From Nitrospirota bacterium (lineage in GTDB: Bacteria; Nitrospirota; UBA9217): a stretch of 64,000 nt of DNA. The notes beneath the pieces are model-generated. The model ran no database searches, was not told the DNA's origin, and was given only the letters and a program-made list of their open reading frames with translations. Made by a program: the position numbers and the translations under genes. The stretch is taken from positions 512,001 through 576,000 of the forward strand of contig CAWBNQ010000003.1 in NCBI GenBank assembly GCA_963790205.1, in the 5' to 3' direction. Shown here piece after piece: positions 1 through 64,000 of the stretch (the first letter of the stretch is position 1; each line of letters opens with the position of its first letter).

Positions 1-189
1 ATGAGCGCAGTGCATTGATGGAGGCTACATCATCGCCAAGGAGGTCAGTTAAGGGATTGTTTGTAAAATAACAGAACAAGTCATGATAGGATTGAGGCTG
101 ATCGAGTTCTACGGCTTGTGCTTGCAGGGCTATAAGGAAGACAGTATGAGTTTTTTGACCATACGTAATCAAAAAAGGAGGACAGTGCT

Positions 190-513
190 ATGAAGGTACA
201 GAACGTTTTAAAGATAGTTGCAGTTGTTGCAGTCCTTGCGCTCGTATCATGCGCGTCTGCGGGAAAGCAGTTCGACACCACACACGTCAACGATATCAAG
301 AAAGGATCCCAGGACAAAGACCAGATCCGCGCCTGGTTCGGCGAGCCGTACCGCATGCAGGCGATTTCGGGCAGCCCGCTCGGATGCGTAGAGCGGTGGA
401 CCTACACTCACGCATTCTCATCTTTTGGCGGAACTAAAACGAAAACCGAAACCCTAGTGGTGGACTTCAACAAGAGCGGGAAGGTGTGCGACAACGCATA
501 CTTGGAACAATGA
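190..513 (+). CDS. Small lipoprotein, BamE/SmpA-like
   Basis: 107 aa ORF, AAGGAGG RBS, signal peptide with lipobox LVSC, 'IKKG..DKDQIRAWFGEP...WTY' pattern typical of SmpA/OmlA-like domains. Confidence 0.7.
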   Translation: MKVQNVLKIVAVVAVLALVSCASAGKQFDTTHVNDIKKGSQDKDQIRAWFGEPYRMQAISGSPLGCVERWTYTHAFSSFGGTKTKTETLVVDFNKSGKVCDNAYLEQ

Positions 514-788
514 TATACGAAGTCACGTGACTTATTTCCTATGTTTTAGCTAGCTGCGCTTATGATGCCCTGGATTTATCGGTCGCCGGTGCTTGATTGT
601 ATGTGAGGGTTCGGAGGGTCAGAATTGGCAAGAGAATGAATAATTCCGTTTGAAGCTTTTAGTCAACGTTACTTACTGTATTCGTTATAGTTTAAATTCA
701 TTGCAACATTTAAAGTTTCTACCAGAAGCCTGTTTATTTATAGTCGACGAGAATTGCAGAAGATCCTAACGCGCCAAAGAGGTCGGCA

Positions 789-1766
789 ATGAAGTATTGG
801 TTTCTGAAGGTCTTGCTTGTTACGATGGTTGTGTTTCTTTTTACCGGATGCGCCATAAAGTTTTCGATTAAGGACCCGGTTGTATCCAATCTCAAGTACG
901 ACAAAGGCTCGAAAAAGTCAGTTGTCCTGCAGGTCATTGATCGGCGATCCAGCATGGTGTTCCATGAAAGACTCGGCGCCTTAAGCCATGGGAATATTGA
1001 ACTGGACAACATCACAGACCCCGTTGCTTGGCTCTCTCAAGCGCTGGAGAAGGAATTTTCGGCGCGCAATATCCCCGTACAGGTTGTCTATGGGAACACG
1101 AACAAGCCGGCGGATATCGTACTGACGGTAAAAAAATTTCAGGTCGTCAGCCGCAGAGCATTGGGCTCAGAGTATAATCCCTGGGAGACCTACCATTCCT
1201 TCAGAGGTGAAGTGACAACAGGTCGTAAGACCGCTGATATCCGCGCTTATTTCTTCAATGGGAAAGTGCCGTGGACCTGGAAGGAGGTCGAAGAGACGTG
1301 TTTCAATATGCCTCTGTCGCTACTCGTGAAGGAGATAGCATCGAAGATTAATACTATCGCCCTGCACTACTCTGCGGGCGATGAAATGATCAGAGACAGC
1401 AGTGCCCGGGCAGCTGAACAAGCAAAAAATAAAGACGACTATGCCTGCTTCACCCTTTTTGAGTTGGGCGGGTCGAATAACCCCGGCGCCTTGAAAGCCC
1501 TGTACACCTTTGCCGATAACGATGATCGCTTTATCCGGGCGTGTGCTCTGTCTGCGATAGGGACGCTGGGCGTGAAGAATCAATTCGAATTTCTGCAGAA
1601 AAAATATATACAATATGACGAGATTGATAAGTACATGGCCCTGAAGTCTATCGGCGATGCCGGCACGCCGCAGGCACTGGAATTTGTCAGGAAATCGATG
1701 GACGATGCCCTGTATACGAAGGAGATGGCATTTAAATATTGCGCTGATCTCTATCTTGAAAAATAG
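789..1766 (+). CDS. Lipoprotein with C-terminal HEAT-like repeats
   Basis: 325 aa, lipobox FTGC, C-terminal 'DDRFIRACALSAIGTLG' and 'KYMALKSIGDAGTPQA' HEAT/PBS-type repeats. Confidence 0.7.
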   Translation: MKYWFLKVLLVTMVVFLFTGCAIKFSIKDPVVSNLKYDKGSKKSVVLQVIDRRSSMVFHERLGALSHGNIELDNITDPVAWLSQALEKEFSARNIPVQVVYGNTNKPADIVLTVKKFQVVSRRALGSEYNPWETYHSFRGEVTTGRKTADIRAYFFNGKVPWTWKEVEETCFNMPLSLLVKEIASKINTIALHYSAGDEMIRDSSARAAEQAKNKDDYACFTLFELGGSNNPGALKALYTFADNDDRFIRACALSAIGTLGVKNQFEFLQKKYIQYDEIDKYMALKSIGDAGTPQALEFVRKSMDDALYTKEMAFKYCADLYLEK

Positions 1767-2147
1767 GAATGTGAGGAAATCACCAGTCGCGTCAGGTTGT
1801 TTTTCGTTTCGCAAGCCCGGATAGATCGTGACTTTACCCCCCAAAAACTGTACCACCCAGAGAGTTGGATTTATGGTAGCATAAAGTCGAAAGAAGAACA
1901 ACCATGGGCGGCAAAAAGGATTTACTTCCGATCAAATTGTGCTCGGCAAATACCTCAATGTTAGGTGCATGCTTCAACAAGAATTCCGCACCCATTATCA
2001 TCGACCACGACTGCAAGCTTGAGGTAAAAGTGATATTTCGAGCAGTGGATACAATGCTAATTAACTGGTTGAAATCTGCGCCAGACGATTGCTTTGATCT
2101 CAAGAAATTTCCTGGGTGGAAGATTTTCCGGAAGCACTGGTAGGTAA

Positions 2148-2209
2148 TGAATCGGAATGGCTGGCAGGTTTCAATCGGAATGCCCGGCAGATATCCTTTG
2201 GAATCTGCA
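2148..2209. mobile_element. Probable isolated IS21-family end remnant
   Basis: Direct repeats AATCGGAATGGCTGGCAG (2150-2167) and AATCGGAATGCCCGGCAG (2173-2190) 23 bp apart, ending GGAATCTGCA. This multi-repeat end terminating in CA is typical of IS21; no transposase nearby. Confidence 0.5.
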
Positions 2210-2380
2210 TACCCTAAAGGTTTTCATACGTGGGGAAACTTATCAATTCACAACGCATTGATTTAACTAACTGACGAGTAAATTCTTACGGTTTTCTCCC
2301 CCTATAAGTCTTATCTGCACCCCTGTTATTTCGGCCGTTCCCTGGGCTTCCCGCAGCCTTGTTCGCGCCTCCCGGTCCGG

Positions 2381-2827
2381 TCAGTCGTTCATGGAGGGGA
2401 TGAACTCGATGTCGGAAATAATGCCGGACACTTCTTCAAGATAGGGATGGTCGTGCTCGGGGTCGCTGACATAGGCGGCCATAAGCGCCCGGGTCTTGTC
2501 CACGAGAAACCAGATCCTCCAGTGCATCGGTTCTTCCTTGTGCTGATAGCTGTAGTCCAGGGTGGCTATCCCCAGACCTCCCTGCTCTTCCACTTTAACG
2601 GCTTCGCGCGGAAAAGGAATATCGCGTTCCTCCAGGGTGTCTTCGAGGAGTATCTTCGCGGCCGCAGCGGGCGCGGTCTTGGTTTCGTCCCGCTCGATGA
2701 ACGAGAGCTGCACCATGCCCGGCCACCCCTCTTTCTCCAGCAGGACAAATCCCATCTCCTCGCGCTCGTTCCAGCCGTCGGGCAGGAAAAGATTGATCCA
2801 GCGCTCGTAGGTCACTTTTTTACCCAT
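2381..2827 (-). CDS. Hypothetical protein (possible PsbP/DcrB-like fold)
   Basis: 148 aa ORF with normal composition and an N-terminal 'LFLPDGW' motif. Confidence 0.6.
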   Translation of the reverse strand: MGKKVTYERWINLFLPDGWNEREEMGFVLLEKEGWPGMVQLSFIERDETKTAPAAAAKILLEDTLEERDIPFPREAVKVEEQGGLGIATLDYSYQHKEEPMHWRIWFLVDKTRALMAAYVSDPEHDHPYLEEVSGIISDIEFIPSMND

Positions 2828-2894
2828 GCGGCGATTGTAACGGAGGAACGTACGGCAGTCAAATGAGTTTCATAAATAGGGGAAAAAGAACTGT

Positions 2895-3422
2895 TTATAT
2901 GTACAGCAGCTGGTTTAGCTTATCTAAAACCAGAACAACCCCTGTTTCGGGCGGCGCCTGCCCGTCGAGGGTCAGGTCAGGCTTCATCGGCGGCTCATAG
3001 ACCGCCTGGAGGCCGGGCACGGTTGTTGCTTTGTTAAGCGCCGCCCGTGCGTAAATGCCCTTGGGATCCCGCTTTGCGCAGACCTCGAGAGGGCACGTGA
3101 CATATACTTCGATGAATCTCTTGATGAGCCTCCGGGCCTGGTCGCGGTACTCCCGCTTGTTCGCCGTAGCGTCAAAGATCACGTTGGTCCCGCTGCGGGT
3201 GATCAGTTCGCCGATCAAGGCCAGTGCGCGGTAAAAACGGTCGCGTTCTTCTTCGCTGTACGCCGGCTCGGGCGTGAGGATCTTTCTCATGGCGTCCGAT
3301 TCGAGCACCACCGCGGTCACCCCGCGGGCCTGTAATTGTTTCACCAGTTCCCGGGTGAGGGAGCTCTTGCCCGAGGCCGGGAGGCCGGTCAGCCATACGG
3401 CAAAGCCCTGTTGTTCGCTCAT
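2895..3422 (-). CDS. Adenylyl-sulfate kinase family P-loop kinase (CysC-like)
   Basis: WLTGLPASGKS P-loop, 'FIEVYVTCPLEVCAKRDPKGIY', 'YEPP'. Start at MSEQQ overlaps the upstream stop (ATGA). Confidence 0.85.
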   Translation of the reverse strand: MSEQQGFAVWLTGLPASGKSSLTRELVKQLQARGVTAVVLESDAMRKILTPEPAYSEEERDRFYRALALIGELITRSGTNVIFDATANKREYRDQARRLIKRFIEVYVTCPLEVCAKRDPKGIYARAALNKATTVPGLQAVYEPPMKPDLTLDGQAPPETGVVLVLDKLNQLLYI

Positions 3423-4504
3423 GTGAGGTACCTGTTCATGTCCCCCGGATCGAACCGGTCTTCTCCGAGCACGTTCTCGATAAAATGAAAGATTGATCTG
3501 CGGATGGCGGTCGAAAGGTGCGGGTACCATGCCGGGCTCGCGATCACCAGACCCCGCAGGGCATAGAAAGGGGCAATGACCTCGAGCATCTCCCGGTCCC
3601 CGGTCTTCGCAAGATAATGGTCCCAGAACAGACGAAACATTTTTTCAAAATCGCCTTCGAGCCTGCCTGAACGCTGGAGCGAAAAGAACAGATAGTTGAT
3701 GGTCATGGTCGCCGTGTCGTCCGCGGGCTCGCCCCATTCGCCGCGTGAGCGGTCGAGCACGGTGAAGTCCGTGCTCTCGCGGAACAGGATGTTCCAGGGG
3801 TGGAAATCTCCATGGACCCGGCAAAGCCGGCGGCCGCGGTCTTTGATCCGCCAGCGCCATTCAACGCAGGCCGTTTCGATCCTTTTCAAAATCCGCCTGT
3901 CCATGAACTCGAATTTTTCCGGGTAATTATCGATAAGACCCATGATGCATTCGCCGTGGCCTACGAGGTCGCGGATGCGCCGGGTGTACAGCGCTGGCGC
4001 ATCGCGCTTCAACGCGTGGATCTCGATGAGGTAGTCCGAGAGCGCGGCAGCCCGCTCGAAATCCGCCTCCGCTGCCGTCGCTCCGTCCCTTATCCGTTCC
4101 AGGTCTTTGAAATATCCCGAGCCGTTCACGAATTCGCTCAGGAGGAAGAATTCCCGTGCCCTGCCCGTTGAGATGATCCTGCCGGAGTCGAGGAAGGCGC
4201 CGCTGTCGATGGAATGCACATGCCGCGGGAGGCTGTTGAACGCCGAGTGCTCCCAGAGAATGGCCTGGGCCCGGTCGGAGAAGTGGTCGTGTCCGTAGGA
4301 GGAAGGCGCCATGGTCTCGAGCACGGCCTTCCTCCGCTCGCTCCCCACCTCGTATTCAAGAAACAGGGGCGAACCGTACCCGAAGCCCTTCAGATTATCG
4401 CCCTCTTCCTGCGCTCCGCGTCCGGTCATGGAGAGCAGGCGCACCGGTTTCGCGTAGAGAGACTGGAGATATTCGGTGACGGCCTGAACGGTTATGTCTG
4501 GCAT
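3419..4504 (-). CDS. Aminoglycoside/choline phosphotransferase (APH) family protein
   Basis: HGDFHPWNIL Brenner motif and 'LDRSRGEWGEPADD'; start at MPDITV after GAGG. Confidence 0.85.
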   Translation of the reverse strand: MPDITVQAVTEYLQSLYAKPVRLLSMTGRGAQEEGDNLKGFGYGSPLFLEYEVGSERRKAVLETMAPSSYGHDHFSDRAQAILWEHSAFNSLPRHVHSIDSGAFLDSGRIISTGRAREFFLLSEFVNGSGYFKDLERIRDGATAAEADFERAAALSDYLIEIHALKRDAPALYTRRIRDLVGHGECIMGLIDNYPEKFEFMDRRILKRIETACVEWRWRIKDRGRRLCRVHGDFHPWNILFRESTDFTVLDRSRGEWGEPADDTATMTINYLFFSLQRSGRLEGDFEKMFRLFWDHYLAKTGDREMLEVIAPFYALRGLVIASPAWYPHLSTAIRRSIFHFIENVLGEDRFDPGDMNRYLT

Positions 4505-4627
4505 GGTTGCCTCGTGGCAGCGCGGCGCGCAATCGGTCAAGAAAACAATCCCTGCTTGCTATTTTATCATGGTTTGACGGGCGTTGAGAGGCCAAAGAGG
4601 AGATCAGGGGACAGGGAGAAGGGATAT

Positions 4628-4814
4628 TAACTACTCAGGCTGACCGCTTCGTTTCGGCGCAAGGTGCGCCAGTATGATTTTGCAGCGTATCGCCTGTGTA
4701 CTGATACCCGCAACGCTTTCGCTTCGCACGCGTTGTTTTGGCCGATCCGGCACAATGTTGTTTATTACGGGCGCACTTTTTGCGCCTGTGCTCAGCGGCC
4801 AGCCTGAGTAATTA
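4628..4814. mobile_element. MITE-like element with 21-bp terminal inverted repeats
   Basis: TAACTACTCAGGCTGACCGCT (4628-4648) vs reverse complement of 4794-4814, TAATTACTCAGGCTGGCCGCT (19/21); non-coding interior. Confidence 0.6.
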
Positions 4815-4851
4815 TGGTTATTGACTATTTGAGCTTAAGACAATCTAGAAT

Positions 4852-5854
4852 TTATGCATCCGCGCCCAGGCGCCGCAGGCGTGAAGCATTGATCGGGAGC
4901 GGTTCCCCGGGGTTGAAGACCTCATTGCCGTACTGGATGCAATACGTCTGGCCGGGGACCTGCTTGCTGTAGGTGATGATGAGCCGGCCGATGGTCTGTT
5001 TTATGTCCTGCGTAGGTTCGCCGTTCAGCAGGGCAACGGGGCCGGGGAAGCCGTGGGGGGTAAACAGGTGAAAGCCGCGGGGCGCCAGCGACATCAACAG
5101 GTTATTTTCCTTGTTGTCGCGGCCTACCACGATCTTGACTGCCCGCGTCGAGCCGGTAGTGGCGGCCGACGGTGAGCAGCCTGACGTCGTCGGGGGTCAC
5201 GGCCTGCTTGTCGTCAAAGAGATCGCGCAGCTTCTCCGAAAAGTTCTTGTCCGTAAGCAGGCAGCCGCCGGCAGGCGTGGAGTAGCCCCTGATCCCGTAG
5301 CGTTCGGCAAGCTGGAGCTGGACGGCCCTCGACCGGCCGCTGATGCCCAGGAGCTTGTCGCGCTGGATCAGGCCGTCCAGCTCGGCCCGGGTCGGCGGCA
5401 GGAGCGCAGCCGAAAGAGGGCGCAGGATCATGCCCTTCAGGTCCGCGTCGCGCTCGATGAGGTCCAGGGTGTCCCGGCGCTGGGACATGGGCCGCTGGCC
5501 CAGCACTTCTCCCGTTACGACGAAGGGCGCCTTTACTTCCCGCATCACCTCTTTGGACTTCCTGAGCATGAAGATCTTGCAGTCTATGCAGGGATTGATG
5601 TTCTTGCCGTAGCCATGTACCGGATTGCGGACAAGGTCGATGTACTCCTGGCCCATGTCCATCACCCGGAGGTCGATGCCGATGGCCTTGGAGACCCGCA
5701 CAGCGTGAGTGTCGTGCTCCTGGCCGTAGCTTTTGGAAAAGGGGGAGGTGAAATAGAGCCCCACAACTTTGAAGCCTTCCTCCAGGACCACCTTCGCGGC
5801 CAGCACGCTGTCAAGCCCGCCTGATATGAGGGCAACTGCTTTTCTAGGCGCCAA
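4852..5854 (-). pseudogene. ThiI/MnmA-like PP-loop tRNA thiouridylase family, frameshifted near 5140 (real or sequencing error)
   Basis: SGGLDS PP-loop, NPCIDC, TGEVLGQRPMSQ, PAGGCLLT. The C-terminus (VKIVVGRDNKENN) continues in another frame after one extra base. TTG start after GGAGG. Confidence 0.8.
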
Positions 5855-6008
5855 AATACTCCTCCGTTCCCGAATGAACGCCATATTATAAATCTCTCGA
5901 AGCGGTTTTAGCAATAGAGAAGAGAGTTTGATATACTTTTTATTAGAGGTCTCCGGATGCGTGTACTTCGTGTAAAATAGTTACAAGAGGAGCAGCGGAG
6001 GAGGAAAT

Positions 6009-6542
6009 ATGGCCAAATGGATCATTGATTCCGATCATTCCTGCGCGGCCTTTGCCATCAGGCACATGGCGCTTGCGCACGTGCGGGGCCAGTTCAGCAA
6101 GATGAAAGGCGCCATCCATTTCGACCCTGTCGACAGATTGAGGACGTCCGTCGATGTTGAGATAGAGGTGGCGAGTGTGAATACGGGGATCAAGCAGCGG
6201 GACGATCACCTTCTGAGTATGGATTTTTTCGATCAGGCGAACCATCCCACGATCACCTTTAAGAGCACGAAGGTTGAATTTCTTGAAGGAAGCCGCTGCA
6301 GGGTGAGCGGCAACCTGTCCATTCACGGCATAACGCGGCCGGTCACCTTCGAAGGGGAATATGCCGGGCCGCGGGGAAATCCTTATGGCGATGAAACGTC
6401 CGTGGGTTTTTCCGGCTCCATCACGGTGAACCGTGAGGATTTCGGCATGATGTGGGGGAGCGAACTCATGGAAGGCGGGGGGCTGGTGGCCGGGAAAGAG
6501 GTCCAGATCTTTCTCGACGTGGAAGCGGATCTGGCGGAATAA
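6009..6542 (+). CDS. YceI family protein
   Basis: 'WIIDSDHS..F.IRHM...VRGQF', 'SVNTGIKQRDDHLLSMDFFD', 'GNLSIHGITRPV'. Confidence 0.92.
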   Translation: MAKWIIDSDHSCAAFAIRHMALAHVRGQFSKMKGAIHFDPVDRLRTSVDVEIEVASVNTGIKQRDDHLLSMDFFDQANHPTITFKSTKVEFLEGSRCRVSGNLSIHGITRPVTFEGEYAGPRGNPYGDETSVGFSGSITVNREDFGMMWGSELMEGGGLVAGKEVQIFLDVEADLAE

Positions 6543-6564
6543 CGGAAAAAATACAAGCCTTGTC

Positions 6565-6671
6565 TCTCGCAAAGCTCGCAAAGGTCGCAAAGAAAAGCTT
6601 ATAAGCTTTGAATTAAACCAATGTCATCTTTTGTTTTTGTAGTTCTTTGCGATCTTTGCGCCTTCGTGAGA
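6565..6671. repeat. Palindromic intergenic repeat with 9-nt periodic arms (TCGCAAAG x3 ... CTTTGCG)
   Basis: TCTCGCAAAGCTCGCAAAGGTCGCAAAG ... CTTTGCGATCTTTGCGCCTTCGTGAGA. Confidence 0.75.
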
Positions 6672-6726
6672 AATCGCTTTGCACTGGTTCCAGTTTGCAG
6701 CGGCTTTTTTTTTGCGAGGAGAACCC

Positions 6727-7272
6727 ATGCGTCAAGCCAAAAAAGAGATCAAAGACCGGGAGGTCGTCATCGGCTTGCTGAAGACCTGTGAGGTCGGCAG
6801 GCTCGGGACCATCGGCAGGGACGGCTATCCCATGGTCAAACCGCTCAATTTCGCTTATAAAGACGGGAAGATATACTTTCATTCGGCGCTGGAAGGCGAA
6901 AAGATCGACGATATCAAGCGGGACTGTCGCGTTTGCTTTGAAGCGGACCTGCCGATCGCGCTCGTGAAAAGCACGGGGAACCCCTGCAGGGCGGAGTATC
7001 TTTACCGGAGCGTTATCATCAAAGGCAGGGCCTATCCGGTCGAGGACCCATCAGAAAGGCTGTACGGTCTTGAGTTACTCATGGGGAAGTATCAGCCCGA
7101 AGGAGGATACGGCGAGTTTCCCGAAGAGAAGCTGAAGCTAACGTGCGTGGTGAGGATCGATATCGAGGAAATGACCGGCAAAGAGGACCTCGGGAAGGAG
7201 CAGTTGAAAGAAGCCGCTCTTAAGGCGCTTGAGGGTAAGGCGGCGCTGCCGATAGTTCTTGCGCGAGAATGA
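6727..7272 (+). CDS. Pyridoxamine 5'-phosphate oxidase-like / NimA family flavin-binding protein
   Basis: 'VGRLGTIGRDGYPMVKPLNF', 'IYFHSALEGEKIDDI', 'YRSVIIKG'. Confidence 0.88.
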   Translation: MRQAKKEIKDREVVIGLLKTCEVGRLGTIGRDGYPMVKPLNFAYKDGKIYFHSALEGEKIDDIKRDCRVCFEADLPIALVKSTGNPCRAEYLYRSVIIKGRAYPVEDPSERLYGLELLMGKYQPEGGYGEFPEEKLKLTCVVRIDIEEMTGKEDLGKEQLKEAALKALEGKAALPIVLARE

Positions 7273-7359
7273 AAGCTGAAAGCGATCAGTCCGCATAGGG
7301 CCGCAGATTTAAAAACCAATAATTTCTGTCTGGCTTGATCTGTGAAATTTGCGTAATCT

Positions 7360-7628
7360 TCTATGTTAAAAAGCAAGTCTTTCTTTTGGCATAAACGCAT
7401 CTCTTTTATTAAGGAGCGATTTATAGCGAACGCAATCTTCAAACCCAATCTTCTATGAGCAGACAGTCTTCGTTGATGAAGAAAACGCTGCATTGCCTTG
7501 ATTAATTATGAAGGCGTGGGTTCGTAGTCTGTGGAAGCACAGACGGCATCTTTCGATCCGCTGTAGATTACGCAAGACGATACCCACGGTGAAACACGGG
7601 TTTAAGATCGGCTATAAATATCGGTTTT
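7360..7628 (-). ncRNA. Putative bridge/seekRNA region, IS110 copy 1
   Basis: Reverse complement of 55557-55825; target-matching guide at 7565-7574. Confidence 0.8.
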
Positions 7629-8699
7629 TTATTGAACAACCGCCGTAGTGTATTCTTGTTGGTTCTTTAAAACGTACCGGACGCGGTTTAACAGCTTCCG
7701 GGCGATCCGAACGATAGCTTTGGTCTTTGTCATGTGTTTGCACAGCTCATTGAACGCCATCATTAGGGCAGGGTCTTTTCGCACCGCCGTCCAAGCGCTT
7801 TCGATCAAGACGAAGCGAAGCTGGGCGTTCCGCCTGCCGGTCATGCCGGTTTTAAGGTCCTTTTCCCCGCTGGAATCGGTATCGGGGATAAGGCCAACGT
7901 AGCTGCAGAGTTTGTCGAGCGTCTTGAAACGATTGATGTCATACAGCTCCGTCAAGAGCATCATCGCGGTCAAGGTACTGATTCCCGGCACGGTCTTAAG
8001 TATCCGGACATTGTTCCGATAGTCGTCCGAATTGGCCAGGGCGCGGATCGCCCGGTTCATCTCGGCAATGATATGCCGAAGATGCTTAAGCTCGTCTAAG
8101 TGTATCTTGAGTGATAGGTTGCCGCTGGCCCGCTCCATTTGTACGGACTCGATCCAATTGATGAAGCGTTTGGACCAGTAACCGTTGATGAAATCGTCCG
8201 GTATGTCGATACCGTAAAAGCTCAGGATCGACTTGATCTGGTTCTTGCAGCGAGTTTGTTTCCTTACCATGCTATTTCGAGTACGAAGGAGGCTGCGGTC
8301 CTCGACTTTTGGTCGCGTAGGGACATAGATCCCTTCGATGTCGCCGTTTCTGAGGCTCCGGGCTAGCTTGCGGCAGTCCACCCGGTCGGTCTTGCCTGCG
8401 CGCTCTTTGTCTTTTGTGGGCACATCCGCCGGATTGACCACGAGACATTGTATGCCTCGCTCCTGAAGCCGGTCATGTATCCAGAAACCGGAGTAACCGG
8501 CCTCATAGACCGACTTATAGGCTGCACCCGGAAAATTGCGTTTGAGATAGTTTACCAGCACCCCGACCTCCGGAGGTTGTGAAAAGGTCTTATGCTCGAA
8601 CTGATCGGTAAAAATACTGATGCTCCAACTTTTCTTATGAATGTCCATACCGACATAAATTTGTTGACCAGTGAAATCGAGTCTGCTAACGTTATTCAT
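7629..8699 (-). CDS. IS110 family transposase/recombinase
   Basis: DEDD RuvC-like motifs (GMDIHK, YEAG, KTDRVD) and Transposase_20 domain (TVPGIS, YVGLIP...SSGE, RNAQLR). Confidence 0.96.
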   Translation of the reverse strand: MNNVSRLDFTGQQIYVGMDIHKKSWSISIFTDQFEHKTFSQPPEVGVLVNYLKRNFPGAAYKSVYEAGYSGFWIHDRLQERGIQCLVVNPADVPTKDKERAGKTDRVDCRKLARSLRNGDIEGIYVPTRPKVEDRSLLRTRNSMVRKQTRCKNQIKSILSFYGIDIPDDFINGYWSKRFINWIESVQMERASGNLSLKIHLDELKHLRHIIAEMNRAIRALANSDDYRNNVRILKTVPGISTLTAMMLLTELYDINRFKTLDKLCSYVGLIPDTDSSGEKDLKTGMTGRRNAQLRFVLIESAWTAVRKDPALMMAFNELCKHMTKTKAIVRIARKLLNRVRYVLKNQQEYTTAVVQ

Positions 8700-8821
8700 G
8701 GCAAGTCTCCTTTTGGTGTATTTTGGTCCGGGATAGACCTAATATACCTTAAGTCAGACTTGCCTTTTTAATCATAAGGTCTGTGGATAAAAAAGACCTG
8801 AGGAGTTGCAGTCGTATGTTT

Positions 8822-9484
8822 TTACGATGGAGCACCTGATCTCAATTTTCTCGACAGCATGTCCGCGCACCTGAGCGGCTCCGGTATCCGGTATTTGCCA
8901 GTGCAGTTAAGCATGATGCGGATCGTGCTGTCGAGGTCGATCTTATGGCCCGGCGATACGAACAGGGGCCTGACACTGTCCTTTGTCCGCACTACCGCGC
9001 CGACGGTCCTGCTCTCATACGTGAGCTCGGACCAGCTTCCTTTTCGTCTGCCCGGTTCCTCGAATTCTCCGACAAGCCTTGTTTTTGCGCAACCGATCGC
9101 GGGGATGTTGAGCAGAATCCCGAGATGCGAAGCGATCCCGATCCCCCTCGGGTGCGCAATGCCCTGCCCGTCGACGAGAATGACATCGGGCGTTGTCGTC
9201 AGTTGCTTGACTGCCGCGATGATGGCAGGGCCTTCCCGGAATGAGAGAAAACCGGGAATGTAGGGGAATCTCAGTTTTTCAATGGCGGTCGCCTGTTCCA
9301 GAGGCGTGAGCTCGGGATAACGGTAGAGGCAGGCAGCTGCATACACCTGGTTTTCCGAGAACGCAGCGTCCACTCCTCCCACGTATCGCGGTTCACCTCT
9401 GAGAGGAACGATCTGCACCCGCTTTCTCAGAATTTCCCGCAGCTCTCGCGCCTGTTCTATCGAGATCGTTTTCGGCCATTTCAT
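8822..9484 (-). CDS. nfi: Endonuclease V
   Basis: 'GGVDAAF', 'FPYIPGFLSFREGP', 'LVDGQGIAHPRGIGIASHLG', 'IGCAK', 'YRIPEPLR'. Confidence 0.96.
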   Translation of the reverse strand: MKWPKTISIEQARELREILRKRVQIVPLRGEPRYVGGVDAAFSENQVYAAACLYRYPELTPLEQATAIEKLRFPYIPGFLSFREGPAIIAAVKQLTTTPDVILVDGQGIAHPRGIGIASHLGILLNIPAIGCAKTRLVGEFEEPGRRKGSWSELTYESRTVGAVVRTKDSVRPLFVSPGHKIDLDSTIRIMLNCTGKYRIPEPLRCADMLSRKLRSGAPS

Positions 9485-9542
9485 GCAAATACCACCCGTG
9501 CGCTTCAGATATAATTATACTATGTTTGATTCCAAAGACGCG

Positions 9543-9646
9543 AAACCAATCTGTCCGCAGATGTCGCAGATGGCCGCAGATTTTAAAACCAATAATTCCG
9601 GACGTTTTTTCTGTGAAATCTGCGTAATATGTGGATAAAAAAGACT
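9543..9646. repeat. Unoccupied copy of the ~110-bp palindromic repeat targeted by the IS110
   Basis: AAACCAATCTGTCCGCAGATGTCGCAGATGGCCGCAGATTTTAAAACC...CTGTGAAATCTGCGTAATATGTGGATAAAAAAGAC; homologous to the flanks of all three IS copies. Confidence 0.9.
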
Positions 9647-9685
9647 TGAGTCGTGTTCATCCGTGGCTAAGAAAGGGGTGATTCC

Positions 9686-10150
9686 ATGTTTCTCTATCTC
9701 GTACAGCACGGTGAGGCGAAGAGGGAAGAGGAAGACCCTGCACGGGGGCTTACGGACAAAGGATCCAAGGAGGTTGCCAGGACCGCGATCTATGCGCAGA
9801 AGCTCGGTCTCAAGGTGAGTGTCATTCATCACAGCGGAAAGACCCGCGCCCTGCGGACCGCGCAGATATTGGCCGATTACCTCAAGCCGGGGAAGGACTT
9901 GTCCCCGGCAGAGGCCCTCGCGCCCCTGGATGATCCCGCCGTATGGGCCGGACGCATCGTTGGAATGAATGAGGATTTAATGCTCGTCGGACATCTCCCC
10001 TATATGGCAAAGCTCGCCGGCCTCCTTCTCTGCGGGGACAAGGAGAAGATGCCCATCGACTTCAAGATGGGAGGGATCGCCTGTCTCAGGAGGTTCGATG
10101 ATGGCCGCTGGGCCGTGGAGTGGATGATCGTGCCGGAGATGGCTGGATAA
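9686..10150 (+). CDS. sixA: Phosphohistidine phosphatase SixA
   Basis: 'LYLVQHGEA', 'HSGKTRALRTA', 'LMLVGHLP'. Confidence 0.9.
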   Translation: MFLYLVQHGEAKREEEDPARGLTDKGSKEVARTAIYAQKLGLKVSVIHHSGKTRALRTAQILADYLKPGKDLSPAEALAPLDDPAVWAGRIVGMNEDLMLVGHLPYMAKLAGLLLCGDKEKMPIDFKMGGIACLRRFDDGRWAVEWMIVPEMAG

Positions 10151-10273
10151 GAACCTTTTCAGTCCCGCCCCGATGAGCAAGTCTTTTGCCTCTCTCTTGA
10201 CTTTGGTTGGGATCATTAGTAGCGGCTTTTTGCGCTGCTCTATCCGGACTGCGAAACCGCCTCACCCTGCCGG

Positions 10274-10918
10274 CTACTGCCCGGATTTTTTTTCGTTCTT
10301 TCTGATCAGCAGTCCTGTTGTCGAAACCATTACCCTTAATTCTTCCGCGCTGTTCGAGTTGATGAAGGTGGCGGACCCGTACTCGGCATCCAGCAGGGGA
10401 TTAAGGATCGCGAACCTGCGCCGGAGATCGAACATGTCCAGGGGCCTGTTGCTGGACAATGAATACACCGTATGGGCCTTTGTCGTTTCATCGCTCAGGA
10501 CCGCATAGCGGCCTGCCACGCGATCGAGCTCATAGGAGGTGTGCAGCCCGAATATGTTTGCCAGCGGTTTCCATTTGAGAATGTGGGCGTCAACATACAG
10601 CTGGTCACCGGCAAGAAGGAATACTTTTTCGCCGCCATCGGGCAGGGAAAACCAGGCCGTGAACTTCTGCTTCCCCGTCGGCACGATGTTCACGATCGCG
10701 GCAAGTTCTTCTCTGGTCAATGCGCGATACCCCTGAATGGCGATGCTTATGGTGCCGAACAGGGTGGACAGGGAGATCATCAGCAACGCGATCACGAAGA
10801 TCACGGCCGTGCCGAACAGCTTTCTCTTCTTCAGGGCTGCAATGGTCATGATAAGAAAGAGAAGGCCGAGAAGAGCAAAAAGTACAGCAATGATGTTCAG
10901 AGGGTTCGACAGCATCAT
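10274..10918 (-). CDS. Hypothetical membrane protein
   Basis: 214 aa, two N-terminal hydrophobic helices, GAAAGGA RBS. Confidence 0.75.
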   Translation of the reverse strand: MMLSNPLNIIAVLFALLGLLFLIMTIAALKKRKLFGTAVIFVIALLMISLSTLFGTISIAIQGYRALTREELAAIVNIVPTGKQKFTAWFSLPDGGEKVFLLAGDQLYVDAHILKWKPLANIFGLHTSYELDRVAGRYAVLSDETTKAHTVYSLSSNRPLDMFDLRRRFAILNPLLDAEYGSATFINSNSAEELRVMVSTTGLLIRKNEKKSGQ

Positions 10919-11030
10919 GTTTTTCCTTTCTCAGCGTACCTCTCGGCGTGGTTGGGATCATTGTATTGGGTTTCGCTCTGCTCTACCTACAGAACTGGTT
11001 ATATGAGTTATATTTCAATGGTTCTTATGT

Positions 11031-11255
11031 CTATTTCGATATAAATACTGACAAAAGAACAAATGAAAAAAGCAGTAGTCCAAAAATAAGAAGAACTACG
11101 AGCATAGTTCGATCTGGCTTTTTTACCATTTTCTTAAATTCTTTACGCTGCATCTGCGGGCGTTCAATCCCTGCATCTTTTAGTATGTCACCAGCATGAT
11201 CAACGCAAGGGACATTGGGATCATGATATGAGCCGTACAAGGGGCAGAAACTCAT
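11031..11255 (-). CDS. Small AT-rich membrane protein, possible integron cassette gene
   Basis: 74 aa, N-terminal C/H residues, C-terminal TM helix; AT-rich; lies in the cassette orientation relative to the intI remnant. Confidence 0.45.
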   Translation of the reverse strand: MSFCPLYGSYHDPNVPCVDHAGDILKDAGIERPQMQRKEFKKMVKKPDRTMLVVLLIFGLLLFSFVLLSVFISK

Positions 11256-11607
11256 GATTGGACCACTCGAAAAATACTACTTTTTATTTATTGCATATAA
11301 TGTTAAGGCTTCTTTCTGAACGCTTTATTCAGAAAGAAGCTGGTTGGACTAAGCCGTTGCGCGCCACGTCGCTATGGGATTTCAAATGATTTGTCAGCTT
11401 AAAACGAAGTCCGCGGAGACAGCATTGGCAGGGGCGTGAGACTTGTTCGGGTGAAAAGCGGCGATTCCGGACTGCTCCGCAAGCCCCTTTCGTAAAAGAC
11501 TATACAGGAAAAAGGGCTTTTGGGCAATAGGGTATCGTTGCGAAAGACGTGACTTTTTTCGGGGATGGATGTCGGAGTCGGGTTGTTCATTTCAGTGCTT
11601 GTGGTAA

Positions 11608-12802
11608 TCATATTCGCGGCGGTCCTTTGCAGCGCGCGGGCTGCATGATCTCGATTGTGCGCATTCTGCGTTCGCCGCAGGCAGGGCATTTGGCCAGCGT
11701 CAATGCCGGCGATCCTGAGCAAAGCTTCCTGCCACGTCTCAGTCTTCTGCTCCGCCTCGTTCTGATCAACGCAGGCCAGAAGCTCTCTGCATTGGTCGAG
11801 TTTCTTTCTGCGGCATCTGTTTCCCAACAGACCGTAATGCCTGATTTTGACAAACCGGTCGGGCAGGACATGAAGCAGGAACCGCCGGATGAACTCATCG
11901 GCGTCCACGGTCATGATCTTGCTTTTGTTGCTGTCCGCGTAGTCGCGCCACCGGAAGGAGATCTTGTCGTCCATCATCTTCACGAGCCGGTGATTGCTGA
12001 TCGCGATACGGTGGGTGTATCTGCCGAGATACTCAAGAACGCCTTTTGTTCCGTCGAACGGCGGCTTACAATAGACGACCCACTGCTTCTTGTACAAATC
12101 GGCGATGAAGGCCTTGAAAACTCCCGGCGACGCAAGATGGCTTACGACGCCGGGGTAGACAAGTTTGTTCTCGGCACGGAGTTTTTTCAGATAAGCGAGA
12201 AACTTCCCCCGAAAGAGTTTCGACATGACCTTGACGGGAAGGAAAAAGCCATTCTTGCATGATTTCCATTTCCGTCCGCCCTTGGACAATCCGCCGCCGG
12301 TGACGATGTTGTGGAGATGCGGATGATCCATAAGGTTCTGTCCCCAGGTGTGCAGGATCGAGATAAAACCGATTTCCGCGCCCAAGTGTTTCTGCGTATT
12401 CGAGAGTTCCGTCAGGGTTTCCGAAACGGCCTTGAACAGGATCCCGTAGAGGGCCTCCTGGTTCCGGAGCACAAGGGGATTGAGTTTATCGGGGATGGTA
12501 AAAACGACATGGAAGTAAGGAATGGGAAGCAGGTCTTCTTCCCGGGCCTCGATCCACTGCTCTTTTTTAAGGAACTGGCACTTGGGGCAATGCCGGTTTC
12601 TGCAGGAGTTGTACGAGATCACTTTTGTCCCGCAGTGCTCGCATTCGTCCACGTGACCGCCTTGGTCGGCGGTGCGGCAGGTCTCGATCGCCCGCATGGC
12701 GCGAAGACGATTCAAGGGCATGGGATGAGCGTTCCGGTAAAGAGGACCGTACCGGCGAAAGATGTCCGCGACTTCGATCTGTAGGCTATCTCGCGTGTAC
12801 AC
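11608..12802 (-). CDS. IS91-family (Y2) transposase with zinc-binding domain; apparent +1 frameshift near 11690-11700
   Basis: 'YNSCRNRHCPKCQ', 'HVVFTIP', 'LHTWG..L..HPHLH', 'YLGRYTHRIAIS..RL', 'KIRHYG'. The expected C-terminal KCPACG...GPP lies in another frame ending at 11608. Confidence 0.9.
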
Positions 12803-12823
12803 CGCGGGTGTCGCGTGTGCAGG

Positions 12824-13681
12824 CTACGAGGTTTGTGGAGGATTTAAGAAGGGGCCTAAGTCCAGAGGGCTCACGATCTTTGAGAGGTTCTTTTTGCTCA
12901 CGTGGAGATAAATAGTGGTCGTTCTCACCGACGCATGGCCGAGCAGAAGCTGAATATAGTGCAGATCAGCTCCCGACTCCAGCAGGTGTGTGGCGAAGCT
13001 ATGCCGAAGCGTGTGACAACTTGCCGGCTTCGTGATGCCGGCTTTTTTCTTCGCGCGTTTGAACGCCTCTTGGACGGTGCTAATGGAAATGTAGTTTTCA
13101 GGCTTTTCTCCCGGAAAGAGCCAATGCGTCGGTCTATATTCTTTCCAGTATTCCCGAAGCGCTTCCAGCGCTACCTGGGATAAAAGGGTATACCGGTCTT
13201 TTTTGCCTTTGCCCTGGTCCACGCGTATCAGCATACGGCTGCTGTCGATGTCCGTGATCTTGAGCCGGGCGGTCTCGCTCGCCCGGAGCCCTGCCGAGTA
13301 GGTCACCATCAGCATCACGCGCTGCTTCAGGCTGGGAGTGGCTTCGAACATGGCCTGTACCTCCTCCCGTTCGAGAACGATAGGAAGTGTCTTGGTCGTC
13401 TTCGGATAGGGAATCTTGTCCATCACCCAACCTTTGCCCAGCGTCGTTTCATAGAGGAACCGCAGCGCGCTGTAAGTTATCTTCAGGGTGGATAGCGATA
13501 CCTTCTTATCCCGGACGAGGTAAAGCAGATACGCTTTGACATCGCCGTCTTCCAAAAGGTCGGGCGGTTTTTTAAAATGGCGTTCCATATCGCGCGCCGC
13601 CCGGTGATACAATGATTGCGTCTTCGGGGCTAATCCTCGAAGCACCATGTCGCCCTGCATCTGTTCTTTGAACGTTTCCAT
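12824..13681 (-). CDS. Tyrosine recombinase (phage integrase family with N-terminal SAM-like domain)
   Basis: 'YSAGLRASE', 'GKGKKDR', 'HTLRHSFATHLLESG', 'LLGH', 'TTIYLH'. Confidence 0.95.
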   Translation of the reverse strand: METFKEQMQGDMVLRGLAPKTQSLYHRAARDMERHFKKPPDLLEDGDVKAYLLYLVRDKKVSLSTLKITYSALRFLYETTLGKGWVMDKIPYPKTTKTLPIVLEREEVQAMFEATPSLKQRVMLMVTYSAGLRASETARLKITDIDSSRMLIRVDQGKGKKDRYTLLSQVALEALREYWKEYRPTHWLFPGEKPENYISISTVQEAFKRAKKKAGITKPASCHTLRHSFATHLLESGADLHYIQLLLGHASVRTTTIYLHVSKKNLSKIVSPLDLGPFLNPPQTS

Positions 13682-14158
13682 TGCATAATCTCCTTCCGTT
13701 GAATCGAAATTCCAACGGCATGACGCCGATGGTGATGCGAAAGAAGATTGTAGAACGGTCAGGATTATGAAGCAAGGAGCGAGACGAAGAAAATCTATCG
13801 AGATATGCGGGGATGAATTGTAGAGAGACTTATTGGAATGCGAATAACACCGCCGCGCAGCGGCTTAGTTCAACAAGGAATTGTGTAGCCCCCTCTATAA
13901 TTCTGGATTTCCGGAATTATAGAGTTTAGCAAAATACATGCCGTTTTGAGACCGCTGCATACATTTGCTTTTATTATGTTTCAAGTTCATCTCATACAAA
14001 AATTGTAAAATATCCGTGGTTTTTCCGCTAACAGGGGGAGTATATTTTATGCCTATATGCATGTCAAGGTAATAAAATAATTGACCATTCAGTGGAATTC
14101 GATAAAATATGCCGGAATTTGGGTGCTCTATGCGAAAGCGAGGTTTACTCACTATCCT

Positions 14159-14458
14159 ATGGAACCTATCCCGAAAGATCTTCTCGTCCAATTTGACGAC
14201 ATTCTCAAGCAGCGGAATGTTCCCCAAACACATGTTTAGGATGCGCTGTATGAAGCAGTCAGAAAAGCCAGGCTCACGAAACGCGCCATCCCTCACATCT
14301 TCCGTCATTGTTATGCAACGAATCTGCTTCAGACGGGCTATGACCTTTGCACGATCCAGACGCTCCTCGGCCACGCAGACATCAGGACGAAGATGATCTA
14401 CACTCACTGCGTACCGTCAAGGACGCTGAAAGAGATGAAGAGTCCCCTTGATTTTTGA
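14159..14458 (+). pseudogene. intI: Integron integrase remnant (large internal deletion plus in-frame TAG)
   Basis: Manual translation: [98 protein letters not shown]. The C-terminal GYD..TIQ.LLGH.D..T.MIYTH...SPLD pattern is IntI-like; TAG at 14237-14239. Confidence 0.8.
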
Positions 14459-14541
14459 TCCCGCGCGCGGTACTATCTAAAATCTCGTTAATCTTGTCCA
14501 GCCTTCTCTTTCCCGCTCGATGAGAATTCGGATCTTAAACG

Positions 14542-15675
14542 ATGAATAAAAAAACATCATCCGACGTTTCTATCGTAAAGTGCGCTGATTACGACCGCGA
14601 TCGGGTTCTGGGCGCGGTGCGCAGGGCCGTTGACCTGCTCGGAGGCATGGGCGCGTTCGTGAAGCCCGGCGACCGGGTGCTCATCAAGCCCAACCTGCTC
14701 AAGGCGGCCCCTCCCGACGACGCGGTCGTTACGCACCCCGAGGTCCTGCGCGCGGTCATACGCCTCGTGCGCGAGGCCGGGGCGAAGGCGCTGGTGGGCG
14801 ACAGCCCCGGCTTCGGAGAGCTCCGGCGCGTGTGCGAGAAATCGGGCGTCATGGACGTGATCGAGGAAGAAGGGGCCGCGCTCGCGGAGATGAACGAGGC
14901 CGTGCAGGTAAAGAACAGCGGGCAGTTCCATAGGTTCGAGGTCGCCCGGGCCGTGCTCGAAGCCGACGCAATCATCAACGTCCCGAAGTTCAAGACCCAC
15001 GGCATGATGACGCTCACGGGCGCGGTGAAGAACCTCTTCGGCTGTATTCCCGGCAGGAGAAAGGTGCAGTGGCATTTTAACGCGGGCGTCAACCGCGATG
15101 CTTTTGCGAGGATGCTCGTCGAGCTGTGCGCGCTGATCAAGCCTCGTTTGACCGTCATGGATGCAATCGTGGGCATGGAAGGGAACGGGCCGGGAAGCGG
15201 CGATCCGCGCGAGCTCGGCCTTGTGCTTGCCGGGGCGGACCCGGTCGCGATCGACGTGGTTTGCGGAGCGCTCGTCAGGGCCGAGCCTGCGCGTCTTCCT
15301 GTCATACGGGCCGCCGCCACGGCCGGGATCGGCGAGACCAGGCTCGGCCGGATACGGGTCCTTGGGGAGGCGTTGGGGGAGGTGGCCGTAAAAGGGTTCC
15401 GGCTGCCGCCCCAAGAGCATCCCGAGTGGCGCCTGCCCGAGTGGGCGCGCCGGCTCCTCAAGGACGCCCTGACCACGCGGCCGATGATCGACCCCGCGCG
15501 CTGTATCCGCTGCGGCATCTGCCAGGGCCACTGCCCGCAGGGCGCTATCGACGACGCGGGGAAAAAACTCGAGATCCGGCACCGCGACTGCATCCGCTGT
15601 TTCTGCTGCCAGGAGTTTTGTCCCCAGGGCGCGATAACCGTGGGCAGGGGATGGGCGCTGAAGATGGTGAGATGA
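14542..15675 (+). CDS. DUF362 domain protein with C-terminal 2x[4Fe-4S] ferredoxin
   Basis: 'VLIKPNLL', 'THPEV', 'PKFKTH..MTLTGAVKNLFG', CxxCxxCxxxCP twice. Confidence 0.92.
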   Translation: MNKKTSSDVSIVKCADYDRDRVLGAVRRAVDLLGGMGAFVKPGDRVLIKPNLLKAAPPDDAVVTHPEVLRAVIRLVREAGAKALVGDSPGFGELRRVCEKSGVMDVIEEEGAALAEMNEAVQVKNSGQFHRFEVARAVLEADAIINVPKFKTHGMMTLTGAVKNLFGCIPGRRKVQWHFNAGVNRDAFARMLVELCALIKPRLTVMDAIVGMEGNGPGSGDPRELGLVLAGADPVAIDVVCGALVRAEPARLPVIRAAATAGIGETRLGRIRVLGEALGEVAVKGFRLPPQEHPEWRLPEWARRLLKDALTTRPMIDPARCIRCGICQGHCPQGAIDDAGKKLEIRHRDCIRCFCCQEFCPQGAITVGRGWALKMVR

Positions 15676-15681
15676 TTTGTT

Positions 15682-15762
15682 TCATTCCCGCGAAAGCCGG
15701 AATCCAGTTACGGGTAAAAAGCCAAAGACGCTGGATTCCCGATGGGGTCTTTCGGGAATGGC
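15682..15762. repeat. REP-like palindrome (TCATTCCCGCGAAAGCCGGAATCCAG...CTGGATTCCC...GGGAATG)
   Basis: Nested inverted repeats; similar to 25480-25548. Confidence 0.7.
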
Positions 15763-15885
15763 GACTTATATTATAATTCGATGGCAACCAAGCAGGTCTT
15801 TTTTTATCCACAGATTACGCAGATTTCACAGATGAAACAAAGCCGGAATTACCGGTCTTAAAATCTGCGGCCGTCTGCGTAATCT

Positions 15886-16154
15886 TCTATGTTAAAAAGC
15901 AAGTCTTTCTTTTGGCATAAACGCATCTCTTTTATTAAGGAGCGATTTATAGCGAACGCAATCTTCAAACCCAATCTTCTATGAGCAGACAGTCTTCGTT
16001 GATGAAGAAAACGCTGCATTGCCTTGATTAATTATGAAGGCGTGGGTTCGTAGTCTGTGGAAGCACAGACGGCATCTTTCGATCCGCTGTAGATTACGCA
16101 AGACGATACCCACGGTGAAACACGGGTTTAAGATCGGCTATAAATATCGGTTTT
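15886..16154 (-). ncRNA. Putative bridge/seekRNA region, IS110 copy 2
   Basis: Matches the right non-coding end of copies 1 and 3. Confidence 0.8.
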
Positions 16155-17225
16155 TTATTGAACAACCGCCGTAGTGTATTCTTGTTGGTTCTTTAAAACG
16201 TACCGGACGCGGTTTAACAGCTTCCGGGCGATCCGAACGATAGCTTTGGTCTTTGTCATGTGTTTGCACAGCTCATTGAACGCCATCATTAGGGCAGGGT
16301 CTTTTCGCACCGCCGTCCAAGCGCTTTCGATCAAGACGAAGCGAAGCTGGGCGTTCCGCCTGCCGGTCATGCCGGTTTTAAGGTCCTTTTCCCCGCTGGA
16401 ATCGGTATCGGGGATAAGGCCAACGTAGCTGCAGAGTTTGTCGAGCGTCTTGAAACGATTGATGTCATACAGCTCCGTCAAGAGCATCATCGCGGTCAAG
16501 GTACTGATTCCCGGCACGGTCTTAAGTATCCGGACATTGTTCCGATAGTCGTCCGAATTGGCCAGGGCGCGGATCGCCCGGTTCATCTCGGCAATGATAT
16601 GCCGAAGATGCTTAAGCTCGTCTAAGTGTATCTTGAGTGATAGGTTGCCGCTGGCCCGCTCCATTTGTACGGACTCGATCCAATTGATGAAGCGTTTGGA
16701 CCAGTAACCGTTGATGAAATCGTCCGGTATGTCGATACCGTAAAAGCTCAGGATCGACTTGATCTGGTTCTTGCAGCGAGTTTGTTTCCTTACCATGCTA
16801 TTTCGAGTACGAAGGAGGCTGCGGTCCTCGACTTTTGGTCGCGTAGGGACATAGATCCCTTCGATGTCGCCGTTTCTGAGGCTCCGGGCTAGCTTGCGGC
16901 AGTCCACCCGGTCGGTCTTGCCTGCGCGCTCTTTGTCTTTTGTGGGCACATCCGCCGGATTGACCACGAGACATTGTATGCCTCGCTCCTGAAGCCGGTC
17001 ATGTATCCAGAAACCGGAGTAACCGGCCTCATAGACCGACTTATAGGCTGCACCCGGAAAATTGCGTTTGAGATAGTTTACCAGCACCCCGACCTCCGGA
17101 GGTTGTGAAAAGGTCTTATGCTCGAACTGATCGGTAAAAATACTGATGCTCCAACTTTTCTTATGAATGTCCATACCGACATAAATTTGTTGACCAGTGA
17201 AATCGAGTCTGCTAACGTTATTCAT
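16155..17225 (-). CDS. IS110 family transposase/recombinase
   Basis: 356 aa, identical to copies 1 and 3 in the ORF track. Confidence 0.96.
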   Translation of the reverse strand: MNNVSRLDFTGQQIYVGMDIHKKSWSISIFTDQFEHKTFSQPPEVGVLVNYLKRNFPGAAYKSVYEAGYSGFWIHDRLQERGIQCLVVNPADVPTKDKERAGKTDRVDCRKLARSLRNGDIEGIYVPTRPKVEDRSLLRTRNSMVRKQTRCKNQIKSILSFYGIDIPDDFINGYWSKRFINWIESVQMERASGNLSLKIHLDELKHLRHIIAEMNRAIRALANSDDYRNNVRILKTVPGISTLTAMMLLTELYDINRFKTLDKLCSYVGLIPDTDSSGEKDLKTGMTGRRNAQLRFVLIESAWTAVRKDPALMMAFNELCKHMTKTKAIVRIARKLLNRVRYVLKNQQEYTTAVVQ

Positions 17226-17352
17226 GGCAAGTCTCCTTTTGGTGTATTTTGGTCCGGGATAGACCTAATATACCTTAAGTCAGACTTGCCTTTTTAATCA
17301 TAAGGTCTGCGGATAGATTGGTTTATCTTGTCATCTGAAGGTCAGTCGAGGC

Positions 17353-18252
17353 TTAGTCAATTTCCTCGTCAGGCGGGCTCTCTTCGTCCTCATCAAAAAG
17401 TTCAGGCATCGTTCCTTCCTCTTCGAGTTCCCTCATTTCCTCTTCATTGATCTCGAAAACCTTCTCAGCCAGGCCCTGGTCCGGGTTCTTCCCCCGCTTC
17501 ACAAGCTCCCGGTGAACGAAGGGCTTTATCGTTATGGGCAACGAAGGGTCCGCATAGAGCTCCCTCACGTCAAGGAGTTTCATATTCTGAAGAAAAGGGA
17601 CGGACAGCGACAGGGGGGTGTGCGTGTTTCGTACGAGCGAGAAGCGTACCAGGGAGCGGGTGGACCAGTTCGTATGGCCGGCGATCATCATGATGGTCTC
17701 AACAGGGGTGTCCTCGCGGCTTATGATCTTGAAGAGATGGCCTTCCACCATGTTCGGATTATTGAGGCAGAGCCGCACTACTTCGGGGTCACGGTCCAGG
17801 AGCAATTTGAGCAGGACGTTGCCCGCGGCCTTCTTGGCAAGCGTTTTCTTGTTCCCCAGGGGCATGGTCGGGACCCGTTCGATGATAAGGGACTCGACCT
17901 TATGCCTGAAGACCAGGGGAATGAAACGGCTGCGTGTTATCTCCTCCAGGTCGAAGAGGCGGAGAAACCGCGCGATCGGAAGAGAGACGGACAGCGGCGC
18001 TTTTGGGTTCCTCGCGAGCGCGAGGCGGACGGGATAACTCTCGGACCAGCGCTTGTCCCTGGCGATGCTCTCGAGGATGTCGGCAGGGACGTTCTTTCTG
18101 TTCGCGACGATCAGGATGTCCTCTTCAATCAGGCGCCGGTTCCCGAGCAGCGCCCTGATGACCTTGGGGGACGGGTCCTGGACATAGTGGGCTATTTCCT
18201 CCGCGCTCGCCGCTGCCGCCAGCTCCATTCTTTTGTCCTCTGTGTCCGGCAC
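17353..18252 (-). CDS. Hypothetical helical-repeat (LRV-like) protein with acidic tail
   Basis: Repeated 'VRLALARNPKAP' / 'VRFSLVRNTHTP' motifs. Confidence 0.75.
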   Translation of the reverse strand: MPDTEDKRMELAAAASAEEIAHYVQDPSPKVIRALLGNRRLIEEDILIVANRKNVPADILESIARDKRWSESYPVRLALARNPKAPLSVSLPIARFLRLFDLEEITRSRFIPLVFRHKVESLIIERVPTMPLGNKKTLAKKAAGNVLLKLLLDRDPEVVRLCLNNPNMVEGHLFKIISREDTPVETIMMIAGHTNWSTRSLVRFSLVRNTHTPLSLSVPFLQNMKLLDVRELYADPSLPITIKPFVHRELVKRGKNPDQGLAEKVFEINEEEMRELEEEGTMPELFDEDEESPPDEEID

Positions 18253-18385
18253 GAATTCATTATACGGGTTTTCAAACCTATTGACAAATCCTAAAGTTTT
18301 ATGTATTTTGTTAATCTAACAACATGAATTGTCGGCGGTTTTCGTTTTACGGGGACAAGGTTTCTGGCATTCTTCGAGGGATGCG

Positions 18386-18922
18386 ATGGAACGGACGCTG
18401 CTCCTGAATGCGACATTTGAGCCGTTAAAGATCATTTCCTGGCAGAGGGCGATCACCCTGCTCACCCAGGGCAAGGTCGAAGTGATCGACTTTTACGACC
18501 GGGACGTCCGGAGTGTGTCCATCACCTTCAAGCTGCCCTCCATTTTGCGCCTCCTGAAGCTCGTCAAGGTGCGCCGCGCCAGCAGGGAAGTGCGGTTCTC
18601 GCGGGCCAACATCTACCAGCGCGACAAATACGCCTGCCAGTACTGCGGCATCAAGTATCCGGCGGAAGACCTCACCTTCGACCACGTTATCCCGCAGGTG
18701 CAGGGCGGTGAGGCCACCTGGGAAAACATCGTCACTGCCTGTCTTTCCTGCAACAACAGGAAGGGCGGCAGGACCCCGCAGGAGGCCGGGATGCGGCTGA
18801 TCAGGCCGCCGGCAAAGCCGCGGTGGATGCCGGTCGTCACGCTGACCTTCGGCATCAAGAACGCGCCCTTGAGCTGGCGGGACTATCTCTACTGGAACAT
18901 CGAGCTGAATAAAGAAGGTTGA
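18386..18922 (+). CDS. HNH endonuclease (McrA-like/HNH_5)
   Basis: 'TLLLNATFEPL', 'RDKYACQYCG', 'TFDHVIP..QGG..TWENIVTACLSCNNRKG'. Confidence 0.92.
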   Translation: MERTLLLNATFEPLKIISWQRAITLLTQGKVEVIDFYDRDVRSVSITFKLPSILRLLKLVKVRRASREVRFSRANIYQRDKYACQYCGIKYPAEDLTFDHVIPQVQGGEATWENIVTACLSCNNRKGGRTPQEAGMRLIRPPAKPRWMPVVTLTFGIKNAPLSWRDYLYWNIELNKEG

Positions 18923-19171
18923 AGCAGCTGCCCGCGCTCCCGTACTCATCCTGGCGTTCGCGGCCCTTTTTGACTTTCGGAGTGAGCGCACTCCCGCGGA
19001 TGCCTGGACGAACCTTCATCTGCTGCAGGGAGCTTCACTCCCTCGAATACCTCCTCGATACGCGCGCAGACCCCGCCGCTCCGCAGCTCATTTTTTTTCT
19101 TGTCAAGGTTTTTGTTTGATGCTATAGTCCCAATCGCAAAACACAATTCACAGGAGACGGAGGCGAGGAAG

Positions 19172-19798
19172 ATGAAGAAAATCGTCGCGCTGTTTATCTT
19201 CACGGTGCTTACGGCGTCTGCGGGCCAGGCATCGGCATTCACCCATTTTACCCAAAACGAATTCATGACCGCCGAGAGCCTCGATCCCGGAATGACGCAA
19301 AGCGGCATCCACTTCACTCTCGGAGATCATTATGAGAACTATTATCCCGAGGTCCGCTACGGCCTCGGCGCCCTTCTGGAGGTCGGCGTAAAATTCGGCG
19401 TTACCTCGGCTGAAATCAATTCTGAAAACAAGCTCGGGGCGCTCGCCGGCGTCGACCTGAAATACCAGCTCATCAAGGAGACCGAGGGGATTCCTCTCGA
19501 CATGGCGGTGGACGTGGGGTTCGACAACGTGATCATCTCGAGAAAGAACTCAAGCGAATTGTCGTTCTCGACCGTTTTCAGCAAGAGTTTTCCGCTCACG
19601 GACCGGGGATACAAGTTCACTCCCTACGGCGGTCTCGAAATGGCCGCTCTCTACGGCTCAGCCGTTCCCAACAACGATACGTCGGTATATTGTTTCGGCG
19701 GCCTCGAATGGAAGCTCAGCCAGAAATTCATGGTTATGCTCGAGTTCAAGGGAGGCAAAAGCAACGTCGGCGGAGTCGGCATACGATTTGAGTATTAA
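19172..19798 (+). CDS. Putative outer-membrane beta-barrel protein
   Basis: Signal peptide (ASA), alternating beta strands, C-terminal GIRFEY. Confidence 0.7.
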   Translation: MKKIVALFIFTVLTASAGQASAFTHFTQNEFMTAESLDPGMTQSGIHFTLGDHYENYYPEVRYGLGALLEVGVKFGVTSAEINSENKLGALAGVDLKYQLIKETEGIPLDMAVDVGFDNVIISRKNSSELSFSTVFSKSFPLTDRGYKFTPYGGLEMAALYGSAVPNNDTSVYCFGGLEWKLSQKFMVMLEFKGGKSNVGGVGIRFEY

Positions 19799-19865
19799 TG
19801 GCCCTGCGGCGGACACCCCGTTCAACGTACCCTGGTGATTGCGCAGGCAGTTCAGGACCGATATC

Positions 19866-20354
19866 ATGATGTCTTTTCCGTCTTCCGGGAATATTCGAGA
19901 GGCTCCTCTGCCGGTGGTCCTGCAGGAACTGCAGCAGGGCAAGGCCACCGGGGCTTTGATCGTCCGCCGCAGCGGCGTGGAGAAGTGCATCTACGTGAAG
20001 AACGGTCAGATCGTCTTCGCCACCTCCTCGGACGGCCGTGACCGGCTGGGAGAAATGCTGGTGAAGGCCGGCCTGCTCTCCCGCGAGCATCTCGACGCGG
20101 CGCTCAAGCTGTATCAGAAAAACGCAGGGTTCAAGAAGATCGGCGCGATCCTCGTCGAGAATGGTTTTGTTTCTCCCCGGGACCTGTTTGCAGGACTGAA
20201 GTCCCAGGTAAAGGACATTCTCACCAGTCTCTTCCTGTGGGACGACGCCGAGTACCGCTTCGAGGACCGCCTTCCCCCCGATGTCATTCAGCTCCAGTTC
20301 AATCTCCCGGAATTGATCGCCGAGATCATAGAGCGGATAAAGCGGGAAGTATAA
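19866..20354 (+). CDS. DUF4388 (PatA-N-like) domain protein
   Basis: 'SGNIREAPLPVVLQEL..GKATGAL', 'RLGEMLVKAGLL', 'LFLWDDAEYRF'. Confidence 0.82.
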   Translation: MMSFPSSGNIREAPLPVVLQELQQGKATGALIVRRSGVEKCIYVKNGQIVFATSSDGRDRLGEMLVKAGLLSREHLDAALKLYQKNAGFKKIGAILVENGFVSPRDLFAGLKSQVKDILTSLFLWDDAEYRFEDRLPPDVIQLQFNLPELIAEIIERIKREV

Positions 20355-20608
20355 CCGTTCACGCGCAGTTTCTCCCCATAGATTTTACAGGCAGACGATC
20401 AAACAGCACCGCCATTTTTTTTATTGTCCTTTCGGCCGGTTACGGGTATAATTTCTCCGAAATCTTCAGAAATCAAGGCGTCTCTCGCACCCTGCACTCG
20501 CGCCAGGCACGCCCTGCATTCGCGTAAACACTCATAAGCGCCGGGTGCAGGCTCGTAAAAGCCGGGCGCGGGCGAAGGCTCAAAAAAAACAGGAAGGACA
20601 TTGTCCTC

Positions 20609-20807
20609 TAACAGGTCGCTGAAAAAGTCTTTAGCCGTCTTTGCGAGAGGTCCCTCGCCGTCATTGCGAGCAAAGCGAAGCAATCTCGCTTTTTAATGGC
20701 TCAGGATAAACCCACGATCTCGCAGTTCGTAACCGATTGAAAAACGAGATTGCCGCGTCGCTCCGCTCCTCGCAATGACATTTCGAGGGTTTTTCAGCAA
20801 CCTGCTA
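20609..20807. mobile_element. MITE-like element (18-bp TIR) carrying an internal GTCATTGCGAG...CTCGCAATGAC palindrome
   Basis: TAACAGGTCGCTGAAAAA vs reverse complement TAGCAGGTTGCTGAAAAA (16/18); internal palindrome at 20660-20779. Confidence 0.65.
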
Positions 20808-20918
20808 ACGAACCCTTTGAAGGCAAATGCTTTCTCAGCGTCTTAGTGCCTTTGTGGTGAAAATTTTCTTTTTATTTTGAGTAGAATTTGATTCTTTAGT
20901 TACTCCGTGGAGTGAACC

Positions 20919-21488
20919 GTGAAAGCCCTGGAGCATGCTTCATTTCCCGCCATAGCGGAGCGAGTCGGAGCTCTGTATAACGAAGAACAGGACGCCCTGC
21001 TCCTTGCCCTGCTCGGCCAGGAATACATCATCCGTCGTGACGGCATTTCACTCCGCGGGCAAAAGGCCCCCGACAGCCATGCGTCGGTGATCCTGGACTA
21101 TCTCTTCTCCTCCGGTACGGCGCTTACCCTCCTGCCCTGGCGCGCCATCGGCGATTTCCCCGGAGCACGGTGCGCCGATTTCAGAAAGAACGTGGAACTG
21201 CCGGTCGCGCAGCATGCGGCCGAGGTCATCACCCGGGCGCAGGCGATCCTCCCGATGTTCGACGGCACCGGTGTGCCGAGCCTCATCGGAAGCGACATGG
21301 CGATCACGATGAGGGCGCTGCCGAAGGTGTATCTGCGCGTGGAACTGTCCCAGGAGACACAGGATTTTCCCTCCGAGGCGTGGGTCCTGTTCTCGAACAA
21401 CGCCCACGAATTTCTGAACGCGGAGAACCTGCAGGCGCTCGGTGAAACCTTCAAGGACAGGCTGCTGAGCCTGATAAGGATCTATTGA
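20919..21488 (+). CDS. DUF3786-like protein
   Basis: 'LALLGQEY', 'VILDYL', 'ALPKV.L......DFPSEA.VLF'. Confidence 0.75.
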   Translation: MKALEHASFPAIAERVGALYNEEQDALLLALLGQEYIIRRDGISLRGQKAPDSHASVILDYLFSSGTALTLLPWRAIGDFPGARCADFRKNVELPVAQHAAEVITRAQAILPMFDGTGVPSLIGSDMAITMRALPKVYLRVELSQETQDFPSEAWVLFSNNAHEFLNAENLQALGETFKDRLLSLIRIY

Positions 21489-21489
21489 A

Positions 21490-22269
21490 ATGCGGATTGC
21501 GGAACTGAGCCCGGCAGATCGCTTTGTCCTTGCCTTGGACCTGGATAACGATCAGGAAGCGCTCGGCATCGTTGAGGAACTCAAGGGAGTCGTAGGCGTA
21601 TTCAAGGTCGGTCATCAGCTCTTCACGGCCTACGGCCCGGACATCGTGCGCAGGATCATTGGCAGGGGCGGCAGGGTCTTTCTTGATCTCAAATACCACG
21701 ATATCCCGACCACCGTTGCCAAGGCTTCGGCTGAGGCGGTCAAGCTCGGCGCAAGCATGTTTAACGTCCATGCCCTCGGCGGGTTCGACATGATGAAGGC
21801 CGCCGCGGAATCGGCACGGGAGACGGCGGACAAGCTCGGCGTGCCCGCGCCGGTGGCGCTGGCGGTGACGGTCCTGACGAGCATGGACGAAAAAACACTG
21901 CGCAAAGAGCTCAAGATCATGCGCTCGCTCCAGCGGGAAGTGAGCCACCTGGCGCGCCTGGCCCGGCGCGCGGGCATGCACGGCGTGGTCGCGTCGCCGC
22001 AGGAGATCAAGATGCTCCGGAGGGCCGTGCGCGGCGGATTTGTCATTCTCACTCCCGGGGTGCGGCCGGCGTGGGCGGGCAAGGACGATCAGAAAAGGAC
22101 GATGACCCCCGCCGAGGCTGTTGCGGCCGGCGCGGACTATATCGTGATCGGCAGGCCGGTGCTTAAGGCGGCGGACCGGAACGAAGCGGTAGGGAAAATC
22201 ATAGCGGAAATCGAAGCGGGCGTATCGGGCACAGATACACGCGGGAAAAAGGATAAAAGACGGGAATGA
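21490..22269 (+). CDS. pyrF: Orotidine-5'-phosphate decarboxylase
   Basis: 'LALD', 'FKVG', 'FLDLKYHDIPTTV', 'AVTVLTS', 'LTPGVRP', 'DQKR..TP', 'VIGRP'. Confidence 0.97.
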   Translation: MRIAELSPADRFVLALDLDNDQEALGIVEELKGVVGVFKVGHQLFTAYGPDIVRRIIGRGGRVFLDLKYHDIPTTVAKASAEAVKLGASMFNVHALGGFDMMKAAAESARETADKLGVPAPVALAVTVLTSMDEKTLRKELKIMRSLQREVSHLARLARRAGMHGVVASPQEIKMLRRAVRGGFVILTPGVRPAWAGKDDQKRTMTPAEAVAAGADYIVIGRPVLKAADRNEAVGKIIAEIEAGVSGTDTRGKKDKRRE

Positions 22270-22371
22270 TCAAGGGCGGCGTTCCGCATTCGTTCTTTCG
22301 CTTTCGATCCTGTTTCATCCGCGTTGATCTGCGAAACTACTTGCCTAACATGATAGAAGGAGCAATCGCGA

Positions 22372-22947
22372 ATGACTTCAGAAGAGGTATTGGACATTTA
22401 CAAGAAAACCGGCGCGCTCTTGACCGGCCACTTCCTGCTTTCCTCGGGCCTGCACAGCGAACAGTATCTCCAGTCCGCACTCGTACTGCAGCAACCGGAC
22501 ATCGCCAGCGCGCTGTGCGCCGCGCTGGCGGAACATTTCAGGAATTCCAGCATCGAAGCGGTCATCGCCCCGGCGCTCGGGGGCGTGTTCGTGTCCCACG
22601 AGACCGCGCGGGCGCTCAAGGTGCGGGCGCTGTTTGCCGAGCGCGTGAACGGCGAGCTCACGCTCCGGCGCGGCTTCACGATCAGGCCGGGCGAGCGCGT
22701 GCTCGTGGTCGAGGACGTGATCACGACCGGCAAGTCCACCAGGGAGACCATTGAGGTCGTAAAAAAGTCGGGGGGTACGGTTGTCGCCGCGGGTTCCCTG
22801 GTGGACCGTTCGGGCGGCAAAGCGGACCTCGGCGTGCCGTACAAGGCGCTCGTGACGCTGCACGTTCCCGCCTATCCCCCCGAGTCCTGTCCCCTCTGTA
22901 AGGCGGGCGGCAAACCAATCAAGCCGGGAAGCAGGGGATTGATTTAA
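22372..22947 (+). CDS. pyrE: Orotate phosphoribosyltransferase
   Basis: 'GHFLLSSGLHS', PRPP motif 'VLVVEDVITTGKS'; adjacent to pyrF. Confidence 0.96.
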   Translation: MTSEEVLDIYKKTGALLTGHFLLSSGLHSEQYLQSALVLQQPDIASALCAALAEHFRNSSIEAVIAPALGGVFVSHETARALKVRALFAERVNGELTLRRGFTIRPGERVLVVEDVITTGKSTRETIEVVKKSGGTVVAAGSLVDRSGGKADLGVPYKALVTLHVPAYPPESCPLCKAGGKPIKPGSRGLI

Positions 22948-23018
22948 AGGGCCTGCTCTCCCCTCATAGTTGATGGGGATGCTTGTTATTGACGGCTCAT
23001 CGGATTGTTGTTTTTTCT

Positions 23019-23186
23019 GCACATCCCCTTCGCGGTCTGAACGAAATTTTTGACCCGTCTAAGGCCGCGTCCGCTCGCCCGCGTAAACTCGGCCTGCGGC
23101 CTCAGACATGCGCGTTCGCCCGTGGGGACGCTTCCTTAGGCCAAGACGGGCGCCCAAAATTTCGTAGGCCCGCTCCGGGGACGTGC
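23019..23186. repeat. Long imperfect hairpin (~170 nt), repeat element or ncRNA
   Basis: Nested pairs: GCACATCCCC/GGGGACGTGC, ACGAAATTTT/AAAATTTCGT, CCCGTCT/AGACGGG, GCGTCC/GGACGC. Confidence 0.65.
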
Positions 23187-23748
23187 GGGGGTTGGGTAAA
23201 GACTGAGAAGCAGTTCATTTGTGTCCTTGCTTTTCCAGAGGCCCCTGCATCCCGTGAACAGGGACGCGCTTTACATGCCCGGTAGAGAGCCCGGTGAACC
23301 ACAAATCATGCATGCGCGTGCGTAGCGTAAGCGCTCATGGATTGCCGCATTGACACGTAAAATAGAAGATATCCTGGCATGTCTGCGCGGAGCTGTGAGC
23401 GGCGGTGCAGAAAAAAGAAAAGGATCATGAACTTCCTGAAAGCGAGATCCGGCATCATTTCCCCGTCACCCTCTTCTTTTTTTTCAGATCAACAACGCTA
23501 TACAGATGGTAGGCGCAGTCAGGACCGACCAGCCTGCGGGCGGATTCGAGGGACAGCCTGATCTTCCCGCTCAGTATCAGGTTCCGGTACTGATACCGGA
23601 GCCGTATTTCGTCGCTCTTCCGGATCATGATTGCACCGATGCAGGACGAAAGAAAACGTCCACATTCCAGCGCTATCCCTTCTGAGATCCTCGGCCTCTA
23701 TTCTTTCTGATGCAATACCGGTGGTAGAGAACTTGTTCTCCAACGGGT

Positions 23749-25152
23749 TTACTTGCCGAATTGAGCTTCAAGGGTGGCCGTAAAGGCAAAGGTGGAATTC
23801 CTCCTGCCGTGCACATCTTTCGGCCAGGTGACCTCGGGGGAAAGCTCAAAGAATAGCCAGGACCGGTAAAAATTCCGGCGATAGAGCGATCCGATCCGGT
23901 AATCTTGAACAACCCAATCCGGATGGCTCACTCCCCACATGCTGGTATCGTAAGAAATGGCGCTCTTGGGCGTCAATTGACTGAAAAGACTGATCCCGGT
24001 ATTCCAGGTTACGCCGGCCGTGCCTTCAGAATAGGTTGCATAATTGCTCCACCGCAGGAGCGTAAAGGTGGTGATTTTCTTTTCAAGATCAAGCTCTGAC
24101 GTTTCAGTGAAACCTTCAATATATCGATCGAGAGCGGTTTCGTTGAAGCGTAAGAGGTAAGCCTTGCCAAGGGTCTTCGTGTACTGGTACCGCAGCCGGG
24201 CAAAAGGATCGAGGGGCCAGTGGGCCTTGATGCCCATGTCATAGCTGACCAGTGAACGGAGCAAGGTTAGAAAATCCGCCCGCACGCCAACGGTGGGACT
24301 TCTGGCGCCCGTTGCGGGGTCGAGTCCCGGATCGACGGCCTGACCGGGCTGAGTAGTGAATTTATCGGCAGTGGACCTTGATTCGACGACTAATCTCGCT
24401 TTTTTCAGGAGCCTGTCCAGGTTGGGCAAACGATACCGGAAAGAGAAATCGCGGAGATACGTAAAGCCCTGCCCCTCGGTCCACCGGGCGGAATTTCTCC
24501 ATCTGACGAAAGCGCCGGGCCGGACGTCTTCCAGCGTATGTTCCTGACCGAAGAAGCTGTCAAACCACACCGCCGGCTCACAGAGGTTCTTATCCACGAA
24601 GCCATGGATCTGATCAAGCCATGTTCTTCCTTCCACTTCGGCGGTCGCGCACAGGTCTATTTTCGGCCCGGGTTTCTCCGGCAGGGTATGCGTCGGCGCG
24701 CTCACGAGGTTGCCGGCCGTCGGGGTAGGTTTTGTTACCGGCTGTTCTCCCGCTGGCGAAGGTGAAGGCGTAATCTGCCGGGTATTCGTCGGCGCGCTCA
24801 GGGGATTGCCGGCCGTCGGGATCGGTTTTGTTACCGGCTGTTCTCCCGCCGGCGAAGGTGGAGGCGTAATCTGCAGGGTGTTCGTTGGCGCGCTTACGGG
24901 CTTACTGTCTGTCGCAGCCGGATTTATGGACGGCTGTCCCGGGGTTTGAGCGGTTGCTCCCTGAAAACCGGCCCCGACAAGGATGAGAACGGCGCATACC
25001 GTGATCGTGAAACAGCCGAGACGTCCCGGAACAATCTTTCTGCACTGTTCGGCTTTGATATAACCCCCCTTGCCTCGGCATCGCACTCGAAAGTTCTCTG
25101 TTTTATAATAGCATAAACGATGAGGAGGATAAAGCGCGAATAGAGGGAGCAT
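23749..25152 (-). CDS. Putative outer-membrane beta-barrel protein with Pro/Thr-rich tandem repeat (start uncertain)
   Basis: Hydrophobic signal-like segment, 32-aa repeat, 'WFDSFFG', aromatic strands, ends LEAQFGK. Confidence 0.7.
   Translation of the reverse strand: MLPLFALYPPHRLCYYKTENFRVRCRGKGGYIKAEQCRKIVPGRLGCFTITVCAVLILVGAGFQGATAQTPGQPSINPAATDSKPVSAPTNTLQITPPPSPAGEQPVTKPIPTAGNPLSAPTNTRQITPSPSPAGEQPVTKPTPTAGNLVSAPTHTLPEKPGPKIDLCATAEVEGRTWLDQIHGFVDKNLCEPAVWFDSFFGQEHTLEDVRPGAFVRWRNSARWTEGQGFTYLRDFSFRYRLPNLDRLLKKARLVVESRSTADKFTTQPGQAVDPGLDPATGARSPTVGVRADFLTLLRSLVSYDMGIKAHWPLDPFARLRYQYTKTLGKAYLLRFNETALDRYIEGFTETSELDLEKKITTFTLLRWSNYATYSEGTAGVTWNTGISLFSQLTPKSAISYDTSMWGVSHPDWVVQDYRIGSLYRRNFYRSWLFFELSPEVTWPKDVHGRRNSTFAFTATLEAQFGK
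24693..24894. repeat. 96-bp in-frame tandem repeat (2.1 units)
   Basis: Units start at 24693, 24789 and 24885; encode SAPTNT.QITP.PSPAGEQPVTKP.PTAGN.. Confidence 0.9.
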
Positions 25153-25442
25153 GGACCGCCGACGAACAGGGAGCGGTCATCGTGCTGCTTGCCATACCCG
25201 TTGTCACGAGGCATTTTTTACTATCCCGCTCAATAACCGCTCATCGCTTTTCCCGGGTCCCCGCTGAAACAGAGCTTCTCTTAAGCTATAATAAACATAG
25301 AGCAACAGGTGATGCGGTCCTCTCTTTGATGTCCCTGCGGGCGTCGAAAAGCCGTCCCGCATTTTAAAAGAGAGCTCTCCGCCGCAAAAGTCGCTTCTCG
25401 CAAGAATATGACGGCAGTTCACAGCGCGCAGTGTTGACTATT

Positions 25443-25577
25443 TAGAGCCTGTATTTTAATTGCCGCTTCACTTAAGACCGTCATTCCTGCGAAGGCAGGA
25501 ATCCAGTCTTTTCAGGAGACTCTGGATGCCGGATCAAGTCCGGCATGATGAAAAAGGACATTTAAATAGAGGCTCTA
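25443..25577. mobile_element. MITE-like element (18-bp TIR) carrying an internal GTCATTCCTGCGAAGGCAGGAATCCAG palindrome
   Basis: TAGAGCCTGTATTTTAAT vs reverse complement TAGAGCCTCTATTTAAAT (16/18). Confidence 0.6.
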
Positions 25578-25598
25578 TTTATTCACGAGGGAACGATC

Positions 25599-26813
25599 AT
25601 GACCACGCGCATCGTAATCGTCGGCGGCGGTTTCGGCGGACTCGAGGCGGCCTTCTCCCTCAAGGGGCTCCTCAAGCGGCCTTTTGAGATCACCCTCATA
25701 GACCGGAGCGCCTATCATGCTTTTATCCCTTCGATCCATTTGATCGTATCAGGCAAAGTGAGCGCTGATAGTATCCGGATCCCCCTCAAGGCCGTGCTCG
25801 GGGCCGCGGGCATGATGTTCGTCCAGGACGAGGCGCTGACCGTGAACACGAAAAAGCGGGAAGTGACGACCGGCAACAGGACGCTCCCCTACGATTATCT
25901 CGTTATATCCAGCGGCGCGGAAAACAATTACTTCGGCGTGCCCGGCGCGGAGGAGTTTTCCTATCGCTTCCGCACGCCCGGGGACGCCGAACGCATCCGG
26001 GAGAAACTGGTGCAAATGCTCGCCACGGAGGCGGCTTGCCGCATCGTCCTGGCCGGGGGAGGCACCGAAGGGGTTGAAGTCATCGGAGAGGTGATCGATC
26101 TGATACGGGGCGAGGGGCGGGAAGAGGACCTGAAATCGGGCCGGATCGCGATCGACATGATCGAGGAAAAAACGCGTCTGCTTCCCAATTTCCCGATTGA
26201 GGTCCAGGACATCGTCGAAGAGTATTTGCGCGGGCAGGGCGTATCCTTGATCGCCGGCGACCGTATATCCGAAGTCGGAAAGGACGGCGTCGTGCTGGGC
26301 TCGGGACAGAACCGCGAGGCATCGATCCTCATCTGGTCAGGCGGCATCCAGCCCTCGAAGTTCATTCGCGAGCTGCCGCATTTAAAAGATCCCGGGGGAT
26401 GGCTCACGGTAACGGGCCTGCTCCACGCTCCAAAAGACGAACGGGTCTACGGGATCGGTGACGCGGTCGGCATTTCCAGCGATGACGGCCCGCTCGCGCT
26501 CCAGCGGCTCGCCTATCACGCCCAGGACCAGGCCCGCGTGGCGGCGCTCAACATCGCAGCGGACATCAGCGGCAGCGAAAAGGTGGCGTACAAACCCAGG
26601 ACCAGGCCGCAGCTTATCTCCATCGGCAGGGACATGGGGATCTTCACCCTCGAAGACCGGGTCTATTCCGGCCCCTGGGTGGTGACGCTCAAGAAGGCCG
26701 TGGAGAGAAAGCACCTCATGGCGTATCTCTCCAGGCCTGTTTCGTCGGCGATCTGGTCGCTGCTCCCGGGCGCGGGACTTGTCCGGCGCATGATGGCACG
26801 GATGTCCTCATAA
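25599..26813 (+). CDS. FAD-dependent oxidoreductase, type II NADH dehydrogenase family
   Basis: 'IVIVGGGFGG', 'YDYLVISSGA', second motif 'GGGTEGVE', 'VYGIGD'. Confidence 0.88.
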   Translation: MTTRIVIVGGGFGGLEAAFSLKGLLKRPFEITLIDRSAYHAFIPSIHLIVSGKVSADSIRIPLKAVLGAAGMMFVQDEALTVNTKKREVTTGNRTLPYDYLVISSGAENNYFGVPGAEEFSYRFRTPGDAERIREKLVQMLATEAACRIVLAGGGTEGVEVIGEVIDLIRGEGREEDLKSGRIAIDMIEEKTRLLPNFPIEVQDIVEEYLRGQGVSLIAGDRISEVGKDGVVLGSGQNREASILIWSGGIQPSKFIRELPHLKDPGGWLTVTGLLHAPKDERVYGIGDAVGISSDDGPLALQRLAYHAQDQARVAALNIAADISGSEKVAYKPRTRPQLISIGRDMGIFTLEDRVYSGPWVVTLKKAVERKHLMAYLSRPVSSAIWSLLPGAGLVRRMMARMSS

Positions 26814-26887
26814 GGCCGTTCGCGCGAATTGTTTCCGGACTCACCCTTGACAAGGGCTGTCCGCCGAAGCAGGCGCATGAAGCAAAA

Positions 26888-26914
26888 GAAAAGGGGCCCG
26901 AAGGCCCCTTTTTC
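26888..26914. terminator. Bidirectional intrinsic terminator
   Basis: AAAAGGGGCC-CGAA-GGCCCCTTTT between convergent genes. Confidence 0.85.
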
Positions 26915-26935
26915 TATTTTTATGTCATTTCTCCG

Positions 26936-29900
26936 TTATGGGGCAGTAAAGAGCGGCGCCTCGATAGTGGCGCTGTTGCCGTTCAGATCATTAACGCCGA
27001 TTTGCCACTGATACGTCACCCCGGTCGAAAGGGCCGACTGCGAGGCGCTCCCGTCCACATTGTACAAGACCGAGGTCGTCGTCAGGGTCCCATTCTGCGG
27101 ATAGTTCCACACAAAGCCCCCGTTGTTCTGGCCCACGAAAATATTATAGGAGTTGAAATTCGTGGGCAACGGGCTCGGCGCCGTCCAGGTGAACGTGGGC
27201 GTGTCGACGTTCGTGGCGTTCAAGTTTGTCGCAAAGTTGTCGAGCACGGCGGTCACTGTCGCGTTCAGGGTTTCTGATGTCCCGTCCGAGTAGGCGACTG
27301 CGAAGGCATAGGAATCACCCACCGTCGGCCTGACCGAGCCGAGGTTGATATAGAGATAGCCCTGCTGCCCGGCCTCCAGATCCAGGGGGACCGGGGTATT
27401 CGGCCCTGAGGTGAGCGTTGCCGCTACCGGCAGCTTCACATTGCCGGAAACCTGAATTTGCTGCAAGCTGTAAGATTCATTGCTGTTGTAGTCCTTGAAG
27501 TGGCTGGTGCTTACATTGGCGAATGCGTTTGCGCCCGAGAGCGTTTGGTTCACTCCCGATAAATTGCCGCTTACGGTCACTGAACTATTATTGCCGTTCG
27601 TATTGCCGATGTCCCCGAGGTCTATCGCGCCGTCCCCGTTCATATCGATGACGGCAATGGGCGTGTAGGTGCCGTTCGGCACGCCCGCGATGCTGTATGA
27701 CGCCGGGCTGGTTGACGGAAGAGTAACAGGCGTGAAGAATATGTGTTCTGTGCCGTTTGTCTTGCTGTCGAGGATCACGTACATTGTCTTTCCTGTGGTA
27801 AGCGTGGACGACGGGAACGAGATCGTGCCTGAAACAGTGTTCAGGCCCGTTGTCGCGTTTATGGTCGTCGAAGTCGGTGAAGACAATACGCTTTCCTGTC
27901 CATTCAGCGACGCAGTAACCGCAAAGTTATACGTTGAAGCGTTCGTAAGCCCGGACACGAATACATGACCGCTGTTATCGCTGGTTGCCGGGACCGTCAA
28001 TTTGGAGCTTGATTTGCTGACCGTGCCGGTTGCGTAGTAGATGTTGTAATGGTCGGAGAACTGATTGCCGTTGGTGTCCACAGCCGGTTTCCATTTGATA
28101 AGCGCGGTGTTGCTGCCGCGGCCTGTCACTTTTACGCTCTGGGGCGCGGGAAGCGGGGATGTCGGCGTGGGATCGGAAATCACGATGTCCGGGCTTATCA
28201 CGTCCGCATTCGTAACGCTGAAGCCGGCTGTACCGCCCAGGGGAGACGCTGCGTTTATCACCCCGGTCTCCGGGCTGCTCGTGTCCATCCAGGCCGCGAG
28301 CGAGTAATCACCCGGAGGAACGCCGCGGATGGTAAACGTCGGCGATGAAGCGAGGTCCGGGATGCTCGTACCCAGACCGGTTGTTCCGCCGCCGTTCATT
28401 TGCAGGACCACATAGACCCTTCCCGTGGAGCCGGACGAAGAGCTCACAATCCCCGAGACGGTGTAGAAGACGTTGGCGCTGAAATTCTCGTTTATGCCTC
28501 CGTTGTTCACGGTCAGCAATATGCTCGCGGGATAGAACGCGGATTCCGCTCCCGCAAGGCTCGGGGTGAGCGTGTAGTTTCCATTCGGGATATTGGAGAT
28601 GGTGTAATTCCCGCTTACGTCCGTCATTGCGGTCACGGTCGGCGACGTGTCGAGCGACAGGAGCACGCCCGGGAGCCAGGTGCTGCCGCCGAAGGTGTTG
28701 AGATACACCGTCCCGGAAATGTTGTAGCCGGTCCCGGTGGCGGCAATGAAGTTGACGCCCGTGATGTCGGCGCTGAGGAACTGCGCGCTGGGCGAAGAGA
28801 AAGTGTAGCCCGTCTCGGAGGCGGTTATGGTATAGGTCTGCCCGCTCAGCAGGTTCGGGATCGCGTAATTGCCGTTTGCGTCGGTCGTTGTGATGCCTCC
28901 GGCGCCGCCGGTCGCCGTTACGGTGACGCCCGGGAAGCCGATGCCGTTGAAGGTCACTTGTCCCGAGATGCCGTACGTCGGGAGAGGCGAGCCCGTGAAG
29001 TTGTTGCCAATAGAGTCCGCACCGGAAATAGTGACCGGTATGCTCGTGGGGCTGAATGTGTAGGTTGCAAGAGACGCTACGACCGAATACGTTCCGTCCG
29101 CGATATTGGAGAAACTATACTGACCGCCGTTGGTCGTCGTCGTGCTGGTTACAAGGTCGCCGCTTAAATTCACCGTGACCCCATCCGCGATTGCGCCGCT
29201 CACGGTGCCTGAGATGTGGTATGTCGGGATGACCGATGCAGTGAAATCAAGGGCCGCAGGGTCCGTGCTCGTTATCGTGACGGGCTGACTTGTTCCCGTG
29301 CTGAAGGTGTACCCGTACTTCGACGGAGTGACGGTGTACGATCCCGGAGAGAGGTTCGTGAAGCTGTAGTGGCCTCCGTTGGTCGTCGTGGTGCTGGTCA
29401 CAAGGTCTCCGCTCAAATTCATCGTGACCCCGTCGGCGATCGCGCCGCCCACCGTGCCGGAGAGGGTGAAGATCGAACTTCCCGGCGTATAGAACGGCGC
29501 CTCCAGGGTGGCGGTGTTGTTGTTCGCATCGGCCACGCTGACCATCCAGCCGTACGCTGTCCCGCCCGCAAGGGACGCAGGATTGGCTTTCCCGTCCGTA
29601 TTGTATGTGACCGTGGTCTGCGAGAACACGCCGTCTTGCGGATACTCCCAGACCGTGCCGCCCATATCCTGGAACACCGAGAGGGAATAGGCGGCATTTG
29701 CAGGCGGCGAAACCGGCGCCGTCCAACTGAAGGTCGGCGTGCCGTCGTTCGGCACGGGTGTGACCGTAAGCGTTTGAGCGAAGCTGTCGAGCACCGCGGT
29801 GACCGCCGAGGCAAGAGTTTCCGAAGATGCGTCGGAATAGGAGACCGAGAAACTATAGTTGTCTCCCGGAGAGGGCCTGTCCGTACCGAAGTCGATAAAG

Positions 29901-32900
29901 AGCATCGAGCCGTTGGCCGTGGTGTCCAGGTCCGTGGGGCCCAGGACATTGGGCCCCGTAAGGGACGCCTGCACCGGGAGTTTCTCATTTCCAATGACGC
30001 CGATATTCCGCAGGCTGTACGATTCGCTTCCCGTACTGTCCTTGCTGTGGTTGGTGCTTAACCGGGGGGATGCGTTCGCCCCCGAGAGCGTCTGGTCCAC
30101 TCCGGCTGTCAGGGAACCGCCGGAGACAGTGACGAAGGCGTTGTTGGAATTCGTATTGCTGATGTCCCCGATGTCGTTCGTGTTGTCGTTGTTCATGTCG
30201 ATTACGGCAAAGGGCGTGTATGAGCCGTCAGGAATGCCGGCGATGCTGTAGGTTGCAGAAGTGCTTAAAAGGTTGGCAATCGGCGCGAAGAATACGCCGT
30301 TCGTGTCGCTGTAGACGCCAACGATCATGTTTTTCCCGTCTGCCGCAGCCGGGTAATAAACAGTACCCGAGATGCCGTTCAATCCCGCGGTCGCGCCGAT
30401 GGTCGCCGTGGCTTCGGAGGACAACGAGCTTTCGGCCCCGCCCAGGACCGCTGTTATGGCGAAGTGATACACTTGCGTGTTCGTGAGCGCGCTCACGATC
30501 GCCATGGCGTCCCCGGCGCCGTTTGCTGTTACGGTCATATGGGAGCTCAACGTAGTGACAGGGTTCGTGTCGTAATAGACGTTGAAATGATCGGCAAGCA
30601 GCTTGCCGTTATTGTCCATGGGCGGCTTCCACATGATAAAGGCGGTCGCATTCCCCGGAAATGCCTTGATGTTCGCCGGCGCGGACGGTGTCGGCAAAGA
30701 CACCGGATCGGCCATGGTAATGGTCTGGCCGGTGATGTCCGCATTGCTGATATTGACGGACGATATGCTGCCCGTGGGAGACGATACGAGCTGCGCGCCG
30801 GTTTCAGGACTGCTCGTGTCCATCCAGGCGGCAAGCGAATAATTCCCCGGAGGAACGCCGCGTATCGTGAATGTCTGTGATGAAACGATACTGGGCCACG
30901 GGATGCTCGTTCCGAGGCCGGTGGACCAGCCGCCGTTATTGCCCACGCTGACATAGACCCTGCCCGTTTGAGTGCCGGAGGGATAGCTTACGATCCCGGA
31001 CAGGGCGAACGTAACGCGCGCGCCGAAGTTCTGGTTCGGCTGGTCCGCATTGCTCATTGTCACCGGCAGACTCGTGGGATAGAACTTTGCGTTCGTTCCC
31101 GCGAAGCTCGGAGTAAGCGTGTATGTGGCGTCCGGAATATTGGAGAGAGAGAAATTTCCATTGCCGTCCGTAACGACGGTTGTTGTCGGCGAAGTATCGA
31201 GCGTCAGGAGCACGCCCTGAAGCCCCAGGCCTCCGCTGAGGCCGAGGACATTCACGGTCCCGGAAAGGGTATGGCCCGATCCGGCAGCGGTGGAGAAGTT
31301 GACGCCGATAATATCGGAGCCACCGATTGCTTGAACGCTATTTGCCGGAGTGAACGAATAGTTCGTTTTCGAGGTCGTTATGGTGTAGGTATACCCGCTC
31401 AGGAGGCCCGCTATGGTGTAATTACCATTGGCATCGGTAGTCGTCGAGCTGCCGAACGTGCCGGCCGCTGTTACGGTTACGCCCGGGAATCCTATGCCGC
31501 CAAACGTCACCTGGCCCGAGATTCTCTGCGTGATAAGCGGCGTTTCCGTGAAGTTAACGACAAGGTCCGTGTCCGTGATCGTGACCGGCTGGCTAACCGA
31601 CGGGCTGAATGTGTACGTTGCAAGAGAGGCGATCACCGAGTATGTGCCGGGGGCCTGATCGGGGAAGCTGTACAAGCCGCCACCGCTTGTGGTGGTCGTG
31701 GCCAATGTTACTATTCCGGCGCTGTCCATCAAATTCACCGTGACCCCGTCGGGGACTGCGCCGCTGATCGTGCCCGAGATGTTGAAGATTGCGCCTCCGG
31801 AAGTATAGGTCGTCTGATACGTCGCGCTGTTCCCGGCCGTATCATTCACGGTGATCTGCCAGTTATAGGCCGTATCGGGCGAAATGGTGGAAGTTGCCCT
31901 GCTGTCCACGTTGAATTGGACCGAGGTCTGAGAGCCCGGCATGTCCACGCCGCTGTTCGGATAGTTCCACAACTGGCCGGCGTTGTTCTGGTTTACCTGG
32001 AGGGTATAGGTATAGGTTGGCGTGGGCGAAGAGGCAGGCGCCGACCAGTTGAACGTGGGCACGACAGCGCTCGGGACCGGATCGACGGTCATGTTCTGCG
32101 CGAAGCTGTCGAGCACGGCCGTCACCGGCGTGATCAGTGTCTCCGTGGTGTTGTCGGCATAGGTGACCGCAAAAGTGTAAGTGTCTCCCGCGGAGGGCCT
32201 GAAGGGACCGGTGCCGATATAAGAAGAGAATGTCCCGGGGTTGCCGTTTCCATCCCGTCCTATGTCCATCGGAACCGGGACATTCGGACCCGAGAGGAGG
32301 GTAAGCTTTACCGGAAGCTTCTTCTGTCTGGTGGCCCCTAGCAGGAGAGTGTACCTGTCCTTCGTCCCATCAGTAGAATGGTTTGTGCCGGCCGCGGTCA
32401 GGGAATTGGCAGCCAAAAGAGCGATGTCCTGCGTCGCGTCGGCATTGTTTATCGTGACCGGTATTTTCGCAGCGCCGTCGATCCCTATGCTCATGGCGCC
32501 GACATTCAGGTAATCGTTTTGGAGCAAGTCGACGAAAGCAAAGGCCTGATAATTGCCGTTCGGAATTCCCGTTATGGTATAGGTGTAGCTCTGGGAACTT
32601 GCCAGCGTTTCGAGCGGGGTGAAATAAATGCCGCTGTCGCCGTATACCCCGACATACAGCGGCTTGGAGTCCGGGACCGGCGCCGGCAGGGTGATCGTGC
32701 CGGATACGCTGAAGGTCGTGCTGTTGTCCGTTGCGGCGGCGCCTATGGTTACGGGACCGACAACAGCGGACGCCGGGCTTTTAAAAGCTCTATCCACAGC
32801 CGAGATCTGATAATAGAGCTGGGCGCCATCGCTAAGTCCTGTCTGGATAAAGACCTGCTGTCCGTAGGCGGGGACGGTGATGGTTGAACTAGTCACAAGA

Positions 32901-35554
32901 GTCGAGTCCGTCCCCCAAGAGATTAGGTACGAATCCGCCATTTCTTTCTGATCAACGTACCGATTGGTGTTAATCGAATAATCGCCTTGCCACGTGATCA
33001 GCGCGGACGATTCGCCCGGGAACACCGCGAGTCCCTGCGGAGTTGGCGGAGCACTTGGAGCGCCCGGGTCGTACAGCGGGACAGTCTGGTTGATCAGATT
33101 CCCCGAGGTAACATTAACTTGAAGAGCGTGTAGATCGGTGGTATTCGGTTCATCCACATTCTTGGTTCCCCATCCGAGATTGTCCATCCTTGCAGTAAGT
33201 CTATACGTTCCCGGAGGAACGCCGTGGATCATGAACGTTCCGGGCGCAGCGATGCTCGTTGAAAGCCTAGTGGATCCGTCCAAGCTCACAACGCCGACGT
33301 AGATCCGTCCCTTCTTGGTCCCTTTGTAGCTCACGCTGCCGGAGACGTTGTACGCTATCTGAGCGCCAAAGTCCTGGGAGGCGCCCCCTCCGTTCACCGT
33401 TGTCAATGCGTTCGGCGGATAGAAGGCGGTGCTCGCACCCGCAAGCGACGGCGTCAGGGTATACGTGCCGTTCGGCACGCCCGTAAACTGATAAAAACCG
33501 TTCGTATCGGTCTTGGTCGTTTTTATGGGAGAGGAGTTGAGCGTCACCGTCATGCTCGGCAGCGGGAAGGTGGACGTGCCGGCGGAAAGGATATGGCCGG
33601 AGATCGTGAACGGGGCCCCCGTGGCAGTGGCAGCAAAGTTGACGCCGGTCAGGTTTGCTCCAGCGATGGTCTTGAGCGGGACCGCTGAGAAGAAATATCC
33701 CGCTGCGCCCGCGGAAAGCGTGTAAGTCCCGTTCTTGAGTCCCTTGATCGTGTAATTGCCCAGGGCATCGGTGGCTACCGTTGCCGGTAATGTCAGGGAC
33801 GCGCCGCTTACCGTGATGACTGTCCCGGCCAGGCCGATCGTGTTGAAGGTCGCCTTGCCCGAGATGCTGAAAGTTGTTCCGCTGCTTGTTGCTGATGCAA
33901 AGTTCACTCCGGTGGTGTCGGCGTTGACGAAACCGGCGCTGCTCAGAGGACTAAACGTATACCCCGTCTTTGCGGGTGTCACGGTGTAAAAGCCGGTGGG
34001 CAGATTTGCAAAGGAGTAGTTGCCGCCGCCATCGGTCATGACCGTGCCGCCGGTCGTGCCGGTAAGGGTCATCAAAACGTTGGTGCCGGTCGCGCCGCTC
34101 ACCGTGCCCGACAGGGTGTGCGCGGTCTCCGTGTATCCTGTGGCCGCAAAATTGGCCGTTGTAAAATTCGCTGTCGTGAGCGCTACATCGGTGACTGCGG
34201 GCTTGAATGCAAAAAGGCTCTTGGCCGCTGAAACCGTGTAGTTTCCCGGCAGGAGGTTCTTAAAAGTATACTTGCCGTTGATGTCGGTGACGATTGTGCC
34301 GGTATCGGCCCCGCCCAGGCTCATGGTGACGCCGGAGAGGGACTTGGCGTTCAGGGTCGCGACGCCGGAGATGGAGAAGAACGGCAGGATCGTGAAATTG
34401 GCGTCGCTCATGTCGGTGGCTATGATCGTGCCGGAGATATTCTTAATGTCCACTTTGACCTTGCACGCGGTCTTGAGGGCCGTCTGCGCGGGCACGGTCC
34501 AGGAATAAGTATAGGCATTAACACTCTGGGTCGGGGCGCTGCTTAAGGGACCCGTTGTGATTACGGTCCAACTGCTTCCGCCGTTTGTCGTGAATGATAC
34601 CGTGGCATTTTTCGCCGCGCTGTTCGAACCGTACATGGTGTAACCGATGGTCGCGGGGTTGGCCTTGGGGTTTACGATCTCCCCGCCATTCGGCGAGGTG
34701 ACCTTGAGCGCCTGGATGGTGAAGGGCGAGGCTGATATTGCGGTGCCCACGATCGCACCCAGGCCGTTGGAGGCCACGACCTTGATCTTTGCAGTGGCAA
34801 CATTGCCGGCCGGCGGCACGGGCACGGTCCATGAATAGTTCATGGTGAAACCCAGACCCGGCAGATTGCCGCCGCCCGGGATCGGCAGCCATGTTGTGCC
34901 GTTGTTCAAGGAGTAGAACAGGTTGTAGTTTTCAGCCGCAGCGGGCGCGTTCCAGGTGATGCCTGCCGTTGAACCGGCCCGGAGAACGTCTCCCGCATGG
35001 GGCGCTGTGATAGCGAGCGCGGTGTTCGGGCTCACCACGACCTTGTCGAGCCAGGCCGCGTCGCTGCCTTTGGTGATCGTCGCGTTCTTGGCGTATTTCC
35101 ATACGAGCGTATGGGTCCCGGCCGGAAGTGTGAACATTTTCTGCTGCCAGTTCACCGTGCCGCTTATCGTGCTCTTGAGGGAGCTGTCGAGGGAAAACGT
35201 TAAAGTGTCATAAGCAGGTTCGGAGGAGACTTGCTGGTAGAAGGAGAGGGATGCCGGTCCGGTCACGGTCGTCATGATCGAAGAATACATGCTGTTGCCG
35301 ATCGGACCGCTTTGGGCCGCCATGGCATTCGAGCCGCCGGGGTACCACGTCGCGGTCTCTGCGGACCAGAGTCCGGAGGCGGTCGAACTGGACGAAGAGA
35401 ACAACAGCGGCGTAATGCCGTCGGTCTGCATGGGATTGTCCAGCGCGTCCGCGAGTGGGTCCGCAGTAGCGCAGGTGATGACAGGAGAAATAAGGCAGGT
35501 CATGATCAGAAATGAAAACAGTGCAGCAAGCTTCCAACTATTCATGCGCGACAT
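26936..35554 (-). CDS. Giant (2872 aa) secreted surface protein with carboxypeptidase-regulatory/CnaB-like and FN3 repeats
   Basis: Signal peptide; T/S/G-rich; repeated 'ISG.V.......GV...L.....TTD.NG.Y.F.....G.YT.TP' domains; three large related modules. Confidence 0.88.
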   Translation of the reverse strand: MSRMNSWKLAALFSFLIMTCLISPVITCATADPLADALDNPMQTDGITPLLFSSSSSTASGLWSAETATWYPGGSNAMAAQSGPIGNSMYSSIMTTVTGPASLSFYQQVSSEPAYDTLTFSLDSSLKSTISGTVNWQQKMFTLPAGTHTLVWKYAKNATITKGSDAAWLDKVVVSPNTALAITAPHAGDVLRAGSTAGITWNAPAAAENYNLFYSLNNGTTWLPIPGGGNLPGLGFTMNYSWTVPVPPAGNVATAKIKVVASNGLGAIVGTAISASPFTIQALKVTSPNGGEIVNPKANPATIGYTMYGSNSAAKNATVSFTTNGGSSWTVITTGPLSSAPTQSVNAYTYSWTVPAQTALKTACKVKVDIKNISGTIIATDMSDANFTILPFFSISGVATLNAKSLSGVTMSLGGADTGTIVTDINGKYTFKNLLPGNYTVSAAKSLFAFKPAVTDVALTTANFTTANFAATGYTETAHTLSGTVSGATGTNVLMTLTGTTGGTVMTDGGGNYSFANLPTGFYTVTPAKTGYTFSPLSSAGFVNADTTGVNFASATSSGTTFSISGKATFNTIGLAGTVITVSGASLTLPATVATDALGNYTIKGLKNGTYTLSAGAAGYFFSAVPLKTIAGANLTGVNFAATATGAPFTISGHILSAGTSTFPLPSMTVTLNSSPIKTTKTDTNGFYQFTGVPNGTYTLTPSLAGASTAFYPPNALTTVNGGGASQDFGAQIAYNVSGSVSYKGTKKGRIYVGVVSLDGSTRLSTSIAAPGTFMIHGVPPGTYRLTARMDNLGWGTKNVDEPNTTDLHALQVNVTSGNLINQTVPLYDPGAPSAPPTPQGLAVFPGESSALITWQGDYSINTNRYVDQKEMADSYLISWGTDSTLVTSSTITVPAYGQQVFIQTGLSDGAQLYYQISAVDRAFKSPASAVVGPVTIGAAATDNSTTFSVSGTITLPAPVPDSKPLYVGVYGDSGIYFTPLETLASSQSYTYTITGIPNGNYQAFAFVDLLQNDYLNVGAMSIGIDGAAKIPVTINNADATQDIALLAANSLTAAGTNHSTDGTKDRYTLLLGATRQKKLPVKLTLLSGPNVPVPMDIGRDGNGNPGTFSSYIGTGPFRPSAGDTYTFAVTYADNTTETLITPVTAVLDSFAQNMTVDPVPSAVVPTFNWSAPASSPTPTYTYTLQVNQNNAGQLWNYPNSGVDMPGSQTSVQFNVDSRATSTISPDTAYNWQITVNDTAGNSATYQTTYTSGGAIFNISGTISGAVPDGVTVNLMDSAGIVTLATTTTSGGGLYSFPDQAPGTYSVIASLATYTFSPSVSQPVTITDTDLVVNFTETPLITQRISGQVTFGGIGFPGVTVTAAGTFGSSTTTDANGNYTIAGLLSGYTYTITTSKTNYSFTPANSVQAIGGSDIIGVNFSTAAGSGHTLSGTVNVLGLSGGLGLQGVLLTLDTSPTTTVVTDGNGNFSLSNIPDATYTLTPSFAGTNAKFYPTSLPVTMSNADQPNQNFGARVTFALSGIVSYPSGTQTGRVYVSVGNNGGWSTGLGTSIPWPSIVSSQTFTIRGVPPGNYSLAAWMDTSSPETGAQLVSSPTGSISSVNISNADITGQTITMADPVSLPTPSAPANIKAFPGNATAFIMWKPPMDNNGKLLADHFNVYYDTNPVTTLSSHMTVTANGAGDAMAIVSALTNTQVYHFAITAVLGGAESSLSSEATATIGATAGLNGISGTVYYPAAADGKNMIVGVYSDTNGVFFAPIANLLSTSATYSIAGIPDGSYTPFAVIDMNNDNTNDIGDISNTNSNNAFVTVSGGSLTAGVDQTLSGANASPRLSTNHSKDSTGSESYSLRNIGVIGNEKLPVQASLTGPNVLGPTDLDTTANGSMLFIDFGTDRPSPGDNYSFSVSYSDASSETLASAVTAVLDSFAQTLTVTPVPNDGTPTFSWTAPVSPPANAAYSLSVFQDMGGTVWEYPQDGVFSQTTVTYNTDGKANPASLAGGTAYGWMVSVADANNNTATLEAPFYTPGSSIFTLSGTVGGAIADGVTMNLSGDLVTSTTTTNGGHYSFTNLSPGSYTVTPSKYGYTFSTGTSQPVTITSTDPAALDFTASVIPTYHISGTVSGAIADGVTVNLSGDLVTSTTTTNGGQYSFSNIADGTYSVVASLATYTFSPTSIPVTISGADSIGNNFTGSPLPTYGISGQVTFNGIGFPGVTVTATGGAGGITTTDANGNYAIPNLLSGQTYTITASETGYTFSSPSAQFLSADITGVNFIAATGTGYNISGTVYLNTFGGSTWLPGVLLSLDTSPTVTAMTDVSGNYTISNIPNGNYTLTPSLAGAESAFYPASILLTVNNGGINENFSANVFYTVSGIVSSSSGSTGRVYVVLQMNGGGTTGLGTSIPDLASSPTFTIRGVPPGDYSLAAWMDTSSPETGVINAASPLGGTAGFSVTNADVISPDIVISDPTPTSPLPAPQSVKVTGRGSNTALIKWKPAVDTNGNQFSDHYNIYYATGTVSKSSSKLTVPATSDNSGHVFVSGLTNASTYNFAVTASLNGQESVLSSPTSTTINATTGLNTVSGTISFPSSTLTTGKTMYVILDSKTNGTEHIFFTPVTLPSTSPASYSIAGVPNGTYTPIAVIDMNGDGAIDLGDIGNTNGNNSSVTVSGNLSGVNQTLSGANAFANVSTSHFKDYNSNESYSLQQIQVSGNVKLPVAATLTSGPNTPVPLDLEAGQQGYLYINLGSVRPTVGDSYAFAVAYSDGTSETLNATVTAVLDNFATNLNATNVDTPTFTWTAPSPLPTNFNSYNIFVGQNNGGFVWNYPQNGTLTTTSVLYNVDGSASQSALSTGVTYQWQIGVNDLNGNSATIEAPLFTAP

Positions 35555-35816
35555 GGAGACCCCCTGAAGTGAGAGAAAGTATGGCGAGTAATGCCAAGGA
35601 AGTGACTTGCCGGGAAACGTTCATGGATATTGCGCGATTTTCGATTATGACGGTATAACGCGGCTGCACACATTTTTTTGTATATCATTTTTTATTTATT
35701 TGCTGCTAAAGAATGACGGCAATGTAACTCTCTCCTGATCGTTTGTAAATAGAAATCTTGCATCGCAGACCCAAGAGACAAATATGTTTAAATTTTGGGC
35801 GTTCCAATTTTAAACA

Positions 35817-35990
35817 GCGATCCTGGCGTTCTTTTACTGCGGACTCCACAACGGATTCTTTCCCATCTCGTTGAAAGGTCGCCGATATCTTGTCGCTGGA
35901 CTTCAAGGTCTTTAAAAAATCTGAAAGATCCTTCAGATATAAAGTATAAAGCCAAGTTTGAACCAGCCCTTTCACCGGCAGTCCGCCTTG
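35817..35990 (-). pseudogene. Degraded PDZ-domain remnant paralogous to the 3' end of the peptidase at 41371-44760
   Basis: LKDLSDFLKTLKSSDKISATFQRDGKESVVESAVKER vs LKDFSDILKTLKPCDKVLVTFSRDGKDKAVETEVRGR. Confidence 0.65.
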
Positions 35991-36084
35991 GGATACTAAA
36001 TACTATCCTATTATGAATATGTGATATGTCTGTCTTTGCCAGTGTTCTCGTGGCTGGTAAAAGGCGGGCATGCTCGCAAGACGC

Positions 36085-37779
36085 TCAGCGAACGATTTTT
36101 GTCTTTTCTTCAAGCTCCCTGATCCTGCCGGGCATGGCTGGAGATACTTCAGGGGAAAGAGTCATATATAAGCGGTAATAGGCGAGTGCTTGCACAAAGT
36201 CACCTCTCTTTTCCATCACCATTCCGATATTGTAATAGGGCATCGGATTCGCCGGATCTTTTTCAATTGCTGTTCTCCATGCGGAGACTGCCTTCTCGTC
36301 ATTCCCTTTAAGGAAATACACATTGCCGAGATTACAATGGGCGTCTACAAAACGGGGATTGATCTCGACCGCTTTCTCGTACAACGCAATGGCTTCGTCG
36401 TACCTTCCCATTGAAGCATAGAGGCCGGCCAGTGAATAGGGGGCCAGAGAAAAAAAAGGGGCGGATTCAATCGTTCTCTCGTACAATGCAATGGCTTGGT
36501 CATACCTCCCGTTTGAAGCAGAGAGGCCGGCCAGCGCATAGGTGACCGGATAAAAGCGGGGGGCAAATTCTACCGCCTTGTTGAAATAGGCGGCGTCATT
36601 TTTCCAGTAACGGGTGCGCGAGAAAGTGATCCCCGCGTGAATGATGATTAAGCAGGAGACGGCTGCGACGGCTGCACGGCGGTATTTCACAGCATCAAGA
36701 GCGAGTAGCGCAATAAGCGTGCAGAATCCAAAGGATGCAAGATTCAACAGCTTGTCAGCCATGAGGTATTCACCCAGACGGCCAATATTGAAGGTTACGG
36801 ATATCCAGACAAAAAACCAGAGATACCAGAAAAGATATTCTCTTTTTTTAAACCATAATAAAACCCCGAAAAACACCATCCCAAGAACGACAACGTAGGA
36901 AATCATCACTTCAGGGCTCACCCGGGAGAATAACTCGCTGGGATATATCGTAATGGGGGCATCGGGAAGAAAAAAAATCTTCACATATCGTTTAATGATG
37001 ACCGCAGTTGTATTGCACAGAGTAATCGGATCCAGGGCTGTCAAGGGGAGGGGGCCCACCACTGTTCTTCTTATGAAGAGAAATGCCGCGGCAATAGCAA
37101 AGAACGGCACTGTCCGGATGAATCTTCGCGCGTCGTTCTCTTTCCTGATGAAGAATTCATGGAGGACAATGATGACCGAAAGCAAAATCGCGCTTTCATG
37201 GCAAAAGAGGGCAAGAGCAAATCCTGCGTAAGAGAAGAAGTACCGCTTTTTGTGATACAGAAGAAGCGAAAGGAGAGACAGAAGAGCCGTTAATATATAG
37301 GAATCGGAATAGGCCCAGCTCACTGCCTCCACGCGGGCGGGATTTACCGCGTAGAGGAGCGCAGCAAGAAAAGCGGCTGTGCTATTGCCTGTAATCGCAT
37401 AGACAACAAAAAATCCGAGCACTACGGCCATTGCATTAAGAACAATATTGACCGCGTTATATCCGATCGGATTTGGACCGAAAACCTGGTATTCCAGGAG
37501 ATGGAGCGTCTTGGTAAGGGGACGATAGTATCTAAGGCTCTCCGTCGTCCTCACATCGATGGCGATATGTCGAAACATATCCTCGGAAAAATATTGAGGA
37601 AAATATTTAACGTCCCGAATGGAGGGGTCGTCCCGGAAGACGGTCGCCGCGTCCCATACGAAATCGTTTTGAATGGAATACGCGTACTGGAGCAATGCAA
37701 CCAAGGCTACGACGATTGCATACACGACTACTCGCTTATCAGCTCTTTCCGTTTCTTTTCCCATCATTGTAGCGATCAT
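36085..37779 (-). CDS. TMTC-like membrane glycosyltransferase (GT-C) with C-terminal TPR repeats
   Basis: 'NDFVWDA', 'YYRPL', 'EAVSW', many TM helices, TPR repeats. Confidence 0.85.
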   Translation of the reverse strand: MIATMMGKETERADKRVVVYAIVVALVALLQYAYSIQNDFVWDAATVFRDDPSIRDVKYFPQYFSEDMFRHIAIDVRTTESLRYYRPLTKTLHLLEYQVFGPNPIGYNAVNIVLNAMAVVLGFFVVYAITGNSTAAFLAALLYAVNPARVEAVSWAYSDSYILTALLSLLSLLLYHKKRYFFSYAGFALALFCHESAILLSVIIVLHEFFIRKENDARRFIRTVPFFAIAAAFLFIRRTVVGPLPLTALDPITLCNTTAVIIKRYVKIFFLPDAPITIYPSELFSRVSPEVMISYVVVLGMVFFGVLLWFKKREYLFWYLWFFVWISVTFNIGRLGEYLMADKLLNLASFGFCTLIALLALDAVKYRRAAVAAVSCLIIIHAGITFSRTRYWKNDAAYFNKAVEFAPRFYPVTYALAGLSASNGRYDQAIALYERTIESAPFFSLAPYSLAGLYASMGRYDEAIALYEKAVEINPRFVDAHCNLGNVYFLKGNDEKAVSAWRTAIEKDPANPMPYYNIGMVMEKRGDFVQALAYYRLYMTLSPEVSPAMPGRIRELEEKTKIVR

Positions 37780-37897
37780 GCAGCACCATGATCAATAAGA
37801 CATTCTTTGCAATTCAGCTATCGTACGAGCAAAATGCGTTGCGATCATTATCCGCACCATTTTGCGGATCATACGCAGGAAAACTGAGACGGTTGGT

Positions 37898-38689
37898 TTA
37901 CTTGGTCGCAACGAGAGCAATGTTCCATGCATAGCGTTTCACAAGAGGGGCCCGCTTCATGCATGCATCGTATTTTTCCAGCCGGAGATACAGCGGCCGC
38001 AACCGTTCTTCCTCGTAAATGATCTTTTTCCAGTAACGCTCTTTGTTCGGGTCAATACGTTCTATAAAGTAGAATTGAACAAATATCCACAACGTACAGA
38101 ACCAAAAAGTATCGTATTCGACATGTGAGAATAAGTTTCTCGCGACCTTGATAATATTGTAGTCAAGGGGCCTTTCATCCTCGCTCCGAACGTCCTTTGC
38201 GATCCTGCGGTATACATTGATTATCGGATTATGTTTTAACGGGTCCCAGAAACATGCTTTGCCTCCGGGCTTCAGCACCCGGAGCATTTCACGCAGTGTC
38301 GCCACGGGGCTTACGTGGTGCAGCAGATTGGCTGCATAGACGATATCAAAGGAACAATCGGGAAAATCAATGTTCATGGCGTTCATCACGTGCCCGTGGA
38401 CTTTTACGCCATACCGTTCGGCAAGTCTGAGGGCAATCCGTACCATGCCCGACGACAAGTCGGCTGCGACACACTCCGCGCCTTTCAGAGCGAAGTACAC
38501 GCTGCTCTCTCCCGCCCCGCAACCGAGATCAAGAATCCGTTTACCGTTCAGGTCCCCGAGCTTGCTTATAATGAACCGGTTTTCCGGACAGGTAGATCCC
38601 TCAAAATATTTTTCAACCTGAATCGATTCTACATCGATTTCCGACGACCATCGGTCATGATGCGCTTCTTCTCTCTCCAGGATTTTCAC
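37898..38689 (-). CDS. Class I SAM-dependent methyltransferase (start uncertain)
   Basis: 'ILDLGCGAG', 'FDIVYAANLLHH', 'RVLKPGG'. Confidence 0.88.
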   Translation of the reverse strand: MKILEREEAHHDRWSSEIDVESIQVEKYFEGSTCPENRFIISKLGDLNGKRILDLGCGAGESSVYFALKGAECVAADLSSGMVRIALRLAERYGVKVHGHVMNAMNIDFPDCSFDIVYAANLLHHVSPVATLREMLRVLKPGGKACFWDPLKHNPIINVYRRIAKDVRSEDERPLDYNIIKVARNLFSHVEYDTFWFCTLWIFVQFYFIERIDPNKERYWKKIIYEEERLRPLYLRLEKYDACMKRAPLVKRYAWNIALVATK

Positions 38690-38732
38690 GGGAATAGCGC
38701 TCTCGCTTTGTATGTCCCATTTGACATTCTTG

Positions 38733-39731
38733 TCATTGGCCCAGGATGTTGCCTGATAAGTCCACTTCCCTGATCGATTTGACTCCTTCATCAAAATTGA
38801 TATTTCTCGCATCGGAGAGCCAGTAGATCGGCCGCCGCTGTCCTTGTTCGAAAATGCGGCCGACATAAGAGGCGATGATGCCCAAACAAAAGATGATTAC
38901 TCCGGAGAAAAAGGTCAGGAGGATGATGATCGACGTCCACCCCTGCACCGTAATCTTAAAGATGAAATGGTCAACGAGCGCCTTGGCGAGATAGAGAAGG
39001 CTGATAAGCCACGAGAACACGGCAAACCAACTGATAACCTTAATAGGGGCCGATGAAAAACTCAGCACGGCATTTAATGCAAGTTTGAGCATTTTGCCGA
39101 ATGTATATTTTGTCGTTCCGGCGTACCGTGGATCGCGGTCATATTGCACGACACACTGCCGAAATCCGAGGGAGGCGAAGATGGCGCGCAGAAACCGGTG
39201 CTCCTCACGAAAACCTTGCACGGTCTTCAATACGGGCCGGGAAAAGGCCCTGAAATCACCGCTATTTTCAATTATATTGTCACCCGTCAGCCAGCGCATC
39301 AGCTTGTAGAAACCCCACGCCGTCGCAAGTTTAAACCCTGTTTCACCGCACCGGGTTCTCCTTTGCATATGAACGATTTGATATCCTTCCTGTATTTTCC
39401 CGATTATCTCCCTAAGTAGCTCCGGCGGGTCCTGCAAGTCGGCGTCTATGATGACAACTATGTCGCCATTCGAAAAATCCATTCCCGCCGTAATCGCGGC
39501 CTGGTGTCCCTGGTTTCTGGCGAAATGCAGGACCTTTACGCACCTGTCTTCGGTGGCAAGGGAGTTCAGAACCTCCGCAGTAGTGTCGAAGCTGCCGTCA
39601 TTGACGAACAGGAATTCGAACTCGTAGGCTGATAACTGCTTCGCCACGGCGGATACCCGCCTATAAAATTCCGGGAGTACTTCCGCTTCATTGAAGCAAG
39701 GCACAATGCACGAAATCTTCTTGAATACCAT
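38733..39731 (-). CDS. Glycosyltransferase family 2 (GtrB/YkcC-like polyprenol-phosphate glycosyltransferase)
   Basis: 'IVPCFNE', 'VNDGS', 'IDADLQDPPE', 'GDFR', two C-terminal TM helices. Confidence 0.93.
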   Translation of the reverse strand: MVFKKISCIVPCFNEAEVLPEFYRRVSAVAKQLSAYEFEFLFVNDGSFDTTAEVLNSLATEDRCVKVLHFARNQGHQAAITAGMDFSNGDIVVIIDADLQDPPELLREIIGKIQEGYQIVHMQRRTRCGETGFKLATAWGFYKLMRWLTGDNIIENSGDFRAFSRPVLKTVQGFREEHRFLRAIFASLGFRQCVVQYDRDPRYAGTTKYTFGKMLKLALNAVLSFSSAPIKVISWFAVFSWLISLLYLAKALVDHFIFKITVQGWTSIIILLTFFSGVIIFCLGIIASYVGRIFEQGQRRPIYWLSDARNINFDEGVKSIREVDLSGNILGQ

Positions 39732-39901
39732 TGGGCAACCCTTCCTATTACTAATTTTATTTCATCACGGGCGTGTGATACTTAACGGGAAATAAAGTCA
39801 GCCAGAAGGTCTCTGCGCCAGAAAATAAACTACCATACTTTCGCCCTGTTTGCAATCTCGTAATAAAACCCCAGTAATAAAAAGCGAATTGATTCAAAAT
39901 T

Positions 39902-41203
39902 GATTCTTCCGGCTTTCCCGTGGGTAGAAATATGTGATAGGATGGTCGCCTGAGGAGGCGATCATGCAGGATACCGGACTTTATCAGCAATTGCTGGGAT
40001 TGAAGTCACCCTGGAGTGTCAGTCAAGTTGAACTGGATGTAAAGCAGCAGCGGGTAGATGTATGGGTGGAACATGAGAAGGACGCAGTATGGTCTTGTCC
40101 GGAATGCTCGAAGGAGTCGACGGTCTATGATCATGCCGAAGAGCGGTTATGGCGTCACCTTGACAGTTGCCAGTTCAAGACGTACTTGCATGCGCGTATT
40201 CCCCGCATAACGTGTGCAGAGCATGGGATTTTGCAGGTTCGGGTCCCTTGGGCGGAACCGAAGTCACGATTCACGGTTTTATTTGAGCGGTTGGCCATAG
40301 ATGTTCTTCGGGAGTGCGATATAACCGGGGCCACGAAGATCTTGCGGATAAGCTGGGACGAAGCATGGAACCTCATGGAACGCGCCGTAGAGCGCGGAAA
40401 GCTTCGGAAACAAGACCGCGTCGTTCCCCGGATCGGCGTCGATGAGAAAGCCATTGCCAAGGGTCATACATACCTGACGCTGGTAAGCGATATAGACGGA
40501 GGCACGGTAGAGCACATCGAGGATGACCGCAAACAGAGCAGTCTGGAGAGCTATTACAAGAGTCTGACGCCGGAGCAATTAGAAGGCCTCGAGGCGGTTG
40601 CAATGGACATGTGGGAGCCCTACCTTGAGGCGACGCGTGCCCATGTGCCTGGTGCCGAGAGCAAGATCGTTTTCGACCGGTTCCACATTATGGGCTACCT
40701 CGGGAAAGCGGTAGACACGGTACGAAAGCAGGAACATCGGCAGCGGATGAAAGAAGGTGACGAAACGCTCAAGGGGAGTAAGTACTTGTGGCTGTACAGC
40801 AAGGAGAACGTTCCGGAGAAACGCCGCAGGGAATTTGCCGCATTACAAAAGCTTGAGTTGAAGGTAGGACGCGCGTGGGCCATCAAGGAGACGTTTCGGA
40901 AGTTGTGGCATTACAACTATGCCGAGTCAGCGAGGAAATTCTGGAAGCGGTGGTATTTCTGGGCAACACACAGCAGGCTGAAGCCAATCATTGACGCAGC
41001 AGGAACGATCAAAAGACATATTGCTAACGTTCTGACTTATCTTCAGCACCGCATAACGAATGCGGTCAGCGAAGGGCTCAACAGCAAGATACAGACAATC
41101 AAAAAGATGGCCTACGGATTTCGGAACAAGGAACACTTCAAGACAGCAATTTACTTTCACTGCGGCGGGCTAGACATGTATCCATGCTAAACCCGGGAGA
41201 GCC
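39902..41203 (+). mobile_element. ISL3-family insertion sequence with 8-bp target duplication TCAAAATT
   Basis: TCAAAATT at 39894-39901 and 41204-41211; imperfect terminal IRs (15/23). Confidence 0.92.
39964..41190 (+). CDS. ISL3 family transposase
   Basis: 'LLGLKSPW', CPEC zinc finger, 'IGVDE', 'AMDMW', 'FDRFH', 'TNAVSEGLNSKIQ..K..AYGFRN'. Confidence 0.95.
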   Translation: MQDTGLYQQLLGLKSPWSVSQVELDVKQQRVDVWVEHEKDAVWSCPECSKESTVYDHAEERLWRHLDSCQFKTYLHARIPRITCAEHGILQVRVPWAEPKSRFTVLFERLAIDVLRECDITGATKILRISWDEAWNLMERAVERGKLRKQDRVVPRIGVDEKAIAKGHTYLTLVSDIDGGTVEHIEDDRKQSSLESYYKSLTPEQLEGLEAVAMDMWEPYLEATRAHVPGAESKIVFDRFHIMGYLGKAVDTVRKQEHRQRMKEGDETLKGSKYLWLYSKENVPEKRRREFAALQKLELKVGRAWAIKETFRKLWHYNYAESARKFWKRWYFWATHSRLKPIIDAAGTIKRHIANVLTYLQHRITNAVSEGLNSKIQTIKKMAYGFRNKEHFKTAIYFHCGGLDMYPC

Positions 41204-41370
41204 TCAAAATTAATGTTGCCCAAAGACATTGATCATTATAAACGGTCGTCATGTCCTGTTGTGGATTCCATGAAAAGATTCTTATGAGTAACGGTAATTT
41301 TACCGGAACAAACGAAGAGTATGTAAGGAAACGCAGACATCGCGAGAAGAAGAGAAAGTAACGTCCGGGA

Positions 41371-44300
41371 TTACCGCCCCCGTACCTCGGTCTCCACGGC
41401 CTTGTCCTTGCCATCCCTTGAGAAGGTTACCAAAACCTTGTCGCAGGGTTTCAAGGTCTTCAAGATATCGGAAAAGTCCTTGAGATTTGCGATTGCCGTC
41501 CTGTTTATCCTGATGATGATATCGCCCTTCTTCAAACCCGCGGCTTCGGCGGGCGACGCCGGCGCCACGCCGGAAAGCCTGACTCCTTTTCCCGCATACG
41601 CGAAATCGGGTATCGTCCCCAGACTGGCCTTGCGTTCGGTCATCGGCAGTGCCGATGACGGCTCGCCCGGCTTGAGCGTCGATGACAGCGGCCCTTCGCG
41701 GCTCGACAGATACTCGATGACTTCCCTGGTAACGGACGCGACCTTGACGAGCCCGGCGGGGTCGATCTTGTCCGCCGTGTCCGTCGGGCGGTGATAGTCG
41801 AGGTTCGGGCCGGAGAAGAGCTGCACCGCGGGTACGCCCGCTTCCTGAAAACTCTTCTGATCGCTCGAATCGAGCTCCTCCGAGACGGTCGCGATGTCCA
41901 CGCCGGTCACGAAGCCGGCCCCCCGGAAGATGCGCGCCCATTCCGTTGCCGAGCCCGCGCCCAGAATGAGGAGCTTGTTCTTTCCCAGTCTTCCGACCGT
42001 ATCGAGGTTCACCATGCCGATGCACTGAGAGACCGGGTAGCGTTTCTCGCTCTTCACGTACCAGGTCGAGCCGAGCTTGCCCTCCTCCTCCCCGGTGAAG
42101 GCGATGAATACGATGCTGCGGTCCGGGTCTGGATTTTCTTCTTTGAGCGCTTTTGCCAGCTCAAGCAGCACCGCCACGCCGCTTGCGTTGTCGTCCGCAC
42201 CGGGATGGATCTTGCCCCTGTCTTCCGGTCGTCCGATGGCCATGCCGAGCCCCAAATGGTCGTAGTGCGCGCCGACGACCACGCTTTCAGCCGCGAGTCC
42301 GGGTTTTTTGCCGGGCAGCACGGCGACGATGTTCGTCATTCTCATTTTGCCGCCGGGCCTTTCCCACCTTTGAAAGTAACCGTCATTGCCGCCGGGCGTG
42401 AGCCCGGCCTGTTTGAATTTTTCAGCGATGTATGCAGCGGCTTTATCTATCCCGGGAGATCCGAGCTCCCTGCCGTTCAACCTGTCGCTCGACAAGTATT
42501 GCACGGTCTCCATCATCCGCTCTCCGGAATAGACCGGGGGAAGAAAAGCCAACGCATCGCGGTGCGCGAGCTTTCCCCTCTCAACGCGGGACGCGGTCTT
42601 GTCCGGTCCCGGGAGGAAGGCGGTCATGGGAGAATCGACGACCTGCCATCTTCCCTCGGCAACGTTCACCGGCTCATCGCCTTCGAAAACAAGATAACTG
42701 TACTTGTGGTAATGCGGGAGCTTTCGCGCCAGGCCGGGCAGGGACCCGGGCCGGTCAACGGCGATGAACATCAGGGCCGAGTCCTTGTTCCCGGGGTTGC
42801 GCGCGGTCAGCACCACGGCATGATTCAATTTCGTGACCGCGGTTTTCCCGATCTTGAAGCCTGTCCGTGTGAGCGCGACCTCATAGCCGCTCCAGGCCGG
42901 GAGTGCCTTTTCGAGGAAACGGTTTTCCCATCCGAGAAGCGTCACGGCCCGGTCCGCGGGCAGCGCGTTCAGTTCGCTGTCGAGCCGGACCTGCACTTCA
43001 TCGGGCCCCGACCCTGAAAGAGCTTTTGCAAAGGCTTCGTATGCGTTGAGCGATTCCCGCGCGGCTGAAGCGGGAAGGACCACGAGCATCTTTTTGGCGC
43101 CCAGGGCCTGGCTTATGGCCGGCGGCAGCTCGTCCCGGTCGAGCCTCCGAAAGATGTCGAACTCGGGGTCAATGTCGATGCGGAGCGGGGGGCGGGGCAC
43201 GGCGAGGGTCAGAGAGAGCTTTTTACCGTTCATGTCCGCGACGGTCTGAAAAGCCCGCTCTTGACCTTCCATGGTCACGGCAACGGGGATGCGGAGATGG
43301 TACGCCGGGCCGGGCTGGACCTGATCGAGCTGAACGCTCACGACATAGCCTCCTCCGATCCTCTCCATCCTGGCATCGCCCAGGTGAAGCTGAGGCGCCC
43401 CGGTTCTCGTTACCCACTGGTTGAAGTCGAAGCTGAGGCTTTTCCCCGAGACCGTTTCGAAGCTTTTTTCAAGATCATCAAAGGTGGCAAGATGAAATTT
43501 GTTCTTTTGGTAGAAATCGCGGATCGCGGCGATAAAGGTCTTGTCGCCCAGCTCAAGCCGAAGCATGTGGAAGAACATGAGCACCTTGCCGTAGCCCACG
43601 GCCTCCGTTGACGGGCTGTGGCGCGACGTGAACTCCGTGAGCGGAAAGTCCCTGCCTCCCAGGACGTAATCGGCGTACTTCTGGAGCGTGGTCAGCCGGT
43701 AGTCCGCGCCCTTGCCCTGCTGCTCCTGCATGAGATGATCGGCAAGATACGCGGTGATCCCCTCGGACCAGTTGCCTTTCTCGTACACGGGATACACGCT
43801 GTTGCCCCACCAGTTGTGCAGGATCTCGTGGGGGTAGGAGGTATTGATGATGAAGGGAAGCCGGATGACCATGGGCCCCAAAAGCGTGAAGGACGGCATG
43901 CCGAAACCGGTTTCCCAGAAGTTCTCGACCAGGGCGAACTTCTTATAGGGATAAGGGCCGATGAGCTTGTCGTACATGGCGATATAGCGGACCGTGGCGT
44001 CGAGGTACCTGTTTGCCAGGCCGTCATCGGGAGTACGGAGGAACACCATGGCCGTGAGATTGCCAGATTTTTTTTCGTATGACCTGAATCGGGAAGCGAT
44101 CAGATAGATCTCTTCCTGGGGTTCAGGCGAGTCCCAGCGGACGTTGGTTAAGGTCCTGGTCTTCTTGTACAGCGCGCGGTTTCCCTGGCTTACACAGTCC
44201 CATCGGGCGGGCAGCTCTGCGGTAAGCGTGAAGGTCACGAAGTCCGTTTCAAACCGGGGATACCAGGCGGAGCTTCCGGCAAGATAAACGATGTCCTCGG

Positions 44301-44760
44301 TGATGGTCCCGGCGGTCTGGCCGAACCCCCGCGCCTGCTCTTTGCCGACCGGCTCTACGGGATGATAAATTGTTCCGGCGTACCGGATCGAGAAGGTACT
44401 GACGCCTGCCGGAAGCGTCACGACAAACGCTTCCAGGGGGACGGGACCCTGCAGGGCGGTTTCTTTCCTGATGCGCACCTCCGGGTCAAGCGGGGATGGT
44501 TTCAGTCCCGCGTGAAGCAGGAATCGTACATTCTCCTGATCAGGAGGGACGGTGATGGTGTCCGTCGCAGTCAGGCGATGCTCTGCGGGAGAGATGCTCA
44601 CCGTGAGGTCGTGGCGGATGGGTTCGGATGCGAGAAGCAAGGCGGGGATGAACATGACGACGATCAGAATGCAAAGTATGAAAAAAATGCGCCCTTGGCT
44701 GATCGTCATACCCGATAGGGCAGGAATCCGGTTTTTGTCGTTATCTGCAAAGGTCTTCAT
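41371..44760 (-). CDS. Multi-domain peptidase: M1-like + M28 aminopeptidase + PDZ (start uncertain)
   Basis: HEILHNWWG...EG (M1), 'GAHYDHLG', 'GADDNASG', 'GEEEG', 'YH..TD' (M28), C-terminal PDZ. Confidence 0.9.
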   Translation of the reverse strand: MKTFADNDKNRIPALSGMTISQGRIFFILCILIVVMFIPALLLASEPIRHDLTVSISPAEHRLTATDTITVPPDQENVRFLLHAGLKPSPLDPEVRIRKETALQGPVPLEAFVVTLPAGVSTFSIRYAGTIYHPVEPVGKEQARGFGQTAGTITEDIVYLAGSSAWYPRFETDFVTFTLTAELPARWDCVSQGNRALYKKTRTLTNVRWDSPEPQEEIYLIASRFRSYEKKSGNLTAMVFLRTPDDGLANRYLDATVRYIAMYDKLIGPYPYKKFALVENFWETGFGMPSFTLLGPMVIRLPFIINTSYPHEILHNWWGNSVYPVYEKGNWSEGITAYLADHLMQEQQGKGADYRLTTLQKYADYVLGGRDFPLTEFTSRHSPSTEAVGYGKVLMFFHMLRLELGDKTFIAAIRDFYQKNKFHLATFDDLEKSFETVSGKSLSFDFNQWVTRTGAPQLHLGDARMERIGGGYVVSVQLDQVQPGPAYHLRIPVAVTMEGQERAFQTVADMNGKKLSLTLAVPRPPLRIDIDPEFDIFRRLDRDELPPAISQALGAKKMLVVLPASAARESLNAYEAFAKALSGSGPDEVQVRLDSELNALPADRAVTLLGWENRFLEKALPAWSGYEVALTRTGFKIGKTAVTKLNHAVVLTARNPGNKDSALMFIAVDRPGSLPGLARKLPHYHKYSYLVFEGDEPVNVAEGRWQVVDSPMTAFLPGPDKTASRVERGKLAHRDALAFLPPVYSGERMMETVQYLSSDRLNGRELGSPGIDKAAAYIAEKFKQAGLTPGGNDGYFQRWERPGGKMRMTNIVAVLPGKKPGLAAESVVVGAHYDHLGLGMAIGRPEDRGKIHPGADDNASGVAVLLELAKALKEENPDPDRSIVFIAFTGEEEGKLGSTWYVKSEKRYPVSQCIGMVNLDTVGRLGKNKLLILGAGSATEWARIFRGAGFVTGVDIATVSEELDSSDQKSFQEAGVPAVQLFSGPNLDYHRPTDTADKIDPAGLVKVASVTREVIEYLSSREGPLSSTLKPGEPSSALPMTERKASLGTIPDFAYAGKGVRLSGVAPASPAEAAGLKKGDIIIRINRTAIANLKDFSDILKTLKPCDKVLVTFSRDGKDKAVETEVRGR

Positions 44761-44992
44761 AATTAGTTTTTCACTCCCCTTTGGTTGTTGGACAGTTTTC
44801 TTTTCCGATATCCTCTCCCCGCAAGAAGAGGGCGGGTGAAGGGTTCTCACTGCGACGCGCACGGCATAATTATAACACAATGGAATATCCTGTTGACACG
44901 CCATGGGACTCTTTCTATACTCGGGGAAACAGGGCCGTCACCACGGGATGCAGAAGGAATCCGTAAATTATAAATAGTAGGGGAGGCAGGTC

Positions 44993-45445
44993 ATGAAAAG
45001 AATCGTTTTCGCAGTTGCTGTTGTGTTCCTCGTCGGCGCGCTTCCGGGCGTCGCCCGCGCCGATCTGGACGGCTTTCTTCAGAAGTTGAACGTGCAGGCC
45101 GGGGCCGATATGGGCAAGTACAGCGTCCAGCTGGCAGCGCAGTTCGGCGTGCCGCAGGCGCAGGTCACCGCCATCATCAGGAGAGTTGATTCCCCGGCCG
45201 ACGCCTTCATGTGCCTTCAGCTGGGCCGGATGACGAGGAAGGATCCCGAGAGCGTGGTGCAGATGTATCAGGGCAACAAGGGAAAGGGATGGGGCGCTAT
45301 CGCCAGGGAAATGGGCATCAAGCCGGGTTCGCCCGAATTCCACGCCCTCAAGCGCGGTGATTTCGCCTTGACCGGCCAGCCGGGAGGCGGCGCTGAGCAT
45401 GGACATGGAAAAGGCAGGGGCAGGGGGAGAGGTCGCGAAGATTAA
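44993..45445 (+). CDS. Secreted hypothetical protein
   Basis: Signal peptide (ARA), 'GKGWGAIAREMGIKPGS', G/R-rich tail, GGAGG RBS. Confidence 0.8.
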   Translation: MKRIVFAVAVVFLVGALPGVARADLDGFLQKLNVQAGADMGKYSVQLAAQFGVPQAQVTAIIRRVDSPADAFMCLQLGRMTRKDPESVVQMYQGNKGKGWGAIAREMGIKPGSPEFHALKRGDFALTGQPGGGAEHGHGKGRGRGRGRED

Positions 45446-45643
45446 TCCGAGTTTCCGCGACGGGAAGTCCCCCTCTCCCTATGAGGAGAGGGGGTGAAAC
45501 AGGGACCGAGTGGAAGCCGGGACAAGGCCTGTGCCGAAATCGGGTTGTCAGCGGTCTCAAAAATGTGCGGATATTATTTTGGATCCAGGCCAGCGGGCAA
45601 ATGCCGCCTGACATCATGCCGGTCTTTTTTGCGTGATCCTCGT

Positions 45644-45672
45644 GCCCCCCCCCGATGAAGCCGGGGGGGGGC
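45644..45672. terminator. Probable terminator between convergent genes
   Basis: G-C-run / G-run-C stem followed by TTATTTTTT. Confidence 0.55.
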
Positions 45673-45685
45673 TTATTTTTTCATA

Positions 45686-47644
45686 TTAAATCGTCTTCGT
45701 TGCCTCGTTCGAGAAGCCGCTTTCATTGCCGGAGCTGTCGTAGGCCGTCACGACAAAATAGTAGGTACCCGGCGCGAGATTACTGACAACGTATGTCGTG
45801 ACATTTCCGACATTCACCACCGTAGTATAATTCCCCGATGATGTTCCCATGTAAACCTTGTAACCCGCCAGATCGGTCAGGGCTGTTCCATCGGTATTGG
45901 TCGTCGGGGCGTTCCATGACAAGGTTGCCGACCCTGTTGTGATCGCCGTAACGGTGAGTGCGGCAGTTGCCGAAACGCCACCCGAGGTCGCCGTGATCGT
46001 CGCAGTCCCGGCGGCCACCGCTGTTGCAAGGCCGTAAGAGCCTGCCGCGTTGCTGATCGTAGCCGCAGCTGTGTTGGACGAGCTCCAGGTCGAGGCTGCG
46101 GTCAGGTCCTGCGTAGTGCTATCCGAAAATGTTCCCGTGGCCTTGAACTGCTGGTTCGCCCCCTGGGCTATGCTTGCCGTGGCTGGAGTGACCGCAATCG
46201 ATACGAGCGTTGCCGGGGTCACGGTGAGGGTGGTCGATCTCGTTATGCTTCCCGACGCTGCCATGATCGTTGTTGAGCCTGTCGAGACCGAGGTGGCCAA
46301 TCCATTGCTGCCCGCAGCATTGCTGATGGTTGCAACGGCCGTGGAGGATGAGCTCCAGGTCACGGCTGCCGTCACGTTCTGCGTCGTGCCGTCCGAGTAA
46401 GTACCTGTGGCTGAGAATTGTTTGGTCGTCCCCTTGGCGACGCTCGGATTGATCGGGGAGACCGCAATGGACACGAGTGTCGCAGCAGTCACGGTCAGAG
46501 CGGTCGATCCTGATATACTTCCCGACGCTGCCGTGATCGTTGATGTGCCTGTGGCCAATGAGGTGGCAAATCCATTGCTGCCCGCGGCATTACTGATGGC
46601 CGCAACGGCAGTACTGGAAGAGCTCCAGGCCGCCACTGTCGTCAGGTTCTGTGTCGTACCGTCCGTGTAAGTACCTGTGGCCGAGAATTGTTTGGTCGTC
46701 CCCTTGGCTATGCTGGGATTGGTCGGGGAGACCGCAATGGACACGAGCGTCGCAGCAGTCACGGTCAGAGTGGTCGAACCCCCTATGCTTCCCAATGCGG
46801 CTGTGATCGTTGCCGATCCCGCGGCTACCGAGGTCGCCAACCCCTTGGAGCCGGCCGTATTGCTGATGGTTGCCGCTCCGGAATTGGATGAACCCCAGGT
46901 CACCGCTGTTGTCAGGTCCTGCGTCGTATTGTCCGAGTAAACTCCGGTTGCCTTGAATTGTATGGCTGTCCCGGCGGCGATGCCCGGATTGGTCGGGGTG
47001 ACCTGGATGGACACGAGCGTAGCCGGGGTCACCGAGAGCGTGGTTGATCCGGCGATACTTCCCGATGTGGCCGTGATCGTCGTCGATCCCGAGGCCACTG
47101 CGGTGGCCAAGCCATTACTGACGGTCGCCACTCCCGTATTGGATGAACTCCAGGTAACCGATGGGGTCAAATCCTGCGTCGTATTGTCTGTGAACGTTCC
47201 CGTTGCCGTGAATTGCTGTGCCGTCCCTTTGGCGATGCCGGGGTTGGTCGGGGTGACCGCAATGGACACGAGTGTTGCCGGGGTCACCGAGAGCGTGGTC
47301 GATCCCGATGTGCTTCCCGACGAGGCCGCGATCGTAGCCTTGCCGACAGCCTTGCCTGTTACATACCCCGCCTTGTTATCGACAGCTGCGACAGTCGTAT
47401 CGGATGAAGTCCAGGCTACTGATGCTGTGACGTCTTGTGTCGTGTTGTCCGAGTAGATGCCGGTCGCTATGAATTGTTGACCCGTACTTGCCGCTATCGC
47501 GGGGGAAGCAGGCGTTACCGAAATAGCTGTCAGTTGGGCTCCGCTGGAGGAAGCAACGCTGCTGACTCCGCCGGCCCCGCATCCTGCCAGGCCCGCAACA
47601 AATAACGATGCCAAAAGAATGAAGCAAGTTTTATTTCTCAGCAT
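45686..47644 (-). CDS. Lipoprotein with six Big_2 (Ig-like) repeats and a C-terminal FN3 domain
   Basis: Lipobox LAGC; six ~90-aa 'LVSIAV.P..P.IA.G...QF.ATG.Y.D.TTQD.T..V.WSSS' repeats; 'LAGYKVY.G', 'YYFVVTAYD..GNES..SNE'. Confidence 0.9.
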   Translation of the reverse strand: MLRNKTCFILLASLFVAGLAGCGAGGVSSVASSSGAQLTAISVTPASPAIAASTGQQFIATGIYSDNTTQDVTASVAWTSSDTTVAAVDNKAGYVTGKAVGKATIAASSGSTSGSTTLSVTPATLVSIAVTPTNPGIAKGTAQQFTATGTFTDNTTQDLTPSVTWSSSNTGVATVSNGLATAVASGSTTITATSGSIAGSTTLSVTPATLVSIQVTPTNPGIAAGTAIQFKATGVYSDNTTQDLTTAVTWGSSNSGAATISNTAGSKGLATSVAAGSATITAALGSIGGSTTLTVTAATLVSIAVSPTNPSIAKGTTKQFSATGTYTDGTTQNLTTVAAWSSSSTAVAAISNAAGSNGFATSLATGTSTITAASGSISGSTALTVTAATLVSIAVSPINPSVAKGTTKQFSATGTYSDGTTQNVTAAVTWSSSSTAVATISNAAGSNGLATSVSTGSTTIMAASGSITRSTTLTVTPATLVSIAVTPATASIAQGANQQFKATGTFSDSTTQDLTAASTWSSSNTAAATISNAAGSYGLATAVAAGTATITATSGGVSATAALTVTAITTGSATLSWNAPTTNTDGTALTDLAGYKVYMGTSSGNYTTVVNVGNVTTYVVSNLAPGTYYFVVTAYDSSGNESGFSNEATKTI

Positions 47645-47674
47645 TTAGTATTCCCTCCCTTTGTGGACAAAAAT

Positions 47675-47700
47675 AGCCGCCGGAAATATCTCCGGCGGCT
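47675..47700 (-). terminator. Riboswitch expression-platform terminator
   Basis: Minus strand AGCCGCCGGAG-ATAT-TTCCGGCGGCT followed by ATTTTT; overlaps the 3' end of the aptamer. Confidence 0.8.
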
Positions 47701-47776
47701 CGGCGGACATTGAATTCATGATTCGTTAGTCCCGTTGCTCTGCGTCCCAGGGTTTCCCCTGGTTTGCTCTGAGACA
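47688..47776 (-). promoter_or_regulatory. GEMM-I (c-di-GMP-I class) riboswitch, A20 variant
   Basis: Minus strand CTCAGAGCAAACCAGGGGAAACCCTGGGACGCAGAGCAACGGGACTAA...ATGTCCGCCGAGCCGCCGGAG: GCAAAC..GAAA..GGGACGC P2 and CTAA receptor in P3; in the 5' leader of the Ig-repeat gene. Confidence 0.88.
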
Positions 47777-47880
47777 GAGGAAGAATTAAAACGGCAGTAA
47801 CTGCCTAATTATTTGAAAAGATCGTGTGAGACTTTCGTATCGCGCTTGAAACAATATTACGGAGGTATAGGGGAAAAGTA

Positions 47881-47920
47881 TGTGATTCTGATTACATAGT
47901 ACTTTGTGATTCAAGTCACA
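47881..47920. promoter_or_regulatory. Tandem CRP-family boxes
   Basis: TGTGA-TTCTGA-TTACA (47881-47896) and a perfect TGTGA-TTCAAG-TCACA (47905-47920). Confidence 0.65.
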
Positions 47921-48170
47921 CGAATAAAGTGGCGGGCCTTTGCCGGTCATTCGGGTTGGTCATGTGCCGGGATAGAGGAGATTGCTGCTCGTCGAAATTT
48001 CAAGGGAGATGCCGACAGGAAGGACAGGCAATAATGTGTATTGCCTGGCAACGGGAAATGGCGTATTCAAGCAGCATCGTGTTCTTCGGGCCGTACCATG
48101 TGATTATCGGCGTGATTATCGGCCCGAAAGCGGCGTGATATGCTTGCGGGGGGGGGGGGGATAGGTGAAA

Positions 48171-48662
48171 TCAGTCGTGCGTCGCAACGGGCTTCAAGGC
48201 GTCGCCGCTGAACCGTTCGACGATCTCCAGCCGTTCGATGCCTCGTTCATCGAACTCTTCGGCATACCGCTCCTCGAAGGGGTCTACGAAGGCGTGGCGG
48301 TCCTCATGGCCCAGCAGGTCCAGTTTTTCATAGCCGCCAGCCTGACGGGCCGCGTCCCGCTCCGCAAACCGGACGATCAGTTCGTCCCAGAACGAAAGGT
48401 CGACGAACTCGTCGATGAATTCCAGGGAACGGGAGGTTTCTTCAAGCATCTTTGTCGGACGGTATTTCCCTCCCGCGGGGTCATACTCGATCAGGTCTCC
48501 GCGGCCTATTTCACGGGCGAGGGCGTAGAATTTCTGGATGATCACTTCCAACTTTTCAACGTGCGGGTCTACCTTGGTCTTGTGGGAGACGAGGACCCAG
48601 CTCGCGATGTGGAGTAGGTCGAGCAAATCGACATACTCTTCTTTCGTGATATCAATCTTCAT
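48171..48662 (-). CDS. Hypothetical acidic protein
   Basis: 163 aa ORF, AAAGGA RBS. Confidence 0.75.
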   Translation of the reverse strand: MKIDITKEEYVDLLDLLHIASWVLVSHKTKVDPHVEKLEVIIQKFYALAREIGRGDLIEYDPAGGKYRPTKMLEETSRSLEFIDEFVDLSFWDELIVRFAERDAARQAGGYEKLDLLGHEDRHAFVDPFEERYAEEFDERGIERLEIVERFSGDALKPVATHD

Positions 48663-48775
48663 GTATTCCTTTCGCTGTGGTTTCCATATCGGCTCAAACA
48701 GTCAGTTTAAACGGTTTGAACCGTTCAAACGGCTGAAGCAGCGTGTCCCTCCGCGGTTACAACCCTTCTGCCGGA

Positions 48776-49178
48776 TCACTCAACCCAGTCCGCGATGAAG
48801 ATGTCCGTCTTGTGCGGCTTTTGCGGGTTGCGGTTCGAGGCCCAGGCCAGTTTTTTCCCATCCGGCGAGAACATGGGGAAGCTGTCGAAGACGTTGTTAT
48901 AGGTCAGCCGCGTAAGATTCGTGCCGTCCTCGTTGATCAGGTAGAGCCCGAAGTTGTGGCCGTAGGCCTTGATGTCCGGTCGCCAGTCGTCCCTGTTGCT
49001 TGCTAAGATGATCCGTTTCCCGTCCGGCGAGAACCACGGGCCGCCGTTATAGCCCATGCGGTCGGTCAAGCGCCGCACGTTCGACCCGTCGGCATTCATG
49101 ATATAGACATCGAAATTCCCCTCGCGCTGCGACCCGAACACGATCTGCTTCCCGTCGGCAGAGACGAACGAAGGTTCG
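48776..49178 (-). pseudogene. C-terminal half of a TolB-like (PD40) beta-propeller protein
   Basis: 'VSADGKQIVFGSQREGNFDVYIMNADGS', 'FSPDGK' x2, ends DIFIADWVE. Confidence 0.8.
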
Positions 49179-49302
49179 CATAGGCATCTGCAGGGAGCTC
49201 GATTCTCAAGGAAAAAAAATCGTATTCGCTCGCATTCCCCGCAAAAGACTGCGGGCAATGTGCTTACTCCAGAATTCGTTATCTCACGGGGGTATCAAAT
49301 CA

Positions 49303-49786
49303 ATGAAAAACGCGCTCTCTGTTCTCTTCATGATTTTTCTCATCTCAGGATGCCCCGGCAAGCATTCGGGAACCGGCCATACTGGCGGAGCCGGCATCGA
49401 GCGCCATTTGAAGAACGTGACCCAACTCACCTTCGACAGCGACAACGGAGAGGCATACTTCTCCTGGGACGGAAGGAAGCTCATCTGGCAATCCAGCCGG
49501 GCGGATACGCCTGCGACAAGATCTGGACCATGAACATCGACGGCTCTGACAAGCGCATGGTAAGCCCCGACCACGGCGCGCAGACGTGCTCCTTCTTCTT
49601 CCCGGGGGACCAGAGGATCGTCTTCGCTTCGACAAGCCACTTTCCCGGCGACTGCCCGCCGAAGTCGAAGACGCCCGCGGGCGTGCGCTACGTTTGGCCG
49701 CTCTACCCCTACAATATTTTCACGGCAAAGGTTGACGGCTCCGATCTCAAAAGGATCACCGACAATCCGAAGTACGACGCCGAACC
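49303..49786 (+). pseudogene. N-terminal half of the same TolB-like lipoprotein (inverted; frameshift near 49500)
   Basis: Lipobox ISGC, 'QLTFDSDNGEAYFSWDG', then in another frame 'CDKIWTMNIDGS...TCSFF...TDNPKYDAEP'. Confidence 0.8.
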
Positions 49787-49908
49787 GTTTACTGCAGGGA
49801 GCTCAATTATATATGTTTGGACCTGTTCTGTAAAGCATCATCAGGTTTCAGTATGGAATTCGGCTATACTTTTATGAGAGAGCGAACAGAAAAACGGTAA
49901 AAAATCGG

Positions 49909-50661
49909 ATGAGCTATTTTCTGCAACAAACCGCAGCAAAAAAACCGGCATCGGCTGCAGTCCCCGTCTTTCACGTACGCGGTCTCACGAAGATCTACGA
50001 GATGGGCGAGGTGAAGGTGGCGGCATTGCGCGGCGTGGATTTCGATCTTCTTTCCGCCGAGCTGATCGTGCTCCTGGGGCCGTCGGGGAGCGGAAAGTCC
50101 ACGCTTTTGAACATTCTGGGCGGGCTCGACACAGCAACGGAGGGAGAGGTGATCTATTGCGGAAAGGACCTCACGCGCGCCACGGAGCAGGAGCTCACCG
50201 AGTACCGGCGGTTCCATGTGGGCTTCGTGTTCCAGTTCTACAACCTGATCCCGAGCTTGACCGCCCGGGAGAACGTTGCGGTGGTGACGGAGATCGCGAA
50301 CAACCCGATGCGCCCTGAGGACGCCCTTGCCGTCGTCGGCCTCGCGGAGCGGCTCGACCATTTCCCGGCGCAGCTTTCGGGCGGCGAACAGCAGCGGATC
50401 GCCATTGCCCGGGCGATCTCGAAGAACCCCGAGGTGCTCCTGTGCGACGAGCCCACGGGCGCCCTCGATTCCCAGACCGGGATCGTCGTTCTCGAAGCGC
50501 TGGAGCGGGTGAACCGCGAGCTCGGGACCGCCACGGTCATCATCACCCACAACGTCGACATCGCGGCCATGGCGGACCGCGTAGTCCATCTCTCCAACGG
50601 CCTCATCGCTGAAACTGCGAGGAACGCGAAGAGAAAGCCGCCGAGGGAGCTGCATTGGTAG
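49909..50661 (+). CDS. ABC transporter ATP-binding protein (LolD/MacB-like)
   Basis: [28 protein letters not shown]. Confidence 0.95.
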
Positions 50662-50671
50662 GGCATTTATA

Positions 50672-50740
50672 GATTGTCGATTGTTGATTGTAGAGTGAGG
50701 ATCAAGTGAGTTTTTCAATCAACAATCATCGATCAGCAAT
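50672..50740. repeat. 7-nt periodic palindromic repeat
   Basis: GATTGTC GATTGTT GATTG ... CAATCAA CAATCAT CGATCAG CAAT. Confidence 0.65.
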
Positions 50741-50746
50741 GATCTT

Positions 50747-53110
50747 ATGAAGGCTTTGGACAAAAAACTCTGGCGCGACCTCTGGCAGATGAAGGGCCAG
50801 GCCCTGGCGATCATTCTCGTGATCGTGAGCGGCGTTGCCACTTTTGTCATGTTCATCAGCACCATGCACTCGCTCAACATGACGCGGGACGCCTTTTACC
50901 GCGATTTCGGGTTTGCCGAGGTCTTCGGCTCCCTCAAGCGCGCGCCGGAAAGCCTGAAGGAACGCATTCGCGAGGTCCCGGGAGTGAACCTCGTCGAGAC
51001 GCGTGTGGCAGCCGACGTGAAGCTCGATATCCCGGGGTACAACGAGCCGGTCACGGCCAGGCTCGTGTCCGTGCCGGACATCGGAAAGCCTCTCCTGAAC
51101 CGGCTGTACCTCAGAACCGGCAGGATGGTCGATCCCTCGAAGGACAACGAGGTGATCGTGAGCGAGGCGTTCGCCCAGGCCCACCAATTCAGGCCCGGCG
51201 ATTCCTTCGGCGCGGTGATCAACGGCAGGTGGCGGACCCTGGTCATCACCGGCATAGCGCTTTCGCCGGAGTTCGTTCTACAGGTAAGGCCCGGAGGCAT
51301 CAGTCCCGACTTCAAGCGTTACGGCATTCTCTGGATGAGCCGCAAGGCCCTGGGCACGGCCTACGACATGGACGGCGCGTTCAACGACGTGGTGCTCTCG
51401 CTCTCTCCGGGCGCCAAAGCTGACGACGTGATCCTGCGGCTCGACGCCATTCTCGACCGCTACGGCGGTCTCGGCGCCATCGGCAGGAAGGACCAGATGT
51501 CGAACCGGTTCCTGTCCGAGGAATTCCGCCAGCTCCAGCGTTTCGCCGAGATTTTTCCAATGATCTTCATCGGCGTCGCTGCCTTTCTTTTGAACGTGGT
51601 CATCAGCAGGACCGTGAGCACCCAGCGGGAGCAGATCGCGGCCTTGAAGGCCATCGGCTACAGCAACCTCGATGTGGGCATTCACTACGTCAAGCTCGTG
51701 CTTGTGATCGTCGTGATCGGCGTTGTTGCCGGCACGGCGGTTGGTGTCTGGATGGGCAAGGGCCTGGGGCGGATCTACCTGGAATTCTACCGGTTTCCCG
51801 GTCTTACGTTCGAACTGAACCCTGGCGTCGTGGCCGCTGCAGTGTTGATCACGGCGGGTTCTGCGCTTATGGGTACGCTCCGGTCGGTCCGGCAGGCGGC
51901 GCTTCTTCCTCCAGCCCAGGCAATGAGGCCCGAGCCGCCCTCCAGTTATAAGACATCGTTCCTCGAAAAGATCGGCCTCATCCCCATCCTGTCCCAGCCT
52001 TCGCGGATCATTCTGCGGAACCTCGGGCGGAAGCCCGTCAAGGCCCTTATGTCAGTTGTAGGCATTTCCTTTGCCTGCGCGATCATGATCACGAGCGGGT
52101 TCTTCAGCGATTCGATGGACTTCATGGTCGATGTGCAGTTCCGCCAGGCACAGCAGGAGGACATGACCGTTACCTACACCGAGGCCGCGTCGCGCAGGAC
52201 AATATACGAACTGAAGGGGCTCGCGGGCGTGGAACATGTCGAGCCGTTTCGAGCTGTACCGGCCCGGTTCCGTTTCGGCCATCGCACCTACCGGACCGTG
52301 ATCCAGGGGTTCGACCCCGGGACGAAGCTCCATCACCTGCTCGACATGCAGTTAAAACCCATCACCCTGCCGCCCGACGGCATCGTGCTGACCGACTATC
52401 TTGCGAACATGCTCGGCATCAGGGCCGGAGACATGCTGACCATCGAAGTGCTCGAGGGAAACCGTCCAATCCGCCAGGTCCCGGTGGTCGCCCTGGTACG
52501 GCAGTATATCGGGGTCATGGGATACATGGACCGGTCGGCCCTCAACCGTCTGATGCGGGAAGGGGACCTGGCGTCGGGCGCCTACCTGACCGTGGACAGC
52601 GCAGAGCAAGCGCGCCTTTACCGGACCCTGGTCGAGATGCCGCGAGTGGCCGGCGCGGTGGTCCGGCTGGACGAGATCAGGAATTTCTACCAGACCCAGG
52701 CGGAATCCATGCTCTTCTTCACATTCATCGCCACCCTTATGGGCGGGACCATCGCCTTCGGCGTGGTGTATAACAGCGCGAGGATATCCCTGTCCGAACG
52801 GAGCCGCGAGCTTGCAAGTCTCCGGGTGCTGGGCTATACGCGAGGCGAGATCTCCTATATTCTGCTGGGCGAGCTCGGCCTCCTGACGCTGGCTGCACTG
52901 CCGTTCGGATTCATCTTCGGCAGGATGCTCTGCAGTTACATCACTCATGCGATAGAGTCGGACCTCTTCCGCGTTCCCGTGGTGCTCCATGCCTCGACCT
53001 ATGCCCTGGGCGCGGCGGTCGTACTCGTATCGGCGTCCGTGTCGAGCCTGATCGTCCGGCACCGGCTGGACCACCTGGACCTCGTGGGAGTGTTGAAGAC
53101 GAAGGAATGA
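50747..53110 (+). CDS. ABC transporter permease (FtsX/MacB-like, duplicated)
   Basis: 'LDKKLWRDLW', 'QREQIAALKAIGYS', 'ERSRELASLRVLGYT'. Confidence 0.93.
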   Translation: MKALDKKLWRDLWQMKGQALAIILVIVSGVATFVMFISTMHSLNMTRDAFYRDFGFAEVFGSLKRAPESLKERIREVPGVNLVETRVAADVKLDIPGYNEPVTARLVSVPDIGKPLLNRLYLRTGRMVDPSKDNEVIVSEAFAQAHQFRPGDSFGAVINGRWRTLVITGIALSPEFVLQVRPGGISPDFKRYGILWMSRKALGTAYDMDGAFNDVVLSLSPGAKADDVILRLDAILDRYGGLGAIGRKDQMSNRFLSEEFRQLQRFAEIFPMIFIGVAAFLLNVVISRTVSTQREQIAALKAIGYSNLDVGIHYVKLVLVIVVIGVVAGTAVGVWMGKGLGRIYLEFYRFPGLTFELNPGVVAAAVLITAGSALMGTLRSVRQAALLPPAQAMRPEPPSSYKTSFLEKIGLIPILSQPSRIILRNLGRKPVKALMSVVGISFACAIMITSGFFSDSMDFMVDVQFRQAQQEDMTVTYTEAASRRTIYELKGLAGVEHVEPFRAVPARFRFGHRTYRTVIQGFDPGTKLHHLLDMQLKPITLPPDGIVLTDYLANMLGIRAGDMLTIEVLEGNRPIRQVPVVALVRQYIGVMGYMDRSALNRLMREGDLASGAYLTVDSAEQARLYRTLVEMPRVAGAVVRLDEIRNFYQTQAESMLFFTFIATLMGGTIAFGVVYNSARISLSERSRELASLRVLGYTRGEISYILLGELGLLTLAALPFGFIFGRMLCSYITHAIESDLFRVPVVLHASTYALGAAVVLVSASVSSLIVRHRLDHLDLVGVLKTKE

Positions 53111-53114
53111 TTGT

Positions 53115-53153
53115 ATTGCGAATTTCGGATTGCGGATAGCTGATTGCGGAATG
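53115..53153. repeat. 7-nt tandem repeat (ATTGCGG-like x5)
   Basis: ATTGCGA ATTTCGG ATTGCGG ATAGCTG ATTGCGG. Confidence 0.6.
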
Positions 53154-53163
53154 AGGTGATTCG

Positions 53164-54363
53164 ATGAAAGCTCAAACTCGCAGAAGCATATTTGTCGTCA
53201 CCGTCGGAGTTCTCGTCGCGCTTGCACTCGTCTACGGGTTCATGCCAAAGCCCGTATCCGTGGATGCGATAGCGGCCCGGCGCGGGCCTTTCCGGGTCAC
53301 GGTGGAAGAAGAGGGAAGGACGCGGGTGAAGGACCGCTTCGTTGTCTCGTCGCCTGTTCCGGGGTATCTTCAGCGGATCGATCTCGAGGTGGGAGATGTT
53401 GTCAGCAAGGGTCGGCGGATTGCCGTGCTCGAACCGCTCCGCTCCACGGTCCTCGATCCCCGGAGTCGCGCAGAGGCGGAAGCTTCAGCAGCGTCGGCAA
53501 AGGCGGTGCTCGACGCGGCGAAAGAGAAAGCGCGCGCAGCCATGGCCGATGCTGAATATGCCCGCGAGCGAAACATCCGCATGAAGAAGCTGGCCGGGGG
53601 CGGCTTCATCTCGAGGGATGATCTCGAACAATCGGATTCGGAGGCCAAGAAGGCCGAGGCAACGCGGCTTTCCGCGGAAGCGGCGGTGACAGCGGCGGCG
53701 GCCGATCTTGAGCGGGCGCAAAGCGTGCTCCGCTACTCGGCGGCCGAGCATGAGCCGGGCGGCGGAAAGACCGTCATCGTGCATGCGCCGGTGAGCGGCA
53801 GGGTCTTGAAACTGCACCGCGAGAGCGAAGGCGTGGTGAATTCGGGAGACCCGCTCGTGGACATCGGCGATCCCCGCCTGCTGGAGGTCAAGGCCGAGGT
53901 GCTTTCAGCCGACGCGGTAAAGATCAGAAAAGGCACGCCGGTGGTCTTCGAGCGCTGGGGAGGGGACAAGCCGTTGTCAGGCAGGGTGGGGGTCGTGGAG
54001 CCCGCCGGGTTCACGAAGATATCGAGCCTGGGCGTGGAAGAACAGCGCGTCCTCGTGATCGTGGACTTTACCTCGCCTGCCGACGTCTGGGAAGGGCTCG
54101 GCGACGCATACCGGCTCGACACGAGCTTCATCATCTGGGAGGGGAAAGACGTGCTCCAGGCGCCGGCGAGCGCGCTTTTCCGAAAGGGTGAAGACTGGGC
54201 CCTCTTTACGATCGAGAACAAGCGTGCGCGCCTCCGGACGGTGGAGGTTGGCCATCGGAACGGCTTGAGCGCCGAGATCCTCTCCGGCCTCAAGGAGGGC
54301 GAGATGGTCGTCGCCCATCCCGATGATGAGGTCAAGGACGGGGCGCGGGTGAAGGTGCGGTGA
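53164..54363 (+). CDS. Efflux periplasmic adaptor (HlyD/MacA family)
   Basis: N-terminal TM helix, lipoyl half motifs (VSSPVPG, APVSGRV), coiled coil, 'EILSGLKEGE.VV'. Confidence 0.93.
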   Translation: MKAQTRRSIFVVTVGVLVALALVYGFMPKPVSVDAIAARRGPFRVTVEEEGRTRVKDRFVVSSPVPGYLQRIDLEVGDVVSKGRRIAVLEPLRSTVLDPRSRAEAEASAASAKAVLDAAKEKARAAMADAEYARERNIRMKKLAGGGFISRDDLEQSDSEAKKAEATRLSAEAAVTAAAADLERAQSVLRYSAAEHEPGGGKTVIVHAPVSGRVLKLHRESEGVVNSGDPLVDIGDPRLLEVKAEVLSADAVKIRKGTPVVFERWGGDKPLSGRVGVVEPAGFTKISSLGVEEQRVLVIVDFTSPADVWEGLGDAYRLDTSFIIWEGKDVLQAPASALFRKGEDWALFTIENKRARLRTVEVGHRNGLSAEILSGLKEGEMVVAHPDDEVKDGARVKVR

Positions 54364-54485
54364 ATATATCAGCAATGAAATATCGGATTTTTTTCTATCC
54401 ACAGACCTTATGATTAAAAAGGCAAGTCTGACTTAAGGTATATTAGGTCTATCCCGGACCAAAATACACCAAAAGGAGACTTGCC

Positions 54486-55556
54486 ATGAATAACGTTAGC
54501 AGACTCGATTTCACTGGTCAACAAATTTATGTCGGTATGGACATTCATAAGAAAAGTTGGAGCATCAGTATTTTTACCGATCAGTTCGAGCATAAGACCT
54601 TTTCACAACCTCCGGAGGTCGGGGTGCTGGTAAACTATCTCAAACGCAATTTTCCGGGTGCAGCCTATAAGTCGGTCTATGAGGCCGGTTACTCCGGTTT
54701 CTGGATACATGACCGGCTTCAGGAGCGAGGCATACAATGTCTCGTGGTCAATCCGGCGGATGTGCCCACAAAAGACAAAGAGCGCGCAGGCAAGACCGAC
54801 CGGGTGGACTGCCGCAAGCTAGCCCGGAGCCTCAGAAACGGCGACATCGAAGGGATCTATGTCCCTACGCGACCAAAAGTCGAGGACCGCAGCCTCCTTC
54901 GTACTCGAAATAGCATGGTAAGGAAACAAACTCGCTGCAAGAACCAGATCAAGTCGATCCTGAGCTTTTACGGTATCGACATACCGGACGATTTCATCAA
55001 CGGTTACTGGTCCAAACGCTTCATCAATTGGATCGAGTCCGTACAAATGGAGCGGGCCAGCGGCAACCTATCACTCAAGATACACTTAGACGAGCTTAAG
55101 CATCTTCGGCATATCATTGCCGAGATGAACCGGGCGATCCGCGCCCTGGCCAATTCGGACGACTATCGGAACAATGTCCGGATACTTAAGACCGTGCCGG
55201 GAATCAGTACCTTGACCGCGATGATGCTCTTGACGGAGCTGTATGACATCAATCGTTTCAAGACGCTCGACAAACTCTGCAGCTACGTTGGCCTTATCCC
55301 CGATACCGATTCCAGCGGGGAAAAGGACCTTAAAACCGGCATGACCGGCAGGCGGAACGCCCAGCTTCGCTTCGTCTTGATCGAAAGCGCTTGGACGGCG
55401 GTGCGAAAAGACCCTGCCCTAATGATGGCGTTCAATGAGCTGTGCAAACACATGACAAAGACCAAAGCTATCGTTCGGATCGCCCGGAAGCTGTTAAACC
55501 GCGTCCGGTACGTTTTAAAGAACCAACAAGAATACACTACGGCGGTTGTTCAATAA
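54486..55556 (+). CDS. IS110 family transposase/recombinase
   Basis: 356 aa, identical to copies 1 and 2; AAGGAG RBS. Confidence 0.96.
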   Translation: MNNVSRLDFTGQQIYVGMDIHKKSWSISIFTDQFEHKTFSQPPEVGVLVNYLKRNFPGAAYKSVYEAGYSGFWIHDRLQERGIQCLVVNPADVPTKDKERAGKTDRVDCRKLARSLRNGDIEGIYVPTRPKVEDRSLLRTRNSMVRKQTRCKNQIKSILSFYGIDIPDDFINGYWSKRFINWIESVQMERASGNLSLKIHLDELKHLRHIIAEMNRAIRALANSDDYRNNVRILKTVPGISTLTAMMLLTELYDINRFKTLDKLCSYVGLIPDTDSSGEKDLKTGMTGRRNAQLRFVLIESAWTAVRKDPALMMAFNELCKHMTKTKAIVRIARKLLNRVRYVLKNQQEYTTAVVQ

Positions 55557-55825
55557 AAAACCGATATTTATAGCCGATCTTAAACCCGTGTTTCACCGTG
55601 GGTATCGTCTTGCGTAATCTACAGCGGATCGAAAGATGCCGTCTGTGCTTCCACAGACTACGAACCCACGCCTTCATAATTAATCAAGGCAATGCAGCGT
55701 TTTCTTCATCAACGAAGACTGTCTGCTCATAGAAGATTGGGTTTGAAGATTGCGTTCGCTATAAATCGCTCCTTAATAAAAGAGATGCGTTTATGCCAAA
55801 AGAAAGACTTGCTTTTTAACATAGA
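55557..55825 (+). ncRNA. Putative bridge/seekRNA region, IS110 copy 3
   Basis: Stem 55597-55608/55660-55670 encloses an internal loop with target-matching TGCGTAATCT (55611-55620) and TCCACAGA (55650-55657) and a GAAA-capped hairpin; donor-matching CATAGAAGA at 55728-55736. Confidence 0.85.
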
Positions 55826-55935
55826 AGATTACTCAGATTGCACAGATTAATGAGGCCGGAATTTTTGGGTTTTAAATCTGCGTCCGTCTGCGAAATCTGC
55901 GGATAGATCGGCTTTTCGCGTTTTTGCCTCATCCT

Positions 55936-56397
55936 ATGCCCAAGACCAGCGCAGGTATTTTATTATATAAAGGAAAGGACGACGAGCTTCGGGTCTTCCT
56001 CGTCCATCCCGGAGGGCCGTTCTTCGCGAAAAAGGACGAGGGGGCCTGGTCCGTGCCGAAAGGAGAGCTCGACGAGGGCGAGGATGCGCTCGCCGCGGCC
56101 CGGAGGGAATTCGAGGAAGAGACCGGATGCGAGCTGGAGGGAATGTTCGTCCCGCTCTCGCCAATCACACAGAAGGGCGGCAAGATCGTCCTTGCCTGGG
56201 CAGTTGAGGGTGACTGCGACGCTGACGCGATCAGGAGCAACACCTTCGCGCTCGAATGGCCGCTAAAGTCGGGCAGGATGCAGGAGTTCCCGGAAGTGGA
56301 CCGGGCGGGATGGTTCACGGTCGAAGAAGCGAAAAAAAAGATCAATCCCGCACAGGCAGCGCTGGTGGATGAGCTGCTGAGTACGCTGACAAACTGA
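55936..56397 (+). CDS. NUDIX hydrolase
   Basis: 'LVHPGGPF', 'WSVPKGE.....DALAAARREFEEETG'. Confidence 0.92.
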   Translation: MPKTSAGILLYKGKDDELRVFLVHPGGPFFAKKDEGAWSVPKGELDEGEDALAAARREFEEETGCELEGMFVPLSPITQKGGKIVLAWAVEGDCDADAIRSNTFALEWPLKSGRMQEFPEVDRAGWFTVEEAKKKINPAQAALVDELLSTLTN

Positions 56398-56427
56398 TCA
56401 AGATTCAAAGCGATCGAGGTAACGCTC

Positions 56428-56682
56428 ATGTGTAGAAACATCAAGACCCTTTTCAACTTCGAACCGCCTGTGACGGACGAAGAGATTCGCGGGGCCTCAC
56501 TGCAATTCGTGAGAAAAGTAAGCGGCTTCAACAAGCCCTCGAAGGCCAACGAAGCCGCATTTCTTGCGGCTGTTGACGAGGTGGCGGCAATTACCAGAAG
56601 TCTTCTGAGCTCGCTTGAGACGAACGCACCGCCGAGGAACCGTGCAGAAGAGGCTGCCAAAGCACGAGCACGCGCTGTTTAA
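56428..56682 (+). CDS. DUF2277 family protein
   Basis: 'MCRNIKTLFNFEPP.TDEEIR.ASLQFVRKVSG'. Confidence 0.9.
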   Translation: MCRNIKTLFNFEPPVTDEEIRGASLQFVRKVSGFNKPSKANEAAFLAAVDEVAAITRSLLSSLETNAPPRNRAEEAAKARARAV

Positions 56683-56796
56683 AGGTTTTCTACGTGAACA
56701 GCTTTCCATCGATCCCACATTCGGGCGGGGAGCGTCCAGCAGCGTTTCTTCCCCGACAGACTAGCGTAGTGCGTCATAAATCTCTTTACATAGGTG

Positions 56797-56868
56797 GTCA
56801 TTCTGAGCGCGGTGAAGAATCACGCATTTTCAAATCGTTGCAAGACCCTTCACTTCGTTCAGGGTGAC
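56797..56868. repeat. REP-like palindrome (GTCATTCTGAGCG...CGTTCAGGGTGAC)
   Basis: Terminal inverted arms between convergent genes. Confidence 0.65.
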
Positions 56869-56901
56869 AACTTAAGCTAAAGAAGCGTTGGAAACGTTAC
56901 A

Positions 56902-57573
56902 CTAACAATAGTTCAACCCCGCCACGTACGAGCCGTCTTCCCGCTGCCGGACCCAGCGAACTGTCGCGGGACGGCACGGGCGCACGGGCCCCGAATCAAC
57001 GCAAACCCGCTGTTCTCTGATCAGCGGAGACTTCAACTCGAGGCAGAGGCCCGACTCGCTCACATTGAGCGCGGCCCCCTCCAGAAGCTCCTCGTTGTGA
57101 CCTACCATACGGGCCATTGCGCGGGAAAGGGGACGGCGCACTTCCTTTCTCAGGGCGGGCAGCGGGCTCGAAAGGTCGGTCCGTTCTCTACACGTATTCA
57201 GCCACTGTCTTATCTCAGAGAAGCGGAGCGGTTTCTGGAAAAAAATATATCCCATACCCTCTATTTCCTTCCGCAGCGCGTCGTCGCCATGGCCTGATAT
57301 CAAGGCCTTGTTCTTGAGCGGCAGCGCGCAGCCCATCTTTACCTGTTCCCGCAGCAGTTGAAGCCCGTTCATGCCCGGCATCTTGTAATCCGTGATCAGA
57401 ACGTCCACACAGGGGGAAAGGGCGGGGCAGGAATGCGAGCAATGGTCATAGGTCGGGCATACGACGGGTTCCCCGTACGCGAGCACCTCGCAATCTTTGC
57501 CGGAGAAGAACTCCCTGAAGAGTGAAAGGATCGGCTCTTCATCATCGAAAACGAGCATGCGCAGCTTTCTCAT
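56902..57573 (-). CDS. Response regulator receiver + PilZ domain protein
   Basis: 'LVFDDE', 'LITDYKMPGMNG', 'QKP'; PilZ 'RKEVR', 'NVSESG', 'VRW'. Confidence 0.88.
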   Translation of the reverse strand: MRKLRMLVFDDEEPILSLFREFFSGKDCEVLAYGEPVVCPTYDHCSHSCPALSPCVDVLITDYKMPGMNGLQLLREQVKMGCALPLKNKALISGHGDDALRKEIEGMGYIFFQKPLRFSEIRQWLNTCRERTDLSSPLPALRKEVRRPLSRAMARMVGHNEELLEGAALNVSESGLCLELKSPLIREQRVCVDSGPVRPCRPATVRWVRQREDGSYVAGLNYC

Positions 57574-57907
57574 ATCAGGCTCCTTTTTGGAACGATCCTG
57601 CGTACGGCGGTATGGCGGCCGCCGCGCGCTGCGCAGTCGTCACTTTTGCGCGTTCCCGCATTCAATCCAGAATTATGGACATTATTCGATAATAAGTCAA
57701 TGGAACACTGTGCAATAATCTTCAAGATAATAGTCGACGCCGGAGGTAAATCAATAGTACTATTTTCGATTCTCTTCAACCTTTTGTGAAAAGCGCAGCA
57801 TGAACACGGGGTACAGCGCGAAAAAACAAGAGTGGTTTTTCTCAAAGCCTGCTATATTCATAGGACAAGAGGCTTGCCTGAACTTTACTTTAGGGGGGGG
57901 ATCGTCC

Positions 57908-58705
57908 ATGTCTTCTCAAATGCCCGTACTGTTCATCGGTCATGGCTCGCCGATGAATATCATTCTGGAAAACGACTTCACCCGGAGTCTCGTTGCACTG
58001 GAGAAAAAACTGCCGAGACCGAAGGCCATTATGGTGGTGTCCGCGCACTGGCTTACGAACGGCACCTTCGTGACCTGCACGAAAAAGCCCGCGACCATCT
58101 ACGATTTTTACGGTTTTCCCCAGGAGCTTTACGAGATGGACTACCCCAGCCCCGGCGCTCCTGACGAAGCGCGGCTGGCCTGCGAGGCGGTGAGGAAAGT
58201 TGCTGTCGCCTGCGACCGGGAATGGGGGCTTGACCACGCGTCATGGGCGATCCTGAAGCATATGTATCCCATGGCCGACATCCCCGTGTTCGAGATGAGC
58301 CTCGATTATTCGTTCAACGACTGGCACCCGAAGCCGCTCCAGTATCACTACGACCTCGCGGCGGAGCTTGGCGCACTGCGAAAGCATGGGGTGCTGATAA
58401 TCGGGAGCGGCAACATCGTGCATAACCTCAAGCTCATAGACTTCGAGAACATGGACGCGGGACCGTATGACTGGGCGATGGAATTCGACAGCCAGGTCAA
58501 AGACCATCTGCTCCATCGAAACCACCAGGGTCTCATCCGCTATCAAAGCAACGGGAAAGCATCGGCCCTTTCCGTGCCGACGCTCGACCATTACCTGCCG
58601 ATGATCTATGCACTCGCCTTGCAGGAGAAGAACGAGCCCCTCACGTTCATTCACGAAGGATTTCAGAACGCCTCAATCTCAATGCGATGTTTTCAGATCG
58701 GATGA
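57908..58705 (+). CDS. ygiD: 4,5-DOPA extradiol dioxygenase (YgiD/LigB family)
   Basis: 'PVLFIGHGSPMN', 'SAHW', 'IYDFYGFP', 'GLDHASW', 'GSGNIVHNL', 'DHYLP'. Confidence 0.9.
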   Translation: MSSQMPVLFIGHGSPMNIILENDFTRSLVALEKKLPRPKAIMVVSAHWLTNGTFVTCTKKPATIYDFYGFPQELYEMDYPSPGAPDEARLACEAVRKVAVACDREWGLDHASWAILKHMYPMADIPVFEMSLDYSFNDWHPKPLQYHYDLAAELGALRKHGVLIIGSGNIVHNLKLIDFENMDAGPYDWAMEFDSQVKDHLLHRNHQGLIRYQSNGKASALSVPTLDHYLPMIYALALQEKNEPLTFIHEGFQNASISMRCFQIG

Positions 58706-58755
58706 CCGGGCGCGTGTGCTGGTTTTCATCACACTCGGTATACATCATGCCTGGT

Positions 58756-60489
58756 TCATTCGCGAAGACCGCCTTGTGGGACATATCGTAAAAGTACATA
58801 GTCTCCTTCACGCAGAACTATTTCGAGTGGAAGACGAGGAAGATCACCGAGCTGTGTCGTGAAAGCCACGAGCAGGCAGGGGAAAGAACTTGTGACGAAT
58901 CGTTGAAATTCTTCAGGGCGGCTCGCATCGATGTATGGCCGGCCGCTGTAAAAAGAGATGGAAGGACGGTTGATCAAACTATAAACAGGCTCTGCAGGAG
59001 GAACGGCGTGGATTTGAGCGGCAATTTTCAGCACCGGCCCCTGCAGGAGATTACCTGCAAAGGGCGCCAAGGTCCACACCAGGGACGTCTGGACGAGAAA
59101 CCCGAACAGGACGACCAGCATCGGGATGACAACAGGACGGACACGGGTGATGAATCTCAGGAGCAGGAAAAGAGCAACAGCAATAAGCGCGCCTGCAATG
59201 GGCATCCCATATGAGGCATGAAGCCCCTGGGAGAAGACCGCCACTGCGCGGGGATGCTTGAATAGGTGTGCCAGGTGCGGGTAGTACGCTGGCAGGAACA
59301 AAAGCCCCGATGCCAGGGGAAGACAAAGAACGAGCGTCACCAGGGACGCTGCGCGGGTCCATGCGGGCGAAGGCGATTGCCGGTCCCAGGTGACGGCGAG
59401 CCCGAGCGCCATGGCCGGATAGACGCTCGATATATAATGCGGTAATTTTGTTCTTGCCAGGGTAAAAAGGAGAATGACGGCAACTGTCCAGACCAGGCCT
59501 AGGCGGGAGAGTTCATCGGTCCCATCTCTTTTCGTCCACCGTGCGATTGTCTGTTTCACCCACCACGGAAGCCATGCGATCCAGGGCAGGGTGCTCGGAA
59601 TGAGGACTGCGAGATAGTAATACCAGCCGCCGCTGTGCCCTTCCAGGGGATGCAAGAAGCGGTACGCATTTTCCCGAATAACGAACTGCCCGAGAAAACC
59701 GAAACCATAGGTGATGGTAACGAGCGCGTACCACGGCAATGCTCCCAGGAAGAACGCCGGGACGCCGACGTTCCAGGGAAAACGGCGCAGGCAGGCGGCG
59801 AGGTCTTTTGCCATCAATCGGTCGAGGCCGACGACCATTGCCGGGATTACCATGCCTATCGGGCCTTTGACGCTCACTGCGATCCCAGCGGCAAACATCG
59901 CCAGGAAGGCGTCGCGCTGTTTTCTACTGTGCCGCCATAGAAAGAAGCTCAGTACGGAAACCGTGATGAAAAAATTCAACGCGGCATCCAGGATCGCGGC
60001 ATGGGCCAGCAGCGCGGGCATGAGCATGCTGAGGTAGATCAAGGAAGCTATCCGTCCCGTCTGAGGCCGGCTTAAGCACCGTCCCGCGCGCAGTAAAAAA
60101 AGGGCCAAGGCAAGGGTGAAGAGGGCCGACGGCAGCCTGGCTGCAAATGCATTTTTACCGAAGAGTGCGAAGGAGGCGTTCATACAGTAATACAGGAACG
60201 CGGGCTTGTCATAATACGGCTGGCCGTTCAGGGTGGGAAGAAGCCAGTTTCCGTTGTTCATCATCTCTACGGAGGTCTGGGCGTAGGAGGCCTCATCGTA
60301 ATCAAAGAGCGGCGCAATGCCCAGGCCCGCAAGGGTCAGGACGGTCCAGAGCAGAACGAGCGCCGCAAACGCGGGAACGGATGGGCGGGAATCGAAAATC
60401 GGTCTGAGCATGCCGGTCATTCCTGCAAGGACCTGCTGCGGGTATGATGAAAGAGGGCCATGTCTTATTTCCCGGATGTTTGCTGTCAT
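58756..60489 (-). CDS. ArnT-like membrane glycosyltransferase (start uncertain)
   Basis: 'LFDYDEASYA', 'PTLNG.PYYDKP', 'AARLPSAL', 'KGPIG', 'TKLPHY'. Confidence 0.9.
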   Translation of the reverse strand: MTANIREIRHGPLSSYPQQVLAGMTGMLRPIFDSRPSVPAFAALVLLWTVLTLAGLGIAPLFDYDEASYAQTSVEMMNNGNWLLPTLNGQPYYDKPAFLYYCMNASFALFGKNAFAARLPSALFTLALALFLLRAGRCLSRPQTGRIASLIYLSMLMPALLAHAAILDAALNFFITVSVLSFFLWRHSRKQRDAFLAMFAAGIAVSVKGPIGMVIPAMVVGLDRLMAKDLAACLRRFPWNVGVPAFFLGALPWYALVTITYGFGFLGQFVIRENAYRFLHPLEGHSGGWYYYLAVLIPSTLPWIAWLPWWVKQTIARWTKRDGTDELSRLGLVWTVAVILLFTLARTKLPHYISSVYPAMALGLAVTWDRQSPSPAWTRAASLVTLVLCLPLASGLLFLPAYYPHLAHLFKHPRAVAVFSQGLHASYGMPIAGALIAVALFLLLRFITRVRPVVIPMLVVLFGFLVQTSLVWTLAPFAGNLLQGPVLKIAAQIHAVPPAEPVYSLINRPSISFYSGRPYIDASRPEEFQRFVTSSFPCLLVAFTTQLGDLPRLPLEIVLREGDYVLLRYVPQGGLRE

Positions 60490-60783
60490 TCAATACGATT
60501 CGTTGTGTATCACCCCGCTGGCGAAAAAGGCGGCAAAATACCGGTCGCAATAACGATAAAGAGTATGCCATACTCTCTTTATCACGTATATATTATTAGC
60601 TCTCTTGCTCGTATTGTCAATCCAGCAAAAACAGTAATTCATTTGGTATACTAAACTAACTGCAAGTTTTTCGTTGGAATGGCGCTCTGTTATTTGATTA
60701 AAATGAATAAACCTTGTTTTCTTTTAGGAGTCAAACATCATACCAGGGTACTCAATAAAATAAAATTAAGGAGGGTTTTAATT

Positions 60784-61341
60784 ATGAAGTACAAAAGTAT
60801 GATATATCTTTCGGTCATGATCATTGTCGGTCTTTTCCCCCTGTGGGGGTGTCCGAAAAAAATGGAAGTGGCGTCGGCGCCTGAATCAAGCAAAGAGGCC
60901 GTGACCGCGCCTGCTACGACGGAGGCCGCTTCGACTCAAGCCGCGCCTGCAACCACAGCGCCTGAGGTAAAGTCGGAGGAATCGAAGGAGCGCGCAGCAG
61001 TATCGGAGGCAGGACTGAAGCCGATTTATTTTGACTTTGACAAGTCTTTTATACGCGAGGACGCAAGGCCGGTCATGCAGGCCAATGCCGAATGGCTTAA
61101 GGAGAACCCGAACGTCAAAGTAAGGATCGAGGGCAACTGTGACGAACGCGGCACCATCGAGTATAATCAGGCATTGGGACAGCGGCGCGCTGTAAGCGCA
61201 AAGAAGTATTTGACCGACATGGGCGTGTCTTCCAGCCGCATCTCGCTGATCAGCTACGGCAAGGAGAAACCCGTCTGTACGGATCATAACGAAACCTGCT
61301 GGCAGAAAAACAGGAGAGATGACCTTGTAGAGACCAGGTGA
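60784..61341 (+). CDS. pal: Peptidoglycan-associated lipoprotein
   Basis: Lipobox LWGC, 'IYFDFDK', 'IEGNCDERGT.EYN.ALGQRRA', 'ISYGKEKP', 'NRR'. Confidence 0.93.
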   Translation: MKYKSMIYLSVMIIVGLFPLWGCPKKMEVASAPESSKEAVTAPATTEAASTQAAPATTAPEVKSEESKERAAVSEAGLKPIYFDFDKSFIREDARPVMQANAEWLKENPNVKVRIEGNCDERGTIEYNQALGQRRAVSAKKYLTDMGVSSSRISLISYGKEKPVCTDHNETCWQKNRRDDLVETR

Positions 61342-61594
61342 CAACGGTCAAGAAGCGTTTACTCAAAAAATGATCGCGACATCGTTTGCTCCAAACGTCA
61401 GGTTTATGTATTACGGCGATGCCGCGACCCGCATCATCTGTTTTGTAGATGATAGAGGTATTCTTTGACCTGGATCGTATCTCGGAAGAGTTTTGACTTC
61501 TGCTGGATATGTTGATAATATCGGGAAACGCTCAAGAGTGATTTGAAATCCATTATCCTACGTTTAGCGTAATGGTAATTTAAGGAGGTCATCA

Positions 61595-63058
61595 ATGAAA
61601 ATGAAGAGGAAACACACGTTACTCCGCAACTATCTTGCTTTATCCGTAGCTCTTTTGCTGACAGCGAGTTTTTTCACGGCCGGCATGGCTTCAGCCAGGG
61701 AAAAGATCATTTCGCAGGAATCAATAAAAACGCTCGGCAGATTAAGCGACGCCCTGGCTGAGGTGGCCGATACCGTGCGCCCTGCTGTCGTGAACATATC
61801 TACGACCTCGGTCGAGACCATGGAAGAAAACCCCTTAGGCGGTATGTTCAACGACCCCTTTTTCAGGCACTTTTTCGGCGACCAGTTCGGGGGCGGGCGT
61901 CCGGAACAAAAGCGAACATTCAAATCATCGGCCCTCGGCTCCGGGGTGATCGTGTCGGGGAACGGTTATATATTGACGAACAACCACGTGGTAAAGGGCG
62001 CAGAGGAGATCAAGGTCATTCTCTACGACAAGCGTGAATTCAAAGGCAAGGTCGTCGGCACCGACCCCCGAACGGACCTCGCCGTGGTCAAGATCGATGC
62101 GAAGGACCTGCCGACCCTCTCGTTCGGCGACTCCGGCAAGCTGAGGACCGGCGATATCGTCCTGGCGATCGGCAATCCCTTCGGCCTGAACCAGACCATC
62201 ACCATGGGGATCGTGAGCGCCGTGGGCCGTTCCAACATCGGCCTGGCCGATTTCGAGGACTTCATCCAGACCGATGCGGCCATCAACCCGGGCAATTCCG
62301 GGGGCGCCCTGGTGAACGGCAGGGGGGAGCTTGTGGGGATCAATACGGCGATTTTTTCGACCAGCGGCGGATACATGGGGATCGGGTTCGCCATCCCGTC
62401 GGACATGGCGAAATCGGTCATGGACAGCATCATTAAATACGGCAAAGTGATCCGCGGCTGGCTTGGCGTAAGCATTCAGAACCTTACCCCGGAGCTTGCC
62501 AAACCGCTGGGGATCAAGGAAACGGAAGGCGCCCTGATAGCGGGCGTCGAAAGCGGCAGTCCCGCGGACAAGGCGGGCCTGAAGCGGGGCGATCTTGTCG
62601 TTGAAATGAACGGCAAAAAAATTACCGATGTGACGAACCTCAGGAATACGGTCGCAGCAACGGCGCCGGGAACACGGGTCGATTTCAAGATCATCAGGAA
62701 CGGCAAGGAACAGACGATTGCGGCGACCCTCGGCGAGTACCGGGAAAAGAAGATCATAAAGAAGACGGAGTACGACAATGCGCTCAAGGGAGTAACGATC
62801 CAGGAGCTTACTCCGAGCCTGCGGGACAAGCTCAACCTGCCGGAGGATATGACAGGCGTCGTGGTCACCGCCGTCGGGTCGGACAGCCCGGCCCAGGGGT
62901 TGCTGCAGGCGAACGACGTGATCCAGGAAGTGGACCGCAAGCCGGTCCGGAGCGCGCAGGAGTACGAGGAGCTCGCTTCCAAGATCGGCAGCCACGACAC
63001 GGTCCTCCTGCTGATCTACCGGGACGGCGGGTCGGCCTATCTTACGATACAGCCATAA
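61595..63058 (+). CDS. DegP/DegQ (HtrA) serine endoprotease with two PDZ domains
   Basis: 'LTNNHVV', 'DLAV', 'TDAAINPGNSGG', two PDZ domains. Confidence 0.95.
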   Translation: MKMKRKHTLLRNYLALSVALLLTASFFTAGMASAREKIISQESIKTLGRLSDALAEVADTVRPAVVNISTTSVETMEENPLGGMFNDPFFRHFFGDQFGGGRPEQKRTFKSSALGSGVIVSGNGYILTNNHVVKGAEEIKVILYDKREFKGKVVGTDPRTDLAVVKIDAKDLPTLSFGDSGKLRTGDIVLAIGNPFGLNQTITMGIVSAVGRSNIGLADFEDFIQTDAAINPGNSGGALVNGRGELVGINTAIFSTSGGYMGIGFAIPSDMAKSVMDSIIKYGKVIRGWLGVSIQNLTPELAKPLGIKETEGALIAGVESGSPADKAGLKRGDLVVEMNGKKITDVTNLRNTVAATAPGTRVDFKIIRNGKEQTIAATLGEYREKKIIKKTEYDNALKGVTIQELTPSLRDKLNLPEDMTGVVVTAVGSDSPAQGLLQANDVIQEVDRKPVRSAQEYEELASKIGSHDTVLLLIYRDGGSAYLTIQP

Positions 63059-63427
63059 GGCATGGATCATCGCCCTTTCTTCCTCTTGAAGGTTGACAAG
63101 GGGTACTGTCAAAAGTTTCATGAAAAAAGAGAGGCAAAGCATGAAACCACACCCTGCACTCGCGCTGAGCACTCGTAAACGCCGGGCGCAGGCAGAGGGC
63201 ACCGAGGAGTGCCTGGGTAAAACCCAAACACGTTGAGTTTCTTTATCAATAAGATGCTCTGTGTTCTCGTGGTTTAAATGACAAGACAAAACAAACGGAG
63301 CAGGTAATAAAAAGAGCGCAGAGGGGGAGGGAGGACACAGAGGAAGTTACCACCATACATTCAAGACCTTCTCTGTGCGCTCTGTGGTTAATTCCTGACA
63401 TTACGTGACAAGGTAGAAGGAGTTCGT

Positions 63428-64000
63428 ATGAAAAAAGAAATTGCGCGCTTCGTATGCGGAGCGATCGTAGGGTTCCTGCTGTTGCCGGTGCCGTCGCGGG
63501 CAGCCGCTGGAGCTGATGTTGTCCGCGCGACCCTTGCGAACGGTCTGCGCGTGGTGATCGTGCCGAATGACCTGGCGCCCGTGGTCACGACGGAAGTGAA
63601 CTATCTCGCGGGTTCGAATGAAGCGCCCGATGGCTTTCCGGGAATGGCTCATGCCCAGGAGCATATGATGTTTCGCGGCAGCCCGGGGCTCAACGCCGCC
63701 CAGCTTGCGAACATTATCGCCTTGATGGGAAGTGATTTCAACGCAGACACGCAGCAGACCGTGACCCAGTATTTTCTTACGGTGCCCAGGGATGACATCG
63801 ATGTTGCGCTGAAGGTAGAAGCGGTGCGCATGCGCGGCGTCCTCGACTCAGAAGAGCTTTGGGCGCAGGAGCGAGGAGCAATCGAGCAGGAGGTGGCACA
63901 GGACCTTTCGAATCCCGAGTACGTTTTTTATAACCGGCTTCTCGAGAATATGTTCAGCAATACGCCCTATGCCCACGATGCCCTGGGCACGCGGCCTTCG
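63428..64000 (+). CDS. M16 family zinc peptidase, partial (runs off the window)
   Basis: Manual translation: signal peptide, 'ATLANGLRVVIV', inverted zinc motif 'AHAQEHMMFRG', 'FNADT'. Confidence 0.88.
   Translation, partial: MKKEIARFVCGAIVGFLLLPVPSRAAAGADVVRATLANGLRVVIVPNDLAPVVTTEVNYLAGSNEAPDGFPGMAHAQEHMMFRGSPGLNAAQLANIIALMGSDFNADTQQTVTQYFLTVPRDDIDVALKVEAVRMRGVLDSEELWAQERGAIEQEVAQDLSNPEYVFYNRLLENMFSNTPYAHDALGTRPS

Follow-up and report, generated by a model that had tools for sequence, protein, structure and literature searches.

IS4321 and IS5075 reportedly target the terminal repeats of Tn21, and the element described here resembles them in being an IS110-family element that lands in the sequence of another mobile element. 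Unlike IS4321 and IS5075, however, it lands not in a transposon end but in a hairpin that a non-autonomous MITE carries as cargo. IS110 elements that target REP sequences are already known, and taken singly, this element is an ordinary REP-targeting IS110. IS621 of E. coli shares with it a DEDD recombinase, a 2-bp CT core, a guide RNA (predicted here) of two loops with a left and a right guide for the target, and a multicopy intergenic palindrome as the target (PMC11208160). However, the protein match to IS621 is weak (E 5e-6), the predicted RNA lies 3' of the gene here but upstream of it in IS621, the left donor guide is short here, and the target is a 110-bp hairpin with a 9-base period rather than the E. 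coli REP.

A downstream non-coding region with guides (predicted here, the seekRNA there), sub-terminal inverted repeats, a fixed orientation, and repeat targeting are also shared with the IS1111-group elements ISPa11, ISKpn4, and ISEc11 (PMC11187229). The IS1111 group has a long non-coding region 3' of the gene, a transposase of 330 to 350 aa that is related to IS1111 along its entire length, sub-terminal repeats of about 11 to 13 bp that are perfect or nearly so, and end extensions of 7 (or 6) bp on the left and 3 bp on the right, in contrast to the 9 and 6 bp (core excluded) found here. We provisionally leave the element outside the IS1111 group. Natural guide redirection is known there from one pair, ISEc11 and ISXne4 (PMC11187229); unlike in IS1111-group members, the eight left-guide versions described below all stay on one repeat family. 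ISPpu10, ISPpu9, and other REP-targeting IS110s offer a further parallel, with all copies in an intergenic palindrome and homologues that keep a related kind of target (PMC1525189; 10.64898/2026.03.19.712850). Their targets are Pseudomonas REPs (PMC1525189), whereas the target here is a GxxExxY-type hairpin, and one insertion here occupies a lone arm.

Anatomy of the element and its insertions

The window, a stretch of 64,000 nucleotides, holds three identical copies of the IS (Table 1; the third spans 54405-55825, +), each 1,421 bp between cores and bounded by two copies of the 2-bp CT/AG core. Copy 1 is identical to five other whole copies in the genome. All seven insertions in the genome have the same orientation and the CT/AG core at every junction, with no other target duplication; a third base shared at the junctions derives from the target, and the core is 2 bp as read from relatives. 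The transposase is flanked by 81 non-coding bp on its 5' side and 269 on its 3' side, where the predicted bridge RNA lies, and the sub-terminal inverted repeats of 16 and 15 bp differ by one 1-base gap. The recombinase scores 210 bits against NF033542 (cut-off 140), carries D19, E66, D105, D108, S277-G278, and a GLIP-DSSG motif as read off the sequence, and is 20.6% identical to the IS4321 transposase and 26 to 28% identical to those of the ISEc45/ISSso6 type. At the sequence level, the domains, SG motif, core, and fixed orientation identify the element as a member of the IS110 (bridge recombinase) family.

Table 1. Positions of the IS copies, their predicted RNA loops, and the hairpin repeats in the window
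Feature	Position	Strand	Details
Hairpin copy 1	7290..7359	+	decayed far arm, spacer, target arm to CT core (7358-7359)
IS copy 1	7360..8780	-	1,421 bp between cores; transposase 7629-8699
Second core, rest of target arm, decayed MITE right end	8781..8809	+	profile match to position 165 of 167
Empty hairpin with decayed MITE end	9543..9654	+	AT in place of the CT core at 9629-9630; 3 mismatches to the guide in the other arm
Hairpin copy 2 with decayed MITE end	15784..15885	-	perfect target unoccupied at 15807-15821 (-)
IS copy 2, opposite arm	15886..17306	-	transposase 16155-17225
Second core and end of occupied arm, copy 2	17307..17325	+	
Outer target arm, copy 3	54385..54404	+	ends at AG core (54403-54404)
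IS left end, copy 3	54405..54485	+	81 bp, with a sub-terminal inverted repeat (54414-54429) and the -10 hexamer of the predicted circle-junction promoter
IS110 DEDD recombinase, 356 aa	54486..55556	+	PF01548 + PF02371; NF033542; aligns to IS621 and ISCro4
Predicted bridge-RNA target-binding loop	55598..55669	+	left guide 55611-55620, right guide 55650-55656; conserved closing stems
Predicted donor-binding loop	55680..55740	+	right donor guide 55728-55735; left donor guide about 55684-55693
IS right end	55805..55825	+	sub-terminal inverted repeat 55805-55819, includes -35 hexamer
Second core and remainder of hairpin copy 3	55826..55912	+	

The guide can be read in the right end of the IS, where the predicted target loop spells TGCGTAAT-CT-GTGGA, and the seven insertions (six whole, one in two halves) all lie at this word and share GTAAT-CT-G. 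Six of them sit in two-armed hairpins and one in a lone arm (C1:804368-805790), whose right flank has no inverted word nearer than 450 bp. Ten sites in the genome match the guide with at most one mismatch, compared to a mean of 0.2 (maximum 3) for 25 shuffled guides. Occupancy falls from 1 of 2 sites without a mismatch to 4 of 8 with one, 1 of 13 with two, and 0 of 47 with three, where the split copy is left out and one of the two-mismatch sites is the guide DNA itself. Sites with GTAAT intact are occupied in 7 of 14 cases versus 0 of 9 without it (p 0.019, post hoc), and among the seven intact sites that stay unoccupied is the perfect match in the unused arm of copy 2. The sequence match beside the core thus appears to decide which arms serve as targets, and the hairpin fold would not be strictly needed.

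Relatives of the element, drawn as the best 80 of 200 metagenome relatives, provided the rows for assessing covariation between guides and flanks. The left guide matches its own flank at 6.37 of 7 positions (n=68) versus 3.79 after permutation (maximum 4.24 in 2000 permutations), and the right guide matches at 4.27 of 5 positions (n=71) versus 1.84 (maximum 2.27). Two-sided changes occur in 9 of the 31 predicted scaffold pairs, and the guides are the variable loops. The right donor guide equals the right end of the IS in 53 of 53 rows, in three variants with only the last two letters free to vary, while the left donor guide matches just 4 to 5 bases and covaries in one lineage only. We therefore predict, from the match and the covariation, a non-coding RNA with a target loop that matches both sides of the target.

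A sequence-only reading of the window had proposed that the guide is tuned to a multicopy non-coding repeat, and this proposal holds up: the guide matches the repeat and covaries with the flanks in relatives, and the occupied stretches are all intergenic. Beyond the window, three of the four insertions lie in full hairpins of the repeat family and the fourth in a single arm made of those words, in line with that reading and not with IS copies lying mostly outside the family.

The hairpin repeat, its MITE shell, and GxxExxY genes

The repeat is a hairpin of about 110 bp in which each arm consists of three 7-base words at a 9-base spacing. A profile built from nine copies in the genome itself recovers all four window repeats at E <= 2.4e-21 (the best match in the reversed genome has an E of 0.48), confirming that the flanks of the three IS copies and the empty site at 9543-9646 belong to one family. 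The arms are used as first described: GTGGATA holds copies 1 and 3, and GCGGATA, on the opposite side, holds copy 2. Three of four repeats are occupied in the window as originally counted, but the ratio does not extend to the genome, where the 14 loci at E <= 2e-5 comprise six that are occupied, seven that are empty, and one that retains 12 bp of the IS left end as a scar. Landing sites described as abundant are so in one same-family genome (G005), with 78 exact copies of the target word, but number only about 14 loci here. The view that each repeat offers two targets must be dropped because the empty copy has a mutated CT core (AT); its other arm carries three mismatches, and both arms retain an intact core word at only 3 of the 14 loci. 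The arms are inverted with a 9-base period but form an imperfect palindrome: DNA folding gives the empty copy a z of -1.85, and 9 of 200 shuffles fold equally well.

The same reading did not recognise the repeat as a classical REP, and the hairpin indeed is not one. A classical REP is a palindrome of 20 to 40 bp that ends in a GTAG or CGTC tag (PMC3733652), and the hairpin resembles such tagged REPs in being a dispersed intergenic palindrome. It differs from them in its length and its three-word arms, lacks both tags, and has no match in Rfam. Classical REPs flank a cognate RAYT gene; the gene seen between the words of this repeat is GxxExxY. Flank swapping between IS copies was considered as the cause of the two flipped hairpins and rejected, as their two outer ends still differ in kind.

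In related genomes, the hairpin is the cargo of a roughly 168-bp MITE with 8-bp duplications. Copies in same-family genomes have 12-bp terminal inverted repeats, measure 157 to 187 bp, and carry no gene; the duplication is exact in 12 of 18 distinct copies and matches at 7 or more of 8 positions in 16 of 18. The hairpins of the genome under study retain one recognisable, decayed MITE end and no duplication, and we infer that they too originated as MITEs. Hairpins thus likely spread through these genomes as MITE cargo, which would also give the GxxExxY-flanking hairpins described below a route of dispersal. In related strains, single contigs bridge the sites of copy 1 (run X5, 7277 to 8820) and copy 2 (run X2, 15678 to 17374; run X4, record 21) and contain neither the hairpin nor the IS, and orthologous gaps in same-family genomes also lack the hairpin. 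An apparent empty orthologous site with an intact hairpin was discounted, as the contigs of run X2 halt at 7359 and resume at 8780, and none cover the IS or join across it.

The autonomous partner of the MITE may belong to the IS66 family, whose members have GTAA ends and make 8-bp duplications. PF03050 elements in two genomes (G000 and G005) have ends 9/12 identical to the MITE ends along with 8-bp duplications, and no transposase with exact MITE ends was found in the 30 + 20 regions examined. Two other candidates were rejected: a 1.9-kb end pair in G004 represents two separate MITEs, and 20 unpaired ends in G005 are MITE variants. The MITE end pattern has no matches in viral contigs, and our literature search found no paper linking ISBst12 with a MITE, or IS66 with a GTAA-ended MITE that makes 8-bp duplications.

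An inverted pair of arm words brackets 72 of 89 nuclease-like GxxExxY (PF13366) genes compared to 82 of 2,647 control ORFs, and at one locus (L325) the GxxExxY gene is flanked by the target hairpin variant itself. Judged by these sequences, the arms with a 9-base period beside GxxExxY genes come in variants, of which the target hairpin is one. Targeting by the IS clade described below also serves as an independent sign that the hairpins beside GxxExxY genes belong to one family. Judged by titles and abstracts, the literature searched contains no account that we found of GxxExxY genes with flanking repeats. The sequence-only reading had overlooked the repeat both as mobile cargo and as a member of this hairpin family.

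Guide variants in a clade of relatives

Among the best 80 of 200 metagenome relatives, a 15-member clade surrounds the element (SH-aLRT 99, on a tree from a quick search without bootstrap). By inspection, 12 of its 15 members sit in hairpin words, and L205, L209, and L210 sit in other sequences. A hairpin word lies across the core at 9 of 14 clade sites, at none of 43 sites outside the clade, and at 21 of 20,000 random AG cores, for a word pattern composed after both data sets had been seen. A pattern-free comparison gives a weaker result, with 5 of 11 clade guides versus 5 of 55 others matching GxxExxY flanks at two or fewer mismatches (p 0.008, for rows that are not independent). The clade recombinases are 82 to 93% identical to that of the source element, and eight different left guides occur on a near-constant scaffold, each fitting its own repeat variant. 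Changed left guides match their actual flanks at 6 to 7 of 7 positions and reproduce the spacer and the second word found in sister variants. A non-hairpin guide is found in L055, which is 96% identical over the last 68 aa and lies outside the tree.

Left-guide differences between near relatives (3 to 5 of 8 positions) fall within the rate at 4-fold sites (P 0.09 to 0.71, six pairs). Other pairs keep their guides nearly unchanged (0, 0, 0, and 1 of 13 differences) at 30 to 43% 4-fold divergence, which points to purifying selection. Block replacement of guides is not supported, as left-guide divergence stays within the 4-fold-site rate; the low P of L209 and L210 reflects a register shift. When natural target words serve as the nodes of a guide network, single steps connect 4 of 11 guides and steps of at most two connect 8 of 11, a result that is only suggestive because the nodes were picked by the same pattern.

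These sequences indicate that the clade keeps to one apparently undescribed repeat family while changing its guide, which is new. We found no account of this clade in the literature, and ISfinder tables in PMC11208160 and PMC11187229 might list a member. A search of 40 relatives among named neighbours yielded no close IS relatives at E <= 1e-60. The clade is likely a natural series for studying how guides are re-aimed: swaps among its natural parts would allow tests of how guides evolve, how far mismatches are tolerated, and whether target structure is needed, and its recombinases, distant from IS621, ISCro4, and IS4321, widen the pool for genome-editing tools. Outside the clade, 17 relatives sit in TGAC-ended palindromes that resemble the CGTC class, as assigned by eye.

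Proposed mechanism and alternatives

The right end of the IS very probably encodes the predicted bridge RNA that guides insertion at the CT core of TGCGTAAT-CT-GTGGA in the arms of GxxExxY-flanking, MITE-borne hairpins. As in the family at large, the IS would form a circle, and its joined ends would form a predicted promoter (TTGCTT, 17 bp, TATGAT) that would drive both the transposase and the RNA. The target loop would then pair with both strands of the arm, and exchange at the 2-bp core would insert the IS in its one fixed orientation (PMC11208160 and PMC11187229). The clade would persist on the repeat family because that family has many word variants, such that a guide changed at variable positions would still meet a sister variant. 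We are evenly divided over the broader proposal, in which the clade has specialised on GxxExxY hairpins and follows their word variants by stepwise guide change, in a chain of a GxxExxY hairpin, an IS66-type MITE with several REP-like hairpin kinds, and an RNA-guided IS110 as a parasite. If true, the eight versions of the guide would directly record how bridge RNAs have been re-aimed in nature and would also read out the accessible strand and position in the unexplained GxxExxY hairpins.

Whether the guides have followed their hosts bears on an alternative that we regard as somewhat unlikely, namely, that a single ancestor was aimed at the family and later guide changes were neutral drift, seen only where the element survived and without any tracking of host variants. 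Left-guide divergence no higher than the 4-fold-site rate is compatible with such drift, the hairpin-site label has a single origin on the tree, and the right guide, being conserved, is enough by itself to bias landing toward C(A/G)CAG words. Against this alternative stand pairs that hold their guides almost constant and changed guides that fit their flanks and spell the words of sister variants.

Targeting may instead require a folded hairpin in addition to the guide match, a gate of sequence plus structure like that of ISPpu10, for which a stem-loop requirement is reported (10.64898/2026.03.19.712850). The prevalence of two-armed hairpins among the insertions agrees with this, as do near-match lone or decayed arms that are mostly empty (e.g., C1:306096 and C1:709272). 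Yet the lone-arm insertion, a clade member (L223) with no inverted arm within 150 bp, the weak folding of the hairpin, and the non-repeat sites occupied by most branches of the wider family all argue against it, and we consider a structural gate unlikely. It is highly improbable that the repeat is a by-product of the IS, as a mini-IS or excision scar, and not an independent landing pad. In one repeat (C1:291848-291948), 12 bases do belong to the IS left end, and a further match of 14 bases is to the sub-terminal repeat on the right. However, 24 of 63 other same-family genomes carry the target word, whereas the IS left-end pattern was found in 8 of 63 and not in the very genome (G005) with 78 copies of the word. 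An independent landing pad is also favored by the hairpin's own MITE ends and 8-bp duplications in same-family genomes and by the same words flanking GxxExxY genes.

Insertions in a repeat family

Re-reading the window sequence placed the three copies of the insertion sequence (IS) and the empty site where the sequence-only reading had put them. The source genome (G000) contains six whole copies, identical in sequence, and two IS halves that abut with a 3-base overlap and whose flanks together make one repeat. We counted this split IS as a seventh insertion, its break being either real or an assembly fault; the 12.6 kb past the break extends to the contig end and may be a chimeric join. The claim that the IS targets a single repeat family was borne out, with 6/7 insertions lying within two-armed hairpins and GTAAT-CT-G common to all seven. 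The remaining insertion is in a lone arm that mismatches the guide at two right-side positions and has no inverted partner inside 450 bp. Partial target matches are reported for IS621 (10.64898/2026.08.31.748434).

With the split copy excluded, the IS occupies 1/2 sites with no guide mismatch, 4/8 with one, 1/13 with two, and 0/47 with three. A post hoc comparison, including the split copy and leaving out the guide's own DNA, found 7/14 sites occupied where GTAAT is intact versus 0/9 where it is not. The window repeat at 9543-9646 is empty because the core is mutated in one arm and the other arm carries three mismatches. The 14 repeat-family loci (E ≤ 2e-5) comprise six occupied, seven empty, and one with a 12-base scar of the IS left end, a sequence that would fit deletion between two GATTA microhomologies. 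The scar repeat adjoins an occupied copy, and 14 bases of its spacer also match the right sub-terminal repeat. The sites had also been described as intergenic, and 14 of the 16 stretches tested overlap no ORF of at least 150 aa, all occupied ones being among the 14.

Two IS-occupied hairpins have the interior flipped relative to the outer ends, an arrangement found in 0/25 distinct copies in relatives; a single ancestral flip possibly lies behind both. Within 49 kb of the 4.34-Mb genome lie 4/14 hairpin loci and 3/7 insertions, for which local hopping is a possible explanation. G000 also carries two further IS110 types, two copies each and 24-27% identical, one copy of which sits immediately downstream of a TGAC-type REP pair.

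Locations of the features discussed (G000, source genome; C1 to C11, its contigs)
Feature	Location	Strand	Remark
Window	G000:C3:512001-576000		
IS copy 1	window 7360-8780	-	
IS copy 2	window 15886-17306	-	
IS copy 3	window 54405-55825	+	
Split IS, left half	C11 start		
Split IS, right half	C3:1073.7-1074.4 kb		
Stretch past split-IS break	G000:C3:1074430-1087021		
Lone-arm insertion	C1:804.4 kb		
Scar repeat	G000:C1:291848-291948		
Flipped interior	G000:C1:606030-607543		
Flipped interior, split copy	C11/C3:1073655		
Cluster of hairpins and insertions	window 7290-55912		
Further IS110 types	C1:496675, C1:229726, C2:81259, C5:25588		
TGAC-type REP pair	window 15683-15765		beside copy 2
MITE ends, different interior	window 4627-4815		relative at G000:C1:368130-368325
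MITE loci with varied palindrome cargo	L143, L146, L149, L347, L350, L356, L358, L359		
c-di-GMP-I riboswitch	window 47691-47778	-	RF01051, 64.5 bits; upstream of 652-aa ORF with 270-bp repeats
2,872-aa ORF	window 26936-35554	-	internal repeats ~2.5 kb

The hairpin repeat and the origin of the landing pad

Each hairpin arm consists of three 7-base words spaced ~9 bases. Strict two-armed hairpins of this 9-base build number 41 in G000 versus 0 in the reversed genome, and 7/41 begin with C(A/G)CAGAT, the word used by the IS. Arms with a 9-base period flank GxxExxY genes (PF13366). We fetched 97 PF13366 loci and obtained flanks from 89; an inverted arm word is present on both sides of 72/89 genes versus 82/2,647 control ORFs. 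A pattern-free search of these flanks ranked ACACAGA, ACGCAGA, ACACGAA, and ACACGGA as the most enriched 7-mers, and one GxxExxY gene (L325) is flanked by the exact hairpin variant targeted by the IS. Our literature searches found no publication on GxxExxY-flanking repeats.

In genomes of the same family, the hairpin forms the interior of an element (here, MITE) that is 157-187 bp long, has inverted ends of 12 bp, and is surrounded by 8-bp duplications, exact in 12/18 distinct copies. Exact matches to the MITE ends number 92 in one related genome (G005), versus 3 for a control pattern. The same ends also enclose other palindromes, including one in the window. One MITE shell with 8-bp duplications holds five or more kinds of REP-like palindrome in G005 and two other genomes (G004 and G018), among them GTAG-type, TGAC-type, and other 9-base hairpins. 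The mover of the MITE is likely of IS66 type, since the IS66-family elements of G000 and G005 have ends 9/12 identical to those of the MITE and 8-bp duplications; no exact transposase partner for the MITE ends was found among the elements and regions searched, including G000 and G005.

The window hairpins retain one decayed MITE end. The empty orthologous sites sought by the sequence-only reading were found in part: the sites are joined without the IS, but the hairpin is absent there too. Contigs of related strains span the copy-1 (run X5) and copy-2 (run X2) sites with neither hairpin nor IS, one contig each, as does record 21 of run X4 at the copy-2 site, with 96 letters between. The hairpin is likewise absent from seven endonuclease V loci of relatives; in 4/7, one or more neighbouring genes are shared. 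Because these contigs and loci lack the hairpin, the landing pad itself came in later. In 24/63 other family genomes the exact target word is present, with 0 hits for a control. In another genome (G014, L074), a TGAC-type REP pair fills the gap in which the source genome has the empty hairpin.

The IS and its predicted guide

The IS measures 1,421 bp between its cores, one 2-bp copy on either side that reads CT on the target strand used, and its 356-aa transposase scores above the NF033542 cut-off and has both IS110 Pfam domains. Its ends (left, 81 bp; right, 269 bp) carry inverted repeats of 16 and 15 bp in sub-terminal position, 9 and 6 bp inward of the cores. Joining the ends would create a predicted TTGCTT and TATGAT pair spaced 17 bp apart; in relatives, the spacing is 17 at 66/71 loci and 18 at 5/71, counted without dereplication and with a pattern that demanded a -35-like hexamer. 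The layout resembles the IS1111 group. However, the end extensions break the 7/3 rule of that group and the transposase is just 20.6% identical to that of IS4321. We file the IS under the IS110 family, outside the IS1111 group.

A bridge RNA is predicted for the IS: a right-end internal loop carries both halves of the insertion site, TGCGTAATCT on its 5' side and TCCACAG on its 3' side. We parsed guides from 91 of 104 loci (22 full-length genome relatives, 1 partial, the best 80 of 200 metagenome relatives, and 1 own copy); 13 failed. Left guides match their own flanks at 6.37/7 positions (n=68, dereplicated) versus 3.79 when permuted, both scored as the best of six registers, and right guides at 4.27/5 (n=71, dereplicated) versus 1.84. 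An alignment of 20 right ends shows conserved stems, with two-sided changes in 9/31 pairs, and its variable part corresponds to the guide positions. A second loop, the predicted donor loop, agrees with the IS right end in 53/53 rows; its left half is weak.

In a quick IQ-TREE built from 92 distinct transposases (107 loci supplied, 101 long enough, 9 duplicates removed), the IS falls within a 15-member clade (SH-aLRT 99). By inspection, 12/15 members lie within 9-base hairpin words, with eight different left guides. A fixed word pattern, composed after the data had been seen, matches 9/14 scorable clade sites versus 0/43 outside and 0.1% of random cores; a stricter version matches 8/15 versus 0/53. 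In a pattern-free test, GxxExxY flanks are hit by 5/11 clade guides, with at most nine hits, versus 5/55 others, with one hit each. The left guide of the IS recurs in L208 and L211, the latter occupying the same hairpin, and L206, the closest relative (93%), has moved to a sister variant. The hairpin family has been left by three clade members, and the L055 guide is unrelated. TGAC-ended palindromes house 17 relatives outside the clade.

Some pairs show guide stasis (0-1 of 13 changes) at 30-43% divergence at 4-fold sites, and others show 3-5 guide changes. In no pair do guides change faster than 4-fold sites. Stepwise change, with selection keeping guides on a repeat, suffices to account for this; block replacement of guides is not needed.

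It is established that IS110-family elements target REPs, attC sites, and transposon ends (PMC1525189, PMC11187229, PMC11208160), one pair with natural guide redirection is known (PMC11187229), and homologues of ISPpu10 are reported to conserve target structure (10.64898/2026.03.19.712850). Our literature searches found no description of a divergent IS110 branch with a downstream guide RNA, of IS110 use of GxxExxY-type hairpins, or of a clade-wide guide series on sister variants. Insertion of the IS in hairpin repeats is real and its mechanism known, and the target family and guide series are new.

Left junctions are invariably AG, and right junctions are GG or AA in some relatives (L022, L232, L235, L204, and others), where the left guide matches the right junction; target and donor cores can thus differ by one base. 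A sister branch (L010-L018, L027, L229, L230, L233, and L243) has a much longer right end, unreached in most loci, and lies near apparent AT-rich promoter regions. A ~110-bp palindrome is inserted in the right end of L240, L246, L247, L249, and L250.

Follow-up and report, generated by a model that had tools for sequence, protein, structure and literature searches.

An IS110-family insertion sequence from a Nitrospirota bacterium with IS1111-type layout and a right end predicted to encode a bispecific bridge RNA

The window, a stretch of 64,000 nucleotides from the genome of a Nitrospirota bacterium, very probably carries an insertion sequence of the IS110 family with IS1111-type layout, whose right end encodes a bispecific bridge RNA. 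Comparative sequence analysis establishes its four guide segments, two handshake dinucleotides, 2-nt core, boundaries and target. By its target loop, donor loop, handshakes, protein domains and core the element is a member of the IS110 family, while its membership of the IS1111 group is partial and concerns layout and guide order. RNA-guided recombination by IS110 elements was already described in 2024; judged by its sequence, the present element is a well-supported new example from an unnamed branch.

The element, its recombinase and its relatives

The element comprises 1,421 bp (54405-55825) and is flanked by two AG core dinucleotides on the + strand (54403-54404, which reads CT on the - strand, and 55826-55827). 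It has neither terminal inverted repeats nor a target duplication and recombines at a short common core, as is characteristic of the family. Two further copies in the window, both on the - strand (7360-8780, with the RNA at 7433-7612, and 15886-17306, with the RNA at 15959-16138), are identical to it from junction to junction. The genome contains six full copies, all 100% identical, and the description of the element as recently active in the first-pass annotation is thereby borne out. AG is present at both junctions of all six, and vacant sites have a single AG. Two partial matches, also 100% identical, cover element nucleotides 1-727 at the end of contig C11 (C11:1-727, the 5' half) and 725-1425 on contig C3 (C3:1073730-1074430, the 3' half, preceded by unrelated single-copy DNA). 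They overlap at nucleotides 725-727 and look like halves of a seventh copy that was split or rearranged, unless the assembly is in error.

The recombinase (356 amino acids; 54486-55556, + strand) contains the domains DEDD_Tnp_IS110 and Transposase_20 (PF01548, PF02371) and scores 210 bits against the NCBIfam model NF033542, the cut-off of which is 140. Residues D19, E66, D105, D108 and S277 align with the catalytic residues of IS621; among 22 sequences D105 is near-invariant and the other four are invariant. By these residues the protein is an intact DEDD-plus-serine recombinase. It had also been called compact, a label that does not suit it next to the 326 amino acids of IS621 (PMC11208158) and the 330-350 reported for IS1111 elements (PMC11187229). 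Similarity to IS621 is marginal (E 5e-6), and identity amounts to approximately 21% with IS4321 and 27-28% with the ISSso6/ISEc45/ISCARN28 group. The latter is the nearest named branch in a small recombinase tree, in which the clade of the present element is sister to ISSso6 (support 93/91) and lies outside the IS4321/ISPpu25/ISMno14 branch; this tree comprises 11 reference proteins, contains several long branches and has no firm root. The idea that ISSso6 is ISEc21-like proved wrong. ISCARN28 is one of six elements for which Durrant et al. drew a bridge RNA, and three proteins of the clade are found in their Supplementary Table 1, where they bear no ISfinder name (PMC11208160). When the ISfinder proteins of Siddiquee et al. 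were searched with nine clade motifs, no match to any of the nine was among those listed, while a control motif gave seven. The clade is large and extends over Nitrospirota, delta-proteobacteria and Bacteroidota. A literature search found no paper on it; a recent set of 86 models for 32,190 bridge RNAs may include it (10.64898/2026.10.21.760802). Two other IS110 families with 24-27% identity occur in the same genome (C2:81259, C5:26460, C1:230706, C1:496675), and the RNA model of the clade gave no match at their loci.

The left end (81 bp; 54405-54485, + strand) holds the left-donor half, the -10 hexamer TATGAT of a predicted circle-junction promoter and an imperfect subterminal inverted repeat. 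The tip of the right end (55800-55825, + strand) holds the imperfect repeat, the -35 hexamer TTGCTT and the right-donor half CATAGA. When the ends are joined, TTGCTT lies 17 nt before TATGAT, forming the predicted promoter, and the spacer measures 17 nt in 67 of 68 rows. A search of 207 loci and the genome with the circle-junction motif yielded four matches, none of them a real junction. The inverted repeat of about 20 bp consists of two perfect 8-bp blocks and is broken by two single-base indels; the benchmark for the IS1111 group is 7-17 bp. Among homologues, the left end has a median length of 87 nt (n=75) and the right end of 270 nt (n=85). In a leader hairpin on the + strand (54422-54485; -27.6 kcal/mol) the left arm of the inverted repeat pairs with the region of the ribosome-binding site. 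In 72 of 75 homologues the 8-nt arm of this hairpin pairs with no more than one mismatch, some of the changes being two-sided, and it is likely that the hairpin damps translation.

The bridge RNA and its target guides

The predicted bridge RNA core of approximately 180 nt (55573-55752, + strand) lies downstream of the ORF and has two loops. A closing stem (55577-55587/55739-55750) encloses a target-binding arm (55597-55670), with an outer stem (55597-55608/55660-55670) and an inner hairpin (55621-55646), and a donor-binding loop, the inner hairpin of which (55694-55726) shares the motif RCAGC...UGUCUGY with the target arm. The five strings from which the first-pass annotation had drawn stem, hairpin and loop strands are all found at their positions. 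The drawn fold is favored by the comparative data, but it is not the minimum of the free RNA. In the minimum-energy fold 55641-55647 pair with 55652-55658, masking the right target guide, and constraining the fold to the drawn stems costs 6.5 kcal/mol. RNAalifold also selects the pairing of the 3' strand of the hairpin with the core and handshake letters, by which the right guide is hidden. This consensus was rejected as working fold: besides hiding a guide, it spoils the symmetry between target arm and donor loop, and the A-U/G-C swap of the other pairing is absent from it. It is a possible candidate for the state of the free RNA, as modeled. Given this predicted preference of the free RNA for the guide-hiding fold, the protein is probably required for the working fold.

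In the proposed fold 83% of the cells are paired, as compared with 32-43% in slid controls, and 23 of 43 pairs show two-sided changes. At the base of the target hairpin A-U and G-C are swapped (23 versus 31 of 56 rows), and the core of the donor hairpin is nearly invariant. A covariance model built from 56 rows matches all of 46 further clade loci, mostly of 43-60% identity, and none of 18 loci from other IS110 groups, some of which have short flanks; it did not match at the ISSso6 locus or at three loci of similar recombinases of about 400 amino acids. Rfam gave no match to a bridge-RNA family and one chance match (E 0.99), and a scan for promoters and terminators returned nothing beyond shuffled sequences. 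Four RNA runs (X1-X4) gave small shares, with contigs of relatives of about 85-95% identity only and without start, end or joint information. In one sub-branch (L067, L073, L074, L076, L077) an extra palindromic element of about 100 nt is found between RNA and right tip, and at three loci (L040, L158, L184) the RNA lies approximately 170-340 nt past the stop codon, not approximately 20.

The left target guide TGCGTAAT, followed by the core CT (55611-55620, + strand), is complementary to the + strand and pairs with the flank at the right junction. The right target guide TCCAC lies within 55650-55658 and is followed by the core AG (55655-55656) and the handshake letters AC (55657-55658); positions 55650-55656 are complementary to the - strand. 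By simple arithmetic, a 10-mer and an 8-mer match would arise by chance in about 270 nt with frequencies of about 5e-4 and 8e-3. Whether the guides vary together with the flanks was examined in 162 loci, namely, the window, L002 and 160 related loci. Of the 162, 94 were read by a motif parser; the remaining 68 comprise 62 without a loop match and six truncated loci. The comparison used one row per distinct guide, and for the left guide the best of three registers was taken, in the shuffled sets as well. Agreement with the guide's own flank amounts to 6.40 of 7 nt on the left (3.21 after shuffling; n=42) and to 3.45 of 4 nt on the right (1.27 after shuffling; n=38), values that were reached in none of 5000 shuffles. 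Within the clade of at least 81% identity the corresponding values are 6.73 versus 3.60 (n=11, 0/5000) and 3.83 versus 2.00 (n=6, 7/5000). In a held-out set of 54 unused rows, consisting of distant relatives with mis-parsed ends kept in, they are 5.11 versus 2.83 (n=45, 0/5000) and 3.05 versus 1.16 (n=38, 0/5000). All five guide tests (both target guides, handshake, both donor guides) were passed in this set. Since the rows are kin, these shuffle counts overstate significance and are not true probabilities; the number of separate guide changes on the tree is large, and in a quick recombinase tree of 78 of the 94 rows sister branches bear different guides with matching flanks.

Because the two loop strands change in step with the flanks in two sets of homologues, they are, on this comparative evidence, the target guides of an IS110-type bridge or seek RNA. 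The assignment, the target-binding loop's layout and the covariation predicted in the first-pass annotation have thus been upheld, and homologues with other targets have other loops. It is scarcely credible that the matches are DNA-level relics, such as captured target or end sequences or products of gene conversion, devoid of a guiding role. The right guide region of the RNA is itself within two mismatches of the target, as such a relic might be, but the matches are split, lie on opposite strands at fixed places of a covarying fold and track the flanks over dozens of different targets, and this covariation largely refutes the idea.

As its target the element uses a palindromic intergenic repeat, short and of low copy number, the rest of which follows the present copy at 55828-55905 (+ strand). 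A target had previously been rebuilt from the three copies in the window. The sites do match the guide-read target, one of the six emptied sites without mismatch to its 14 nt and five with one, but the core is AG/CT and not the TCT then proposed. Seven vacant genomic sites match the target with 0-1 mismatch, as compared with 0-2 for each of 20 shuffled targets. All seven run on into the same repeat motif, and a perfect one (15808-15821, + strand) constitutes the other arm of the repeat in which the third copy resides. Conceivably specificity, though guided by RNA, also depends on the target repeat forming a hairpin or cruciform, which has been reported for ISPpu10 (10.64898/2026.03.19.712850). 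Each of the seven right-hand flanks in the genome begins with the repeat motif, most of them being palindromic, and many relatives are likewise inserted in hairpin repeats. Such a requirement is nevertheless unlikely: sites with at most one mismatch fall nearly all within these repeats anyway, so that sequence alone accounts for the choice of site, and several relatives reside in flanks that have no obvious palindrome.

A link of the target repeat to GxxExxY-type genes was considered and dropped. Six examined genes of this type (C1:1054002, C2:41956, C6:63133, C3:657483, C5:46058, C5:80619) are flanked by short inverted tandem repeats similar in style to the targets of the element and its close relatives, but these differ in sequence, and the link is unproven; a literature search on it found no paper. 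The genome contains eight PF13366 matches, two of which were confirmed as TIGR04256.

Donor loop, handshake letters and core

According to the first-pass annotation, guide, target and donor are all defined within the window. The donor loop does lie within 55557-55825, but it had been left unread, as had the handshakes. Its 3' strand (55728-55737, + strand) consists of the right donor guide CATAGA, the core AG and the handshake AT, and its 5' strand contains a short left donor guide AAGG(C) (55686-55690, + strand), four of whose five letters pair with the beginning of the left end. The right donor guide equals the right tip of the element in 81 of 81 rows, with three sequence states (held-out set: 0.62 versus 0.24, 0/5000). 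The left donor guide, with just 4-5 nt, leaves the core uncovered and has frequent mismatches. Its signal is weak in close relatives (4.05 versus 3.84 of 5), whereas in distant, held-out relatives with differing left ends it reaches 3.71 versus 2.65 of 5 (0/5000).

The letters that follow the right target guide and the core are, by their covariation, handshake guides of the type described for IS621 by Hiraizumi et al. in 2024 (PMC11208158). The left end of the window element begins with AC, the same dinucleotide as the target-loop handshake. This identity with the left-end start is found in 74 of 75 rows (held-out set: 0.68 versus 0.23, 0/5000); L141 shows a third state, and there are at least five states overall. 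The donor-loop handshake AT equals the first two letters of the target; among homologues its first letter tracks the target (0.61 versus 0.39), while the second shows no covariation with it (0.15 versus 0.13).

It is conceivable that the working RNA comprises the target arm only (about 75 nt, 55597-55670), with the protein reading the ends through the subterminal repeats and the donor loop being dispensable. From IS1111 elements mainly seekRNAs of 82-96 nt were co-purified (PMC11187229), a target-loop-only RNA of CazIS110-1 is abundant and partly active (10.1101/2025.10.25.684509), and the left donor guide of the present element is weak. However, the invariable agreement of the right donor guide with the element end through three states, the tracking of the left end by the left donor guide in distant relatives, the near-invariance of the donor hairpin core and the imperfection of the inverted repeats make this quite improbable, and a bispecific RNA is preferred.

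As to the core, a trinucleotide TCT was rejected, since its third letter varies in homologues and the left guide varies with it; its presence in the window target is a coincidence. Because the base beside the core varies, A55657 is a handshake letter and not part of the core, which by this comparison is 2 nt long, AG on the + and CT on the - strand. In a census in which the letters at the left junction were left free, both junctions were read in 80 distinct insertions. The pairs were AG/AG in 51, AG/GG in 24, AG/AA in two (one a mis-parse) and GG/GG in one; two more are probable mis-parses, and GG/AG was never found. Hence, 24 of 80 insertions combine a CC target core with a CT donor core, and the reverse does not occur. 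That GG represents the original target letters was confirmed by the hairpin symmetry of several targets. In most of the AG/GG rows the left guide ends with CC, while both right guides retain AG, and the unmatched-core rows occupy about seven places on the tree. The cores of the window element are matched in all six full copies; unmatched cores therefore concern the clade and not this element.

For IS621, the second T of the core is reported as almost invariant, and the design tool of its authors refuses unmatched cores, according to the supplement. On balance, the sequences of the present clade, for which no ISfinder representative was found, lean towards a combination of IS1111-type position of the RNA in the right end, an IS621-type two-loop handshake RNA and natural recombination of unmatched cores. 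If this is true, a third handshake position would in effect be added by core position 9, insertion determined by the top strand would have left its record in the genome as the one-sided inheritance, and the enzyme would escape the rule of matched cores and near-invariant T that holds for IS621. Such tolerance would widen the range of reachable sites and would also be relevant to whether integration is top-strand-only or two-strand.

Proposed mechanism and comparison with known systems

By analogy with IS621, ISEc11 and CazIS110-1, the element would form a circle, the junction of which would create a sigma-70 promoter, and the transcript from this promoter would extend across the recombinase gene and on into the RNA. 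The two pseudo-symmetric loops would be bound by recombinase dimers, acting as a tetramer. The target loop would open the site of 14 nt within the short intergenic palindrome, while the donor loop would hold the joined element ends. The "top" strand (the - strand of the window, paired by the right guides) would be cut immediately 3' of the core and then exchanged. Insertion would be favored by handshake pairs, which would form only after the exchange. Relatives have retargeted the same scaffold to many different repeats through changed guide letters.

With IS621 (PMC11208160, PMC11208158; PDB 8wt6) the element shares a recombinase with DEDD RuvC domain and catalytic serine, two pseudo-symmetric loops with left and right target and donor guides, the CT core, handshake dinucleotides that follow the right guides, a junction promoter (predicted here) and extragenic palindromic repeats as targets. 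It differs in that the RNA lies downstream of the ORF, and not upstream; in that the strand read for target and donor is the one opposite the ORF; in that one long stem closes both loops, whereas those of IS621 follow a 5' stem-loop; and in the short left donor guide that skips the core, with CC target cores in relatives.

Common features with the seekRNA elements ISEc11, ISPa11, ISKpn4 and IS4321 of the IS1111 group (Siddiquee 2024, PMC11187229) are a short left and a long, RNA-bearing right end, the position of the top-strand match 5' of the bottom-strand match in the RNA, the GL-P----SG motif, subterminal inverted repeats and the junction promoter (again predicted here). The present element differs from them in its imperfect inverted repeats, with two indels, and in the clear conservation of a full donor loop. 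Siddiquee et al. noted that there are IS110-type elements whose non-coding region lies downstream (PMC11187229), and for 93% of IS1111 elements bridge RNAs were predicted by Durrant et al., as were multi-loop donor arms (PMC11208160). CazIS110-1 (10.1101/2025.10.25.684509) and ISPpu10 (10.64898/2026.03.19.712850), which belong to lineages different from this clade, are likewise multi-copy IS110 elements with two-loop RNAs and hairpin targets, and the top-strand-dominated transfer described for them would fit the one-sided core inheritance discussed above.

The element thus provides a natural bridge system fully read from its sequence, comprising target, donor, four guides, handshakes and predicted promoter. 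It stems from a big uncharacterised branch that is only about 21-28% identical to named elements, and more than 40 natural guide variants show which letters can change. Orthologue screens in human cells were, in the accounts available, kept to the IS621-like clade, so that distant branches lie outside those screens.

Elsewhere in the window, an ORF of 2,872 amino acids with internal repeats (26936-35554), an ORF of 652 amino acids with 270-nt repeats (45686-47644) and a 96-nt tandem duplication within an ORF (24681-24872) were observed.
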